Below, piece after piece: positions 1-57,237 of a stretch of 57,237 bases of DNA (positions are counted from its first letter, which is position 1; each line of letters begins with the position of its first letter). The notes below the pieces were generated by a model. The model had not been told where the DNA came from. It was given only the letters and a program-made list of their open reading frames with translations, and did no database searches. The position numbers and the translations under genes were made by a program. Source of the DNA: a virus (taxonomy: Duplodnaviria; Caudoviricetes); the IMG/VR virus record IMGVR_UViG_3300049186_000021, positions 1-57,237 of that record; one strand, given 5' to 3'.

Positions 1-214
1 ATCACCCGGCTCTGAGCGCCAAAGGCCCGGCTGGCGGGTTTGCGACCCCGAAGGTCCAGACGCCGCCCCAATCGACTGCGATGCCGCAGCCGTCAAGCCC
101 GGCCCAGCGCCGCATGGCGGATCAACGAGTCGAGAACCTCTCTCCGGCCCCTCTTAACAAGCAGGCGAATCCGGGCGCGGGCAAGCTACTCAACAGCATT
201 TTGAAACCGGTGGT

Positions 215-529
215 ATGAACAAACACCGGAAGGGAAAGAAAAAACACATGATCGAGATCGTATTCATTAATGACAACGCGGAGACGTGGGAAGGCAATTA
301 CGGCAGCAATGGCGCGCTTATTTTCCCTCCCGGCATCAGCCGTCATTTAGTCAACGCTGTGACCGATGACGAAGCGTGGTTCGTGTTCGGCCCGCCTTCA
401 ACCAGCTTTGGTTGGGGAGTGGACGCCCCTTGGGGTGCCGCCGAAGATAACACGATTCGCGTCGTGTATGCTCACAAGCCGGAAGACCTGAACGTAGTCA
501 TCTACGAGAACAGCCGCCCCCGCCCGTGA
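215..529 (+). CDS. hypothetical protein, probably the end of the virion/tail module
   Basis: ORF in a coupled run 215-529/526-846/846-1223; no recognisable motif; true start may be the ATG at 248. Confidence 0.5.
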   Translation: MNKHRKGKKKHMIEIVFINDNAETWEGNYGSNGALIFPPGISRHLVNAVTDDEAWFVFGPPSTSFGWGVDAPWGAAEDNTIRVVYAHKPEDLNVVIYENSRPRP

Positions 530-846
530 AAGGATTCTTCGGCATCGTCCCTCGGTTCGACGACTTTCCTCCAACGCTTGCGAAGAAAACTGCGCAAATT
601 TTGGCGGCTGGTCTTGGCCTTGGTGGCAACGATAAAATCTCGGCTGGGGATGCGGTAAAGACCGGCGAATTTTGGTGCTTTCATGCGGCCTTTGCTGACT
701 GCACCTTCGAGACGCTGACTTTCGCCAATGGAACGTCTACCGGCAGCTACGCTGGGGAGACGTTGAAGCAAGGGGACCGCATCTACGGACAAATCGTCGC
801 CATTAAATTGACTTCCGGCAAGGGCATCGCCTTCCGGTCAATTTAA
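526..846 (+). CDS. hypothetical virion-associated protein
   Basis: GTGA overlap with the upstream ORF; beta-rich C-terminus (IYGQIVAIKLTSGKGIAF). Confidence 0.5.
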   Translation: MKGFFGIVPRFDDFPPTLAKKTAQILAAGLGLGGNDKISAGDAVKTGEFWCFHAAFADCTFETLTFANGTSTGSYAGETLKQGDRIYGQIVAIKLTSGKGIAFRSI

Positions 847-1223
847 TGATCCAACTTCAGAATCAGAATCAAGTCTTTCGTCACGGGGTTGTGGCAGACG
901 CCGCACCCCCGGAACCTCCGGCAGCCCCCTCAAACGCGCGCATTGAGGATTTCATCGAAGAATGCGGCGATCCTTCAGCTTCGTATACGGTCGCGTGGGA
1001 CGACAATTCCGACAATGAATTGGGGTTCGAAGTCTGGCGTGACGTTGGCGGCACTGGATTCGAGCTTTACGCCACAGTAGGACCGAACGTTACGTCCATT
1101 GATGAAATTTTTCCGCCCGGCTCGTGGGGCGGCATTGTTTACGATTACAAAGTGCTCGCCATCGGCGATCCAACCTCATCTGATTTTTCAAATACGGCCA
1201 CGGCTGTCGGCGGCTGCGGCTAA
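846..1223 (+). CDS. fibronectin type III domain protein
   Basis: PPAAPSN...VAWDDNSDNELGFEVWR...YDYKVLA...SDFSN matches the FN3 pattern. Confidence 0.75.
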   Translation: MIQLQNQNQVFRHGVVADAAPPEPPAAPSNARIEDFIEECGDPSASYTVAWDDNSDNELGFEVWRDVGGTGFELYATVGPNVTSIDEIFPPGSWGGIVYDYKVLAIGDPTSSDFSNTATAVGGCG

Positions 1224-1420
1224 GTAACCGGCCAGCAGATATCGAAGGCAGGAAGTTTCCGCGCATTCGGGAGCCGTCTTCAAAGTAGCTGCGATCTCCT
1301 TAATCCGACCACGCACAAACTCTTTCCATGGGTCCACGGGCTCCGCAGACTCAATGGCTGCGACAGCCATCACCGTCCGAGGAACGCGAACGCAGTTACC
1401 GAGAAAAACTATTGAGGGTA

Positions 1421-1636
1421 TCATATCGACGCGGCGGGAGCGATCCCGTAAAAGAAATCTACTTCCACGGTCGCCACGAGCAGCCCGAGTCTCACCGGGA
1501 GATACCAAGCCTCAGTCGCGCCCTCATTCCCGACTTCGAAAAGGACCATGCAAGGAAAACTGACGCGCATGCCGAGGAACAGTCCCCCGGCCTTGCGCGC
1601 GTGCCATTTTAGTTTGCCGTAGATTTTCATTCGCAA
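1421..1636 (-). CDS. small hypothetical protein
   Basis: overlaps the stop of the phosphoesterase gene on the same strand. Confidence 0.4.
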   Translation of the reverse strand: MRMKIYGKLKWHARKAGGLFLGMRVSFPCMVLFEVGNEGATEAWYLPVRLGLLVATVEVDFFYGIAPAASI

Positions 1637-2868
1637 ACGAAGGTAGAGGGCGGGAGTTTGAACCCGTGCTCGGTGGTGTCACCGATGTCCAGCCGCAACT
1701 TGTATTCAGCCGCCATGCCGAATTTCGGGTGCATGAAGAAGAACCGCTGCACCGGATGCGACGAGTTGAAATACTCGCCCAACGCATACCCGTCGATGCC
1801 GGGGAAAGCACCATTGACCAGCACAGACCCTTTCGAGTGCGGCAGATCGATAGGCCGATGAAGATGGCCGACAACGTAGTAGTCCGGCATCTTCCGCCCG
1901 GCGCGCGTGAAAAGCTGCGACGTGGTGGACACCATACGGCCCATGGCGTGGTTGGGGATGCCGAGCATTTTGTCACCGCCCCGCAGGTTGTCCCCGTGCC
2001 CGGCGTAGAACGAAAAACCCTGCACGTCGAACAGCGCGAATGGCTGCATGTTGAATTCGCACTTGATGAACGGGCAATCGCGGAGTAACGCCTCAACATA
2101 GAGATACAGAAGCATGTCCATGTTCGAGTTGCGATTTTTCGTTGGCATCTTTTTCTGATTCTGCCAGCGCGTATGGTTTCCAACGCAGCCGTAGACGCGC
2201 AGGTTGGCCAGTGTGCTAAGGTTGCGGAGGAACTGAGCGATGGCGTGCCCGCCCGCGTAGAACTGCGCGAGCAGTGTATTGGCCTGCCCACACTCAGCCG
2301 CGTGGCTGAGCGCACCGTCGAGCATGTCCCCGAGGATAGGGACGACAATCTCCGGCACTTCAGTCGTGGTGTGGTCATTCATGATCGAAAAGATCGACTG
2401 CTGAAGCCGCCACAACCGGCGCAAGAAAATGTTGAAGTTGTAGCCGCCGAGCCCGAGGGTTTGCTCCGGCTTCACGACCGCACCGATATGCGTGTCCGAG
2501 AACAGGCACACCGCCGACTGAGGCGATGACTTGCTTTTTCTCGGAGCCCGGTAGATGTCCACAGGGGGCGCATAGGCTTTTGGGGCCAGTTCCATGATCT
2601 GCTCGACCAACACGTCAACTGCCGTGCGGCTCTCGTTGGCCTTATCGAGCGCCCGCTGAAGTTCCCCGGCTTTCGATTGCCAATGGTCAGCACGCGCACG
2701 GTAATCGATCTCGGGGACTTCTACCTGCGCAGTGTATTGACGGACCGCGTGAGTGACTGAACGATACGTTCTGCCTAGTTCTTCGGCGATTTTTGAATCG
2801 GCGACACCTGCGGCTTTAAGTTGTTTGAGTTTCGCGATCTCCGCGTCCGACCATTTACTACTTGCCAT
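1627..2868 (-). CDS. calcineurin-like metallophosphoesterase with N-terminal HTH
   Basis: SDTHIG, GDMLDG, GNHTR, HGD and GHLH motifs; N-terminal KWSDAEIAKLKQL...IAEELGRTYRSV HTH; start placed at MASSKW. Confidence 0.85.
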   Translation of the reverse strand: MASSKWSDAEIAKLKQLKAAGVADSKIAEELGRTYRSVTHAVRQYTAQVEVPEIDYRARADHWQSKAGELQRALDKANESRTAVDVLVEQIMELAPKAYAPPVDIYRAPRKSKSSPQSAVCLFSDTHIGAVVKPEQTLGLGGYNFNIFLRRLWRLQQSIFSIMNDHTTTEVPEIVVPILGDMLDGALSHAAECGQANTLLAQFYAGGHAIAQFLRNLSTLANLRVYGCVGNHTRWQNQKKMPTKNRNSNMDMLLYLYVEALLRDCPFIKCEFNMQPFALFDVQGFSFYAGHGDNLRGGDKMLGIPNHAMGRMVSTTSQLFTRAGRKMPDYYVVGHLHRPIDLPHSKGSVLVNGAFPGIDGYALGEYFNSSHPVQRFFFMHPKFGMAAEYKLRLDIGDTTEHGFKLPPSTFVCE

Positions 2869-3415
2869 TGTTTTTCCTTGGTTGCCGGGCAGGCTTCTTG
2901 GGTTCATCTCTCACTTCGATTGTCTGTGCCTGCATTCGGCCTGTAAAGACCATATCCCACGCCATGAGAGCTTCAGCCGGGGACTTACCGCTCCCGACGA
3001 TACAGTTGTCGGGAAATTGAAGATCGCCGAGGATCGCCACCCACGTTTGGTCCTCAAGCTTCATCAGCTTGGGCTTGTGAATCGTGTGCGGGGCCGCGAG
3101 CAATTCTGTCGCGGCCTTCTGCGTGGTGAGCAGATTAATGTGCTCTTGGTAGAGCATCGAAAGCTGCATCTCCAGCATGTTCTGGTGGTCGAGACTCCAG
3201 CGTTTGGGGTCGTCGATGATGCCGTCGATGCGATCACAAATTTTTGTGAAGGTCGCCTCGGCAGCCTCATATGCACCACCGTTGTGACTGTCCCTGTCCG
3301 GCTCCAAGTTGAGTAGAACCGGGTAGAGCGTCGCTGCGCAAGACAGCAAAGCGCCCAATTGTCGGACCGTCACTTCGTCACGTGACGGTATAGGAACTTT
3401 AAGATTGTTGTTCAT
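2858..3415 (-). CDS. hypothetical protein
   Basis: ATGA overlap with the RuvC-like stop puts the start at 3415. Confidence 0.6.
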   Translation of the reverse strand: MNNNLKVPIPSRDEVTVRQLGALLSCAATLYPVLLNLEPDRDSHNGGAYEAAEATFTKICDRIDGIIDDPKRWSLDHQNMLEMQLSMLYQEHINLLTTQKAATELLAAPHTIHKPKLMKLEDQTWVAILGDLQFPDNCIVGSGKSPAEALMAWDMVFTGRMQAQTIEVRDEPKKPARQPRKNNGK

Positions 3416-3921
3416 CGTTGTATCCGGCTGAGGTTCGTTTTCGCCCAGTGCCATAACCATATTGCATCTACTTCGTTGTCGTCGGCTTTTTCCATCCACG
3501 GATTTTTATCCCCACCATGTTTGGCGATTAAAGCCCGTTTCATTGTCGCTTTGTCCGCGCCCCCGTGCCCTGTCGCGAAAAGCTTCAGGGTGCTCACCGG
3601 GACGCACTCCACTATCTCTCCGGGAAACGTAAGCCAAATCGCGGCGCGATAGCTCGCCCAAAGTTGGCATTGATATGTGTAGGTGTTGAATTCAACATCT
3701 TCGAAGATGACCTGATCGAACTTGTGCGAGTAATTAAGCTCGACGAGTTTGGCATGAAAGCGAGAGATTCGGGGATCGGACCTACGGCGCATTCGGTTTT
3801 TACCCCAAGCCTTGATCTCGGACGCGGTCGCGTGGACCCACGTCCCCGAGTGAAAATGATCTTCAGCATTGTAAGCAAATCCAGTGTTAGTGCCGAGGTC
3901 CAGAGCCAGCGTCTTGATCAC
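3412..3921 (-). CDS. RuvC-like Holliday junction resolvase
   Basis: LALDLGTNTGFA, VIFEDV, TLKLFATGHGGADK and DDNEVDA acidic catalytic pattern. Confidence 0.85.
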   Translation of the reverse strand: MIKTLALDLGTNTGFAYNAEDHFHSGTWVHATASEIKAWGKNRMRRRSDPRISRFHAKLVELNYSHKFDQVIFEDVEFNTYTYQCQLWASYRAAIWLTFPGEIVECVPVSTLKLFATGHGGADKATMKRALIAKHGGDKNPWMEKADDNEVDAIWLWHWAKTNLSRIQR

Positions 3922-3922
3922 G

Positions 3923-4618
3923 TTACAATAGTGCCTTTTTGCGGGTCACTTCGGCACGTATTTTTTTCAGTGCCCGGATGTGAGTCAATCGAGTCGCTTC
4001 GCGGACCACCCCGAGGATGTCACCGATTTCCTGAAAATTCATCCCGCCCCGGTAATGAAGATCGAGGGTCATGAATTCGTTTTTGCTGAGCTTGGCGCGC
4101 ATAAGCGGCTCCACGATGGCCCATTGGTCCCTGATTTCGATCTGTTCGGTCTCCGGGTCAACCACGGGGCCGAAGACGCCACTCAGCGCCGACCCATATT
4201 CACTGGGTTGCCCGATGCGAAGGTTTTCGGGGTAGTCCCCGTCGGCCCCTTCCATGTGGTAGTCCGGCTTAATGTGGTGCAGTTCTCCAACCTCGTGAAT
4301 GCTGGCGTGCTTCACCACGTCTTTTTGCCTCCACGCGTCACAGATGCCACGACGCACGGACACTTTCGCATAGGCGAAGAAGCGCACTCGGTTGGGCTTG
4401 AATTGCTTGGCGGCTTTGCACAGCGCCGACCAGCACAGCGAAAAAAGTTCATCGTCCGGGAGCCCTCCACGGCAGACTCGCCGCGCATAGGGGATCGCTT
4501 CGTGCATCGCATGCAGAGCAAGCTCGTTACGCGCGTCTTCGGTGTTCAACCCCGCAAGAAAATTCTCACGGACTTCGGTTAGAGACTCTGTTGGGAGTCC
4601 ATTCATTACACTACTCAT
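3923..4618 (-). CDS. phage-encoded sigma70-family RNA polymerase sigma factor
   Basis: region 2 (ALCKAAKQFKPNRVRFFAYAKVSVRRGI) and region 4 HTH (MNFQEIGDILGVVREATRLTHIRALKKIR). Confidence 0.85.
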   Translation of the reverse strand: MSSVMNGLPTESLTEVRENFLAGLNTEDARNELALHAMHEAIPYARRVCRGGLPDDELFSLCWSALCKAAKQFKPNRVRFFAYAKVSVRRGICDAWRQKDVVKHASIHEVGELHHIKPDYHMEGADGDYPENLRIGQPSEYGSALSGVFGPVVDPETEQIEIRDQWAIVEPLMRAKLSKNEFMTLDLHYRGGMNFQEIGDILGVVREATRLTHIRALKKIRAEVTRKKALL

Positions 4619-6813
4619 TTGCTGAATATTGATACTTTGTTGATTTCGATTGTTGGTTTCGGTGCGACCACGGGCGGCGCGCCAAATTGTTCACCGCGTT
4701 GGAATACCCAAACACGGGTGCCGAGAGGGCCGGGCTCGATAGAGCACTTGATGACGCCCTCCTTCTGGACGTTTTCCAGATAGCGGTTGATTTGGTCCAG
4801 CTTGATACTGCGGACAGCGACATCGTTTGGACCGGCGCTGAGCATGCGTTGTAACAGGGTCACTGTGCCGCGCCACTCAGTCGCTTCGGGGTTCGTTTCG
4901 AAGTGCATTCGAAGCATGTCGATTAAAAGTTCTTTGAACGGCGCGAAACGGCTGGACTGTTGCGCCTGTTCCATGAGAGACGGGTCTTTATAGGGGTAGT
5001 AGCCAAAGCGGGAATCCCGAATGACAAACTCAGGCGGCGTCCACTGGATCAACCACGCGAGAAAATACGGAAGCTCTTGAGTGATCAGCCTTTCGACTTC
5101 GTCGCGGGGCTCCCACTTGTCCTCGCGAGAGCGACAGCGTAACAGCATAATTTTGTCGAACGTGCCCGTGTCCATCGGACCGAGAATTCGGCTACTCGTT
5201 GAGTCGAGGTTCGTCGTGACGAAAAGTCGCCCATGCCACTCGGTCATGCCTGCAATCTGAAACTTCTGATTGCTCATCACATCTTTGTTTGCAACGATTT
5301 TCTTGATCTTGACCATCACGCCGTTTTGAGACCGGCTGTTGTCGGAGATCGTATCATCGTCTAGGCACCACTGTGGGAACCTAAAAAGGTGTTCCGTAAA
5401 GCTTTCGTTGTTGACTACATAACTCTCCACGTCAACGAAGCCCCCGACTGACCGGCCAACAATTTCACGGTTCAACAGGGTTTTGCCGCTATTCACTTCG
5501 CCCATCAAGAAGATCATAGTGCCGGGCCGGGGGGTATAATTAAGGCCACTCAGATAGTAGTATTGCCACCACGCGAGAAAATTGGCCAGCGATACTTCGT
5601 CAAACATGACGTTGAGTCGTTTCGAGAGCCAAGGAAATTTTCCAGTGGTCCCCCACTGAGTTACCTCATTCGCAGGCTTTACGACGTTAGAGATAAAAGT
5701 GTTTAAACGACGTTCTCCGAGATACATGAGGACTCCCGGTGGGCGGAATACATACGGTGCCGCATTCTTAATCCGATTCTCTTGATAGATGTGCTCAAGC
5801 GCGATCTTTAACAAAGACTTCTTACCCTTACTCGTGTCGTTTGTCAAACCGCAAGTGATTTCGAGGTAGTTCAAAAGCTCGTCTTTGCCGAGGGGGCACC
5901 AACTACCCTTAATCATCCGCCAGAAATTTTTACTTTCCCAGTAGATATCTTTCGTCGCTTTCGCGATGGCATCCTCCGAAAAGTTTTTGATGAATTCGGG
6001 ACCGAGTAGATCAGACCACGAGTAGAACACTTTGTCGGCGTGCGCGGAGAAGGTGAATATGCCATCACGCTTCACGATAGCCGACATCGGCGACGTGGAA
6101 GAAGGCACCCAAAACGTCGGGCCTTGCGCGGTCTCGACGAAGTCGCCCGGCCAGTTGGCAAACTCGGGATACTTGGCCTTCAGCGCGGCTTCGACGCGTT
6201 CCATAGGCACGTCCACGTCGGCCTTCGACTGAAAGCGATACCTCATCCCGCACTCGACGAAAAACGCCTGAAGCTTCGTCTCGGGGATCGGGCCGTGGCC
6301 GGTCTCTTTCCACTGGCAACCGTTGCACAGGAGCCTCGTGGGCGACTCCCAAGCGCCTTCGTCAAGGCCGGGGAGAAGATCGAGGTTCAGCCACTTGCGC
6401 GCCTGCTGGAGCACGAAGGAAGCGAATTCATAGGTGTCTACGCAGAGAGGACGAGGGAGAATCCAGACTAACCGGACGTTGCCGCCAACTGAGCGTTCGA
6501 TCCACGTCGGTTTGATGCCCATCGCCGCGATGGCTTCGAGGACGCGGGCTTCAGGAATGGCCACGTCAAAGTCAGCGTGAAACGCATGAAGGAACTTAGG
6601 CGGGTTGTCTTCGCGTGAAACCCGGCAGTTGGGATTGTAAGGCTCGAACGCGGAGTAAAAACTGTGACGCGTGTTGACGTTCTTATACCAGTCTTGGCGG
6701 GCATTCTTATCCTTTCGGATTTGTTCGGTGATCTGTTCTGTCGGCACAAATTCCCACGGGTTGCCGGGGAAAGTCTGCTTTTCGACTAGGTTCTGAGTAT
6801 AGTAAAACGGCAC
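4615..6813 (-). CDS. primase-helicase (N-terminal primase/PrimPol-like domain plus SF3/DUF5906-type helicase)
   Basis: DFD and SVGGNVRL in the N-terminus; Walker A GEVNSGKT, Walker B LDDD, motif C TTN; adjacent to DNA polymerase. Confidence 0.75.
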   Translation of the reverse strand: MPFYYTQNLVEKQTFPGNPWEFVPTEQITEQIRKDKNARQDWYKNVNTRHSFYSAFEPYNPNCRVSREDNPPKFLHAFHADFDVAIPEARVLEAIAAMGIKPTWIERSVGGNVRLVWILPRPLCVDTYEFASFVLQQARKWLNLDLLPGLDEGAWESPTRLLCNGCQWKETGHGPIPETKLQAFFVECGMRYRFQSKADVDVPMERVEAALKAKYPEFANWPGDFVETAQGPTFWVPSSTSPMSAIVKRDGIFTFSAHADKVFYSWSDLLGPEFIKNFSEDAIAKATKDIYWESKNFWRMIKGSWCPLGKDELLNYLEITCGLTNDTSKGKKSLLKIALEHIYQENRIKNAAPYVFRPPGVLMYLGERRLNTFISNVVKPANEVTQWGTTGKFPWLSKRLNVMFDEVSLANFLAWWQYYYLSGLNYTPRPGTMIFLMGEVNSGKTLLNREIVGRSVGGFVDVESYVVNNESFTEHLFRFPQWCLDDDTISDNSRSQNGVMVKIKKIVANKDVMSNQKFQIAGMTEWHGRLFVTTNLDSTSSRILGPMDTGTFDKIMLLRCRSREDKWEPRDEVERLITQELPYFLAWLIQWTPPEFVIRDSRFGYYPYKDPSLMEQAQQSSRFAPFKELLIDMLRMHFETNPEATEWRGTVTLLQRMLSAGPNDVAVRSIKLDQINRYLENVQKEGVIKCSIEPGPLGTRVWVFQRGEQFGAPPVVAPKPTIEINKVSIFSK

Positions 6814-6832
6814 AACTACAACAACTGCAATT

Positions 6833-6850
6833 TGACACCAATTGGTGTCA
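6833..6850. promoter_or_regulatory. 18-bp perfect palindrome TGACACCAATTGGTGTCA, copy 1 of 7
   Basis: between the polymerase stop and the primase-helicase start. Confidence 0.85.
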
Positions 6851-8845
6851 TTTGCAATAAAATTCTACTTCTTTCGCTTCGGCTGCGATTGGGCAGCCTT
6901 TGAGCCACTCCGGGCACTTGGACATGGTATGCTCGACATCTTTGGCCGATACATCCTGATCGACTTCTAGGACAGCTTCATCATGGACGCTAAAGAGGTT
7001 CGTCCAACCGTTGTCTTCCATCGCTATAAGGTGCTCTCCAAACACGTCTCTGGCAACTGCCTGAGTGATATTTTCTGTTAATTTTCCTCCATAGTTTTGA
7101 TACCGCTTTCCGCCCACTTCGGCGGTGTAGACATCCTGCCACTCGGGCTTTTTTGTCTCGTGGTTGGGCTTGAGCCGTTTTTCACAACGGACTTTGGTGT
7201 AAACCATCTTGCGTCCCGAGGGGAGAGTCATCGTGAAGTCTTCCCCAACTGACCGTTTAAACATACTGTCGAGGCGCTTCCAAATCCCGTCCTGCCCGGC
7301 GATCAGGGGATTCTGCTCTCGAAATTCTTTGACGATCTCCCGCGACCGTTTGCCGAATCCGCTCTTTTTCTGAAGGACACCGGTAAGCGGGTGGGGTTCT
7401 TCAATCCACTCCGGGTCGTCTTCGGTGATATCGAGCCCGGCCAGTGTCATAGCCATCTTGATGAACTTTTCCCAGCCTGCGCCGTATCCGAGGGCCAGCA
7501 CGCGCGCCTTAGCAAGCGCATACATCTTTGAGTTGGCCTTCTTTAACGGAGGGATCGAACCGGCCTTCCAACCCATCGTCGAGATCGCGTGGGCCTCGTA
7601 TGGCCCCAACCCCGAACCGAGAAGCTGTAACATCGCCTGATCGCCACACAGCCATGCCAGCACGCGAGGTTCGATCTGCGATAAATCGGAGACGATCATC
7701 TTCTTGCCGGGGCGCGGGATCACGAGGTTACGAAAATCGATGGCAAATTTAATCCAGTCCGGCCACTGACCGACTTCCTCATAATACCCAACGGCTGCCA
7801 TGCAACGTTTTTCGTTCATCTCCATCAGACCGTGCTCGTTGCAGAAAATCGGCACCTTGCGCATGTTCTGGAAATTGACACCGGAGTCGCCGGACCAGCG
7901 CCCGGTGTGCGCGCCGAAATATTTCAGGCCGAACGGGAGAGTGCCGTCGCCGCGAAGGCGCTCTTTGACCTTGACGAAGGTCTTGTAAATTTTATTGATC
8001 GAGCGCCACGCTGACACCGCCAGAATCCACGGGTGGTCCTTCGCGTAGGTGTCTTCCCAAGCTTGGTAACCTTCCTCGTCGTCGGACTTCGTGGGCGGAC
8101 ACGGGATGCCTTTTCGACGGCACTGCTCGGCGATGCACTTCGTTGAAGTCGGCTTCGTGTTGAAATCGTCCCAGCCTTCTTCGTCGTCTTCGGAGTCTTT
8201 GATCCACGGGATCAATTGCTCCGTGTTATGCTTCATCTCGTGACTCTGGCAGATGTAGAGATCAAGAAGCTCGACGTTGATCTGCACGCCACGTCGGCCT
8301 TGCGCGACCGTAAGTTGACTCAGGCGGCGTTCCAGCGTCGGCCACTTGTGAGAGTGGTCATTCCAAATCTTCCAGCACCAGTAGGCGTCCCGGCGCGCGT
8401 AATCGAGCATGTGCTTCTGCTCATCGGGATTGAAATCCTGCCAGCGTTTGTCTTTCGCGTCGCTACGCATCGACTTGTCAAGCCTCACGCCGTAAAGAAA
8501 TTCTACCGCTTGGTCAAGCGAGCGCCGGTTGCATAGAAAAGACGTGAGATTAGCCGTGCAGTGCCACTGCGCAGGGTTGGACTTGGGCTTCCACTCGCGG
8601 CGATCCAGTTCGGCAGTGACGGATTCGTCGAAGTAGGAATTGTGGGCGAGCCCAAGCTGGCCGTCCACCGCCGACCAGTTGAAATCTTTGATCGGACCAG
8701 CCCAGCAAGTGCTGCCGTCCGAGGCGGCAATCATGTAGGGGTCAAAAAGATCATGACGGCAGTATTGTTCTGCGATCATGGTCTTCACCGAATACTTCAG
8801 CTTGGGCGCGTAGTATGTTTCGTAATCGATTGCAACCGGCGTCAT
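6848..8845 (-). CDS. polA: DNA polymerase family A with 3'-5' exonuclease domain
   Basis: IDYET exonuclease I motif, YARRDA, HTGRWSG, SDLSQIEPRVLA (motif A), AKARVLALGYG (motif B), VHDE (motif C). Confidence 0.95.
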   Translation of the reverse strand: MTPVAIDYETYYAPKLKYSVKTMIAEQYCRHDLFDPYMIAASDGSTCWAGPIKDFNWSAVDGQLGLAHNSYFDESVTAELDRREWKPKSNPAQWHCTANLTSFLCNRRSLDQAVEFLYGVRLDKSMRSDAKDKRWQDFNPDEQKHMLDYARRDAYWCWKIWNDHSHKWPTLERRLSQLTVAQGRRGVQINVELLDLYICQSHEMKHNTEQLIPWIKDSEDDEEGWDDFNTKPTSTKCIAEQCRRKGIPCPPTKSDDEEGYQAWEDTYAKDHPWILAVSAWRSINKIYKTFVKVKERLRGDGTLPFGLKYFGAHTGRWSGDSGVNFQNMRKVPIFCNEHGLMEMNEKRCMAAVGYYEEVGQWPDWIKFAIDFRNLVIPRPGKKMIVSDLSQIEPRVLAWLCGDQAMLQLLGSGLGPYEAHAISTMGWKAGSIPPLKKANSKMYALAKARVLALGYGAGWEKFIKMAMTLAGLDITEDDPEWIEEPHPLTGVLQKKSGFGKRSREIVKEFREQNPLIAGQDGIWKRLDSMFKRSVGEDFTMTLPSGRKMVYTKVRCEKRLKPNHETKKPEWQDVYTAEVGGKRYQNYGGKLTENITQAVARDVFGEHLIAMEDNGWTNLFSVHDEAVLEVDQDVSAKDVEHTMSKCPEWLKGCPIAAEAKEVEFYCK

Positions 8846-8923
8846 TTGTAAACTTCACGCCCCGTTTCGCCGGGGCCACGCGGACTCGCATCACGCTGAG
8901 TCATGCGTCGTAGGTAGGAAAAT

Positions 8924-9316
8924 CTACCGGGTTCGACTCAGTGTTTGCCCACAAGAGGGCTGCGCCTGAACCTTCGCCTGAACGATGCGAGCTATCGCCT
9001 CATTCACTTCGCGCTCGAACTTGTCGAGCAAATTGCCTGTGGCAAACTTTGGGCACTCGTGCCCATCTTGGGTATAGAGCGGCTCGTGGACCGGCGTCGT
9101 ATACTTGCCGCGCAGATGCCGGACAGCGGCTTCCACGTCGGCCTTCACTTCGTCCATGAATTCAGAGCCCACTCGTTTGAACTTGCCCGCCCGGAACTTC
9201 GCTGAGCATTTCAGCGCGTATTCCTTGATGGCGGACTCGTTCACGAGCCGAGTGTTATCCGTCCACGCATGCGGATTCGTATCCGCGTCCGCTTGAGAGT
9301 CTTCGATGTTACTCAT
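8924..9316 (-). CDS. hypothetical protein
   Basis: AGGAGG Shine-Dalgarno before MSNIEDS; overlaps the upstream stop. Confidence 0.6.
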   Translation of the reverse strand: MSNIEDSQADADTNPHAWTDNTRLVNESAIKEYALKCSAKFRAGKFKRVGSEFMDEVKADVEAAVRHLRGKYTTPVHEPLYTQDGHECPKFATGNLLDKFEREVNEAIARIVQAKVQAQPSCGQTLSRTR

Positions 9317-9977
9317 CGCCGCCTCCTTCGTCGTCCGGGTCGAAGTCCAGAGCACCGACATCGAACGTCATCGGCCCGTGGCCAACGACCGGGCAAATCG
9401 GCGCGCCGATTTCGAGCCACTTCCGCGTCGCGCGAACGTTATATTCGCACTTGCTGCACTCGCACTTGATCAGACGCGTGGTCTGTTTCTTGCCGGGCAT
9501 ACGCATCCCGTCCAGTTTGGAGTGAGGATACGGGCCGAGTTTCGCAATCCACTTTTCGCAGATTTCGATCAGGTCTTTTTCGGCGCGCGTCGAAGTCAGT
9601 TTACCGCAGAGGTAAACCGCACGAGCACACTTGCCGAAAACTTTGTTGTGGCCTTCCTTGTTGCCGACAACGGCGTGGACGACTTCGTGGACGAGCGTCG
9701 GCAGGACGCCTTGCCCATCAGTCTGCCGCCCAATATGAATTTCCCCCCGCATGTATGGCGAGATGAAAATCTGGCTTCGCTTGTCCTCGGAAGCCGTCGT
9801 GGCCCAGCACTCGCCGAGAACACGTTTCTTGTTGCTTAAGCCGCGCGACGACGGCCAGCCGCAGGCAACCCGAATCTCGGGCACCTTGTAGCCCTTTTCT
9901 TCAAAGAGCGGAGTCATCAGCGCGACTGCGGCCATCAGCCATTCTTCGCGCGTGGAGTATTTGGGCTTATCGGCCAT
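9309..9977 (-). CDS. SprT-like zinc metalloprotease domain protein
   Basis: TLVHEVVH...GH zincin motif followed by CECSKC...CP zinc ribbon. Confidence 0.75.
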   Translation of the reverse strand: MADKPKYSTREEWLMAAVALMTPLFEEKGYKVPEIRVACGWPSSRGLSNKKRVLGECWATTASEDKRSQIFISPYMRGEIHIGRQTDGQGVLPTLVHEVVHAVVGNKEGHNKVFGKCARAVYLCGKLTSTRAEKDLIEICEKWIAKLGPYPHSKLDGMRMPGKKQTTRLIKCECSKCEYNVRATRKWLEIGAPICPVVGHGPMTFDVGALDFDPDDEGGGDE

Positions 9978-10156
9978 AAGAGTATTCGATGCGCTCGGTC
10001 TTCGAGAAACAGCGAGCCTTTTTATTCTGGTATTCGACCCGCCCGTTCGGGTTCGCCGCCACGAAGGCATCTCCGGCCTGCCGGAGCGCCTCTCGATTTG
10101 CTACTGTAACTTTTTTCATCTTCATGTTGTTCAGTTCCTTTCTCGGAACATCGTCA

Positions 10157-10184
10157 CTATACCATGTCCACGTTTAAACGCAAG
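10157..10184 (-). promoter_or_regulatory. sigma70-type promoter with GTTTAAAC overlapping the -35 box
   Basis: TTGCGT-N16-TATAGT on the minus strand. Confidence 0.55.
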
Positions 10185-11508
10185 CAGTATTTCCACTGGC
10201 CGGAGCCTCGGGGATTTGCGGTAGCGTCGATTGGACCACGGTGCCATCCTCAATAATAACACCGGGAAGTTCGCCGTCAAGAGTTTTTCCAACCCGTTCA
10301 ATCCAGAGTTGCGTGTCGTGCGCTTCGGCCACTTTGATCAGTTCGGCCAGCGTGTTCTCGTCCATGACGGAGCCGTCACGAATCAACATCACGCGCAGCT
10401 TCGGATTGAGCGCGAAACCGATGGCCGCGCTGATCTTCAGCCGTTGCGCCGTGGAGAGTTGCTCGAACGGAATGCCGTTGAAGGTCACGGTGCCCAAGGA
10501 CGAAAATCCAAGGCCCTGAATGGGATACTTCGCATCGGCGATTTGCTTTGCCTTTGCCGCCGTAATGTCATCCAGCCGCTTCGTCAGATCGCCCGATTTC
10601 TTCATGAGACCGGCGCGGGACTCAAACTGGACTCGCAATTCGTTGTTGGCCCGGATGGCCGCGTTTGTCGTTTGGGCGTTGAGCACTTGGTCGTCGAAAC
10701 CTTTGAGGCTTTCGAATTCGGGAACGACGAGCGCCTTCAATTGATCCTCCAGTGACGCACGCTGGACTTCAAGCAAGGTTCTTTTGTGGCGCGCTTCCGC
10801 GAGTTGCCGCTCCAGCGATTGGATCAAATCGTCCTGTATGATTTTGTCGCGCTCGGTAAGGTGTATCCCGCGCCGGATTTCATCACGAGTGTCGTGGACC
10901 GACCGGATCGCGTCGTTTTTCTTCACGACCGCGTCGCGTTCAGCGATGATGGTTCGCACGTCGATCTCGGTCAGTGGCAGCTTATTGTTGACCGTCTGAT
11001 TGCCGATTTTCGAGTTGACCGTCGAGAGCGCCCGGTTGACATCAGTGCGTTCCAAATAAAGCTTGGCATGCTCCGCATCGAGAGCCGTCGTATCGATGCC
11101 GATGAGTTTGCGAAGAACGTCCGCCTGTGCCTCCGGCTTCAGCCGGGTGAACGCGAGCGGATCAAAAGTTAGAGTGCCGACAAGGTTGTCGAGCACGGCT
11201 TGCGGCGATGAGAGCTTCTTTCCGTCCTTCCCTTCGACCTTCAGAGTGCCGCCTCCTGCCGCCGTAAACGTCCGGGTGACAATCAAGTCATCCAGTTCGA
11301 CGATGCTCTTTGCAACGCTTTCACCATCGCGAATCGGACGCTCGCACACGAGCCCGAGACCGCCCAGCGCGTAAGTGATTGAATCGATGACAGAGGTCTT
11401 GCCCTGTTCATTCTGGCCAACAATGGCCACATGCGACCCGCCCGGCGTGATATGCACGGCCCGGAGTCGCTTAATATTTTCAGACGTGAGGGATAGGATT
11501 TTGCTCAT
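10174..11508 (-). CDS. SMC/Rad50-like coiled-coil ATPase
   Basis: Walker A GQNEQGKTS, long coiled coil, signature LSTAQR, Walker B-like MLIRDGS. Confidence 0.85.
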   Translation of the reverse strand: MSKILSLTSENIKRLRAVHITPGGSHVAIVGQNEQGKTSVIDSITYALGGLGLVCERPIRDGESVAKSIVELDDLIVTRTFTAAGGGTLKVEGKDGKKLSSPQAVLDNLVGTLTFDPLAFTRLKPEAQADVLRKLIGIDTTALDAEHAKLYLERTDVNRALSTVNSKIGNQTVNNKLPLTEIDVRTIIAERDAVVKKNDAIRSVHDTRDEIRRGIHLTERDKIIQDDLIQSLERQLAEARHKRTLLEVQRASLEDQLKALVVPEFESLKGFDDQVLNAQTTNAAIRANNELRVQFESRAGLMKKSGDLTKRLDDITAAKAKQIADAKYPIQGLGFSSLGTVTFNGIPFEQLSTAQRLKISAAIGFALNPKLRVMLIRDGSVMDENTLAELIKVAEAHDTQLWIERVGKTLDGELPGVIIEDGTVVQSTLPQIPEAPASGNTACV

Positions 11509-11514
11509 AAAAGG

Positions 11515-11543
11515 AAGGAGTAGACGGTCCTTGTCTACTCCTT
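11515..11543 (-). terminator. intrinsic terminator after the SSB-like gene
   Basis: 11-bp stem AAGGAGTAGAC/GTCTACTCCTT followed by a T-rich run. Confidence 0.65.
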
Positions 11544-11551
11544 TTGGTTGA

Positions 11552-12499
11552 TTATTCGTCGGCCTGATCAGGCGCGCCCTGTTGCGGGGCGACACTGCCG
11601 CCCAACACTTCACTAACGAACGCGATGAATTCAGGAGTCGAGTTTTCCGCAGGGATGCACACAGGCACCCACGTCGGATTCTTCTTCGGCCCGAGAGGCT
11701 TCAACTTCGTGGTGAAGTTGTAGTTTTTCGTCGGGTAGCCCTTCATCAAGCAGCCCATCTTGCGATGCGTGAAGAACACAGTCTTCGCCGCTGCCGTGTA
11801 GGCGCTGCCTTTCATGCCCCACAGACCGAGGGCATACTTGTGTCCGTCCACCGGGTAGACGAAAACACTGTCGTCGTCGGCGCAATGCGCCGGGCGACGG
11901 ATCGCCACGAGGGCTTCAGCGAGAGGCTGGAACAGCTTCGCGCCCGAGGCTTTCTTCAGTTCCCACTCTTTGTAGTCGAGAGTCCCACCGCAGCTACGGA
12001 CTTGGTCTTCCGTGTTGCAGATGATACCGCGACCGCCGCCGTCCACCTTCTCAACGAACCGAGTCGGGCGGAACCCGAGCACAGTGATGTTGACCGGAGG
12101 AAGGGCCGGGCTGACGACTTCGTCAACGCCAAGCTGTTCGTTCTTCCGCAGCAAAGGCGGCGTAAACAGAACCGTGGACTGATTGAAAACAATCGCGCCC
12201 ACCGGGAACGATTCTTTCAGTTTCCCGATGCCGTGAACGAGGTTGATGCGCGGCATGACGATCTCCGAAAAATCGGGGATCACGTCGCCGAGGACGAAGC
12301 CGCCACGATTCGAAAGCGAATGAGACGGGCGCGTCGCAACCGCTTGAGACGGGGCCGCAGCCGGAGCAGCCGCATGAGTGTTCACGGACTCAACTGCCAC
12401 ACCGGGAACCGGGGTAGGAGTTGAAACAACCTCCGACTTAACTTCAATCACTGGGGCCGGAGCCGCGCCCGCAGGATTACCGAATTGAACTTCTGCCAT
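11552..12499 (-). CDS. putative single-stranded DNA-binding protein
   Basis: position between nuclease and ATPase in the replication block; PRINLVHG motif; acidic C-terminal end. Confidence 0.5.
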   Translation of the reverse strand: MAEVQFGNPAGAAPAPVIEVKSEVVSTPTPVPGVAVESVNTHAAAPAAAPSQAVATRPSHSLSNRGGFVLGDVIPDFSEIVMPRINLVHGIGKLKESFPVGAIVFNQSTVLFTPPLLRKNEQLGVDEVVSPALPPVNITVLGFRPTRFVEKVDGGGRGIICNTEDQVRSCGGTLDYKEWELKKASGAKLFQPLAEALVAIRRPAHCADDDSVFVYPVDGHKYALGLWGMKGSAYTAAAKTVFFTHRKMGCLMKGYPTKNYNFTTKLKPLGPKKNPTWVPVCIPAENSTPEFIAFVSEVLGGSVAPQQGAPDQADE

Positions 12500-12515
12500 T
12501 TTGATTTCTTACGTG

Positions 12516-13799
12516 TTAGTTTGTTTGTTCCTGTGTCGTTACTTTGTCCTTCTTAGCCGGAACCGCCTTGAGGAAACTGAATGGATCGCCCTTTTTCACC
12601 GCGCCGGATTCGAGCAACTCGGTTTGGTATGCCTCGACTTGCGTCTTCTTCTGGCCGCGCGGCGCGCGCTCGGAGATGATATCTTCGATGGGCGTGAACG
12701 TCGGATCAAGCGTGGCCATATACTCGGCTTCGGTGATGTATTTCAGCGTGATCGACTTAAATTTTTCCTTGTCCAGAATTTCGCGCTTGGACATGGACAC
12801 GATGATTTGACCTTCCGGGAGTGGCGCGTCGCCCCGGATTACCCGGTCACTGACCTGACGACGAAAAGCTTCGCACCAGACCTTGAGCACCCCGGCCAGC
12901 TTCAGACCAAGGTCTGAATTTTTCGCATCGTGGACCATCGACGGTGTGATGTCGGCGGGAATTTCCATCGGGTGAAACTTCGAGCCGACCTTGCAGGCGA
13001 ATTCTGCCACCTTCGGGCACACCCCAATGTTGGCGCAGAAGTTGCACGCGGGCACCATGGGCCGGGCCATCGAAAAATCCTGAAGGCGACGAGCCTCGCG
13101 AGCGCGGGCGACGACGACTTGAACCCGCAGATAAAGCTCATCGAACTGAGCGCGGGTGAACTTGGCGCTGGACAGCGCGTTCAAGAGAGGCTGTTTGAAC
13201 CAGAAGATGACTTCTTCAAGGTTGGCCCGCGAACGGAACAACCCGATAAGGTAACAGATGCCCTGAAGATTGGTTTCGGCTTCCTCGACCGGCCACATGC
13301 CGAATTTCCAGTCGAACAACTCGGCGCGAGTGCCGCAGTGAGAGATCAGCGCGCGGTCCACGTAGCCTGCCGTAGTTGCTTCAACTCGTTCGCTTACTAA
13401 CTGCCCTGTGAGCGGATCAGTGTAGAGATCGAAGAAGACTTTGGCATCGACGGCGAGATAGGTCTCTTTCAGTTCGGTGAGTTTCGGCACGATGACTTCC
13501 GCAGCTTCAACGACTTCCAGTATGGTCGCGCCTGCACAATGCTTTGCCACTTCACGCTGCCGAGCTTCCTCCATCAACTGCTTGCGGCGCTCGTAAAATT
13601 CCATGCACTCCACGGCATTGAGAGTGTCCTCATCGCTCAGGCGCGCGTCGTCCTCGCCCGTCTCGGTGACGTTGTGGGCGATGGTGCCCATGATCGACCG
13701 AATGTGAGTCACGTCCTTTCGGCTGCGATAGACCGGGCAGACTTCAAGCGTCTGCGTCGTGGACGGCGAGTAGCTGTGATGTTTGCGTTCCTCGCTCAT
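12516..13799 (-). CDS. PD-(D/E)XK nuclease (DUF2800/Cas4-like exonuclease)
   Basis: HSYSPS..CP, GTIAH, GYVDR...LFDWKFG, LQGICY, CNFC...CP. Confidence 0.85.
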   Translation of the reverse strand: MSEERKHHSYSPSTTQTLEVCPVYRSRKDVTHIRSIMGTIAHNVTETGEDDARLSDEDTLNAVECMEFYERRKQLMEEARQREVAKHCAGATILEVVEAAEVIVPKLTELKETYLAVDAKVFFDLYTDPLTGQLVSERVEATTAGYVDRALISHCGTRAELFDWKFGMWPVEEAETNLQGICYLIGLFRSRANLEEVIFWFKQPLLNALSSAKFTRAQFDELYLRVQVVVARAREARRLQDFSMARPMVPACNFCANIGVCPKVAEFACKVGSKFHPMEIPADITPSMVHDAKNSDLGLKLAGVLKVWCEAFRRQVSDRVIRGDAPLPEGQIIVSMSKREILDKEKFKSITLKYITEAEYMATLDPTFTPIEDIISERAPRGQKKTQVEAYQTELLESGAVKKGDPFSFLKAVPAKKDKVTTQEQTN

Positions 13800-14167
13800 C
13801 GATTCAGGTTCAAAGGTTTTGGACGAAGGATTGTAGCAGGATCACGATCCATGAGCGGCTCCCAATTCTCCGTCAGGGTTTTAAAATCTGATTCGCCTGC
13901 CAGCCATTTCGCCGCTTCGACACCACCCTCAAAAATGTTATCAACATGCCAATTGATACCGTCCTCGCCAGAACATTCCTGCTCGTAGCACTCGTCCTTT
14001 TTATCGTAAAGATCATTCTCAGAAAGACGATTTTCGAGCACGTTAACCTGCGCGTCAATCGCCGCGTGATGGTCGTCACCGAAGCCGGAGTAATGAAGCA
14101 CGCGGGGCTTCATCTTTTTGAGAGCGGCGATTTGTTGATCGATTTGCTTTTTAGTTGGAGTTTTCAT
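13796..14167 (-). CDS. hypothetical protein
   Basis: ATGA overlap with the nuclease gene. Confidence 0.6.
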   Translation of the reverse strand: MKTPTKKQIDQQIAALKKMKPRVLHYSGFGDDHHAAIDAQVNVLENRLSENDLYDKKDECYEQECSGEDGINWHVDNIFEGGVEAAKWLAGESDFKTLTENWEPLMDRDPATILRPKPLNLNR

Positions 14168-14553
14168 GTCGTGCGAGACGGAGCCACTCGTCGAACCAAT
14201 CAGACGAGTGCCACGGCTGGTAGGCCGCAGAGCGAAACATTAGGGACGACCGAATGCCCGGCGATATGCAGGGCGTTCCGGGTTGAGGCGTTCGTGACGG
14301 GTGATGCTTTGCTTCACCCCCTGTTCGTTGGTGTTGTGGTAAACCACCATTTCGATGTTTTTCTTGGGCGAGACCGAAATCACGCGCCGTCCTATTTTTT
14401 CACTCATTTCAATTCTTCTCGTTTTCAGTATAGTGTCGGTCAGGGTGTCAAAATGCCAACTAGTATTTTCGTAAAATCGCTTTTTTCAGGGAGTCGCGGA
14501 CCGAAGGCTTGGGAGCGGGTTTGGCGGGTTTGGAAGGCTTTTTCTTCATACGC

Positions 14554-16080
14554 CTATAAAGTGCCTACCCCGGCGAACTTCGTCAACTTCAAATTATCAG
14601 GGTAAAAGTCCCCATCGTTCAGCATGTCGATGTTGTTTAAACGTGACCGAAGATGCTTGTGGATGGTTTCCTCGCACGAGTTGGCGGCGAAGATCAACCG
14701 GTAATGCGACTTCGACATCCCACCGTCGCGTTGAAATCGACCAAAGACTTGCTGCATCGTGACCGCCGACAGCCCCGGCATGACGATTCCGATGCGCGGG
14801 AAAGCGCCATGCAAATCCTGCAAGCTCACTCCAATGCCCCCGGCCTCGTTGTTCACCACAATCATCCGAATCAGATTCGCTTGAAACTGATCGATGAAAA
14901 ACTGGCGCTGAGCCAAGCCCTTCGTGCCGGTCTGCGTCCCGTCGATGAACGCCGTGCAGCCCAATCGCCGTTTCACTTCCTCAAGGGTCTGCGAAAAGTT
15001 GACGAAAATGCCGACCGAGTAACCCTTGGCGGTGAAGTCCTCGGCAAGCTCGACGGCCACGGGCACCTTCAGCAACTCCAATTCCTGCCGGGCGCGCAGC
15101 ATCATCGTCATCGGATGCCACGGCGCTTTGTCGTTGGCCTTGCGTTGCTCCAGCGTGGCCAGTGCTTCGCCCATCTGCGCGTAAAGACCGTCTACCTTTT
15201 CCGCCTCGGCGATGTCGTAAAGCTCGGCGGTAATCTCGCGCTCCGGGAAGCCGGGGATGTCCTCCGACCGCACCCGCACCCCGCGCGCCGGGATGATCTG
15301 CCGGTGAATGTCGGCCATGAAATCTCGCTGGCGTTCCTCTCCCACGAGCCATTTGAGCGCCCGCGTGCCCGGCAGCGCCGCCGCACCGTTGCGCTTGGCC
15401 CAATTGTAGAAGCTCGGCTTGCGGAGTAGCCCGGCTATGATGTCCTGATTGAGCCCGTGCAAGTCCAGCAGGTAGCCCATCGCGCGCATCTGGAGCGGGT
15501 TGCTCGCAAGCGTTGCGGACAATCCCAGTGACTTTATCCCCTGCCGCTTCGTCGCTATCAGCATCTCAGCGTTGAGCGAGTCCGTGCCGGAGCAACGATG
15601 AACCTCGTCGAAGATCGCGAACTTCACCCCCGGATGGAAACTGAATTTGCCGTATTTCCAATGCTTCTTTTTGATATTAATGCAGTGCGCTCCTGTCGGA
15701 TGGCAGTAGCACGGGATGAAATGGTCGAAGTCCACCTTGCGCTGGCACGTTTGGCAGACGTATTCTTCCTCCCGAACGAAGTCGCTCGGCGGCGTGTTTT
15801 CCCAGCAGCCGAAGGGCGTGCGCCCAGTTCGGAGCATCTCGTAGTTGATGACTGAGAACGAGTCCTTGAAGTAAGCAGCCGCCCGCTTCCACGCGGTCAT
15901 CACGATTTTCGGACAGACTACCAATGTCGGCCACTGGAGCGCATTCGCTACGGCGCACGCCGTAAACGTCTTGCCTGTGCCGGTGCCCGAGGTATCAACG
16001 ACGAATTGGTGCTTCGTCAGAAGGTCACATAGCCACTTCGCCGGATCGACCTGATGCGGGCGAAGTTTATCTACTTGCAT
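14554..16080 (-). CDS. superfamily 2 (SNF2-like) helicase
   Basis: LRPHQ, GTGTGKT, DEVH, SAT, GGIGVSL, QQVFGRFQR. Confidence 0.9.
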   Translation of the reverse strand: MQVDKLRPHQVDPAKWLCDLLTKHQFVVDTSGTGTGKTFTACAVANALQWPTLVVCPKIVMTAWKRAAAYFKDSFSVINYEMLRTGRTPFGCWENTPPSDFVREEEYVCQTCQRKVDFDHFIPCYCHPTGAHCINIKKKHWKYGKFSFHPGVKFAIFDEVHRCSGTDSLNAEMLIATKRQGIKSLGLSATLASNPLQMRAMGYLLDLHGLNQDIIAGLLRKPSFYNWAKRNGAAALPGTRALKWLVGEERQRDFMADIHRQIIPARGVRVRSEDIPGFPEREITAELYDIAEAEKVDGLYAQMGEALATLEQRKANDKAPWHPMTMMLRARQELELLKVPVAVELAEDFTAKGYSVGIFVNFSQTLEEVKRRLGCTAFIDGTQTGTKGLAQRQFFIDQFQANLIRMIVVNNEAGGIGVSLQDLHGAFPRIGIVMPGLSAVTMQQVFGRFQRDGGMSKSHYRLIFAANSCEETIHKHLRSRLNNIDMLNDGDFYPDNLKLTKFAGVGTL

Positions 16081-16322
16081 ATGCGCCGGTATCCGTCTTT
16101 CCACAACGCATCGCGCAATGCGCGTGTGACAATTCGCATTTGTTTTTCGGTCCAATGGGGCGCGGCTTCGTGCAAAGCTTCGTGCATGATTGTTTCAAGC
16201 CGCTTCTTCGGCGTGGCACGTGGATCAATATCGATCTGCCCAGTCTTCAAGCATATCACGCCCCACTCTTTCGACAGGCGACGCTCACGAATTTTTAAGT
16301 GACGACGGAATCGTGGCTTCAT
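16071..16322 (-). CDS. small HEXXH metallopeptidase-like protein
   Basis: WGVI...IDIDPR...ETIMHEALH. Confidence 0.6.
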   Translation of the reverse strand: MKPRFRRHLKIRERRLSKEWGVICLKTGQIDIDPRATPKKRLETIMHEALHEAAPHWTEKQMRIVTRALRDALWKDGYRRICK

Positions 16323-16849
16323 TGGATGACTAAACGAAAAAACATTTGAGGCTTTGGAGACTGCCACGTCGAACTAGACCACGGGCCGTCGAGCGAGGTA
16401 GCCCATTCCACAGTAGCAATGCGCTCCGGGCCAGCCGGGAGTTGGATGCGAAAATCATGGAACCCGTAAAACGGGAGCCGGTAGTTGCCAGCGGCAGAGA
16501 ACGTCAAGAATTCTGTTTGCTGTGGCTCCGTCCAGTTCGTCGGGAAGCCCGGAGGGTCTTGCGGCACGGTCCAGCTTACGGCCCGCACCCGGTAATATTG
16601 CGGAATACCTTTTCGGCGCGGCGCATTGTCAATGTGGACGGGCTCCCACGTCAGGGCGATATCGTGCCAGCGCACCGGATTGGTTATCTCGGGATGGTCC
16701 GTCCAACTTACGATGTAGTTGTCGGCCTCGGGCACTCGATCCCATGTCAGGATCGCACCTTGGACGGCTTCGCCGCCTTTAACGGCGAAGCCGTAGTGAG
16801 CTTGGAAGTTCTGAGGGACCGCAAGAAGGGCGAGTAGGCACAGTATCAT
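16319..16849 (-). CDS. secreted FN3-like protein with a Verrucomicrobiota-style C-terminal motif
   Basis: hydrophobic signal MILCLLALLAV; LTWDRVPEADNYIVSW...YYRVRAV; ends EWATSLDGPWSS...PQMFFRLVIQ. Confidence 0.6.
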   Translation of the reverse strand: MILCLLALLAVPQNFQAHYGFAVKGGEAVQGAILTWDRVPEADNYIVSWTDHPEITNPVRWHDIALTWEPVHIDNAPRRKGIPQYYRVRAVSWTVPQDPPGFPTNWTEPQQTEFLTFSAAGNYRLPFYGFHDFRIQLPAGPERIATVEWATSLDGPWSSSTWQSPKPQMFFRLVIQ

Positions 16850-16868
16850 TTTTCTGATATAGTGCCGA

Positions 16869-16888
16869 TTGACACCAATTGGTGTCAA
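16869..16888. promoter_or_regulatory. palindrome copy 2 (20 bp here), which supplies the -35 of a minus-strand TTGACA-N16-GGCACT promoter
   Basis: TTGACACCAATTGGTGTCAA; GGCACT at 16866-16861 on the minus strand. Confidence 0.85.
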
Positions 16889-17157
16889 CTATCATCTGGC
16901 GATTCTTTCGTCATCGTGTCGTCCTGATGCAAAAACATGTGGATCAAAGCGGCATCCATGTCTTTCCTGACCTTCTTTTTCAGGGTGTCGCTCTTACCGA
17001 ACACATGCACTTTGTCCCGCTCCCCCTCTATCGAAACGAACCCAGCCGATATAACCTCGTTGTCCGAAAAGCAACTCGCAACATCCTTGTGGTGCAACGT
17101 CGAAGCGAACATGATGGGTGTCGGGAGTCCGTCGTTGTCAATCATGATGTATTTCAT
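16885..17157 (-). CDS. hypothetical protein
   Basis: MKYIMI...H...ISAGFV...FGKSDTL, resembles small phage proteins. Confidence 0.6.
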   Translation of the reverse strand: MKYIMIDNDGLPTPIMFASTLHHKDVASCFSDNEVISAGFVSIEGERDKVHVFGKSDTLKKKVRKDMDAALIHMFLHQDDTMTKESPDDS

Positions 17158-17168
17158 ATAGGCATGAC

Positions 17169-17204
17169 AAAGCCCGGTGCCAAAATACTTCAGCACCGGG
17201 CTTT
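17169..17204. terminator. 12-bp stem-loop terminator
   Basis: AAAGCCCGGTGC/GCACCGGGCTTT just after the 17220-17897 gene. Confidence 0.7.
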
Positions 17205-17219
17205 GCTTGGGTTGGCGGG

Positions 17220-17897
17220 TTAAGTGTTCTTGATGATGTCCCGCACGTGGGCCAAGACATCCTCCGCTTTCATCGTGGAGAGGCGCGCCCCCTGTCGCTT
17301 CGCCCACGAGTCGATCTCGTCGATGATTTCGGTGCGGCGCACGAGATCGCCATTACCGCCACCGTTACCCGGCGTGGTAGCCCGCTTCTTCGGCTTGGCG
17401 AAAGCCTTCGGCGCAACCTCGTGCGCAGTGCGGGAGACGATGACCCCGGTGATCGGCTGATCGGGCGGGGACTGCTCCAGCACTCGCTCGAAAACCTTGC
17501 GCTGCTGCGCGGCGCTGAGAGGCGCGAGCGACCGGATGGTGGACTCCTTCAGGTGCCCCGTAACCTCGGGCGGCGTGACGGACGCGATGTTGTCCACGAC
17601 CTGAGCGGCTGCGATGAGCCGGTTGGCCTGAGTCTTCGACATCTCCCACCGTTTCCGGCAGTAGTCCTCGAAGGTCGCGTGCTCCACCCGATAGAGCCGC
17701 TTATCGCGAATCTCCCGGAGCGCGTGCCCGGCAGGCGCGAAAGACTCTAAGTGCCTCTGCACCTGTTGCTCGTCATTTTCGAGCATCTGTTTTTCTGCCG
17801 CGCTCAACGGCTTCGGGCCGCGAGCTTTGGCGACTTTACCTTTACCTCCACGGCGAACCGTGGAGCCGACAACTTCCAACGTATCTGGCGTATTCAT
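17220..17897 (-). CDS. DNA-binding protein (DUF3102/ParB-HTH-like family)
   Basis: GHALREIRDKRLYR..HATFEDYCRKRWEMSKTQANRLIAAA motif; basic N-terminus. Confidence 0.65.
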   Translation of the reverse strand: MNTPDTLEVVGSTVRRGGKGKVAKARGPKPLSAAEKQMLENDEQQVQRHLESFAPAGHALREIRDKRLYRVEHATFEDYCRKRWEMSKTQANRLIAAAQVVDNIASVTPPEVTGHLKESTIRSLAPLSAAQQRKVFERVLEQSPPDQPITGVIVSRTAHEVAPKAFAKPKKRATTPGNGGGNGDLVRRTEIIDEIDSWAKRQGARLSTMKAEDVLAHVRDIIKNT

Positions 17898-18008
17898 TTT
17901 GTTTACCTTTTGTTTTTATGTCTTTGCTTTATTGCATTGACAGTTACAATACTACCAGAAACGACCAAGGAAAGCTATGGGGTAAATCCCCCATACCGGG
18001 GTAGGTGT

Positions 18009-18542
18009 TTACCTACCACTGTTTAAACAATACTGCAACCACTTGTTGACGATCTTCGCGCGATACCAATCATACCAATATCCGCGCCCGTTTTTCGACA
18101 CTCCAGAAGGAGCGTTGTTTACATACTCGTCAACTTCGCCCGAGAGCCAGCCACGAAAAAGGTAGAACCACTTCGGGTCGTAGAGCACGGACATCTTGTC
18201 CGGCAGATAGAGATCGCTCACTTTGGCTTCGTGCGTCGCCGCGTAATGCGTGGAGTGGTAGAGGGACAGCCGCCACGCGGCGTAAGCCAGCATAGCGTTC
18301 CCGCAACTCAAGCTGTAGACTATGTCGCAGGTGATCGCCGCACCCCCTTCCGGGTGTCGCTGTCCTTCCTCGCCGTCCATGTTTTCGCATCCCCAATAGC
18401 CCCAATCATGGCAGACGATGGCGACAAGCTCCCACCACTTCGGCCAGCGACGATAGCATTTGCGCCACGCGCAGACGATAGTGATCGGGTGCCAAATAAA
18501 CTGGTGGACGCCGAACAGCAGGGAGAGAGTGCCAATTTTCAT
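18009..18542 (-). CDS. HD-superfamily-like hydrolase
   Basis: H...CHDWG...HP...YHS...PDK residue pattern; start at MKIGTL. Confidence 0.5.
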   Translation of the reverse strand: MKIGTLSLLFGVHQFIWHPITIVCAWRKCYRRWPKWWELVAIVCHDWGYWGCENMDGEEGQRHPEGGAAITCDIVYSLSCGNAMLAYAAWRLSLYHSTHYAATHEAKVSDLYLPDKMSVLYDPKWFYLFRGWLSGEVDEYVNNAPSGVSKNGRGYWYDWYRAKIVNKWLQYCLNSGR

Positions 18543-18633
18543 TTCGACAGAGTGACGACCAAAGTCCAGATTGTCCCCGCGAGCAGGAACAATGAGCCGA
18601 CAAGGTAACAGATGAGAGGGCCGACGACGTGCA

Positions 18634-19596
18634 TCATTCGACCACCACGTCGAAGTTTGACGACGGCACAGCTTCAGCAATCGCGATCTCCTGCAAAAAG
18701 CTGGCGACCGTGTGGAGCCGTATCGACGGCGGCGCGACTTCGTTGTCGTTCCAGATGACGCGCAACTTGTTGCCCGGCTGTTTGAGTTTTGCGGCCACGT
18801 CACGATCCAAATGAATCGCGAGATGCTCCGACACATTGGACAATTCCTTCGACTGCGGCGTCAGCTTTTTCGCCGCCAGCCGCTTCGCCCATGTCTGCGG
18901 AGAGCACATGACGTGGTAGTGAGTCCAGCCGCCGTCACGTAGCGCCTTGAATTCTGGCTCGAACCGCGCGTTGGTTGACGCGATGCGTTTACCGGGGTTG
19001 GCCGCAGAAAAAGCTTCGGCCCGACGCACGACACCGTTCGTCCAAAGCATCTGGTCAGAGCCAAATTTGTCCCACTCAATCCCATAGTCCTTGCTCAGCG
19101 CGCCGTGGGCGGCGAGGGAACGGATCAAGGCGATGAAGATCGACCGCGCCGGGGTATACGGCGTCTCGGCGTCCACGTGGGCGCGCCCCCACTGGCCGAT
19201 AGATTGCAGCCACGAGCGCATGCCGGGCAAATCCTTATTGGTGTTTCGATCCACCTGAATTCCGAAGAAGTAGCTGGCGAGGTAATAGATCGGGTCAGCG
19301 AACCCGAAAATCTCGGCGTTCATTTGGTCAGCAATCCAGTCCTTGCCCGTGGCGAGTCGTCCAGTGAAGTAAACGCGACTGTGGTCAACTGGCACGGACG
19401 CCGGTAACGGAGCCGCAGGCGCAGACTCGGGTTGAAGGACACGCGGCTGGATTAAGACTTTCGTCTCCACCCCCGGAGGAACCTCCGCGCCGGTCACTGC
19501 CGGATTATTCACAAAGCCCAAAAGGCCGTTTAACGCCAACGCCTCAGCGTGGCCCGCATTCTTGATGGTGACTTCTGCACCGTGTAGTTCGTTCAT
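18634..19596 (-). CDS. deoxynucleoside monophosphate kinase-like P-loop protein
   Basis: YFTGRLATGKD, FGFADPI, RSWLQSIG, NARFEPE and SE motifs typical of phage dNMP kinases. Confidence 0.75.
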   Translation of the reverse strand: MNELHGAEVTIKNAGHAEALALNGLLGFVNNPAVTGAEVPPGVETKVLIQPRVLQPESAPAAPLPASVPVDHSRVYFTGRLATGKDWIADQMNAEIFGFADPIYYLASYFFGIQVDRNTNKDLPGMRSWLQSIGQWGRAHVDAETPYTPARSIFIALIRSLAAHGALSKDYGIEWDKFGSDQMLWTNGVVRRAEAFSAANPGKRIASTNARFEPEFKALRDGGWTHYHVMCSPQTWAKRLAAKKLTPQSKELSNVSEHLAIHLDRDVAAKLKQPGNKLRVIWNDNEVAPPSIRLHTVASFLQEIAIAEAVPSSNFDVVVE

Positions 19597-19602
19597 TGTA
19601 GA

Positions 19603-19953
19603 TTAACAGGACCGAGCCCGACGTATGTCTTCCTCGATCATCAACGCGAGACGAGGATTAATCTCCACACTCGTCAGTCGGTGAATTTCTTGCTTCAAAT
19701 CAAAATTCTCTCTTGAGAGACGCCGAATCGCCGCCGCAGTAATTCGGTTAGCTGCTCTAGACAAGGCCAAAGCCGCCTTCGTTCGGTCAAGCTCTCGATA
19801 CACTTCATTCAGATCGCATCGCAATTGCACGATCTGTTTCCCCAGCGAAATATTTTCATCGGTTAACTGGGTAACGCGTTCCATAGAAGCAACGTGCGCC
19901 TCCTTGCGCACGTGCTCGATTTCTTTTTGCATCCGCATGGCGAGCGTCACCAC
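19603..19953 (-). CDS. coiled-coil hypothetical protein
   Basis: heptad-rich ORF in the operon. Confidence 0.5.
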   Translation of the reverse strand: MVTLAMRMQKEIEHVRKEAHVASMERVTQLTDENISLGKQIVQLRCDLNEVYRELDRTKAALALSRAANRITAAAIRRLSRENFDLKQEIHRLTSVEINPRLALMIEEDIRRARSC

Positions 19954-20447
19954 AGCCTCGCTTCGGTCATCGCTCTGCCTTGGGCGGCGATATGCTTGGA
20001 GTGACGCTTCGCGATTTCGTTGTTCACCCGAATGATCTGCTGATCATGGGCGACGATGGCAGAAGACAGGAACGCACGCACTTTTTCGGCGTTCTCATCC
20101 GTCCCGATGATGCGTTTAAACATCTTCGGGATATGATGATGCCTCTTGGCATAGCTGCGGCGAAAAGACCGGCCAAGTTGGCAAAAGTTCATCTCGCTGA
20201 CCTTGCGCTCCGGCTTGCCGGACTTCTTCGTGGCGATGGGAACATACACCCGCTCCCGAGAGCGAAAGCATTCCTTACGGAACGCAGCCGTGGTGTGTGC
20301 CGAATCGATGAGGGCTTCGGCAGAAGTTTCCAGAGGCATGCCTTCTCGGTCGGCGAGCTTGACCTGATGCTTCAAACTCTGCGCTTTCGCTTTGTGGTCG
20401 GCCCGCATCGCACGACGATTCTCTGCTCGTGTAAAGTTCCGGTTCAC
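19947..20447 (-). CDS. basic hypothetical protein
   Basis: overlapping-codon operon structure. Confidence 0.55.
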   Translation of the reverse strand: MNRNFTRAENRRAMRADHKAKAQSLKHQVKLADREGMPLETSAEALIDSAHTTAAFRKECFRSRERVYVPIATKKSGKPERKVSEMNFCQLGRSFRRSYAKRHHHIPKMFKRIIGTDENAEKVRAFLSSAIVAHDQQIIRVNNEIAKRHSKHIAAQGRAMTEARLW

Positions 20448-20722
20448 GCCGCCACCCCTTCCCGGATGATTTGAGCCTGTTGCTGGCGTTCTCGGTTGGC
20501 CTTGTCGGCTTTATCGAGCGCCCCCCGGTCGATGGCGGACTGTCGCTTTGTCGTCAGTTCGCCCAATCGCCGCGTCGCCGTGTTGCGCCACGCGCTACGA
20601 GTGCGTTCTGATGCCTGCGTGTAGGTCGCGCCTTCGTCGAGAAGTTTTGTCACGTCTTCCGGGGATTTTGCGCTTGCGATGCGTTCCCGAAGACCTTCGA
20701 TTTTCCGGTCTTTGTTTATCAT
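20444..20722 (-). CDS. hypothetical protein
   Basis: overlapping-codon operon structure. Confidence 0.55.
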   Translation of the reverse strand: MINKDRKIEGLRERIASAKSPEDVTKLLDEGATYTQASERTRSAWRNTATRRLGELTTKRQSAIDRGALDKADKANRERQQQAQIIREGVAA

Positions 20723-20877
20723 GTTTTTGGTTTATTGATCATTTCGATCAAAGCTTTTTCAAGATCAGCGCCGAAAATCTTGCCAACGCTACAGCCCTCG
20801 TTATACCCCCAGTGCAGTTCGGCATCGTCGATGTAGAAACCTTCGAGCAGTTTTTGCAATAGTTCTTCGACGTCCAC
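20719..20877 (-). CDS. 52-aa protein, paralogue of 24838-24999 (not in the ORF track)
   Basis: VDVEELLQKLLEGFYIDDAELHWGYNEGCSVGK, translated by hand. Confidence 0.6.
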   Translation of the reverse strand: MDVEELLQKLLEGFYIDDAELHWGYNEGCSVGKIFGADLEKALIEMINKPKT

Positions 20878-20878
20878 G

Positions 20879-21118
20879 TTAAGCCTTCTCTATGGCAGCA
20901 GAAATTTCATCGTCGAATTTACACAGAGCCGCCTGAAGCTCTCGCACAAAAGGATCACCACTCGGGTTGAAACCTTCAGCGTTAAACCTACCGCCTCGGT
21001 CGATGATCGAAACGACCCGGCGTTTGAATTCTTGCTTCGCGGCTTGAATCGCCCCGATTGAAACGCCCTTCGTTTCTTTGAGCTTCGCGAATTCTTCTTC
21101 AGTGAGTATGATTTGCAT
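20879..21118 (-). CDS. hypothetical protein
   Basis: start at MQIILTEEEF. Confidence 0.5.
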   Translation of the reverse strand: MQIILTEEEFAKLKETKGVSIGAIQAAKQEFKRRVVSIIDRGGRFNAEGFNPSGDPFVRELQAALCKFDDEISAAIEKA

Positions 21119-21479
21119 GATGACAATCAGTATGACCGCACTCAGAACACATGGGCGACTTCTCAGCAAAGTCCAGACCGTGAAAATACGAGCGGCCATG
21201 TCGTCGTGCCGCCCGGAATTCGAGCAGCCAAATCGACAGCCGCAAAGCGAAAAGGATTACGACGTTCTCTGCGGCCCACACCTGATTTTGGAGATAACGC
21301 ATCCGGTCGCACAAAGCCCGGAGAACATTCTGGAGTGTCGTCCCCGGATAATTTCCCCCAGTGTTACCGGGGAATTTTGGGCCGCATCGCTTCACGAAGG
21401 TTAACATCGTGCCCATGTAACCCGTGCCCACGTCGAGGCGAGTCAACAGATACATGTGTCCGGGGTCGATGACTTTCAT
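21099..21479 (-). CDS. Tad1-like candidate anti-defence (nucleotide-signal sponge) protein
   Basis: GHMYLL...LTFVKR...PGTTLQNVLRALCDRMRYLQ...AENVV...LLEFRAARR parallels the Tad1 H-Y/FQKG/G-DR-Q/REN/R pattern as recalled; has its own promoter. Confidence 0.45.
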   Translation of the reverse strand: MKVIDPGHMYLLTRLDVGTGYMGTMLTFVKRCGPKFPGNTGGNYPGTTLQNVLRALCDRMRYLQNQVWAAENVVILFALRLSIWLLEFRAARRHGRSYFHGLDFAEKSPMCSECGHTDCHHANHTH

Positions 21480-21689
21480 TTCAGATACAGTGCTGTCCCA
21501 AATTGAAAATGTCAACTACAACGTGCAGTTAATGCGCCGTCCGCCCGGAGCACCAGCATACCGTCCTGAAATTCGGCCTTGCGCTGGCATCGTTTGCAGA
21601 CCGCCAGCGTGACGCCCTCAGACACGATGAACTGAGAGAGCATGTGTCCGAAACTCGTGGCGCGTTGCCGGGCTTCGAGCTTGAGTTGC

Positions 21690-21992
21690 TTAGAGGACTT
21701 CATAGTCGTGGCGGTGGCTCAGAGAAATGGTAAATGGTTTGAAAGCTTCCGGGCCTTTGTCATATGCGTCAGAGACTCGATTCGGCTTGTTGACCTTAAA
21801 CCGTTTGCCGTTCAGACGCGCGAAAGAATGTCCGACAAAGAGCCCTTGGACTTTCGGCCACTGGCGTTTGATCGCCGTCGCCAGCAAGCACCCAGTATGA
21901 TTCATATACTCTTTACACGTGCGCCGGTCTTCGTGCGTGACTCTGATTTTCAGAGACGGTCTGCGTTTACTAATTTTATTTTTTCTTGCCAT
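21690..21992 (-). CDS. hypothetical protein
   Basis: ORF with CLLATAIKR motif in the early region. Confidence 0.5.
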   Translation of the reverse strand: MARKNKISKRRPSLKIRVTHEDRRTCKEYMNHTGCLLATAIKRQWPKVQGLFVGHSFARLNGKRFKVNKPNRVSDAYDKGPEAFKPFTISLSHRHDYEVL

Positions 21993-22194
21993 AATTCAGC
22001 TTCTCGTTTAAACAGTTTGTTACCAGTTTCCGCATACCACTTGGCCATCACGCCGATATGACGCGCGCAATACTTGATCTTGTTGTTCACCCTCTTTCCC
22101 GGTTGGGAAGTGAACGGGTTCACAGTATGCGGAACCGAGTGCCTATACATGCTCGTAAGATGTGCTATTCGACTGCGAAAAGCAAGGCGAAAAT

Positions 22195-22428
22195 CTACCC
22201 ACGCCGGACACCGTAAATCACTGAGCCCATCCCAGCCGGAAACGGGCGCGGTTTGAACATGCGCCGGATCAGCGCCATCTCATACCGAAAATTTGCCTTG
22301 GTGCCGGGCCGCAACCGGGGCGGCAGCGAGCGACGGAACGCGCGGGCCATATCATTGCCCAGCTTCGTTAAGTCGCCCATCGTTACCGATACACTTTTCG
22401 AAACCGGCCTTTTGTTTTTGGTGGCCAT
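22195..22428 (-). CDS. small basic hypothetical protein
   Basis: ORF on the coding strand. Confidence 0.4.
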   Translation of the reverse strand: MATKNKRPVSKSVSVTMGDLTKLGNDMARAFRRSLPPRLRPGTKANFRYEMALIRRMFKPRPFPAGMGSVIYGVRRG

Positions 22429-22666
22429 GTGATTGCCTCGTAACCTTCGCGGAATTTGTCGATGTCATGACGCGGCTTGTCGCCCTTGCCCGCGCCGTGC
22501 TGAACGCCCCACGCGTCTTTGCCGGAGTTTGTGAATGGTTTGGATGATGGCATAAATTAGGTGCTCGATTTCCAGTGGACGACGATCAGTGCCTCGGGTG
22601 GCACAAAGCCTAACACACTGCCGTCTTTCGTGACGGCTAGTATGACCGTGATGCCAGTCTTCTTTT

Positions 22667-23125
22667 TCATTTCAAGATTGCAATGGCGACGTTGAGAGCT
22701 TCCTTGAGCGTAGCGACACGGAAGCCGATTGCTTCGCGGATCATCGGGTGGTCGTGCGGATTGCCTTCCGGCTCCATGACACAGATGATCGGCGTCTTGC
22801 GCGAATCGGCCCAGCCGAATTCGATGGCCGTGCCGATGGACACTCGGGTCGCGCCGAGAAAATTCACAAGCAGCACGTCACAGCGAAGCGAGTCGAACCT
22901 GTCACGCGTGTAGATGCCACGCGCGGATGAGCACACCGAGTCCTCGTAAGAGCCGTCGATGATCTTCTCGGACTTCAGATAGTCCTTAGCCCGCATCGGG
23001 GACAAACCCTTGATGCCATGCCCGGCTAATTCACTGATGGCCTGCTGACGCCAGTCAACGCATTGCCCGTAGGTGCAGCCGGAGATTGGTCCGGCGAGAT
23101 AAACCGTTTTAGTTGTGCTCTGCAT
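22667..23125 (-). CDS. nucleoside 2-deoxyribosyltransferase-like protein
   Basis: VYLAGPI, SPMR, RDRFDSLRCDVLLVNF, SIGTAIEFGWA. Confidence 0.8.
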   Translation of the reverse strand: MQSTTKTVYLAGPISGCTYGQCVDWRQQAISELAGHGIKGLSPMRAKDYLKSEKIIDGSYEDSVCSSARGIYTRDRFDSLRCDVLLVNFLGATRVSIGTAIEFGWADSRKTPIICVMEPEGNPHDHPMIREAIGFRVATLKEALNVAIAILK

Positions 23126-23732
23126 AATCGATAGAGACTAAACCGCGCCCACCTTCGTCATGGAAGGCCATAGGGATTGCCCACCGGAGATTCGGCATGA
23201 TGGCACCGTCCGGGATTTCATCGATGCCGCGCACAAGGCGATGCTCTATCGCCTCGCGAATCGGACGGTTGAGGTCTGCACTGTAGACTGTCATCGTCTG
23301 CGCAACGGCTGCCGCGTCACCGAAGTAGCGGAGGAAAGTCACTTCCGCTTTTGGGAAGTGCATCTTGGCGAACACGTCCCACTCCAGCGGCAAAGTGAGA
23401 ACACCAGTTTCCTCGTGAAATTCACGAGCCATGGCCGTCTTGGATGTTTCCCCCGGCTCGATCTTGCCGCCCACACCGTTGAGCTTGCCCGCTTGCCAGT
23501 CCGGCTTGACCTTGCGAATCAGGACGACCCTTGGCCGCACTGTGCCGCCTCCGTGGAAGGCGAAGCCACAAACGTAACGTTGCGTGCGCTCCTTCACGAC
23601 AGCAGGCCGGGTGATGGCGTCATAGATTTCGGGCCGGGGTGGCGGGGCCGAGTGAACGTAGGTGCGACGAGCCCACCACACCGCGCAAACGATGGTCACT
23701 CCAATGACGAGAGTAGCGGCGAGGATACTCAC
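23109..23732 (-). CDS. NUDIX hydrolase with an N-terminal transmembrane segment
   Basis: GGKIEPGETSKTAMAREFHEETGV Nudix box; hydrophobic N-terminus. Confidence 0.85.
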   Translation of the reverse strand: MSILAATLVIGVTIVCAVWWARRTYVHSAPPPRPEIYDAITRPAVVKERTQRYVCGFAFHGGGTVRPRVVLIRKVKPDWQAGKLNGVGGKIEPGETSKTAMAREFHEETGVLTLPLEWDVFAKMHFPKAEVTFLRYFGDAAAVAQTMTVYSADLNRPIREAIEHRLVRGIDEIPDGAIMPNLRWAIPMAFHDEGGRGLVSIDYAEHN

Positions 23733-24079
23733 TTCTGCTCCGAGTTAGGCGAGAAGACCTTGACGATTTCACCCTGCTGCTGTGCCGCCTGTTGCTTGGC
23801 TGCAATCATGTGCCGGGTCGTGTTGATTTGATTAATGCGGCTAAACACCGTGGCCAGAGCGCCCATGAAAGGCTCATACTCAGCTTTGACGATGAACCAC
23901 GCGCTGATCAAGTCCGGGGCAAACTGGAGAAGGGCACTGGCGAGTTGACCCTGCAACGCGTTGATCTCCTGATCACGAGTAGGAGTGGCGATGGCTGAGC
24001 TTGAAAGTTCCTGCAACCGCGCGATGTCGTGACTGATCTGTTCCGCAATTGCCCGAGTAAGAGTAGGTTGTTGATTCAC
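23729..24079 (-). CDS. hypothetical protein (probably leaderless)
   Basis: GTG start 8 nt after the GGCACT promoter element. Confidence 0.6.
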   Translation of the reverse strand: MNQQPTLTRAIAEQISHDIARLQELSSSAIATPTRDQEINALQGQLASALLQFAPDLISAWFIVKAEYEPFMGALATVFSRINQINTTRHMIAAKQQAAQQQGEIVKVFSPNSEQK

Positions 24080-24155
24080 GCGGAAACAGTGCCAGCCGAA
24101 TCGCTTCGGCGTCCACCAAAATCTATCGGAAGGGCTGAAAAATTTTCATCACGGA

Positions 24156-24404
24156 TCACACGTAGCACTCGCGGAAAAGGTCAAGCACGGTCTGCTCGCC
24201 CCCGTCCCGGAGTTGTTTCGCTGCCTCCCCGCAAGAGGCTAACAGTTGCCCGAGAGTGCTCGCCTGTTCCGCAGTGGTGACGATCACGGGGCCGTTCAGA
24301 GTGACTGTGCCGGGAGCGACGGTGATGAAGGCCCCAGTGTCGCGGCACTGAATGTCATAGTTCAGCGCGCCGTTGACGATCTGCTTTTTCATAGTGGCGT
24401 TCAT
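24156..24404 (-). CDS. hypothetical protein
   Basis: ATGA overlap; start at MNATMKK. Confidence 0.45.
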   Translation of the reverse strand: MNATMKKQIVNGALNYDIQCRDTGAFITVAPGTVTLNGPVIVTTAEQASTLGQLLASCGEAAKQLRDGGEQTVLDLFRECYV

Positions 24405-24625
24405 GTTCCGCTCCGTTCTCTTTGTGGTGTGCCAATCTCCCACTTGCCGCCGATCTGAAAGTTCGATGCAAACGCCTGCTTTGCCCCTCGCAAGGTGCGA
24501 TACCCTAGAATGTCGCTCCCGTAAATCGTCTGCACGTTCAGCGTGGACCCGATGTTGGACTCGGCAATCCACGCTGATTTTACCAACGTGCCGTTCGGAT
24601 TTGTGAGATGGTAGAGCTTGGTCAT
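24401..24625 (-). CDS. hypothetical protein (probably leaderless)
   Basis: ATG 8 nt after GGCACT of the palindrome-containing promoter. Confidence 0.55.
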   Translation of the reverse strand: MTKLYHLTNPNGTLVKSAWIAESNIGSTLNVQTIYGSDILGYRTLRGAKQAFASNFQIGGKWEIGTPQRERSGT

Positions 24626-24641
24626 CTCTTTAGAGTGCCGG

Positions 24642-24661
24642 TTGACACCAATTGGTGTCAA
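24642..24661. promoter_or_regulatory. palindrome copy 3, forming the -35 of a minus-strand GGCACT promoter
   Basis: TTGACACCAATTGGTGTCAA. Confidence 0.85.
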
Positions 24662-24662
24662 G

Positions 24663-24854
24663 TTAATTGCGAATAAAGACTTCCGCCCGGCTTCGCTCAC
24701 AAACGTAATCGACTTCTGCCGACGTTACCGTGTCGCCCACGCGCACCATTTTAGTAGGGCCAACACTGAGCGCGCCGATGTTTGTCAGCGACTCTACGAG
24801 ATAGGTCGCACTGGAAGTTCCACGTTTAAACGTTACCTTAATTTTCTTTTTCAT
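24663..24854 (-). CDS. small protein, possible paralogue of 30521-30742
   Basis: shared RVGD-x-(V/I)T-xx-(E/Q)V-x-Y motif. Confidence 0.5.
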   Translation of the reverse strand: MKKKIKVTFKRGTSSATYLVESLTNIGALSVGPTKMVRVGDTVTSAEVDYVCERSRAEVFIRN

Positions 24855-24999
24855 TTTTTCTTTGGATTAGTTGTTTCTCAAATTCTTTGTCATCACTCAC
24901 CCGCCCAACGCTTTGTCCCTCCACGTATCCCCAATGAAGCTCGTCTCTGTCTTGATAGAAGTAAGAGAGTAACTTTCGGAGCAGTTCGGTATCGTTCAC
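24838..24999 (-). CDS. 53-aa protein, paralogue of 20719-20877 (not in the ORF track)
   Basis: VNDTELLRKLLSYFYQDRDELHWGYVEGQSVGR, translated by hand. Confidence 0.6.
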   Translation of the reverse strand: MNDTELLRKLLSYFYQDRDELHWGYVEGQSVGRVSDDKEFEKQLIQRKNEKEN

Positions 25000-25811
25000 G
25001 CGGCCTCCTTAATGCGCGCCACTTCGGCGGCGAAGTCGATGGCACTGATTGTGCAGTCGCGAAATTTTTGCATAACTTTGGCGAGCGAGACGTATTTAAG
25101 GACGCGCTTGTATACCTCTGGCCAGCCATCGTAAGCCAAATGCTCGTCGTAATACGGGTCGAGCTTTTCCGTCCCCAGCCCATCAGGAGGGTAAACCCAA
25201 TACTCGCCGGGCAAGTGTGGCTCGATTGAGATGCCGTATTGCTCCGAGAAAGCCCGGCACTCGCGACGGATTTTTGCGTGAGGGTCTACCGGCTTAGGCG
25301 GCGCTGGTGCGACCTTGTCCAGCTTCATACCGGGGCGAACGATCCACGCCACGTGGACACGCGCACGACGAAAAGGGGCCTTAGAGAGCGGCACCGGCTT
25401 GCCGGTATGGTTGTCAATGAAGCTGCGCCCGGACACGGTGACGAAGTGCCCCGTAATGTTGATGATCAAAATTTCGTGGCGCAACAGTTCCTTGTGGTCG
25501 CGGCAGAACTTTGCGAGGGTAGGCGGATTCCATTTGACCGTCTGGAAAAGCGGACGTGGCGCATTGAACATGTTTCGGTGTTCCATCGCGTAATCGAAAT
25601 GCTTGACCATCTCGCACCCGAGAAGCTCCCCGGCGCGCCGGAGAATTTCGTTGCTAATGCCCTTCACCGGCTTGTTGCGGTATGCCGGGTTGACTGACTG
25701 CCTGATCGCCTGAACGACGTATGATGTAGGCTTGCCAGTCACCGCACTGAGCGCGGCAGGGCCGCACCAGAGCGCCGTTTTTAGGTCGTGTTTGATCTCA
25801 TGCAATTTCAT
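24996..25811 (-). CDS. hypothetical protein, possibly papain/C39-like
   Basis: WCGPAALSAV and GHFVTV...FIDN resemble a Cys-His-Asp peptidase pattern. Confidence 0.45.
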   Translation of the reverse strand: MKLHEIKHDLKTALWCGPAALSAVTGKPTSYVVQAIRQSVNPAYRNKPVKGISNEILRRAGELLGCEMVKHFDYAMEHRNMFNAPRPLFQTVKWNPPTLAKFCRDHKELLRHEILIINITGHFVTVSGRSFIDNHTGKPVPLSKAPFRRARVHVAWIVRPGMKLDKVAPAPPKPVDPHAKIRRECRAFSEQYGISIEPHLPGEYWVYPPDGLGTEKLDPYYDEHLAYDGWPEVYKRVLKYVSLAKVMQKFRDCTISAIDFAAEVARIKEAA

Positions 25812-26266
25812 TGTGCGCCTCCCTTCTTCTCCACCAGCCGTTTCTTCGACTTGACCGACATCTTGACGCGAGCATAGTCGCCACTGCTCTTAAAAAATGT
25901 GCCATGGTAAACGTAACCGTTGACGGCGTAAACCGAGACGGACACCCGCGTGTCGCCCATGTTGCCGCGCCACGTTTTACCGAACTGCACGTGACCCAGC
26001 TTGACCCCCGTCCAGATGGTTGCCTCGCCGCTCGCGCCGTAATACGTGCCGCTATTGGCTTTGATGTAGAGAAAATACTTCTCAGGCGGGTCGTTGATGA
26101 AATCGTAAAGTTCCACTTGCGCGCGTTCGTTGTTATCCGGCGGATTAATACCAGCCGGAAGTTCGCTAGGGTGGTAGCTGCATCGCTTGCCCATCCACGC
26201 CCGAAGTTTCGCCTCGCGCGCCACGATCTCGTCGCGCTGCTCTTTCGTTATGGTGTTAACTTTCAT
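25808..26266 (-). CDS. hypothetical early protein
   Basis: ATG 6 nt after the TATAGT -10 box. Confidence 0.6.
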   Translation of the reverse strand: MKVNTITKEQRDEIVAREAKLRAWMGKRCSYHPSELPAGINPPDNNERAQVELYDFINDPPEKYFLYIKANSGTYYGASGEATIWTGVKLGHVQFGKTWRGNMGDTRVSVSVYAVNGYVYHGTFFKSSGDYARVKMSVKSKKRLVEKKGGAQ

Positions 26267-26272
26267 GCCCAC

Positions 26273-26301
26273 ACTATACAGTGAGAGCGTTTAAACGTCA
26301 A
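26273..26301 (-). promoter_or_regulatory. sigma70 early promoter with GTTTAAAC site
   Basis: TTGACG-N17-TATAGT-N6-ATG. Confidence 0.7.
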
Positions 26302-26780
26302 CGCTTTTTCCGTTGTTTTTCTACCGAGGCAAAGCTAGGGGATTTACTGGCCAGCACCTTGAGGGTCTTGCCCTCGTAATGACGTATGCCGTCCACCACA
26401 CCAACGAATTTAAACCCCTGCTTGGCCATGTTTTCTTCGAATTCTTCGTCGATGCGACGCAAGGATCGCCCCGTGTAAGTTTCGTTTATCTGCTGGAACA
26501 TCCGGGCGGCGGCGCGCTGCTCCGTATCGCTCGCCGAATTCAGCATGACGTAGAGACGGCAGAAGTGCGCGAAAATCGAATCGCGAAAATCCTCCGACTT
26601 TAGCCAGAACCAGTCTTGAGTTAGGGTAAACCGAAACTTGTCGAACGCGCGGCAGAACGCGTCATGGTCCACCCTAAAGTGGTCAGGCCATGTCTTTGCC
26701 TCCAGCACAATCTCGCGCTTCGCACGCGCCGCTCCAATCATTAAGTCGTTGTCCATAAAGTTATCTCGGTTCGCTACCAA
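26298..26780 (-). CDS. hypothetical protein
   Basis: ORF on the coding strand; start uncertain. Confidence 0.5.
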   Translation of the reverse strand: MVANRDNFMDNDLMIGAARAKREIVLEAKTWPDHFRVDHDAFCRAFDKFRFTLTQDWFWLKSEDFRDSIFAHFCRLYVMLNSASDTEQRAAARMFQQINETYTGRSLRRIDEEFEENMAKQGFKFVGVVDGIRHYEGKTLKVLASKSPSFASVEKQRKKR

Positions 26781-27069
26781 ATCGGTCGCACAAATTCAGC
26801 ACCAGCTTGCCTATAATCTTGATAGCTTCCTTGGCGTCCGTGCTGAGCAAATCGCCGTCGAGTAAAACCTTCAGACGCTCCGTATCAGGCAACGCCAAAA
26901 AGTTTTCGTGGTCCTGCTTCTGACACGTCGCCCGGATAATCGCGCAGTCTTGTGATGGCCCACTACCCTGAACGATTCGCCCATCGGAACACTCCAGTAA
27001 ACAGCGCCAGTATCCCGGCACCGGGTTGTTCATGCAGTCTTCGCTCGGCTCAATGTATTTGATTTCCAT
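26761..27069 (-). CDS. hypothetical protein
   Basis: start at MEIKYIE. Confidence 0.5.
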   Translation of the reverse strand: MEIKYIEPSEDCMNNPVPGYWRCLLECSDGRIVQGSGPSQDCAIIRATCQKQDHENFLALPDTERLKVLLDGDLLSTDAKEAIKIIGKLVLNLCDRFGSEPR

Positions 27070-27243
27070 ATTGTTAAAGTGGTTTGGTTTTCCACACGCC
27101 CTTGCCCGCCTTGTAGACGGCGCGCCAGTAGCCATGGATTTTTGTGTGCATGAATTCGCCAGTCCGGGTTTGAACCCAACCGCGCGCCTTCAAATATTCG
27201 ACCGCCTCCCACTCTGAGCGAAACGTGTCTTTCTTTTTCTTGC

Positions 27244-27516
27244 TCATAAATTGTCCGGGTGTTCGTCGCAGTGGAACCAAATTTCTTCTCCGTCGATCTC
27301 CACCATAATCGCGTAACCCTCTGTCCGTGGCCGCACTCGCAACCGGTTTGCGTCGCACCAGCCGATTAACGTCACGCCGGGTTGCAACTTGCTATGCCCC
27401 GCAGGATTACGGTTTACGTCCACTTTCCAATCGAACACGTCGGCGTTTGAGAAGCCACGGCGCAGGCCATACTTTTCGAACAAGAATTTTTCCGGGCTGA
27501 TCTTCGGAGCACTCAT
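27244..27516 (-). CDS. hypothetical protein
   Basis: ATGA overlaps on both sides. Confidence 0.55.
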   Translation of the reverse strand: MSAPKISPEKFLFEKYGLRRGFSNADVFDWKVDVNRNPAGHSKLQPGVTLIGWCDANRLRVRPRTEGYAIMVEIDGEEIWFHCDEHPDNL

Positions 27517-28082
27517 GCGAGGTAAGAGTCGAGTTTGAGCCCGCGCACCGTTTCGATATACGTCACTTTCCAGTCGGGAACGTTCGCCTTCTCGATGGTC
27601 TGCCCCAACGCCATGCCTTCAAATCTGGCGTCGTGATTGAAATACACAGTGAGTCCTTTCAGCTTGCCGTTGCGCTGCACCTGTTGCACATAAAAGTAGG
27701 TGTCCGATAATCTGCCATGCTTCACAAGCCACTGGCCGGGCTTGTCGATCTGCGGCGCTTCGACGGCGCGCATCTCTCTTACCCTCTGCTCGGTCAGACA
27801 AAACTTTTGAGCCTGATAGTAGTCTTCATTGCGCCTATCGACCGAAAGCCCTGTCGCCGGATAGTAAGTGGCCACATCGCCTGATCGCCGGTCCGCCAGA
27901 ACGGCGGACAATTTTCCGTTTTGCACCAGCCAATCAAATTGATTGTTGGCGACATTGAAAACCTTCGTGGCCAGCACGCACTCGCCGCCGTGCATGACGA
28001 AATAAATATTCGGCTCTGCGCCGGAGCCCCGGCATTGTTTCGCGAAAACGTCGAGGGCATTGTCCCTGATGTATCTTGGCAT
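27513..28082 (-). CDS. hypothetical protein
   Basis: operon structure. Confidence 0.55.
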   Translation of the reverse strand: MPRYIRDNALDVFAKQCRGSGAEPNIYFVMHGGECVLATKVFNVANNQFDWLVQNGKLSAVLADRRSGDVATYYPATGLSVDRRNEDYYQAQKFCLTEQRVREMRAVEAPQIDKPGQWLVKHGRLSDTYFYVQQVQRNGKLKGLTVYFNHDARFEGMALGQTIEKANVPDWKVTYIETVRGLKLDSYLA

Positions 28083-28083
28083 A

Positions 28084-28428
28084 TTATTCCTTTGTGAAAT
28101 TGTCCAGAGCGGATTCGAGCATCGCGCCAGCTTGCATCACTTCGTCCTTCAACGCTTTGACGCGATTAAACATATACGCCTGCGTCCGTCGCTGATCCTG
28201 AAGTTGTTTCGCCACGTCCGCGTTGAGCCGCTTTAACTTGGCATTTTGCTCCACGAGTGCCACGCCTTCGGACTCCAGCAAGGCGATGTCGGGCAGCGTC
28301 GAAAAGTCGCTGCGGATATCGCTCTCGAACTGCGGGCGTAAATGGTCCAGCATGGAGCGGAGGTAACTGTTGCGCGGCGTCTGCTGTATCAGGGTGTCCA
28401 GCAGTGTGATTTCATCAGCTTTTCTCAT
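28084..28428 (-). CDS. coiled-coil hypothetical protein
   Basis: start at MRKADEI, directly after the mini-UvrD stop. Confidence 0.55.
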   Translation of the reverse strand: MRKADEITLLDTLIQQTPRNSYLRSMLDHLRPQFESDIRSDFSTLPDIALLESEGVALVEQNAKLKRLNADVAKQLQDQRRTQAYMFNRVKALKDEVMQAGAMLESALDNFTKE

Positions 28429-28429
28429 A

Positions 28430-28609
28430 TTATTTTTCTCCCCACACCAGAGTTTTCTTTGCACGAGTCACGGCCACATAATAGATGTTGGCTTCTTCCT
28501 CGCTCTTGCTCCGGTTTTTAAAAGTGTCGGCGATGAGCACCACCTTGCCCCACTCCAGCCCCTTCGCCTTGTGGACACTGGGCTTCCAATTATTTATTGT
28601 TTCAATCAT
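28430..28609 (-). CDS. 59-aa stand-alone UvrD/SF1 helicase C-terminal fragment (motifs V and VI); not in the ORF track
   Basis: MIETINNWKPSVHKAKGLEWGKVVLIADTFKNRSKSEEEANIYYVAVTRAKKTLVWGEK, translated by hand. Confidence 0.8.
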   Translation of the reverse strand: MIETINNWKPSVHKAKGLEWGKVVLIADTFKNRSKSEEEANIYYVAVTRAKKTLVWGEK

Positions 28610-28615
28610 GTCTAG

Positions 28616-28644
28616 ACCTTACAATGAGAACGTTTAAACGTCAA
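28616..28644 (-). promoter_or_regulatory. sigma70 early promoter with GTTTAAAC site
   Basis: TTGACG-N17-TAAGGT (extended TG)-N6-ATG. Confidence 0.65.
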
Positions 28645-28658
28645 TACCGTATTCCTAC

Positions 28659-29213
28659 CTATTCGCGCCTCCGGGCCTCACGGGCCTCGTCCTCGGCACG
28701 CTTGTGGTATTCAGTGCCTTCCAGCATCCGCGCGGCGATGTAATGCGCCTGATGCCCGATGATGCCATGGGCGGTCAGCGCCTCAACATGTCGGTATGCC
28801 GCGTTGTGCTGGTCGATAGCCTTCGCCAGAACGCGCAGGTGATTCGGGTCAGCGAGTAAGGCTTGTCGCTCGTCATTTCGCCGGATCGCCGCTTCGCCGT
28901 TACTCGCGTCGCGCTCTGCAAATTCGGAAGGATCACAGCATGCCCAGTCTTGCGCGTAACCGATAAAGTGGCGGATGCGCTCGCCCTCAAGCGGAAAAAC
29001 GTCCAGATAATGCAGCCCGGCAATAAATTCGAAATCTACCCGCTTCACGCGGAACGGCGCTTGTTCCTCGTAATACTTCAGCAAACGCTTGTTGATGGTT
29101 TTGCCCTCAAACCGTTGCAACGCACGGTAAAGGGCAGCGTGCGATTGCGCCGCGCGGAATTCGCGGTCATAATCGGCCACGATTTCGTCGATGAGTTTTT
29201 GAAGTGTCGTCAT
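28659..29213 (-). CDS. hypothetical early protein
   Basis: ATG 6 nt after TAGGAT. Confidence 0.6.
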   Translation of the reverse strand: MTTLQKLIDEIVADYDREFRAAQSHAALYRALQRFEGKTINKRLLKYYEEQAPFRVKRVDFEFIAGLHYLDVFPLEGERIRHFIGYAQDWACCDPSEFAERDASNGEAAIRRNDERQALLADPNHLRVLAKAIDQHNAAYRHVEALTAHGIIGHQAHYIAARMLEGTEYHKRAEDEAREARRRE

Positions 29214-29230
29214 ACGTGTATCCTATAGAA

Positions 29231-29248
29231 TGACACCAATTGGTGTCA
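29231..29248. promoter_or_regulatory. palindrome copy 4, inside a minus-strand sigma70 promoter
   Basis: TGACACCAATTGGTGTCA; TTGACA-N18-TAGGAT on the minus strand. Confidence 0.85.
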
Positions 29249-29258
29249 ATACGTAAAT

Positions 29259-29636
29259 CTACTTGGCGAACGTGCCTTTCAGCATCCCCTTGCAGTCGCG
29301 CACGGCCATGCGATAATCCCCGGCCAGTTTGATGATCTCGTCGCCCTCGGCGAATTCGCTAACCTCGTGATCATTCCAGTGCCAGACACCGCCCGCTTGG
29401 CAGATGTTGCCCACCGGCAGATATTCATTGATGCGCGATTTGGTCGTCGCGGTGCGCCAGCCGCCCGTCCTGACCACGGTCCGGTCCTCATGAAATTCGA
29501 GGATGACCGTATTGTGCAGCCGCAGCCCGATGTAGAACTGGCCAGCCGCGTCTTGCAGCTTGATCAGGTGCGTATTGTTCCCGATCTTTTTGGAGTCCCG
29601 GCTTCCGAGTGTTTCGCGTGCTTCTGTAAATGTCAT
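29259..29636 (-). CDS. hypothetical early protein
   Basis: LHNTVI...TGGWRTATTKSRINEYL, a motif seen in small phage early proteins; ATG 6 nt after TAGTCT. Confidence 0.65.
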   Translation of the reverse strand: MTFTEARETLGSRDSKKIGNNTHLIKLQDAAGQFYIGLRLHNTVILEFHEDRTVVRTGGWRTATTKSRINEYLPVGNICQAGGVWHWNDHEVSEFAEGDEIIKLAGDYRMAVRDCKGMLKGTFAK

Positions 29637-29642
29637 GCCCAC

Positions 29643-29671
29643 AGACTACGCTGGAGCACGTTTAAACGCAA
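29643..29671 (-). promoter_or_regulatory. sigma70 early promoter with GTTTAAAC site
   Basis: TTGCGT-N17-TAGTCT-N6-ATG. Confidence 0.6.
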
Positions 29672-29898
29672 GAGGAAATTCTGCTGTCTATGGGCTAGGG
29701 GTTTCCCCTATCCCTCGCTACGCTCGGCCCCACCACTTGCATTTTTCCCACAGATATTTTTTACGCGCCAGCATCCCTTGCGTGATCTCAAGGTCACACA
29801 TCATGAGCCCAATCAACGCGGCTGCGTATCGATCATTTTCGTTCGCCCAATACTTACCGATGCACCAGCCAAAAAGGGCGCGGCAGATGAGTTGCCAT

Positions 29899-30189
29899 TT
29901 ACCAACGCGGTTCATATTTAAAATCTGGATTGCTGCGCACAAACTCTCTCGCGCACGTGCCGATGATCTCCTGACGCTTCCACAGCGCCAACAGATTTGA
30001 AGTAGGTAACGGATGCTGCGCGTATGGAAAATCTCGGCACGCGGACAGCCAACGAAAAACCAAATCAGTATAACTCTGCCGCGCAGCTTCGACTTCATCT
30101 TCGAATGCGCGCAGTGAGGTTTTGTGAAACGGACAGTTACACAAGCCCTCCGGGTGGCCGGTCACTTCGCACTTCATCTCGCGCCGCAC
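29899..30189 (-). CDS. hypothetical protein
   Basis: ORF on the coding strand with a Cys/His cluster. Confidence 0.45.
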   Translation of the reverse strand: MRREMKCEVTGHPEGLCNCPFHKTSLRAFEDEVEAARQSYTDLVFRWLSACRDFPYAQHPLPTSNLLALWKRQEIIGTCAREFVRSNPDFKYEPRW

Positions 30190-30524
30190 TCCCTGATATA
30201 CTCGCGCGTTTCCTCCACGGACATCTCGCGAAGATTGATCGACGATGGCAACTCAATCACAGGCTTGCCCTTGTCACGAAAAAATCCAATCTCCGCGAAC
30301 ACGCCAGCCGGGACTGACCCACCGGGCAGCGCCCGAAATGCGATTGCGTCACACGTGTCGGCAAACTGCCGGAAGTATTCCATGCCCAGCACCTTGTAAC
30401 CGTTGGCGCTCTCCGGGCAATTCGGATTGACCACTTCGAAGCCCAACTGTTGCAACGTTTCGATATCACGCTGCTCCTGCGGCGTGTCATAGATAGCGAT
30501 GCAGTGCGCGTAATAAATTCTCAT
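30174..30524 (-). CDS. second nucleoside-deoxyribosyltransferase-fold protein
   Basis: IYYAH...VVNPN...CDAIAF...AGVFAEIGFFRDKGKPV. Confidence 0.6.
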   Translation of the reverse strand: MRIYYAHCIAIYDTPQEQRDIETLQQLGFEVVNPNCPESANGYKVLGMEYFRQFADTCDAIAFRALPGGSVPAGVFAEIGFFRDKGKPVIELPSSINLREMSVEETREYIRECGAR

Positions 30525-30742
30525 ATCACGTCCACTGAAATGTTTTTGTTCACGGCGTAGAGCACCTGATCTTCGGTGATGCAATCACCCACGCGCGAAA
30601 ACACAGGGCCGTTATCCCAGCCGGTAGGAACCTGAAAACCGCATTCGATGCGCGTGATCTTGTAGACGTGTTTGTCTTTCAGAGGGATCGAATCAGTTTT
30701 GTGCCGATGATAGTAACCCAAATAATTGAGATGGACAATCAT
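30521..30742 (-). CDS. small hypothetical protein
   Basis: ATGA overlaps; RVGDCITEDQVLY motif. Confidence 0.5.
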   Translation of the reverse strand: MIVHLNYLGYYHRHKTDSIPLKDKHVYKITRIECGFQVPTGWDNGPVFSRVGDCITEDQVLYAVNKNISVDVI

Positions 30743-30948
30743 ATGTCGCGAGGGATGTAAATGTCTTTGAAGACGACCACGGTTTTGATGAGAGTGGCCT
30801 GCACTTCTTTCGGGAACGGCGCGAGCGCGTTCAGAATTTGATTGATCGCCCCTTGCTCCTTATCGAAGTCCCGAGGCGGCGGCGCTGGCGGTTCTGTCTT
30901 CACCTTGCGGCGCATCGGCGCGTTGGCTTGGTCGTAGGTTTCACTCAT
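30739..30948 (-). CDS. small hypothetical protein
   Basis: ATGA overlaps. Confidence 0.5.
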   Translation of the reverse strand: MSETYDQANAPMRRKVKTEPPAPPPRDFDKEQGAINQILNALAPFPKEVQATLIKTVVVFKDIYIPRDI

Positions 30949-31538
30949 ATCGGGAATAGTTGTCGGTCGATACTGTTGATCAGCTTTTGGGTCACTTCGA
31001 TGTGTTCGACAATCGCGGTCTCATAGGCACCCAGCGATTTTTCTACACATTGCAGCTTGGCGCTATCGAGAGCGCCTTTGAAGTCGCCCCACGCGGTCAA
31101 TAGCTCAGCGCGAGACACCCTACCGCGCGGCTTGCGCTTGTTGACTGGATCAATCGCTCCCTTGCCAATGAGCACGTTCTCAACGTAGACCAATTGGTCA
31201 CGCACTGCCACGTTGTTGAGCAGTTCGTAGCGCGCGGCTTCGATGCCGCAATGCAGATCAGTTTCGATGATCTCGCGGTCGGGCTTCCGGCGATACGGCC
31301 AGAAGTAAAGCGTCGCACAGTCGGCCATGCGGATGCACTTCTGTGGCTTCCCGTTCGCGATGTTCACTTGACGATCACCAAGGTAGAGACGCACGGTAAA
31401 CAATCCGCGAAAGTATGTGTATACATTGCGGATTGCCTCTTTCGATTGTAACAAGAGTTGTATTCGTTCTTCGGTGCTGCCCGTGGTCTGAAACTCTACC
31501 TTGTCCAGATTCAGGGTCGTAATCTTATAGTCAACCAT
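30945..31538 (-). CDS. hypothetical protein, first gene of the leftward arm
   Basis: preceded by TGGACG-N15-AGCACC. Confidence 0.6.
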   Translation of the reverse strand: MVDYKITTLNLDKVEFQTTGSTEERIQLLLQSKEAIRNVYTYFRGLFTVRLYLGDRQVNIANGKPQKCIRMADCATLYFWPYRRKPDREIIETDLHCGIEAARYELLNNVAVRDQLVYVENVLIGKGAIDPVNKRKPRGRVSRAELLTAWGDFKGALDSAKLQCVEKSLGAYETAIVEHIEVTQKLINSIDRQLFPI

Positions 31539-31727
31539 ACGCTAACAAGGTGCTGATCTATCTCGCTTTCGTCCACATTTATTTCACTGCGCTAACTTAG
31601 CGCCACGTGTCGAGATTGCACCCAGCTTTATTTTACCCAAGCGTGTGCCGATGGCTGGACGAACGGACGTAGAGGCAGAAGGTCAATGTTTATGGGCCTG
31701 ATCGCCGGATCGCCCGATTAAAGATCG

Positions 31728-31916
31728 ATACTTGCCCCTACCATGCCATACAACTTTCAACTCATAGGAACCAGTTTACAATAAACAACTTATTATTAAT
31801 TGGTATATGATAGTATTATTTATTTTTGGGCGCGTAGTATGGTATAGATTATTATTTGTTTATTGGAAAGTGGTCCATAAGAGTTGAAAGTGATAGGGCA
31901 TGGTAGGGGCAAGTAT
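31728..31916. repeat. 61-bp imperfect inverted repeat around a 67-bp AT-rich spacer; candidate origin or packaging site
   Basis: arms 31728-31788 and 31856-31916 match at 53/61 positions, outer 20 bp perfect; lies at the transcription strand switch. Confidence 0.85.
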
Positions 31917-32089
31917 TTATGAGTTGGCCGGGCTGTGACCGCATGGCACTCTTTTCGTGATGGCGAAGCCCGCGAAGAAACAGGACGACAATCGATTGTT
32001 TGCGAATAGCTCCGAAGCGATTCGTAAGTTGAATGCTCAGGCCCGCAAGGGTCTGCGTGAGGATGAGCGCCGCAAGTGGAAAGAACAGA

Positions 32090-32752
32090 ATGCCCGTAAT
32101 AACGATCCAGCAAATTGAGCAGGAGCTTGTCCTGCTTGATCGAGAGAATGCGTTCCTATTGTTCGCAGCGTTCTGCGGTGATGTGGAGCAGACCGCGCAC
32201 GCTTTGAATTTATCACCGGCCACGATTCTGAAGGTGGCCGAGGACGATGGATGGCTGACGAAACTGCGTAGCATCATCGAACTGAAGAAATCGAAACGCC
32301 CCGGTGATGTGGAGCGCGCGCTCAATCGGGCAATGAACTTTGTTCAAGCTCATCGCATGCGTCTTGTATGTGAGCGAATGATCAAGAAACTTTCTAACCT
32401 CACTGACGAACAACTCGAAGAATATTTGATGACCGGGCATTTGAAGGACGGCACCGCAGTGAGTAAGCTTAGCACGCGCGCACTCGCAGACCTTGCCAGC
32501 GCCATCGAGAAGGCTCAGGCGCTTTCATATCTCGCGCTCAATGATACCGCGCAAGAACGAATCAAACGCGACGAGCACGCGGACCCGCACAGTTCCGGTG
32601 GTGAATTGCACGCGCAGATCGCGAAGGCAATGTCAGAGGCGGGCTCATCGTTGCATCCTCGTGCGCAACTACTTGACGCGCAACTCGCACAGGCGCAAGA
32701 GGCGCACGCGAAGAAGTTGGTGCAGGATGTTCGGAATAGCGATGATCACTAA
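32090..32752 (+). CDS. putative terminase small subunit / HTH DNA-binding protein
   Basis: N-terminal HTH (TAHALNLSPATILKVAEDDGW), helical body, first gene of the rightward arm. Confidence 0.5.
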   Translation: MPVITIQQIEQELVLLDRENAFLLFAAFCGDVEQTAHALNLSPATILKVAEDDGWLTKLRSIIELKKSKRPGDVERALNRAMNFVQAHRMRLVCERMIKKLSNLTDEQLEEYLMTGHLKDGTAVSKLSTRALADLASAIEKAQALSYLALNDTAQERIKRDEHADPHSSGGELHAQIAKAMSEAGSSLHPRAQLLDAQLAQAQEAHAKKLVQDVRNSDDH

Positions 32753-33065
32753 CGAGTGCCTGATTCATAAAGTTTACTGTCTCGTTGATTCCGCTTCGCC
32801 TGAAGATTATCGTTATATCGGATCGACGAAGATGTCATTGAGTAAGCGATTGAGTTTGCATTGGCACTCTCGCCAAAATGAAAAGCTTACGCAGTGGATT
32901 GGGCAGGTGCGAAAAGCGGGTCGGCACGTTTTAATCCTTGAGCTTAAAGGAGGGATGACGTTGCAAGAAGCTCTTGATCTTGAAACGCGTTTGATTCGAA
33001 CGCTGTCCCGGCTTTGTTCTTTGTTCAATCGAAGAATGTTAGGCTCGTCTAACATTGTTAGTTGA
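32742..33065 (+). CDS. GIY-YIG endonuclease
   Basis: KVYCL...YRYIGST...KRLSLH...LETRLI...LFN. Confidence 0.8.
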   Translation: MITNECLIHKVYCLVDSASPEDYRYIGSTKMSLSKRLSLHWHSRQNEKLTQWIGQVRKAGRHVLILELKGGMTLQEALDLETRLIRTLSRLCSLFNRRMLGSSNIVS

Positions 33066-33394
33066 TACTAATCTTCTTAGTATCCCCAAAGACTGTTTGA
33101 TTAAGCGAAACTCTCCCGAGACGTGCCGAATAGTTGACTAGATGGTCAACTACTGTCCAGAGTTTACTGTCTCGGGCGCAGGAATCGTGCCATTTGTCAA
33201 ACTAACTGTAAATCCCCTGACAACGGGCGATCTGGCGAGCCGACAGGGACTTAGCAAGTATCGTGCCAGAGGGTCGGATCGCCAGCTTTTACGATAACGG
33301 CTTGGGGGTTTGGTCGACGCGCGCGCTCCGCTTAGTGACATCTTCGAGAAATAAAAAATTGACATCGAGGCTTCCCCGTTGGCACTGTTTCCGC

Positions 33395-33838
33395 GTGCAA
33401 CAAACAATGTATGAATTCGCAGAACAGGCTCGTTTAGACGAGATCACTTTTGATAAAGAAACTCGGTTGGCGTTGGACAAGCTGATTGTTGCGCTTCGGG
33501 CGCGCGGGTATAGGTCGCCAGAGCGCACCCTTGCTTTTCGCGCGATGCAACAGGCGCGGCATTGGCTGGGCGAAGACCTTGCCATCCTCGGCGCGCAACA
33601 TCCCTACCCGAACGGCAATAATCCGGCCAACACGATTGTGGACCCTCCCGCCGACACGGCGAACAGGCGAGCCGACGTTTTGGCGCAACTCCAGAAAGAT
33701 TTGGACGCGCAGATCAAGAACAAGCCGTTGCAACTCGCAGCCGATGGGAAAGTCACCGGCATCGGCAGCACCAACGACGACATTCGTCCTCAAGGGACTA
33801 ATCGTCACGTTCATGATCTTCCGAGTCCGAGATGCTGA
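33395..33838 (+). CDS. hypothetical protein (probably leaderless)
   Basis: TTGACA-N16-GGCACT-N8-GTG. Confidence 0.55.
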   Translation: MQQTMYEFAEQARLDEITFDKETRLALDKLIVALRARGYRSPERTLAFRAMQQARHWLGEDLAILGAQHPYPNGNNPANTIVDPPADTANRRADVLAQLQKDLDAQIKNKPLQLAADGKVTGIGSTNDDIRPQGTNRHVHDLPSPRC

Positions 33839-33878
33839 AAGCCGCGTTCTAAGTCGGCGTAGTTTACGTCACAAAGTT

Positions 33879-34499
33879 ATGACACGAGACAAAGTTTACA
33901 CGGAGATCGACCGAGAGCGGGCTTATCAGAAGTCTCTACCGCACACTGACGGCACTGAGACTTGCTCTAAGTCGGTGGGCGACTACATAAACCTGCTCGG
34001 CTATTACGCGGAGAAGGCGCGCAGCGCATGGGTCGAGAACATGGAGAACGAGCCCGTGTGCCATATGATCCGAAAACTTGCCGCTTGCGCTGTTGCCTGT
34101 TTGGAGGCACACGAGTGCCCTCCCCGTATGGTTCGGGGCTGGATTTTTCCTCTGCCCAATGACGAGCAGACGAACCGGCGATCAGACATTACGACGATCA
34201 CGCTGGAGTCGATGAGCAAGGCCGGAGGGCATGAGTTGTTTCGGTGGCGTGCCGAGTTGTCGTGTGGTGCGCGGTATTTCAGCCCTCAGTTTCTTTTGCA
34301 GCATGACGCGCTTCAATGGCGGATTGAACATCCTGACATTGAGAAGGATTGGCGACTTGCTGCTTTCGTCAAAGTCAATGAGGGGATGCGTGACGAAGCT
34401 GAAGCCTTGGCAAGCACGGGTAGTCCAAAGCCGGGCTGGATGGAAGCAGAGCCCCCTTCGCAGGACGCCAAATCGCCCGACTGTCAGGCCACGTCATGA
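33879..34499 (+). CDS. protein with an N-terminal MazG-like all-alpha NTP-pyrophosphatase-type domain
   Basis: EIDRERAYQ...IRKLAACAVACLE pattern. Confidence 0.45.
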   Translation: MTRDKVYTEIDRERAYQKSLPHTDGTETCSKSVGDYINLLGYYAEKARSAWVENMENEPVCHMIRKLAACAVACLEAHECPPRMVRGWIFPLPNDEQTNRRSDITTITLESMSKAGGHELFRWRAELSCGARYFSPQFLLQHDALQWRIEHPDIEKDWRLAAFVKVNEGMRDEAEALASTGSPKPGWMEAEPPSQDAKSPDCQATS

Positions 34500-34962
34500 T
34501 TGTGATTCTGCTCATGGCCGCGCTGTGGGTGCTGTGCATCCTTGCGGCTAACCACTGTTTAAACGACAAGGACGATGAATGAAGACTCTCACCCAAGCCT
34601 ACGCCCAATGGAAACGAAAAGTTCTGCTGCCCAATGACGAGCGCCAGTTGAAGGTGCTCGAAGCGTGGGAAGCCTTCTTGGCTGAAACGGAGCCCGGAAA
34701 GCTCGGGACGGAAATGATCGACGCGTTCGAAACGTTGTGGGAAGCGACGCTCGAATGAGAATCGGCGGCACTGTCATTGAAGTTGAGCTTATCCGCACGC
34801 GATATGGTTATCTCGGCGCGACTATCGGGTGGCCTATACCGACGCTTTTCCCCGGCGCGCGGCCCGGCTTGCCAGTTTCATTCATCACCTACTTGCATGT
34901 GTGCTTCCTCTTGTTCGAGTTTCGCGTGATGATCGGCTTCCGGGTGCCGAAGGAAGTGGAAC

Positions 34963-35469
34963 GTGGCCTGTAATCCTGATTGCCAGCGCGAGTGCTGCAA
35001 CGGTTCGGCCCGTGTTTGCGGCTGCGAGGTTTACGAAATCTGCACGGTTTGCGACCCGGAGCGTTACAAGTATCAGGTCGCGATGCGTGGCCTTGAAGGA
35101 GTCCAAAGCCTTATGGGAGATCAGCACAAAGTTTCGGTCGGCCCGGTCAAGACTCATCTGCTGCGGCCTGAGCATCATCGGTTTACGTGGTGCGGCATCG
35201 ACAGCGTTTTATTTGACGAGTGCGTGACGCGGAACCCTGAGATCGTCACGTGCAAACACTGCAAGCGCCGTCACGCGCCGTGGTATTGGAAGCTCACCTA
35301 TATTTTTCGTCTGCTGGCCGTGCCGCTGGCCGTGCTCGGTTTGGTGGGCGCTTACTGCACCGAAATCTCGGAGTGGGTCGCCCGGCACACGTGGGCTCCC
35401 TTGCGGAAGCGGAAATCTCCGCATGATCCGGGCTCCGTCCGTCGAAGGTTTTTTCAAAATTTCCTTTGA
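34963..35469 (+). CDS. Cys-rich protein with a C-terminal transmembrane segment
   Basis: multiple CxxC motifs; LLAVPLAVLGLVGAY. Confidence 0.45.
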   Translation: MACNPDCQRECCNGSARVCGCEVYEICTVCDPERYKYQVAMRGLEGVQSLMGDQHKVSVGPVKTHLLRPEHHRFTWCGIDSVLFDECVTRNPEIVTCKHCKRRHAPWYWKLTYIFRLLAVPLAVLGLVGAYCTEISEWVARHTWAPLRKRKSPHDPGSVRRRFFQNFL

Positions 35470-35494
35470 CACCAATTGGTGTCAACGGCACTAT
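35466..35494 (+). promoter_or_regulatory. palindrome copy 5 and promoter of the large ncRNA
   Basis: TTGACACCAATTGGTGTCAA followed by CGGCACTAT. Confidence 0.8.
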
Positions 35495-36015
35495 ACTCTT
35501 GGAAGCGGGATACGCTGAGTGATCTGTCGAACCTGAGAAAAGCGAACGCCCGCATGAGATTGATCGGCTCCCCGATGTTACTCGTTAAAAGTTGGGTGGG
35601 AGCAAACGGCGGGCGACAAACCTCGCCGTAAGAATTTCGACGCGGTTGGACACTCGAAAGAGTGAGGTAAGCGTCGTTTGGTGCAATTTGGAGTCCAACG
35701 AAAGTTGGAGGGATCAAAAGATTCCTTGCACCAATAATTTGATGGGTGGTGTGCTGATATGGCCCTAATGTCGGCTTGAGTGCCGAGTAGTCGAAAGAGC
35801 CACCCGCCGTTGTTGGACCTGTAGTTTAGTGAATTGAAAACAGGGGTCGGTGTTGCCGCAAGGCCCGACGCCGGAGAGGGGTGAAAATACCCTTGGGTCC
35901 GCCTTGATCTTTGAAACGTGCGATAGTGATAAAAACCGGGCTTGTTCAATTGCATAACCGGTAACATGCCGAGGCATCGGAGATACCGGGTGATCCGGTT
36001 CGCGCGACCTTTTAT

Positions 36016-36092
<77 letters not shown>

Positions 36093-36314
36093 ATTTGTTT
36101 GAGTGACCGCACCAGTTCGGTAATATTCCGACAGAGATTCTAAATATCTCCCCAAAGTCATGAGACATGGCGTTGGCTAACGTGGCCGAGAGAAAGAATG
36201 GTAGCATTAACACGGGATCACTCAGTCTCGCGGTGAGTGAGATTAAGAGGGCACGCTGGAGATCGACTTCCGGCTTCGTGCTGAAACGTGGGTAGTCGCC
36301 CGGCTCTTGACAAA

Positions 36315-36347
36315 CGCACGAGGTAGCAACTCGTGCGATTATTTTTT
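36315..36347 (+). terminator. intrinsic terminator closing the ncRNA
   Basis: CGCACGAG/CTCGTGCG stem followed by ATTATTTTTT. Confidence 0.7.
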
Positions 36348-36711
36348 ACATGCGGCTTGAAAAAACTATCAGAGGCAAGCGTGGTGGCAAAGGGGCAACG
36401 ATCATGTCGTTGCTCGACGCGAACCCGGACGCGTGGAACGAGTATCTCACGCACCGCAGGATCAACGCGAGCGTTGCAATCCGGCGCATCGAACAACTCC
36501 GGGCCTCAAAAACTGCTCTCGTTGGTGGGCGCAAAGCTGAACTGTGACCGGTGCCTCAATCGCATTTACGCTCCAAATTACTACACTCTTAGGGGTCCAT
36601 ACCTTTCAATTGCTCGGCCCGGCGAGCACCGCATTTGCTCTGCTTGCATGCTTAGTGATCCTCTCTTTTCCGGTTGACGACGACTTCCGATATTAGCACT
36701 TTTACCTTGTT

Positions 36712-36840
36712 ATGGTAATCGTTGCATTCGTTGCTGGTGTTGTCGTTGGAACCGTGGTCTCCTACCTGTTCTTCCGCGCCAACAAGAACAAGAAAGCCGC
36801 TGTTGATGCGTTCGTCGATAAGACGCGCGCCCGGCTGTAA
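36712..36840 (+). CDS. 42-aa single-transmembrane protein (not in the ORF track)
   Basis: MVIVAFVAGVVVGTVVSYLFFRANKNKK...; own promoter TTGACG-N15-AGCACT and own terminator. Confidence 0.65.
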   Translation: MVIVAFVAGVVVGTVVSYLFFRANKNKKAAVDAFVDKTRARL

Positions 36841-36848
36841 ACCTCACT

Positions 36849-36878
36849 GGGGGTTGCCTTCACGGGCAGCCCCCTTTT
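36849..36878 (+). terminator. intrinsic terminator
   Basis: GGGGGTTGCC/GGCAGCCCCC followed by TTTT. Confidence 0.75.
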
Positions 36879-36881
36879 GTT

Positions 36882-37100
36882 ATGAAGCTGCAAGAATTGA
36901 TTTGTGATAGGCAGGGACGTTTCAGTCCGATTCTCGTGCATTTCCATCTTTGGACCGCCGCCGTGTTGACCATGTGGATCATCGCGTGCGTTAAAGCGGG
37001 CACGCTAGTCGGGATCGACGCGTCTCTGATCGCGGTGCTGGGGCTTAACGGGGGGACCATTCTTGGTTTTCGTGTGGCCGAAAGGAATGAAAAGGTATGA
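36882..37100 (+). CDS. small two-transmembrane protein (holin-like)
   Basis: two hydrophobic segments and a charged C-terminus. Confidence 0.5.
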   Translation: MKLQELICDRQGRFSPILVHFHLWTAAVLTMWIIACVKAGTLVGIDASLIAVLGLNGGTILGFRVAERNEKV

Positions 37101-37975
37101 GTCGTTTAAACACCTTTCGGTATTACGTCGTCGGCGCGGTCCTGTTGTTCTGCGTCGCGTTTCTCGTGGGCAGTCATTTGCCGATTCTCGAAAAGAAGCA
37201 CCGGGATTATGGCAAGGAACAACTCGCGACGGTGATCCTCCGGGACGCCGAAGGAACGGGCTCCGGTGCCGTGGTGCGACGCACGAATTCGCAAGGCAAC
37301 ACACGGCTGTTTATCTGGACGGCGGCGCATGTCGTTTCCGCCAGCGATGAAGTGGTCGTCGAAACCAAAGTGCGAAACGAGTATCGCAAAGTCGGCACAG
37401 TGTCATTCAAGGCTCGCGTGATCATGCGCGCGCCCGCCGAGGACATCGCGCTGTTGTGGCTCGACGCTCCTGAAGGATTTTTCAACTACGTGCAGTTCGA
37501 CGACGTTGGGCAGCGCGACATCGGTGCGGAGGTTTTCCATGTCGGGAATTTTCTCGGGTCGATGGACGACTCAGTGTCGTGGGGTCGCGTTTCGCAACAG
37601 GGGGTTGACGGCGGTAACATCTGGAGATCAATCGATCAGGCCGACATGGTGATTCTGCCGGGCAGTTCCGGGGGTCCATTGTTTTCGCATGACTCTCGCA
37701 GAATCCTTGGCATCGTCGTGGGCTGGCCGCGTCAGCCGGGCGTGTGTTTTTACGTGCCGCTCAGAACCATTCGGGGAGTGGCGTTCCGGGATAGCGTTTA
37801 TTGGGCCGTTTACGGGGATTTCAGCCCCGAGGATTCGGCACTTGACAAACTCGTGGAAAAGAGTAAGCTTCCAAAGAATGAATCCGTGCCTGCGACCAAG
37901 CCAGAGCCGCCCGAGAGCAAGAAATCGGTGGAGCCTAAGAAGTCTCTGCGCCGGTTTACTTTCAAGGGTTGGTGA
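37097..37975 (+). CDS. membrane-anchored trypsin-like serine protease
   Basis: GSGAVV, TAAHVV, EDIALL, PGSSGGPLF; N-terminal transmembrane segment. Confidence 0.9.
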   Translation: MSRLNTFRYYVVGAVLLFCVAFLVGSHLPILEKKHRDYGKEQLATVILRDAEGTGSGAVVRRTNSQGNTRLFIWTAAHVVSASDEVVVETKVRNEYRKVGTVSFKARVIMRAPAEDIALLWLDAPEGFFNYVQFDDVGQRDIGAEVFHVGNFLGSMDDSVSWGRVSQQGVDGGNIWRSIDQADMVILPGSSGGPLFSHDSRRILGIVVGWPRQPGVCFYVPLRTIRGVAFRDSVYWAVYGDFSPEDSALDKLVEKSKLPKNESVPATKPEPPESKKSVEPKKSLRRFTFKGW

Positions 37976-37985
37976 ATATTTGGGC

Positions 37986-38014
37986 TTGACTTGGGTGCGG
38001 CCTTCTGGTATACT
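37986..38014 (+). promoter_or_regulatory. near-consensus sigma70 promoter upstream of a small ORF (38026-38202) and the recombinase
   Basis: TTGACT-N17-TATACT. Confidence 0.7.
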
Positions 38015-38203
38015 TATCCCTGTAAATGAGCACCCTAGTAACGATGGTCCAGCCGTCTCAGAACGGCTTTGCGGTTGCGGTCTATGTGGACCGCAACGAA
38101 CGAAAAGTGGTCGGGCACAAAATCACGCCCACGCGTCACTCCCGCCGATGGTGGGAAGCGCGCGGGTTTCTTTGGAAGCGCCCGCCTCATTACTGGAACT
38201 GAC

Positions 38204-38926
38204 ATGAAAGCCTATCGATACATCCGCGTGTCAGGCCGGGGCCAACTAAACGGCGACGGCCCGGACCGCCAGCGTGACGCATGCGACAAGTTTTTCGCGC
38301 AACACGGTCTGGAATTCGCGGGCGAGTTTTTCGAGAAGGCAGTGTCAGGAAAACGGGAGGGCATGGATCGCCCTTCGTTCCGTGAGTTTATCGAGACTCA
38401 CGACGCGCATGTCTCGCAAGGTTTGACACCAATTGGTGTCATTGTGGTTGAGCGGATGGACCGGCTCGCGCGCGATCTCATGGTTAGCGAGATGCTTTTG
38501 AAGGAGTGCCGGGTTCGGGGGATCAAAGTTTACGCGTGCGATCATGAGGCGCTGATCGACGTTGCCTCGGACGCCGGAGACCCAACCCGAAAACTGATCC
38601 GGCAATTCATGGCCGCGCTCGCCGAGTGGCAGAAAAGCGAACTGGTGTTGAAGCTGGCCAAGGCTCGCGACCGGATTCGAAAAACGACGGGCCGGTGCGA
38701 GGGTCCGCTGCCGTATGGGGCCACAAATGGTCAGCGTCAAGTGGTCAACCAGCTTATCGCCTTGCGCGATTCTTCGATGACGTTTCAAGCCGTCGCCAAT
38801 TTTCTTAACGAGTCCGCGCTGCCTTCCCCTACTGGGAAGCCGTGGGATCGTAAAACGGTTCACTACCAGTATTCTAAACACACAATGAAAGGACAAACAT
38901 GCGCGGAGCATACACCCAATACGTAA
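38204..38926 (+). CDS. serine recombinase (resolvase family)
   Basis: YRYIRVS catalytic motif, EKAVSG, DRP, ERMDRLARD, PYG and C-terminal HTH. Confidence 0.92.
   Translation: MKAYRYIRVSGRGQLNGDGPDRQRDACDKFFAQHGLEFAGEFFEKAVSGKREGMDRPSFREFIETHDAHVSQGLTPIGVIVVERMDRLARDLMVSEMLLKECRVRGIKVYACDHEALIDVASDAGDPTRKLIRQFMAALAEWQKSELVLKLAKARDRIRKTTGRCEGPLPYGATNGQRQVVNQLIALRDSSMTFQAVANFLNESALPSPTGKPWDRKTVHYQYSKHTMKGQTCAEHTPNT
38424..38441. promoter_or_regulatory. palindrome copy 6, inside the recombinase coding sequence
   Basis: TGACACCAATTGGTGTCA, spanning the codons for LTPIGV. Confidence 0.85.
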
Positions 38927-39187
38927 AATCCAAAGGCGTCCGGCCCGAGGATGTTGTGGAGCAAGCAAAAGCTCGTCACAAGGAACAATGTGAGTTGCGG
39001 CTGGCCCGTATTATGAACGGGAAAGAGCCGGGCTACAAGAACGGCCATGGCGGAAAAAAGGGTTGACAAATTTGCCCAAGCATGACACTGTTTGGGCGAA
39101 CATGATAATGGCATTAATCTTAAATCGCCACGGAAAGGAGTCGCCTATGAAGTAATCGACACACTTTTGACGTATCAAATTGTTTTG

Positions 39188-39227
39188 CGGGCCGGGGATA
39201 ACAAAAACCCCGGCCCGTTTGATTTTT
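39188..39227 (+). terminator. probable terminator
   Basis: CGGGCCGGG/CCCGGCCCG followed by TTTGATTTTT. Confidence 0.5.
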
Positions 39228-39392
39228 GTGGACGGCACGGGATTTGCTTAGCACTATTTCCTTGTAACTTAAATGCGGGACAGTCGGCCAGAAGATGGAG
39301 ATGACGCCGCCGAGCGGCTTGACCGCTCTCTTTTGTTGACGCCGGGGCGGCGTTTGTTATGAACGTGACTAGCCCCGGCACCGTTTTGAGAT

Positions 39393-39869
39393 ATGATCGT
39401 CTACACCTACTACAATTCGGACGCGGACGCGCCGAAGGAACAAGCAAGATTCATTCGGCTCTGGTCTGAGAGTTGGCGCAAGTGGGGGTGGACTCCGCTG
39501 CTGCTCACAGATCGCATGGCGGATGAACATTTGGCCAGTCGGCGCAAGTTTACCCGTCTCACGAAGTCCTTGTTCGCCGTGAAGCATTACAACAAGCCGG
39601 GCGTGCTCGTCTCGGCCAACGTGATCAATTTTGGTCTGGAGCCGAAGCGGCTGGCCGCTGGCGGCGTGATGTTTTATCCGGGCTGCGTGGCGATCAGTCG
39701 AGACACGCTCCGGCAGATTGGCAAAAAGCGAGCCGTCATGACGAAGCTTGACTACCGGTTCGATATCTGCACCGATTTTCACACCCCTCCGTCGAGTCTC
39801 CCGTTGCTGCGGTTTGCGGACTGGGACGCTGACGACGTAATGGAAGCTATCCGCCGACGTGCTGACTGA
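39393..39869 (+). CDS. hypothetical protein, possibly a degenerate glycosyltransferase-like fold
   Basis: LWSESWRKWGWTPLLL...NVINF; no intact DxD motif. Confidence 0.4.
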   Translation: MIVYTYYNSDADAPKEQARFIRLWSESWRKWGWTPLLLTDRMADEHLASRRKFTRLTKSLFAVKHYNKPGVLVSANVINFGLEPKRLAAGGVMFYPGCVAISRDTLRQIGKKRAVMTKLDYRFDICTDFHTPPSSLPLLRFADWDADDVMEAIRRRAD

Positions 39870-41772
39870 CTATTTTCAAAAAGAAGTTGCTGCGCGTGTC
39901 GCGGCGATGGTCCACAAGGAGCAACTGAGGGAAGCCGCTCAGTTCGTTGTCGAGGTCTGCAAACTCCCGGTCAAAATCACGAACGACGACCCGCGTCACG
40001 TGATGCCGGTGCTCCAGAATTATCTCCACTATCTGCTCAACTCTGGCGGCATGGAGGAAGCCGCGCAGATTCTTTGGACCCCGACGCAGTTCTCCCCGGA
40101 GCCGCAGTCGGTCAAAGACATCTGGAGACTGTTTGATGAGGCGAGCAACGGGCTGATCATGGGCGCAGCGTCCATGTCGAAGTCTTACTCCTTCGGCGTG
40201 CGGCTGATGCTCGAATGGATTCGCGACCCGAACTGGACCGCTGTGCGCGTCGTCGGCCCGAGCGAGTCCCACTTGGAACAGAATCTTTTTTCGCATCTGG
40301 TCGGGCTGCATCGCGACGCGAAGCTTCCGATGCCCGGCGAAGTCGGCGATCTCTACATTGGCATGGACCGGCGCAATCAGGTGTCCGCGATTCGTGGCGT
40401 TGTCATTCCCATTGGCTCGAATAAAAAGTCCGGTCGTTTGCAAGGAACGAAGCGCAAGCCGCGTCCGAAGCCGCATCCGATCTTTGGTCCACTGTCGCGC
40501 CTTTTCATTTTCATCGACGAGTTAGAGAACGTGCCGCAGGGTTTGTGGAAGGACATCGACAACATCCTGTCGCAAGTCGAAGACGAGGGCGCGGGCAAAC
40601 AGACGTTTAAACTGTTCGGCGCTTACAATCCCACGGACCAGAGCAACGAGTTGGGCAAGCGTGCTGAGCCACAGTTCGGATGGGAAAACTTCGACGTGGA
40701 TCAGCACTTCCGATGGAAGTCGATTCGTGGCTGGGAAGTGTTGCGTCTCGACGGCGAGAAGTGTGAGAACGTGGTGCAGGGCAAGACGGTGTATCCCGGC
40801 TTGCAGACTCGGGCGGGGCTCCAGAAGATTGCCGAGAACGGTGGCGGTCGGCAGTCGGCGGGGTATTTCACGCAGGGGCGCGGCGCGTATCCTCCGCAGG
40901 GCGTCGAGCTTACCGTCATTCCTCCGGGCATGTTCCCGAAGTGGCGTGGCGAATTTGTATGGTATGAAGAACCGATCCGGGTAGGCGCGCTCGACACGGC
41001 GCTCGAAGGTGGCGCAGCCGCCAGCTACACGCTCGGCTCGTGGGGCCGCGCCTCGGGCAAGAAGCTGCCGCCGTCAATCGAGCACCCCAACGGGTTGACG
41101 GTCATGTTCAAGGACAAGATGGGTCAGGTGACTCCACGCTGGGGTCTGTCAGTCGATCAGCAGTTCGTGCTGCCGAAGGGTGACACCATCGCGATGAAAG
41201 AGGAAGTGCTGCGCATCAACAAGCACGCGGGTGTGCGTCCAGAATTTTTCGCTATCGACCGCACGGGCAACGGCTCCGGCGTGTCGGACTTGATCAAGTA
41301 TGAGTGGTCGTCCGCGATCCACGAGATTAATTTTTACGGCTCTCCCAGCGAAGGAAAGATCATGCTGGAGGATAGCAAGCTGTGCGCCGAGGACTTCGAC
41401 CGCATTTGCTCGGAGCTTTGGTTCGCGTTGCGCGCGTTCGGAGAGTTTGGGTATATGCTCATCAATCCTGCGATTGATCTTTCGAAGCTGACGCAACAGG
41501 TGACGCAGCGCCGTTTTCGTTCGGGGGCGAAGCGCCGGGTGGAGTCTAAGAAGGATTACATGAGCCGTGGCTACGCCAGCCCGGACGATGCGGACTCGCT
41601 CACACTGCTTGTGCTGGCTGCGCGCCGGGGGGCTCAGGTGACGCTTTCGATGCGGGGGGTGGACGTGGAAGCCAACGATGGGTTTGATGATTGGTGGGAG
41701 GTTGGCCGGGATGTTCAGAATGGGGTCTACATTGACCCTTCCAACCGCAGCGATTATTTGGGGGTGGAATGA
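39859..41772 (+). CDS. terL: terminase large subunit
   Basis: Walker A variant GAASMSKS, Walker B FIFIDE, AYNP, RNase H-like ALDTA, IDRTGNG, SPDDADSL. Confidence 0.85.
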   Translation: MLTDYFQKEVAARVAAMVHKEQLREAAQFVVEVCKLPVKITNDDPRHVMPVLQNYLHYLLNSGGMEEAAQILWTPTQFSPEPQSVKDIWRLFDEASNGLIMGAASMSKSYSFGVRLMLEWIRDPNWTAVRVVGPSESHLEQNLFSHLVGLHRDAKLPMPGEVGDLYIGMDRRNQVSAIRGVVIPIGSNKKSGRLQGTKRKPRPKPHPIFGPLSRLFIFIDELENVPQGLWKDIDNILSQVEDEGAGKQTFKLFGAYNPTDQSNELGKRAEPQFGWENFDVDQHFRWKSIRGWEVLRLDGEKCENVVQGKTVYPGLQTRAGLQKIAENGGGRQSAGYFTQGRGAYPPQGVELTVIPPGMFPKWRGEFVWYEEPIRVGALDTALEGGAAASYTLGSWGRASGKKLPPSIEHPNGLTVMFKDKMGQVTPRWGLSVDQQFVLPKGDTIAMKEEVLRINKHAGVRPEFFAIDRTGNGSGVSDLIKYEWSSAIHEINFYGSPSEGKIMLEDSKLCAEDFDRICSELWFALRAFGEFGYMLINPAIDLSKLTQQVTQRRFRSGAKRRVESKKDYMSRGYASPDDADSLTLLVLAARRGAQVTLSMRGVDVEANDGFDDWWEVGRDVQNGVYIDPSNRSDYLGVE

Positions 41773-42347
41773 AACGCATAAACGTCAACCTCTATCCGAA
41801 GGACGGATACTTTTTTATCGAGCAGGACCAGTCGATGCACCGTGGCCAGTCGTGGACGGAGGTTGTTTCTAGGGTCAGGTCTTACCGAAAACGAAATCAA
41901 TTGCCGCCCGGAAACCCGGAGCAGGAAATTCATGACCAAGCGTGCAAGCGGAACGAGAGTTTGTGTCATGACGAGAACCCGGAGCAGGTGAAAGCGGAGT
42001 TGCGGAAGACTTCGCTCAAGGGCCGGGTGCTGAAATGGTTCAACACGATACGAAAAGCGCGCGCCGAGCGAGAGCAGCAATACGTTTCTGAGACAGAAGC
42101 GAAGGCGCGGGCGCTGGTTTGTGCGAACTGCCCGCATAATCAACCGTATCCGAGCGGCTGTGGGTCATGCAAGGCCGCAGTTCGGGCTTCCCGTGAGGAA
42201 ATTTTGGGCAAGCGGGTCGCTGATGGTCGTTTAAACGGTTGCAATGTGCTAGGGGAAGACTCCGCGACTTCCGTGCATCTCGATCAGGTGCGCGTGAATG
42301 ACGCCGAGCTACCGTCGTTCTGTTGGAGAAAGCAAAAAACCGTATGA
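41769..42347 (+). CDS. Cys-rich hypothetical protein
   Basis: RALVCANCPHN, CGSC, CW. Confidence 0.6.
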   Translation: MKRINVNLYPKDGYFFIEQDQSMHRGQSWTEVVSRVRSYRKRNQLPPGNPEQEIHDQACKRNESLCHDENPEQVKAELRKTSLKGRVLKWFNTIRKARAEREQQYVSETEAKARALVCANCPHNQPYPSGCGSCKAAVRASREEILGKRVADGRLNGCNVLGEDSATSVHLDQVRVNDAELPSFCWRKQKTV

Positions 42348-42619
42348 AAATGCTTCTCATGATGCCGTTTCGTGCCCTCGCCGCCGTGTTACGGGTGTCC
42401 ATCGCTCGGCTTTTTGGGTTTAAGGTGCTCGCTACCACCGAATTAAGTGAACAGCGTCATAAAATTTGTGAGCGGTGCGATTTTTTTGACCCGATGGAGT
42501 TGCAGTGTTTGAAGTGCGGATGTTTTACAGAGGCGAAGACTGCCATGAACACCGAAAAATGTCCCCTTGACAAGTGGCCGAGGGTGTGGATCAAAAAGCC
42601 GTTGGCGAAACGCCAATAA
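42344..42619 (+). CDS. small Cys-rich protein
   Basis: R..ICERC...QCLKCGCF..AKT.....CPLDKW. Confidence 0.7.
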   Translation: MKMLLMMPFRALAAVLRVSIARLFGFKVLATTELSEQRHKICERCDFFDPMELQCLKCGCFTEAKTAMNTEKCPLDKWPRVWIKKPLAKRQ

Positions 42620-42644
42620 TTCGGCACTGTTTTAACGACCTGAT

Positions 42645-44759
42645 ATGCCTTTAGAAACAAAGCCGTCAACTCAGCCCCCGAAAGACTTCACCGGGGGCCT
42701 AATCGAGTCGCCGGAGATCAATAAGTCCGGCGAACCGACTCGGCGTTCGATCACCAGCGTCCAAATGGGCGTCGAAGTTGTCAAACAGGTCATTCAGGCC
42801 GGGCGAAACCGCGCAATTGTCAGTTCCCGCATCCTCGCCAAGTATAATTCCGAGAAACCTTACGACTCGAAGAAGCTCGAACAGGACGGACTGGGCTGGC
42901 GGCAGAATTTCAGCACCAAACCCCTCGCCAGTTTGATCGAAAAGGTCTTCCCTCGGCTCACTGAGGCCGTTGGGGGCCTGAAATACTTCACCGACTCGTC
43001 CCTGCCGGACTCCTACGAAAACTCGGTCGAGAAAACGGAAACTTTTCGTGACACGATTACAAAGACGATTCGCAACAAGAAGGGTTGGACGACGACCCTC
43101 GAAAACATCGCCTTCGACGACTCCCTTTTTGGTTCTACGGTCCTTGCATGGCTGGATGAATACAACTTTATGCCGCAGCACTTCCGCTGCGATGAAGTTT
43201 TCCTCGCCGATGGGACCAAACAGAACGTCAACTTTGCACAAGTCGTGGTTTTACGGGAAAATCTTTTACCGCACGAACTTTTTGCGATGATCGAGGACGC
43301 CGATGCCGCCAAGGCAGTCGGTTGGAAGCTCGACGCGTGCCGCGAGGCCATCAACAAGGCCGCGCCGAAGCAAATTGCCGAGAGATTGGGGACGAGTGGT
43401 AATATCGAAGCGTGGTATCAGAACGCGCAGCGCGAATTGACCATCGGTGCCTCTTACATGGCCGGAGTAAGCGTCGTGTGCATCTATTCGCTGCTCGTGC
43501 GAGAGGTTACGGGCAAAGTTTCGCACTATCGATTCGTGGGCGATGAATACAAGCTGATTTTCGAGCACGACGACCGGTTTGACAGTATGCAGGACTGTCT
43601 CGCGTTCTTCTCATACGAGAAGGGCAATGACACCATGCACGGCAGCAAGGGGATTGGTCGCAATCTCTACGAATTGGCCGGGATGATCGACCGCGCGCGC
43701 AATGAAGTTGTGGATCGCGCGATCATGTCGGGAAAAACGCTCGTGCAAGGGGACATCAAGAAAATCAATCAGTTCAAGATGTCCGTGGTGGGCGCGATGG
43801 CTATCGTCCCGACTGGTTGGACCTTTCTCGAACAGAAAATCGACGGTAACGTCGAGCCGTTCTTGAAACTCGACGCTTATTTTTCATCGCTCGCCGATCA
43901 ACTCATCGGTTCGGTCAGCACCCCGAAGGTTGAGGGCGAAGCTTTTCGGTCTCCGCAGGCGTGGGCGCTTTTGGCGCAACGTGAGGAAGAAGGACGCGAC
44001 GCGAAGATCGCTCGTTTTCTTAATCAGTTCACGTGTTTGATCGCCACGATGCAGCGCCGTATTTGTGACCCGGATACCGCTGATAAAGATGCGAAAGCTG
44101 CGCAGGAGAAGTTACTGAAGCACATGACTCGCGAAGAACTGGATGTGCTCGCGAAACAGCCGGTTGCAGCTTCGATTGTTGATCTGACTCCTATCGAGCG
44201 ACAACTTGTGGTCGCTATCGCCGCCGAAAAACGCGGCAACCCCCTTTACAATCAACGCCAGCTTGAAGTCGAAGACCTTACCAATCGAATTGGTTCTGAC
44301 TTCGCCAAACGTGTGCTGTTGCCGACAAATGATCCGACTGAGGAAGCGGAGCAGAAGCGGTTGCAGCAGTTGGAAATGACGTTGCTCACGCAAGCGCAGC
44401 CGGTGCCGGTCAGTCCTCGGGACAATCACATGATCCATTTGGAGATCATGGTGCCGGTCGCCGAAGGCATGGCGCAGCAGCTTATGCAGGGCGGCGCGGA
44501 TACGGCAGTTTTGGAAGCGGTCCTCGCGCATATCACAGAGCATTACAATCGCGCCGTCGAGCAGAAAGTGGCCACGAAGGAACAACTCGCGCCTATTGCG
44601 CAACTCGTCAAGAAAGCCGGGCAGGCTATAGCGGAGTTGAAGGCGCTCGATCAGCAGGCCGCGCAGCTTCAGCAAGAGTCTGCGGCGCTCGATCAAGCCG
44701 CGATGATGGAAGAACAGGCGATGGCTGCCGGTATCGATCCTAACATTCCACTCCAGTGA
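42645..44759 (+). CDS. portal protein
   Basis: 704 aa, helical, follows terL, Q/A-rich C-terminal barrel; assigned mainly by synteny. Confidence 0.7.
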   Translation: MPLETKPSTQPPKDFTGGLIESPEINKSGEPTRRSITSVQMGVEVVKQVIQAGRNRAIVSSRILAKYNSEKPYDSKKLEQDGLGWRQNFSTKPLASLIEKVFPRLTEAVGGLKYFTDSSLPDSYENSVEKTETFRDTITKTIRNKKGWTTTLENIAFDDSLFGSTVLAWLDEYNFMPQHFRCDEVFLADGTKQNVNFAQVVVLRENLLPHELFAMIEDADAAKAVGWKLDACREAINKAAPKQIAERLGTSGNIEAWYQNAQRELTIGASYMAGVSVVCIYSLLVREVTGKVSHYRFVGDEYKLIFEHDDRFDSMQDCLAFFSYEKGNDTMHGSKGIGRNLYELAGMIDRARNEVVDRAIMSGKTLVQGDIKKINQFKMSVVGAMAIVPTGWTFLEQKIDGNVEPFLKLDAYFSSLADQLIGSVSTPKVEGEAFRSPQAWALLAQREEEGRDAKIARFLNQFTCLIATMQRRICDPDTADKDAKAAQEKLLKHMTREELDVLAKQPVAASIVDLTPIERQLVVAIAAEKRGNPLYNQRQLEVEDLTNRIGSDFAKRVLLPTNDPTEEAEQKRLQQLEMTLLTQAQPVPVSPRDNHMIHLEIMVPVAEGMAQQLMQGGADTAVLEAVLAHITEHYNRAVEQKVATKEQLAPIAQLVKKAGQAIAELKALDQQAAQLQQESAALDQAAMMEEQAMAAGIDPNIPLQ

Positions 44760-44774
44760 AATTCTTAACCTACC

Positions 44775-45086
44775 ATGATTACAAACGAACCTCTCGATTG
44801 GTCGAGTGACGACGAACTTAACCTTCGTGCGTTTCTAGCCACACCCACAGGAAAACGATTTCTTCCGAAGCTGTGTGAAGCTTCTCCCGTGAATTTGCCC
44901 AAAGGCGAAATCCCGGAAGTGCTCATTCGGAGCGGGGAAGTGCGCGGCTTTTCGGATGCCGTTCGCACCATTCTGTCGCTTACAGTTCGGCCACAGATCG
45001 ATAGTGTCGAACTGAACCAAACTACAAACTATCCGGCCCTCGAAAATGACGCGGCGTGGACGGATGGTCAAAAATCAAACGCGTAA
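44775..45086 (+). CDS. hypothetical head-associated protein
   Basis: FLATPTGKRFL; lies between portal and scaffold. Confidence 0.6.
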   Translation: MITNEPLDWSSDDELNLRAFLATPTGKRFLPKLCEASPVNLPKGEIPEVLIRSGEVRGFSDAVRTILSLTVRPQIDSVELNQTTNYPALENDAAWTDGQKSNA

Positions 45087-45095
45087 CCTACTCAT

Positions 45096-46475
45096 ATGCC
45101 AGACGAAAACAAAACGGGCGAAGGTTTTCCCGACCCTAGCAAAAACAATGAGGAAGTGGCTCAAAAACTGAAAGATCAGGATGTCCACTCTCAAAACAAT
45201 GTTGACCTGAAATCTCCTTCTGACGCACTCGACGCTTTGGTCGAAGCTAAGAAGAAAGAAAAGGAAGACGAAGACGCGACTCCGGCACCCGATAAAAAAG
45301 ACGATGCGACACCGCCTGCGAAAACCGAGGCCGAGCTTGCCGCCGAGAAAAAGGCGCAAGACGAGGCTGCGGCCAAGGCTGCGGAAGCCGAAGTGGCAAA
45401 GAAACGCGCCGACGAAATTTTCAAAGACACGCCGACGTTGCCACCGAACGCCAGCCCGAAGTCCACGGAAGCGTTCGCTACGATTAAGATCAAGGCGGCG
45501 CAAGAGATTACGGCCCGTGATGCAAAGATCGAAGAACTGACGAAACGTAACGCGGAATTGGAGAGCACCGTCAAGCAGAGCAAGCCGCTCACGCCGGAGA
45601 CGGAGAAAGAGATCGAGGAACTTCGGAAGTTCCGCGCTCGTCTGGATGTGGAAACTGATCCGCAGTTTAAACAGTTTGACAAGGCGGCTGACGCCGCGCG
45701 TGAATTCATTTACGCGCAGTTGAAAAAGTCCCCGGTCGTCACCGATGACGTGATTGCTGAGATCAAGAAGCACGGCGGGCCTGACAACGTTAAGCTCGAA
45801 AAGATTTTCGAGGCCGTGAAAGACCCGACGATTCAGCGATTGGTCGAGTCGAAGATTGCCGACATTGAAATGGCCAAGCATAACAAGCAGCAGGCCATCG
45901 CTTCTGCCAAGGAGAACATCAACCAGTATCTTCAGGAGCGGGAGAAGTCCATTGGCGAATCCGCGCAGGCTCACAACAAAGCCACGCAGGGGGCCTTTGA
46001 CCGGCTTCTTACGAGTGAGGCGCTTCAGTGGATGAAACCTAAAACCGTTGACGCGAAAGCGGACGAGGCCGCAAAGAAAGCCGCCGATGAGCACAATGCG
46101 TTTGTCAAGGTGACACAAGAGCAACTCACGAGTGCCTTGAACGACGACTCCCCGGAGATGCGTGCGATCCTTCTGGCCGGTATGGCTCAGTTGCTTCAAA
46201 CGCAACGGGTTCACGCCGCTGATAAAGCTCGGCTGGCGTCCATCGAGGCTGACCACAAGAAAGTGGTTGACGGGCATCTCGCCACAATCAAAGAGCTTCA
46301 GGGCAAGCTCGACAAGATCAAGGGTGCCAGCGTCTCGCGCCTTGAACAGACTGGCGCGGCCCCCGGTGGAAAACCGCCTTCGACGGTCAAAGAAGGCGAA
46401 ATCGATACTCGTCCTACGGTGCAAGCTCTCGACGATATCGCTCGCGACATCCGCGAGAAGCGTAACGCGAGTTAA
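45096..46475 (+). CDS. putative capsid scaffolding protein
   Basis: highly charged K/E/A-rich coiled coil downstream of the portal. Confidence 0.55.
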   Translation: MPDENKTGEGFPDPSKNNEEVAQKLKDQDVHSQNNVDLKSPSDALDALVEAKKKEKEDEDATPAPDKKDDATPPAKTEAELAAEKKAQDEAAAKAAEAEVAKKRADEIFKDTPTLPPNASPKSTEAFATIKIKAAQEITARDAKIEELTKRNAELESTVKQSKPLTPETEKEIEELRKFRARLDVETDPQFKQFDKAADAAREFIYAQLKKSPVVTDDVIAEIKKHGGPDNVKLEKIFEAVKDPTIQRLVESKIADIEMAKHNKQQAIASAKENINQYLQEREKSIGESAQAHNKATQGAFDRLLTSEALQWMKPKTVDAKADEAAKKAADEHNAFVKVTQEQLTSALNDDSPEMRAILLAGMAQLLQTQRVHAADKARLASIEADHKKVVDGHLATIKELQGKLDKIKGASVSRLEQTGAAPGGKPPSTVKEGEIDTRPTVQALDDIARDIREKRNAS

Positions 46476-47368
46476 TGCACAGCGATCACACAGAGGGAGC
46501 GCCGGGTGTTCCGGCGCTCCCAATGTCCACGGTCCGGGTCTTCGGCAAGAAGATCATGATCGTCATGCCTTGGTCTAAGACCATCAACCCAATCACTGCT
46601 TTTTCGGTCATGCAGTTAATTGACCGACGACGCACCGCGTCGATGTTGAATTATGGGGATGCCTTTATTGCGCACAGTCGTAATAGCTGTGCTGACGTTT
46701 TTCTTCAATCCGACATGGAATGGATGCTCACCGTGGACGATGACATGTTGCTGCCTTATGGCAATGCGCAGTGGTATCGAGCATATACGGGGTGGAATTG
46801 GTATCCTGATCCGTTTGCTTCGTTTAACACTCTCGACCGGCTTATGTCTCACGGGAAGACGATTATTGGTGCGCTTTATTTTGGTCGCCATCGTAACGGT
46901 CCTCCTGTATACGCGGAGGGTTCAATCGCCTCAGAATCCGCTTACGCTAGGTCCGGCCCCCACGACGTAATCAAAGCTACGAATTGGGTGGGCACGGGAG
47001 CGATGCTGATTCATCGATCTGTTTACGAGGACATCGAGAAAAAGTTCCCAGTGTTGGCGCGTGGTGCCAACGGAAAAGGGGGAAATTGGTTCACCAGTTC
47101 AGAGCATAACTTACTGGATGGGGTGCGACGAGTCCATCAGATGCTCGGTCAGGATGGACCGATGGATGGGACCAAGGCGCTCAAGGCTTACGAGATGCTT
47201 GAGGGCATCGTGAAGTCTACGGAGAAGAATTCATCCCTTGGTATGGGGGAGGACGTTGTATTTTGTCGTCGGGCGCGCGAGGCCGGTCATCAGGTCTTCA
47301 TTGACATGGGGTTGATTGCGGGGCACGTAGGCCATTGTGTTTACGGGCCAAAAAATACAGGTCAGTGA
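46475..47368 (+). CDS. glycosyltransferase (GT-A/GT2-like)
   Basis: IAHSRN, LTVDDDM, VGTGAMLIHRSV, GEDVVFC, GHVG. Confidence 0.8.
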   Translation: MHSDHTEGAPGVPALPMSTVRVFGKKIMIVMPWSKTINPITAFSVMQLIDRRRTASMLNYGDAFIAHSRNSCADVFLQSDMEWMLTVDDDMLLPYGNAQWYRAYTGWNWYPDPFASFNTLDRLMSHGKTIIGALYFGRHRNGPPVYAEGSIASESAYARSGPHDVIKATNWVGTGAMLIHRSVYEDIEKKFPVLARGANGKGGNWFTSSEHNLLDGVRRVHQMLGQDGPMDGTKALKAYEMLEGIVKSTEKNSSLGMGEDVVFCRRAREAGHQVFIDMGLIAGHVGHCVYGPKNTGQ

Positions 47369-48057
47369 TACCGCAACCTCCAGACAGTTTGCTTGTCGCC
47401 GGGCACCTTGAGTTTGGCGACGCACTGGTTTTGAATGGACTCATCCGAGAACTGGCGAAGACGGAGTCGAGGATTGTTTGGCTTACCAGCACAAGCTACG
47501 TGCGCGCCGTTCGAGAGATGATGCTCGATCTGCCGAATGTGGAAGTCATGGCGGCGCTCAGTTACGACGAAGTCAGACACAGGTGGATGCCGATTTGGCC
47601 GCGCAAGCTGTGCCTCGGTTATTTCAATCCCAACGGGTTTGACGAGTCAAAGTGGGACTCGGAGATGTATCGGCAGGCGGGGATGTCCTTCGATCTCCGA
47701 TGGACTAATTTTCGACTGCCTAAAAAACTTTGGGATAAGCCCGGCTACACACGCCGCGAGACCGTCGTCTTTCACGAAGACCCGAGGCGGGCTTTTTTCG
47801 TCAAGCGCAACATGCTGCCACAGAATTTGGAACAAATCCGAATCGATCAACGCCCGTCTATACTTGACTGGCTTCCTGATATCTATGCGGCCAAGGAGCT
47901 TCATTTCATCGACTCAAGTTTTCTGAATCTGGCCGAGTCGCTTTACGCGATGGGATTTTTGCGTGACAAGTCACTGGTATTTCATAAATATGCGAAGGCG
48001 TATCCCGGCAAGTCGCGGTGGCCGGTGCTTCGCGCTCCATGGATGGTGTTCGAATGA
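47365..48057 (+). CDS. glycosyltransferase-like protein (GT-B-like)
   Basis: HLEFGDALVLNGLIR and AKELHFIDSSFLNL. Confidence 0.55.
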   Translation: MIPQPPDSLLVAGHLEFGDALVLNGLIRELAKTESRIVWLTSTSYVRAVREMMLDLPNVEVMAALSYDEVRHRWMPIWPRKLCLGYFNPNGFDESKWDSEMYRQAGMSFDLRWTNFRLPKKLWDKPGYTRRETVVFHEDPRRAFFVKRNMLPQNLEQIRIDQRPSILDWLPDIYAAKELHFIDSSFLNLAESLYAMGFLRDKSLVFHKYAKAYPGKSRWPVLRAPWMVFE

Positions 48058-49037
48058 AATGGCTTCTACTCACAACTGCCCGGCGCACCCCCGAGACTTT
48101 AAACTCGAACGTGGGTGACGAATTTGCGTGCATAGGCACCGAAAATTTGATTAGGGCAGTAGATCGAAATGCTGAGTTTGATCGTTTAAACGTTGAGAAT
48201 CCTAACGAGTGGACTGAACGTCCGTTTGATCGCTGCGTGTTCGCGGGCCGTCCTCTTTGGTGGAGCCAACGACCCGGCACTGATTGCCTCGATCATTTTT
48301 GGTGGGAGCCGATAATGCGTGGGTGGCCGACCAAGAATCGACGCAACTTTCTGGTGTTAGGTGCCGGTAGTGTTTGCGTCGGGGAGATTCATGACACGGT
48401 CAAGTATATCCGAGCTATCTACGAAGTGTATAAACGCGCGTGGGCGGTGACGACCAGAAATACGGTGTTGGACCATCCGGGTTTTATCGACAGCGTGTGT
48501 CCTTCAGCCTTCGCGGTCCCTCCTAGGGTTTTGCAGAAAAAAGCACAAAAAGTTTGTAACCTGATGGTAGACGGCGGACACTTTCCATTAAGCTCTGACG
48601 ATGCGGGCGCGTGGGTAGATAAGTTCGATTCGATTGTCAGGGAGTTGCTTCGCAGTGAGTATACCTTCGTAGCCCACACGGAGCCTGAGCGCGATCTGGC
48701 CCTCTCCCTCGGATGGAAGCCCGAGGATGTTCGACTCTTTTCGTCGGCAGAAGAATACCTGTCGTTTTACGCTCGAACGACATGCTACTTTGGCAACCGG
48801 TTGCACGGGGCTGCGGTGTGCGCGGCTTTGGGAATCCCTACGGTCGCGGTCGCGTATGATACGCGGTTGAATTTTGTCCGGCGATTGGGCGCGCGGGCGC
48901 TCCGGCCTTCTCAGATTGATCTCGGGCATCTGAAGTTCTGGCTCCGAGGGGTGCTCTCTCCGACGACGCCACAGGTGGACTTGGCGACGGAGTATGAGCG
49001 CCTCTGTGAACTGCTCTACCGATTTGCTTACGAATGA
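48054..49037 (+). CDS. polysaccharide pyruvyl transferase family protein
   Basis: NVGDE, LGAG, VTTRN, CPS, GNRLHGAAVCAALGIPTVAVAYDTR. Confidence 0.8.
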   Translation: MKWLLLTTARRTPETLNSNVGDEFACIGTENLIRAVDRNAEFDRLNVENPNEWTERPFDRCVFAGRPLWWSQRPGTDCLDHFWWEPIMRGWPTKNRRNFLVLGAGSVCVGEIHDTVKYIRAIYEVYKRAWAVTTRNTVLDHPGFIDSVCPSAFAVPPRVLQKKAQKVCNLMVDGGHFPLSSDDAGAWVDKFDSIVRELLRSEYTFVAHTEPERDLALSLGWKPEDVRLFSSAEEYLSFYARTTCYFGNRLHGAAVCAALGIPTVAVAYDTRLNFVRRLGARALRPSQIDLGHLKFWLRGVLSPTTPQVDLATEYERLCELLYRFAYE

Positions 49038-49747
49038 AAGACGGGTTGATCTGCCTTCAGTATTGGGATGGGGACCGGGATAAAGCCATGCGCCTCGCGC
49101 GGTTCCTCGCCGATCTCGAACCATCAAAGCGCGAGGACGTGGACTTTGCGTTCTTCGCTCGCGCCGACAGTTCGTTCGACGTGGCTACCGTCGCCCACGT
49201 GGCACGCAAGTTCAACGTTCACACAGCCAAGCCGAGGATTCGCGCGGCTGGACATCCGTATGCGTGCTGGGTTACATTTTTTTCGGTGCTGGAGTGGGTG
49301 CTGGAGGCCCGGCTCAAGGGACGGTCGAGATATAAGTGGGTTCTTTGTTTCGAGCCAGATTGTGTCCCGCTGACCAAGTCATGGATTGACGAACTGAAAG
49401 AGGAATGGAACCGTTTAAACAAGTATGTGGTGGGGAGCGAAACTTTTCATTGGCAAATGCACTTGAACGGGAATGCGCTTTACTCGGCGGATGAAAAATT
49501 TCTTACATGGTTTGTTCGCGGCCTTACTCTGAACGGCTGCCCGCAACGTGAACCCTACGACATTTATTTGTTCCCGCAGTTCGCGCGCTGGGGCGTTGGC
49601 TACTCCCGCAAAATTTCGAACCGGTGCGGGCAGAAGACGATGGCCCCCGATGAAGCCAAGTGGCTCCGCGAGAAGATGGGTATCGCATTGGTTCACGGGG
49701 TCAAGGACGACAGCCTTCATCATTGGGCGACTTCGAATTTGAAATGA
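49034..49747 (+). CDS. glycosyltransferase-like protein
   Basis: FEPDCVP (ExD), HLNGNALY, YD, VHGVKD. Confidence 0.55.
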   Translation: MKDGLICLQYWDGDRDKAMRLARFLADLEPSKREDVDFAFFARADSSFDVATVAHVARKFNVHTAKPRIRAAGHPYACWVTFFSVLEWVLEARLKGRSRYKWVLCFEPDCVPLTKSWIDELKEEWNRLNKYVVGSETFHWQMHLNGNALYSADEKFLTWFVRGLTLNGCPQREPYDIYLFPQFARWGVGYSRKISNRCGQKTMAPDEAKWLREKMGIALVHGVKDDSLHHWATSNLK

Positions 49748-49765
49748 CACCAATTGGTGTCATTT
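49742..49765. promoter_or_regulatory. palindrome copy 7 (24 bp here), just upstream of the capsid promoter
   Basis: AAATGACACCAATTGGTGTCATTT; TTGTCC-N15-AGCACT at 49772-49798. Confidence 0.85.
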
Positions 49766-49954
49766 AGCACCTTGTCCGACTTCTGAATTAGCAGCACTGT
49801 TTCCTTGACGCCTTACTGCGCTCCCCGGCGTCGGGAGCACGGCCTATCCGCTGATGGCCACAGCGACCAAACATAAATCTCTGCCGAGAGGATCGTTTTC
49901 TCGGTGCCGGTTTGAGACCCGGTAATGTAAAGTCTCTGTTAGGAAACTCGGATT

Positions 49955-51238
49955 ATGGCAGAATTTTGTGATGATCCCTCAGATATCAGTGATATCGCTA
50001 CGAGGGACACCGCGCGCGTCATTGGCTCAATCGCCAAGTCGCTTGCGGCCAACTCCCCTTACTTGAACGTGATCGGCGGCGGGACGTTCCCGTCCGGCGT
50101 CTCCGACACCGTTCGCTCCGTCGTGCAGATGCAGGCTGCTCCCGGTGACTCGCTTGCCCTGCCTACGTTCCTTTGTGACGTGGACATGTGCGGTCAGACC
50201 GGTCATCAAGACCTGACTGACACCATCGAGTTTACGACCAAGCTGGAATCGTTCCGTGGTCGTGGCCCGAACATCTGCGTGAAGAAAGGCTATTCGGCCT
50301 TCAAAGGCAGCTATTCGATGGCTGAAGACAGCTTGAAGAAGCTGATCACCCAGTATGTGAACGCTGACGTTCGCGCTCAGTTGTATCTGCGCTCGGCGTC
50401 GAAGTTCACCGCCAACCACAACTACGACTTCAACTCGTTGTTTACCGGTGGCTCCGAGACTGATCTCGGCGTCAAGTTCGCTCCGCTGCTCCCGACCGGC
50501 CCGATGACCTTCAAGGCGCTCCACTATCTGGCGCGCTACCTGAAGGAGACTCTTTTCGCCGACTGGTATACTAGCGCGGGCTCCATGCCTCACTTCCGCT
50601 TCATCGGTGGTAGCGATCAGATCGAATACTACCGCTCCGAAGTCGGTGTGCAGAACGTCATGACTGCTCTCACGCAGGGCGGTTACAAACTCGGCGAAAC
50701 GGCGCTCACGGCCTATGGCTTCGAGCAGTCCCCGGCGTATCGCGGCATCGCTTTCGGTGTCGATCAGCGCCCGCTGCGTTTCAACGCGTTCGACGGTGCC
50801 GGGCTCCCGGTCCTGTTGAACCCTGTGACGATTGTTACCAACGCGTCCAAAGGCACTGCCTACGCGAAGGCCAATCCGACGTGGCTCGACGCCAACTACG
50901 AAATCGGCACGTTCATTGCCGAAGGCTCGTTCGAACGTCAGGTTCCCGAGAAGTATGTCGGCGAAGGCAGCTTCAAGTTCGCCCCGCAGTTGCACATGGG
51001 TGAACTGGAATGGCATTACCTGAAGGACAACCACTGTAACCAGTGGGGTGACTTCGGCTGGCACAAATACCAGATCACGCGCGCTTACAAGCCGCTCCGT
51101 CCGCAGCACATCATCCACATCGCCTACAAGCGTTGTAAGACCGACCTCGGTCTGGTGGAGTGCCCGACTGAGCCGGTGCAGTCCAGCTACACTGGTGCTG
51201 ACAGCTACACCACCGTTGGTGTGACCTGCGAAGAATAA
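49955..51238 (+). CDS. major capsid protein
   Basis: 427 aa, strongly biased codon use, own promoter and terminator, position after portal and scaffold. Confidence 0.75.
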   Translation: MAEFCDDPSDISDIATRDTARVIGSIAKSLAANSPYLNVIGGGTFPSGVSDTVRSVVQMQAAPGDSLALPTFLCDVDMCGQTGHQDLTDTIEFTTKLESFRGRGPNICVKKGYSAFKGSYSMAEDSLKKLITQYVNADVRAQLYLRSASKFTANHNYDFNSLFTGGSETDLGVKFAPLLPTGPMTFKALHYLARYLKETLFADWYTSAGSMPHFRFIGGSDQIEYYRSEVGVQNVMTALTQGGYKLGETALTAYGFEQSPAYRGIAFGVDQRPLRFNAFDGAGLPVLLNPVTIVTNASKGTAYAKANPTWLDANYEIGTFIAEGSFERQVPEKYVGEGSFKFAPQLHMGELEWHYLKDNHCNQWGDFGWHKYQITRAYKPLRPQHIIHIAYKRCKTDLGLVECPTEPVQSSYTGADSYTTVGVTCEE

Positions 51239-51280
51239 CTCGGGAAACCGAGTATCGTCAAGGGTAGGTGACGAAAACAG

Positions 51281-51316
51281 AGCCGGGCGGGGGCGAGTAA
51301 CCTTCGCCCGGCTTTT
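51281..51316 (+). terminator. intrinsic terminator after the capsid gene
   Basis: AGCCGGGCG/CGCCCGGCT followed by a T run. Confidence 0.75.
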
Positions 51317-51322
51317 CCTCAA

Positions 51323-51718
51323 ATGGCAAACGAATTTCAGTTCGCAGATACGGAGTGGGAGATCGTTCGTGAGATTCTCGCGAAGTCGAAAACCGGCTCT
51401 GATCATGAGAACGACGGGCGATCCGGCGATTTGCTTACGGACCTATTCGAAAAACTACTCGCCCGTATCAAAACTGGCGCGGATGACGAGAATGATTCTC
51501 GTCCCGGCGACAATGAAGTCGTCACTCTGCGCAAAATTCTCGCGCGGTGGAAAACGGGGGCGGATGACGAGAATGATTTTCGGCCCGGTGACGGAAAGCA
51601 TCAGGTGCTCCGAAAGATTTTAGCTCGTAAGAAGGTGGGGGCCGATAATGAAAACGATTTCCAATTCGGCGACTCAGCCTATTCAATCCTGCGGAAGCTG
51701 CTCGCGCGACTTCCCTAA
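51323..51718 (+). CDS. tandem-repeat protein (about 4.5 x 27 aa)
   Basis: repeat unit LRKILARxKTGADxENDxxxGD. Confidence 0.7.
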   Translation: MANEFQFADTEWEIVREILAKSKTGSDHENDGRSGDLLTDLFEKLLARIKTGADDENDSRPGDNEVVTLRKILARWKTGADDENDFRPGDGKHQVLRKILARKKVGADNENDFQFGDSAYSILRKLLARLP

Positions 51719-51719
51719 A

Positions 51720-51947
51720 ATGAGTTTCAAAATGAATCTGTCTGACAAAGCGATGGTTGCCCTCGTGGCAACGAATGGGGTAGTGGCGTGGGTCCAAAAG
51801 ATTTGCGCTGCGGTTGAACCGGTTATCGCGCCGTTGATTTCACTCGGCCAACTTGGAATTGCAATCGCCACTATCGTTTGGATTTGCGTCCGTGTGCGGG
51901 GCGTGCGCCTCGACAACAAGATCAAAGAGAAAGAATTGAAGAAGTGA
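51720..51947 (+). CDS. holin-like membrane protein
   Basis: hydrophobic segments and basic C-terminus, upstream of a lipoprotein. Confidence 0.55.
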   Translation: MSFKMNLSDKAMVALVATNGVVAWVQKICAAVEPVIAPLISLGQLGIAIATIVWICVRVRGVRLDNKIKEKELKK

Positions 51948-52681
51948 AGCGTTATCTCCTACTCTTACTCGCCGCGACGTTGATCGCGGGCTGCTCCACG
52001 TTCATCCCGAAGCGGGTGGAATTGGGACAGGACAAGGTCCAGAAGTTTCCGCAGCCGACAGAGAAGCGAAAGGAAGCTGAGCGGCAGGCGGTGTTGTTGG
52101 CCGCGCAAAAAGCTCGTGAAGCGGAACGCATCGCGGCACTGGAGGGCAGCGCGGCGGAAAAGCCCGCTGGGGAAGCGGCGTCGCTGGCCGAGTCGGTCAG
52201 CCTGAGTCTCGGTCCTCCAAAAAACCCATGGAGTGGTGAAGTTGAAGTGCTGCGGCTGCAAGTTGCGCGTCTGACGGCGGAACATAATTTGATGCTCGCC
52301 AAGTTCGCTAAGGAGAACGACAAGAACGAAGGTAAGAAGATCGAGGGCACTGGTTGGCTTTCGGTGCCGTATTTTGTTTGGACTGGTGGGGCTTTGCTGT
52401 TGATTTTTTTCGGGTTCATCGTGCTGAAGGTGGCGTTGAGCTTTGTCTCTATGGCGAACCCCGGGGTGGCGGTTGGGATGAGGGTCGCCAAAGTTGGCGG
52501 GCGGGCCGTGTCACGAGCTTTCTCTGAAGTGCTCGAAGGCGGGGAAGCGTTTAAACGTCGAGTGCAGGAAAAGCTGCCGGACGTGTCCGAGCAGGTTCTC
52601 GAATTGTTTCGGGAAATGCAGGAACGTCGCCAGTCAACCGAGACTCAAAAAATGATTAAGGAGTTGACGGAAAAGGTATGA
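51944..52681 (+). CDS. lipoprotein with coiled coil and transmembrane segment (spanin-like)
   Basis: KRYLLLLLAATLIAG-C lipobox; later segment YFVWTGGALLLIFFGFIVL. Confidence 0.55.
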   Translation: MKRYLLLLLAATLIAGCSTFIPKRVELGQDKVQKFPQPTEKRKEAERQAVLLAAQKAREAERIAALEGSAAEKPAGEAASLAESVSLSLGPPKNPWSGEVEVLRLQVARLTAEHNLMLAKFAKENDKNEGKKIEGTGWLSVPYFVWTGGALLLIFFGFIVLKVALSFVSMANPGVAVGMRVAKVGGRAVSRAFSEVLEGGEAFKRRVQEKLPDVSEQVLELFREMQERRQSTETQKMIKELTEKV

Positions 52682-53718
52682 GTTGCGGATGCAATACAGA
52701 TACGGCGACGTGCGGCAATCCCTGCGCCACGTCGGAAACGAACACGGCGGCGTGCGAATCGCTCCCAAGTCAGATCGAGAATTTTACGGCGCAGTTCTTT
52801 GGAGTTGTCGTCAAGTCTGAAGTGGATGGCGAGGTTGTGTGGACGCTGCCGTGCAATCTGGAAACCGGACTGGAGAATAACCCTCGCGCTGAGGACGAAG
52901 GGCTGGCGTGCTATTTTCTTCGGCTTTTTCGGGATGGTATCCTCGGTTTGACGGGTCCGCAAGGTGAGACCGGAGCGGACGGCACAAATGGTCGTAACGC
53001 ATACACGGTTACGCTTCAGTCGTTCACCCAGCCGACGCTGGGCTCGCCGACTGTTACTGTTCAGACGCAATACAATCCGGCGATTTTGGAGAACAGCTAT
53101 ATCTTCATCGCTACCTCGGGTTGGTATCACGTGGACGCGACTGATACTTCGGGAACGTTGTTCCTGACACTGGTCAAGGAAGTAACGGGCGCGAGTGGCA
53201 CAATTACGGCGGGCAAGCTCGTGGTGCCGTCCGGGTTCCCCGGCGTCAGCGTTACGGGACCGACAGGCCCTCAAGGTCCACAGGGGCCGCAAGGTCCGGC
53301 TGGGGCTTCCCTAACGGAAGACAATGCATTTTTCTTTGCGACTGTGGGTGTGGATTTCAATCTCCCGCTTCTTTATGCGGCAGTTGATTATACCAATTCG
53401 ACCCCGCAAATTCTTCTCCCCACGGCAGGCATCTATAAAGTGACTGCGGTTGTGGGGCTTATTGGCTTGGCGAGCGTCGCTATAACCGACACTGTTTCCC
53501 TGAAACTTCGGAACACGTCCAATGCGTCGGACGTGAGTGGTTCTGAGGTTGAAGTAAACGATTTCGCTGAAGACAGCGTGAAACAATTGGTGATCGATGT
53601 GTTTGTGACGACTGACGGGGCCAACCAAACGATTGCGCTGTTCGGCAAGTGCGCGACGGCAGATCGGGTTGCGGCCCGGGCTCTCAAAACCACGATTACC
53701 GCGATTAGGATTGAATGA
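52678..53718 (+). CDS. virion fibre protein with short collagen-like segments
   Basis: GPTGPQGPQGPQGPAG followed by a beta-rich C-terminal domain. Confidence 0.65.
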   Translation: MSCGCNTDTATCGNPCATSETNTAACESLPSQIENFTAQFFGVVVKSEVDGEVVWTLPCNLETGLENNPRAEDEGLACYFLRLFRDGILGLTGPQGETGADGTNGRNAYTVTLQSFTQPTLGSPTVTVQTQYNPAILENSYIFIATSGWYHVDATDTSGTLFLTLVKEVTGASGTITAGKLVVPSGFPGVSVTGPTGPQGPQGPQGPAGASLTEDNAFFFATVGVDFNLPLLYAAVDYTNSTPQILLPTAGIYKVTAVVGLIGLASVAITDTVSLKLRNTSNASDVSGSEVEVNDFAEDSVKQLVIDVFVTTDGANQTIALFGKCATADRVAARALKTTITAIRIE

Positions 53719-54071
53719 GTCGGGGCGGTTTTTCTCCCGTAACCACGGCAGCGTCCGGCGAAAGCCATGCGTCGATTAAGCAGTCTCGTAACGGCGGGGT
53801 AAACACCCCCGCCATTACAGCAGCGTCCGGCGAGAGCCGTTCATCGGTCAAGCAGCATCGTAATGGGGGTATAACGGTTCCTGTCGTGGCTGCGGAAGCG
53901 GTTTGTGACCGCCCCGATGGCGGGGACAAGACGGCCTTGGCTCCGGGGTATGCTCTCGAAGTTGCCAATCCGCCTTCCCCGGGATTAGACGCTTCCTGTT
54001 TGTGGCAGGACGACAACGGAATCATCGTTCAGGAAAACGATGGTGACACAATTTGTATCGATAACGCGTGA
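53715..54071 (+). CDS. hypothetical virion protein with an internal duplication
   Basis: TAASGES..S.KQ.RNGG occurs twice. Confidence 0.5.
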
Positions 54072-55237
54072 GAACGAGTAGTATTCCAGTTTTTTTGGAC
54101 CCCGGTTTGCCGACTGGGTATGGTGTCGCGACCGTCGAAATTTCGCCGGGCGTTTTTCGTCTTCGACTTGTCCCGTTGGAAAATTTGAAGGGGGACACGG
54201 GGGATGCGGGGCCGACTGGCGCGACCGGCGCGACTGGACCGCAGGGTCCGGCTGGTGCAACTGGTCCGGCTGGTGCGACCGGCGCGACTGGTGCGACTGG
54301 TGCAACTGGTGCGACCGGTCCGCAAGGTGCAACTGGCCCGGCTGGTGCGACCGGTGCGACCGGTGCAACGGGAGCAACTGGTGCGGCGGGATCAGTATGG
54401 CGTGAAGGAACGGGGGCTCCGTCAAACGGCCTTGGGGTGGATGGGGATTTTTATCTCGAAGACGTAACAGGCGATGTCTATCAAAAAGCCGCAGGCACGT
54501 ATTCCGTAGTTGCTAACATTAAAGGCCCGGCTGGGTCGAATGGAACAGCAACGGTGTGGCGAGAAGGAACTGGTGTGCCTTCTAATGGGCTCGGGATAAA
54601 TGGTGATTTTTATCTTGACGATGCGACCGGAGATGTCTACCAGAAAGCGTCGGGGACTTATTCTGTCGTTGCCAACATAAAAGGTCCGACTGGAGCGACC
54701 GGCGCAGCCGGTGCTGATGGCGCTGATGGCGCGGACGGCGCGGATGGAGTAAACGGTGCTGACGGGTCAGTATGGCGCGAAGGAACTGGTGTGCCTTCGA
54801 ATGGACTCGGGGTCAATGGGGATTTTTATCTCGAAGATGTGACCGGGGATGTCTACCAGAAAGCAGCCGGAGTGTATTCGGTTGTGGCGAACATCAAAGG
54901 TCCAACTGGTGCTACGGGTCCAGAGGGTTCGTATTCGCACTCAGTTCTGACGTATAGCGCAACGACCAACATCGATTTTGACGGGGACGACTATCGGTCT
55001 TTAACGCTTGCGGGCAACGTCACTTTTACTACTTCGAACAGGGGTGCCCCCAAATCGATTACTATACGTATTATCGGCGATGGATCGTTGCGCACTTTGA
55101 CGTTCCCGGCTGGATGGACTTTTTTGGGCGACGGTGCCCCGGTTTCACTCGCCGCTAATAAGGATGCGGTTCTGTCGGTAACGTGTTTCGGTTCGGCGGA
55201 TTCGGACATTGTCGCGGCATACGCAGTCGAGCCATGA
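54068..55237 (+). CDS. collagen-like tail fibre protein
   Basis: Gly-X-Y runs plus three copies of [45 protein letters not shown]. Confidence 0.8.
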
Positions 55238-55608
55238 GATCACTTAGCTTACTCGATGCTCCGTTTCTTATCGCGACCCTCGGTGGAATCCCCCGCGATG
55301 ACATGGAGGGGTATTCTGATTTGGTATTTTTGAATGCCCTCAACGGAGGGGCTCGATGGACCGGGGCCTATGCGGCTCGAAATAATTTTATGGGCGTCCA
55401 AGCTGAAGACGACATGGAGTCGTATACGGACGGCGCGGATGTTGATAGTTTAAACGGTGGATCGTCGGGTTGGACTGGGGCATATCAGACCGTTGTCAAC
55501 TATACGGGGCTCAAAGCGCAGGATGACATGGAATCCTACACTGATCTTGCGAATCTTAATGGGCAAAATGGTGGGGTGGGGTGGACTGCGGCTTACGTGG
55601 CGCGGTAA
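55234..55608 (+). CDS. three-repeat virion protein
   Basis: DDMExYxD...NGG..WTxAY occurs three times. Confidence 0.6.
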
Positions 55609-55614
55609 AATTTT

Positions 55615-56298
55615 ATGGCAGTTACGATTTTAAGTAGAACGATTTCCTCAGTTGGGGATAAACGCATCGTCGTGTCTAACGGAACTTTTGTTCGGCCCAT
55701 TCCGTTTGGCACGTCTTGGACCCAACTTCGTTTTGGGATTCGGTTCCACATTCGGGACTCAGGTGCGACTCTTACGGGCACGCCTCGGTTTGTGATGGGG
55801 GTGTGTAGTGGGTCTTCGAATATCTATGGGGATTCTTCTACGACTAATTTTGCGGGAATCCGAACGAATTCCGGGACGTGGACTCGCTCTGCGACCAACT
55901 ATGAAGTAACCGTCAACATGTTTGCTCCAACTAAGAAAGTAGCAACGACGATTACTGATGGAACTGTCTTGAACACGTCTTGGAGATTGCCAAACGGTGC
56001 TGCGGTGCCGAGCGCGGACCGTGGAGTGTTTTTCGTGGACGTTAACAAGGGTAGCCCTAACTACACCTTCGATATTTTCAAACTCAGTTCAGGCGCGGCT
56101 TTGGTGGACATTAGCCGAACGACTTTTTTGGAGCAAATGGAAGTTGCGGCTCCATCTATTACGAACTACGCAACGGGAACTACTGCCGGTCTCGCGCTCG
56201 ACGAGTCGGCGGGGAGCTTCGATCACCTGAGTTTGTTTTGGGATCGAACGACTCCTGAATTCGAGATTTGTGACATCGCTGTCTCTCGGTTAGCTTAA
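55615..56298 (+). CDS. beta-rich virion/tail protein
   Basis: S/T/G-rich, within the tail module. Confidence 0.55.
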   Translation: MAVTILSRTISSVGDKRIVVSNGTFVRPIPFGTSWTQLRFGIRFHIRDSGATLTGTPRFVMGVCSGSSNIYGDSSTTNFAGIRTNSGTWTRSATNYEVTVNMFAPTKKVATTITDGTVLNTSWRLPNGAAVPSADRGVFFVDVNKGSPNYTFDIFKLSSGAALVDISRTTFLEQMEVAAPSITNYATGTTAGLALDESAGSFDHLSLFWDRTTPEFEICDIAVSRLA

Positions 56299-56304
56299 TG
56301 ATTT

Positions 56305-56622
56305 ATGAAACTGAATATCAAACTCGGCCAGAAGCACCCGGAAGGCCCTTGTTGTGTCTCGTCTCCGTCAAAGGATCGCGAGTATTACCCGGAGTTGTAT
56401 ATCTCGCACAAAGAACCGTTGGACCTTCCCAAAGAAGGAACAATGGTGATTCGATTCAAAAAGGTCGCCAGTTCTGAGCGCGAGGACAGCTACTCTTGCA
56501 CTCTGGAGGTTCACGAAATCGTCTCGACGGAAGGCGATAAAGAAGCGTCTGCCCCGAAACGCGAATCAGACGCCGCGCTCGACGCGCTGGTGGAAAAAAA
56601 GCTGAAAGAAAGAGGCTACTAA
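56305..56622 (+). CDS. hypothetical protein
   Basis: ORF in the structural operon. Confidence 0.55.
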   Translation: MKLNIKLGQKHPEGPCCVSSPSKDREYYPELYISHKEPLDLPKEGTMVIRFKKVASSEREDSYSCTLEVHEIVSTEGDKEASAPKRESDAALDALVEKKLKERGY

Positions 56623-56623
56623 C

Positions 56624-57237
56624 ATGTTCCGCGTTGACGACATCTACGACGAAGCGAAAAAGATCATCGGCTCTTGCGAGGACCGGGTTCTTTTTCGTTA
56701 CCTCGGCGACGCTGTGTCTCTGATCTCCAACAAGGGTGATTTTGAGGGATGGAAGGGTTGGATCGATATCTGCACCACGGGCGGGGGTCGGTGTATCACA
56801 CTTCCGCGCGAAGTCGAGACGGTGCTGGCCGTGAACTTTGGCGGGCATCCCACGTTGGGTTACGGAACGTTTTTCAATTTCCATTTGAACGGCATGGGAG
56901 ACTGTCGCAATGCGTGCGATTGGTCTTGGCAGGATCAAGGGAATTGGCACACGACGTATCGTGATCTTGAGTCCCCGTCGAAGTTGATTGCCTATCTTCA
57001 GACGCCGGAAGACGACGGCAAGGAGTTGATCGTCTTCGGTTACGATGTGAACGGGAATCTTTTGCGGCGCGAGGAAAACGGTGTGTGGAGAAACGGGTAT
57101 CGGGTGCCCACAATCTACGGAGTCGCCGTGGCTGACGCTGACGCTCCGACGATTGCCCGCATCACGGGTGTCTTTAAGGCGGAAACGGTTGGCTCAATCC
57201 GGTTGTCTACCATCGATAACTCCAGCACTACCGTGTG
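56624..57237 (+). CDS. tail / head-tail connector-like protein, truncated by the window end
   Basis: MFRVDDIYDEAKKIIGSC...CITLPREVETVLAV; reading frame appears open to the end of the window. Confidence 0.55.
   Translation, partial: MFRVDDIYDEAKKIIGSCEDRVLFRYLGDAVSLISNKGDFEGWKGWIDICTTGGGRCITLPREVETVLAVNFGGHPTLGYGTFFNFHLNGMGDCRNACDWSWQDQGNWHTTYRDLESPSKLIAYLQTPEDDGKELIVFGYDVNGNLLRREENGVWRNGYRVPTIYGVAVADADAPTIARITGVFKAETVGSIRLSTIDNSSTTV

Follow-up and report, generated by a model that had tools for sequence, protein, structure and literature searches.

A few model systems have shown that protein-binding sites can be scattered over mobile genomes. The KorB OB sites of the IncP plasmid RK2, of the ParB-parS type, are identical palindromes spread over a mobile genome of about 60 kb and read by an element-encoded dimer, some at promoters and others far from them. 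Chi is an 8-mer that selection has enriched to roughly one copy per 3 to 5 kb; it is asymmetric, polar, and host-wide, and it is read by RecBCD or AddAB. In cluster A mycobacteriophages, the L5 repressor gp71 is described as the one phage protein that reads all of more than 20 copies of a short site, some of them promoter operators (PMC9283540). HIP1 (GCGATCGC) of cyanobacteria is described as an 8-bp palindrome that is highly iterated and distributed quasi-periodically (PMC13756078), and an account of its origin proposes a methylation-dependent mismatch-repair model and reports that some strains swap HIP1 for other words (PMC4390886). ArdC of plasmid R388 is presented as an anti-restriction DNA-binding protein of mobile elements that is expressed early after entry and has a Spartan/IrrE-like HExxH domain, with the SprT domain of Spartan and IrrE named as the nearest structural homologues of that protease domain (PMC7213743).

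The window (the whole 57,237-nucleotide stretch of phage DNA analyzed here) contains 20 copies of the palindrome GTTTAAAC. Like the L5 stoperators as described, these are many copies of one short site distributed genome-wide, some at promoters. However, the L5 sites are 13-mers that lack symmetry and lie in short gaps between genes, with an orientation tied to transcription, and their reader is a monomeric helix-turn-helix repressor of a temperate phage. The window site is an exact palindrome of 8 to 10 bp, and the protein associated with it is a SprT-like metallopeptidase. Also unlike L5, the spacing is regular and the site is common to unrelated plasmids and prophages. The palindrome does not follow transcription in the L5 manner, and in a lineage that uses the word GTTTACAC 9 copies were co-oriented and 5 opposed. 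There was no confinement to promoters or short intergenic gaps, because 14 of the 20 sites in the window and 118 of 161 in its clade are intragenic. The window resembles KorB and ParB systems in that one palindrome recurs unchanged across the element, promoters included, but its copies are more numerous, mostly intragenic, and evenly spaced. Pfam and PHROG scans of the window proteins (many small open reading frames [ORFs] lay outside the scan) found no ParB-family protein.

Copy number, spacing, and turnover of the octamer

GTTTAAAC is the commonest 8-mer of the window. An earlier note on this DNA had listed 20 copies, estimated that one or fewer would arise by chance, and placed most of them inside genes. 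Every coordinate proved exact. Dinucleotide-preserving shuffles (n = 100) contained a mean of 0.61 copies and at most 4, so that none reached 20. By our own crude caller, which made the coding/intergenic assignments and the other gene calls, 14 copies fall in coding sequence, and the other 6 lie between genes or at a gene edge. The sites and the features around them are as follows.

Copies of GTTTAAAC:
5701-5708, inside primase/helicase-like gene 4615-6813 (minus strand)
7255-7262, inside DNA polymerase A gene 6848-8845 (minus)
10172-10179, promoter upstream of the SprT-like gene
14635-14642, inside SNF2/ResIII helicase gene 14554-16155 (minus)
18021-18028, intergenic; unchanged in a strain variant with 35 differing positions nearby
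20114-20121, in ORF 19947-20447 (minus)
22006-22013, in or beside small ORFs, gene call uncertain
24824-24831, close to the start of small ORF 24663-24854 (minus)
26289-26296, in a leaderless early promoter
28632-28639, in a leaderless early promoter
29660-29667, in a leaderless early promoter
34557-34564, intergenic, 15 nt upstream of ORF 34579-34758 (plus)
37104-37111, codons 3 to 5 of trypsin-like peptidase gene 37097-37975 (plus)
40605-40612, in ORF 39859-41772 (plus)
42229-42236, in Cys-rich ORF 41769-42347 (plus)
45665-45672, in ORF 45096-46475 (plus)
48184-48191, in ORF 48018-49037 (plus)
49413-49420, in ORF 49034-49747 (plus)
52549-52556, in ORF 51878-52681 (plus)
55448-55455, in ORF 55183-55608 (plus)

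Promoters and candidate reader:
10156-10183 (minus), sigma70-like promoter TTGCGT-N16-TATAGT, TG-extended, below the scan threshold; holds site 10172
26273-26301 (minus), promoter TTGACG-N17-TATAGT, ATG 6 nt beyond; holds site 26289
28616-28644 (minus), promoter TTGACG-N17-TAAGGT, ATG at 28609; holds site 28632
29643-29671 (minus), promoter TTGCGT-N17-TAGTCT, ATG at 29636; holds site 29660
9309-10070 (minus), "gpX", a SprT-like HExxH metallopeptidase that ends in a zinc ribbon; candidate reader of the motif

The enrichment persisted under a codon-aware null, in which synonymous codons were shuffled within each gene so that its protein sequence and codon usage were kept. Against the 14 coding sites in the window, 200 such shuffles had a mean of 1.90 and a maximum of 7, and the null maximum was exceeded in 12 of 12 genomes tested. 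One-mismatch variants of the words were not enriched. TTTAAA occurs 25 times in the window, 20 of them within GTTTAAAC. When 161 sites from 12 clade genomes were pooled, only Y at -1 and R at +1 were conserved beyond the octamer. The full site is YGTTTAAACR, mostly CGTTTAAACG, which accounts for 8 of the 20 window sites. Both possible reading frames are occupied, encoding F-K at 68 sites and L-N at 50. An RNA-level signal or frameshift slippery site (T_TTA_AAC) was rejected, because sites fall in either frame and also between genes, and GTTTACAC, the asymmetric variant, is not co-oriented with transcription. The window also carries another, classical palindromic element of 20 bp, in 7 copies.

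The spacing of the copies is more even than chance. Gaps had been described as 1.0 to 4.9 kb without clustering; they run from 1028 to 4897 bp with a coefficient of variation (CV) of 0.39, far below uniform placement, which gave a value that low in 0 of 20,000 simulations. For 11 relatives combined, even spacing had a P value of about 5e-6.

The motif trait is common to a clade of uncultured soil phages of about 72 kb, for which the comparison data are assembled contigs (six short RNA-library contigs carry no weight for transcription). As to conservation in these related phages, the trait is clade-wide, but individual positions mostly turn over. Sites were conserved in position in 98 of 1092 cases, versus 101 of 5969 for neighboring 8-mers, and two relatives (G001 and G002) have a site at nearly the same offset from the end of the DNA polymerase A gene as site 7255. 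In one lineage, GTTTAAAC is replaced by GTTTACAC, which is asymmetric; a genome of this kind has 1 copy of GTTTAAAC and none of GTGTACAC. Other words were considered and rejected. GGAATTCC in G011 has 10 unevenly spaced sites. The AT-rich words AAAGTTTT, GAAAAATT, TGAAAAGC, and AAAGCTTT, enriched in motif-free relatives, are all coding and have random-like spacing (CV, 0.74 to 1.26), and are therefore not analogues. With GTTTGAAC and GTTTAAGC of fragment G024, 5 of the 9 GTTTGAAC copies fall within a single giant gene and may stem from repeats in its protein. Searches outside the clade found no megablast match of the window to cultured phages, no relative of the major capsid protein in bacterial genomes, no PHROG or Pfam matches for the structural proteins, and no counterpart among solved structures for the giant ORF of G001, one of the relatives.

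A DNA-tracking machine might read the octamer on one strand, as lagging-strand starts for primase or as Chi-like control of a helicase-nuclease, with the palindrome serving both directions. The spacing of 1 to 5 kb is of the order of Okazaki fragments or Chi, and exact words without enriched one-mismatch variants resemble enzyme sites. GTTTACAC is asymmetric, and its orientations in G011 (+++-++++++----) form two arcs that do not follow gene strand (9 co-oriented with the gene, 5 opposed). However, this replichore-like polarity was not significant (permutation P, 0.078), and the site is also present in plasmids and conjugative elements, which replicate by quite different machinery. A host Chi is further opposed, for the five hosts tested, by GTTTAAAC being at or below a control word in all of them; in the window's own host it could still act as one. 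Such a machine also leaves the fixed placement in promoters unexplained, and we consider it a poor prospect.

Copies at promoters

Four copies (10172, 26289, 28632, and 29660) had been claimed to overlap the -35 box of sigma70 promoters. This is correct when the promoters are read on the minus strand and with a looser pattern than a consensus scan, which all four match. In each, TTGAC or TTGC is joined directly to GTTTAAAC and followed by N10 and TAnnnT, so that the octamer provides the final 1 or 2 bases of the -35 element and the upstream part of the spacer. The consensus scan passed only the 26289 promoter of the four (TTGACG-17-TATAGT), and its total of 14 promoter-like sites was not clearly above shuffles (8.8; SD, 2.8). 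The same architecture was found in a fixed register at 16 of the 161 sites, in 9 genomes, with an ATG 5 to 8 nt past the -10. Of the 15 clade genomes with the SprT-like gene, 13 were found to have a site upstream of it, and in 11 of these 13 the nearest one is 21 to 989 nt away. In the GTTTACAC lineage, the operon promoter bears GTTTACAC. We rejected a late or phage-sigma promoter, since no -10 or -35 element accompanies the coding sites at a constant distance.

The earlier note had proposed a selected genome-wide site, possibly self-marking, that is reused as an operator at early promoters. The statistics and comparisons point toward this core of the proposal, through the codon-aware null, the even spacing, the clade-wide trait, the fixed register in 16 promoters, and a promoter copy that has changed along with the other sites where GTTTACAC is used. 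Its three suggested binding proteins did not gain support (see below).

The reader could instead be another element-encoded DNA-binding regulator, similar to KorB or a stoperator repressor, with the SprT-like gene as one controlled early gene and the intragenic copies as auxiliary operators, roadblocks, or sinks. The 16 promoters in fixed register are leaderless and sigma70-type with varied genes behind them, three motif-rich genomes lack the SprT-like gene, and the 20-bp palindrome shows that the window uses further operator-like sites. Downstream of the motif promoters we found no conserved small regulator. The first genes are heterogeneous, so the SprT-like gene could be cargo of another reader. 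However, no second gene group tracks the motif, and 118 of the 161 clade sites (73%) are intragenic without partner promoter elements. Furthermore, unrelated plasmids, prophages, and conjugative elements share only the SprT-like gene with the window, yet the same site is enriched in them. This alternative is unlikely in our judgment.

The SprT-like zinc-ribbon protein

Among near-complete relatives, the gene at 9309 to 10070 (minus strand) was found in 17 of the 20 that are motif-rich and in none of the 10 that are motif-poor (Fisher P, 1e-5, ignoring phylogeny; the tree has few independent evolutionary events). It was the sole gene group with a motif-tracking pattern. The motif-rich relatives without it are G017 (14 sites), G018 (10 sites), and G006 (8 sites). 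The earlier candidates for a binding protein did not behave in this way. The one at 17220-17897 does not belong to any gene group shared by 10 or more of 15 motif-rich genomes, whereas the one at 32033-32752 and the exonuclease-like protein at 1627-2907 occur in motif-rich and motif-free relatives alike. Pfam and PHROG scans gave no match for any of the three.

The SprT-like protein, whose true start is probably at 9977, has a protease domain followed by a C-terminal zinc ribbon. An HExxH motif and a third His ligand are present; H97, E98, H101, and H110 are invariant in 14 sequences, and the ribbon is Cys rich. With Pfam PF10263, the window protein scored 16.5 and L282 scored 23.6 against a curated cut-off of 25.6, and this family is assigned in precomputed annotation to many relatives. 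The best solved relatives were the SprT domain of Spartan and IrrE, as weak structural matches (for Spartan, PDB profile E value of 0.008 [6mdx] and Foldseek E value of 0.02, probability of 0.98, and TM score of 0.29). ArdC is described as having these same top structural neighbors. However, it is described as binding single-stranded DNA nonspecifically through a separate N-terminal domain, and it is not known to have a cognate site, whereas the window protein has a C-terminal zinc ribbon and travels with an exact DNA word. The ArdC-N domain was not reported by Pfam for the window protein at the thresholds used.

A symmetric homodimer was predicted, with a score of 0.59 versus 0.00 for the best of 3 controls. 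Runs shared at least 61% of contacts, with a partner pLDDT of at least 78. Of 30 proteins whose solved structures are pairs, 20 attained the score mark, as did 1 of 23 whose structures are single chains; these counts hold roughly because our own alignment was used.

Plasmids, prophages, cultured phages, and host chromosomes

Several bacterial phyla have unrelated prophages, plasmids, and conjugative elements in which the SprT-like family also occurs. At 52 nonduplicate bacterial loci (830 kb), which have only the SprT-like gene in common with the window, there were 124 sites versus 4.4 expected, and 0 to 13 for control words of the same composition; the 124 sites are not independent, because many of the loci are related copies of one alphaproteobacterial element. 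Their flanks are those of the clade sites (C94/T26 before the octamer and G100/A21 after it). Often there was one site per locus inside the SprT-like gene itself, apparently at a conserved HNKxF(K) motif, as judged by offset.

Host chromosomes differed. In five of 4 to 8 Mb, all from hosts of gene-bearing elements, GTTTAAAC was not enriched (26, 5, 7, 9, and 9 copies versus 65, 9, 9, 38, and 51 for a control word). In Geminisphaera, 15 of the 26 sites in the chromosomal record lie within a 39-kb prophage, which is unrelated to the window and has evenly spaced sites (gap CV, 0.49; P, 0.005), as does Dinoroseobacter phage R5C (gap CV, 0.61; P, 0.03). The properties of Chi were not found where testable, and with 5 to 26 sites in each of the five hosts there was no Chi-type over-representation.

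The motif is like HIP1 in being an iterated 8-bp palindrome that some lineages exchange for another word. HIP1 is a methyltransferase-linked property of host chromosomes, however, whereas this word belongs to mobile elements with one protease-like gene. We found neither host-wide iteration in the five hosts nor a cognate methyltransferase among 49 window proteins compared with Pfam. These results bear on the idea that methylation or repair produces the enrichment as a side effect, in a HIP1-style ratchet, or that the sites are nick or modification targets, with no selected binding function. Its precedent is HIP1 as described, iterated and quasi-periodic (PMC13756078), and nucleotide-metabolism genes of the window hint at base modification. 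The failure to find a methyltransferase applies to a window that lacks about 21% of the genome, but the host chromosomes tested (n = 5) are not enriched and even spacing recurs in four unrelated elements, making this idea very improbable.

The reading that we prefer, and to which we give about an even chance, is that the palindrome is the cognate site of the element-encoded SprT-like zinc-ribbon protein, which it stations on the DNA while doubling as an operator. The data show that the word is enriched, evenly spaced, particular to mobile elements, and found together with the gene; that the protein binds it, fits a dimer to its dyad, and has a protease target we infer. The protein probably binds the dyad of YGTTTAAACR as a symmetric dimer; the asymmetric GTTTACAC, in a genome with 0 copies of GTGTACAC, fits such a dimer poorly. 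Exact site copies would accumulate in elements with the gene. The phage copies, regular at every 1 to 5 kb in coding and noncoding DNA, would thus station the protein along the element's own DNA rather than the host chromosome. Early-promoter copies, including that of its own gene or operon, would give feedback control. Once stationed, the ArdC/Spartan-like metallopeptidase would most likely act on host proteins that sit on this DNA or track along it, with defense enzymes or silencers as candidate targets.

A bolder version, which we think rather unlikely, makes CGTTTAAACG a sentinel array, in which a dimeric, sequence-specific SprT-like metalloprotease sits every few kilobases on mobile DNA only and cleaves or blocks host proteins that attach to foreign DNA or travel on it. 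Possible targets would be translocating restriction enzymes, SMC-type defense complexes, and xenogeneic silencers. If true, this would be a widespread anti-defense principle, with an element's own DNA marked in cis.

Phages, prophages, plasmids, and conjugative elements thus have in common one exact 10-bp word beside one small protease-like gene. Should the word be read by this protein, the two would make up a portable module of site and reader with which mobile DNA labels itself, and a testable function would be at hand for the "SprT-like protease" genes that are widespread in phages and plasmids. In the portions of the literature available to us, the R5C genome paper included, we found no description of the motif. 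Among 11 named records with a homologue, 6 have no GTTTAAAC (Arthrobacter MaGuCo, Microbacterium Zeta1847, Streptomyces UNTPL, Pseudomonas Epa5, Bordetella FP1, and plasmid pBN5). Others have several copies (17 in R5C, 8 in Acinetobacter phage Alexa, 4 in Escherichia coli phage vB_EcoM-ep3, 5 in plasmid pUT1, and 2 in pBSY17_4), and the reversed control word occurs 0 or 1 time in the same named records, so that the enrichment extends to cultured phages of Dinoroseobacter, E. coli, and Acinetobacter. The module is open to immediate study in cultured systems such as vB_EcoM-ep3, R5C, and sphingomonad plasmids. In ep3, Alexa, and R5C, CGTTTAAACG lies at or adjoining the promoter of the SprT-like gene.

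The octamer and its spacing in the window

The palindrome GTTTAAAC is the commonest 8-mer of the window. The earlier note had counted 20 copies by eye. All 20 listed coordinates were exact, and dinucleotide-preserving shuffles (n = 100) gave a mean of 0.61 copies and a maximum of 4. Twenty of the 25 TTTAAA words in the window fall within the octamer. A pyrimidine stands 5' of 18 of the 20 copies, and a purine stands 3' of 19. Therefore, the full site is a 10-bp dyad, YGTTTAAACR, whose commonest form, CGTTTAAACG, accounts for 8 of the 20. Octamer variants with one mismatch were not enriched.

Our own crude, codon-based gene calls put 14 sites in coding sequence and leave 6 between genes or at a gene edge. 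We also used a codon-aware null, shuffling synonymous codons within each gene so that protein sequences and per-gene codon usage were kept. The enrichment persisted, with 14 coding sites observed versus 1.90 expected (maximum 7, n = 200 shuffles). TTA supplies 72 of the 1318 leucine codons of the window, yet 9 of its 67 Leu-Asn pairs are written TTA-AAC, 7 of those 9 being full sites. The even spread described in the earlier note also held: the gap CV is 0.39, and 0 of 20,000 uniform placements were as even. An excess of the word might also arise as a by-product of methylation or repair, or because the site is a nick target, a reading that we regard as most improbable.

A second palindrome, (T)TGACACCAATTGGTGTCA(A), of 18 to 20 bp, occurs 7 times in the window (6838, 16875, 24648, 29236, 35472, 38429, and 49750), and there is a degenerate copy, CCAATTGG, at 31190. 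Five of the 7 copies are outside called genes, at gene boundaries, and the copy at 29236 occupies the spacer of a sigma70-like promoter. None of the 28 related genomes that we examined contains this palindrome, which could be a classical operator or a processing site.

The motif across the clade and at promoters

The major capsid protein has 96 IMG/VR relatives (65 to 81% identity), many on contigs of 70 to 75 kb. Whole records of relatives contain 6 to 16 copies of GTTTAAAC versus 0 to 3 of a reversed control word. Among over-represented 8-mers, the octamer ranks first in 7 of 11 fetched relatives and within the top five in the other 4, and it exceeded the maximum of the codon-aware null in all 12 genomes tested. 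Spacing is evener than chance in most relatives (11 combined, P ~5e-6, the genomes being mutually related). Other AT-rich 8-mers (AAAGTTTT, AAAAGTTT, TGAAAAGC, and AAAGCTTT) are above the codon-aware null in G029, G020, G023, G037, G035, G016, and G013; these are coding and have random-like spacing.

The proposal of a selected site implied conservation in related phages. This held for the trait, which is kept across the clade, but not for most individual positions, which differ between genomes. The word was retained in 98 of 1092 site-to-orthologue comparisons versus 101 of 5969 for neighbouring 8-mers. Therefore, existing sites are kept about fivefold over background while the whole set turns over. 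A strain variant in soil run X1 has 35 differences within 17838-18032 and none within 18019-18028; the base 3' of the site at 18021-18028 changes from A to G, so that the purine is kept.

The eight genomes of a deep sister clade have 0 or 1 site each, and G035, inside the motif clade, has none. The relative G011 has 1 GTTTAAAC, 14 copies of the asymmetric word GTTTACAC (1.3 expected), and 0 GTGTACAC, and GTTTACAC keeps the same Y/R flanks. The G011 lineage has switched words, from GTTTAAAC to GTTTACAC. In a second contig set of this lineage, all four GTTTACAC copies have the same orientation, in the structural region. A strand-specific reader that tracks along DNA, for example a primase or a Chi-like system, might use the octamer, but polarity in G011 reached only P 0.078, and we consider this highly unlikely. 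G011 (contigs L093-L096) also has 10 copies of GGAATTCC, against ~3 sites predicted by the codon-aware null, and their spacing is uneven.

Five whole host genomes (4 to 8 Mb) contain 26, 5, 7, 9, and 9 sites versus 65, 9, 9, 38, and 51 reversed controls. In Geminisphaera, 15 of the 26 sites are within a 39-kb prophage (binomial P ~2e-26). This argues against a host Chi- or HIP1-like word in those five hosts, from which the window's host may differ.

Across 12 genomes, 43 of 161 sites are intergenic, and 16 of the 161 share one register, TTG(A)C/GTTTAAAC-N10-TAnnnT-N5-8-ATG. Judged by its sequence, this architecture reads as a sigma70-type promoter driving a leaderless message, in which the octamer spans the -35 end and the upstream spacer. 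The same promoter type without the motif is present in motif-rich and motif-free genomes alike, which suggests that the motif is an add-on at a repressive position and not a promoter component. Coding sites had no conserved partner element at any distance in the 12 genomes; therefore, they are not promoters. The earlier note had placed four copies at sigma70 promoters. One of the four passes a consensus scanner, and the promoter reading comes mainly from recurrence across genomes. Apparently leaderless early genes, with ATG 5 to 8 nt past the -10 element, occur in the window (26266, 28609, and 29636) and in relatives, motif-free ones included.

A SprT-like gene that tracks the motif

We clustered the predicted proteins of 29 genomes into gene groups. 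The sole group tracking the motif occurs in 13 of 15 fetched motif-rich genomes and in 0 of 8 motif-free clade genomes, and is absent in G035. It includes this window ORF:

9309-10070, minus strand: SprT-like HExxH zinc-ribbon protein

After extension by tblastn and profile search, the gene was found in 17 of 20 motif-rich versus 0 of 10 motif-poor near-complete genomes, and also in G011. The motif-rich genomes lacking it are G006, G017, and G018. The last two are the genomes with random-like spacing (CV 0.94 for G017 and 0.92 for G018), and G017 is sister to motif-free G035 in the capsid tree. This would fit site decay after gene loss, although few events are involved. Among 15 clade genomes with the gene, an upstream site was found in 13; in 11 of these 13 the nearest is 21 to 989 nt upstream, with at most two small genes between, and usually within the leaderless-promoter architecture. 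The promoter upstream of the gene in G011 bears GTTTACAC.

The protein has ~210 residues (its start is probably at 9977), with H97, E98, H101, and H110 invariant and a C-terminal Cys-rich ribbon. It scores under the curated cut-off of Pfam SprT-like. Among solved structures, those most like it are the Spartan SprT domain (profile E 0.008; Foldseek E 0.02, probability 0.98, TM 0.29, for a model of pLDDT 78.8) and IrrE. PMC7213743 names these two as the closest structural homologues of the protease domain of ArdC. A homodimer was predicted, and the model passed its controls, with a score of 0.59 versus 0.00 for the best of 3. For calibration, 20 of 30 proteins whose solved structures are pairs reach the mark, as does 1 of 23 whose solved structures are single chains; these counts are rough because the alignment was our own. 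Between runs, at least 61% of contacts recur, with partner pLDDT at least 78. The predicted interface is symmetric, both ribbons remaining free.

Protein relatives (30 to 48% identity) are encoded at 53 loci in bacterial genomes, which belong to Alpha- and Betaproteobacteria, Verrucomicrobia, Actinobacteria, Chloroflexi, Dormibacterota, and further groups, and GTTTAAAC is present in 48 of the 53 loci. The 52 non-duplicate loci (829,719 bp, GC 0.43 to 0.73) contain 124 sites versus 4.4 expected, and 0 to 13 copies of each of 12 motif-related control words, several of identical composition. The preceding base is C in 94, T in 26, A in 2, and G in 2; the following base is G in 100, A in 21, C in 2, and T in 1. 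The 124 sites are not independent, because many loci are copies of one element family and one site per locus is often intragenic, ~+300 to +420 nt into the gene, by offset at or near a conserved HNKxF(K). Scattered matches of five other ORFs (1 or 2 loci each) aside, these loci share with the window the SprT-like gene alone. In alphaproteobacterial locus L282, which belongs to a group that shares a two-site layout, a MobA/VirD2 relaxase and a TraG/VirD4 coupling protein flank the gene. One MAG has four copies of an alphaproteobacterial element with this gene order. In the sphingomonad plasmids pUT1 (L312) and pBSY17_4 (L313), the gene is directly upstream of parA, a ribbon-helix-helix gene, and repA; in Geminisphaera, it is inside a prophage with a GpA terminase.

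We also examined 11 named records with a homologue, which is ep3_0060 in E. coli phage vB_EcoM-ep3 and gp103 in R5C. In ep3, Alexa, and R5C, a CGTTTAAACG is at or beside the promoter of the gene. Even spacing recurs in R5C (CV 0.61, P 0.03), as it does in the Geminisphaera prophage (CV 0.49, P 0.005).

Table. Copies of GTTTAAAC and of the reversed control word in named records
Dinoroseobacter phage R5C: GTTTAAAC 17; reversed control 0
E. coli phage vB_EcoM-ep3: GTTTAAAC 4; reversed control 0
Acinetobacter phage Alexa: GTTTAAAC 8; reversed control 1
Plasmid pUT1: GTTTAAAC 5; reversed control 0
Plasmid pBSY17_4: GTTTAAAC 2; reversed control 0
MaGuCo, Zeta1847, UNTPL, Epa5, FP1, and pBN5: GTTTAAAC 0 each

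The simplest account would make the SprT-like zinc-ribbon protein the reader of the dyad. Elements with the gene would accumulate sites, posting the protein along their own DNA, and promoter copies would provide feedback. By analogy with ArdC and Spartan, the posted protein might cleave or block host proteins on element DNA. Even spacing would suit the interception of DNA-tracking enzymes or the breaking up of silencer filaments. The asymmetric G011 word, the three motif-rich genomes without the gene, and the six homologue-bearing records without the motif do not fit this account well; those six may read another word, or none. Alternatively, another, unseen regulator would read the site and the SprT-like gene would be cargo, which we think unlikely. 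The closest known systems are L5 stoperators, KorB OB sites, HIP1, Chi, and ArdC. None of these combines an exact palindrome, regular intragenic spacing, confinement to mobile elements, and a partner that resembles a protease. We found no description of the motif in the literature searched or, by term search, in the R5C genome paper.

Other features of the window

The window record (57,237 bp, an IMG/VR virus) is an estimated 79% complete, and we found no cultured close relative. Near-identical DNA is in 19 soil or rhizosphere sequencing runs (contigs only). The left arm, on the minus strand, carries replication and early genes, including DNA polymerase A, a DUF5906 primase/helicase, a PD-(D/E)XK exonuclease, and a SNF2-type helicase, and further a sigma factor, a NUDIX protein, and a nucleoside deoxyribosyltransferase-like protein. 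Structural genes of the right arm, on the plus strand, had no family matches.

3923-4618, minus strand: phage-encoded sigma factor (Sigma70_r2 and r4, PHROG 351)
18634-19596, 22667-23125, and 23109-23732, minus strand: nucleotide gene group (dNMP-kinase-like, nucleoside 2-deoxyribosyltransferase-like, and NUDIX)
36016-36092, plus strand: tRNA-Met (CAT) gene
38069-38926, plus strand: short serine-recombinase-like gene (Resolvase and partial Recombinase domain)
41769-42347, plus strand: conserved Cys-rich 192-aa protein with several CxxC motifs and no family match

The clustered nucleotide genes hint at an odd nucleotide pool or modified bases. The serine-recombinase-like gene is just 5' of the large conserved structural-arm genes (39859-41772 onward, no family match) and is kept in all 15 motif-rich relatives and in 7 of the 8 motif-free ones. 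The Cys-rich protein is encoded between 39859-41772 and 42645-44759, which are the largest two of the conserved ORFs in the structural arm. Relatives have a giant ORF of ~2,070 to 3,355 aa (G001, contig L007, 1004-8869; G011, 44367-54434), which had no identity at the PDB/Pfam level. It is located just upstream of the point where the window begins, and neither this region nor the tail genes are present in the window.

Strain variation among the soil runs includes a hypervariable intergenic stretch (17838-18032), 15-nt and 9-nt insertions (positions 23626 and 31678 listed), and contigs from which 380 and 114 nt of the window are missing (20716-21097 and 22556-22671). In runs X1 and X4, summed contig depth rises about twofold on going from 14 kb to 34 kb, and it rises less in X5; a strain mixture or a copy-number gradient might be the cause.
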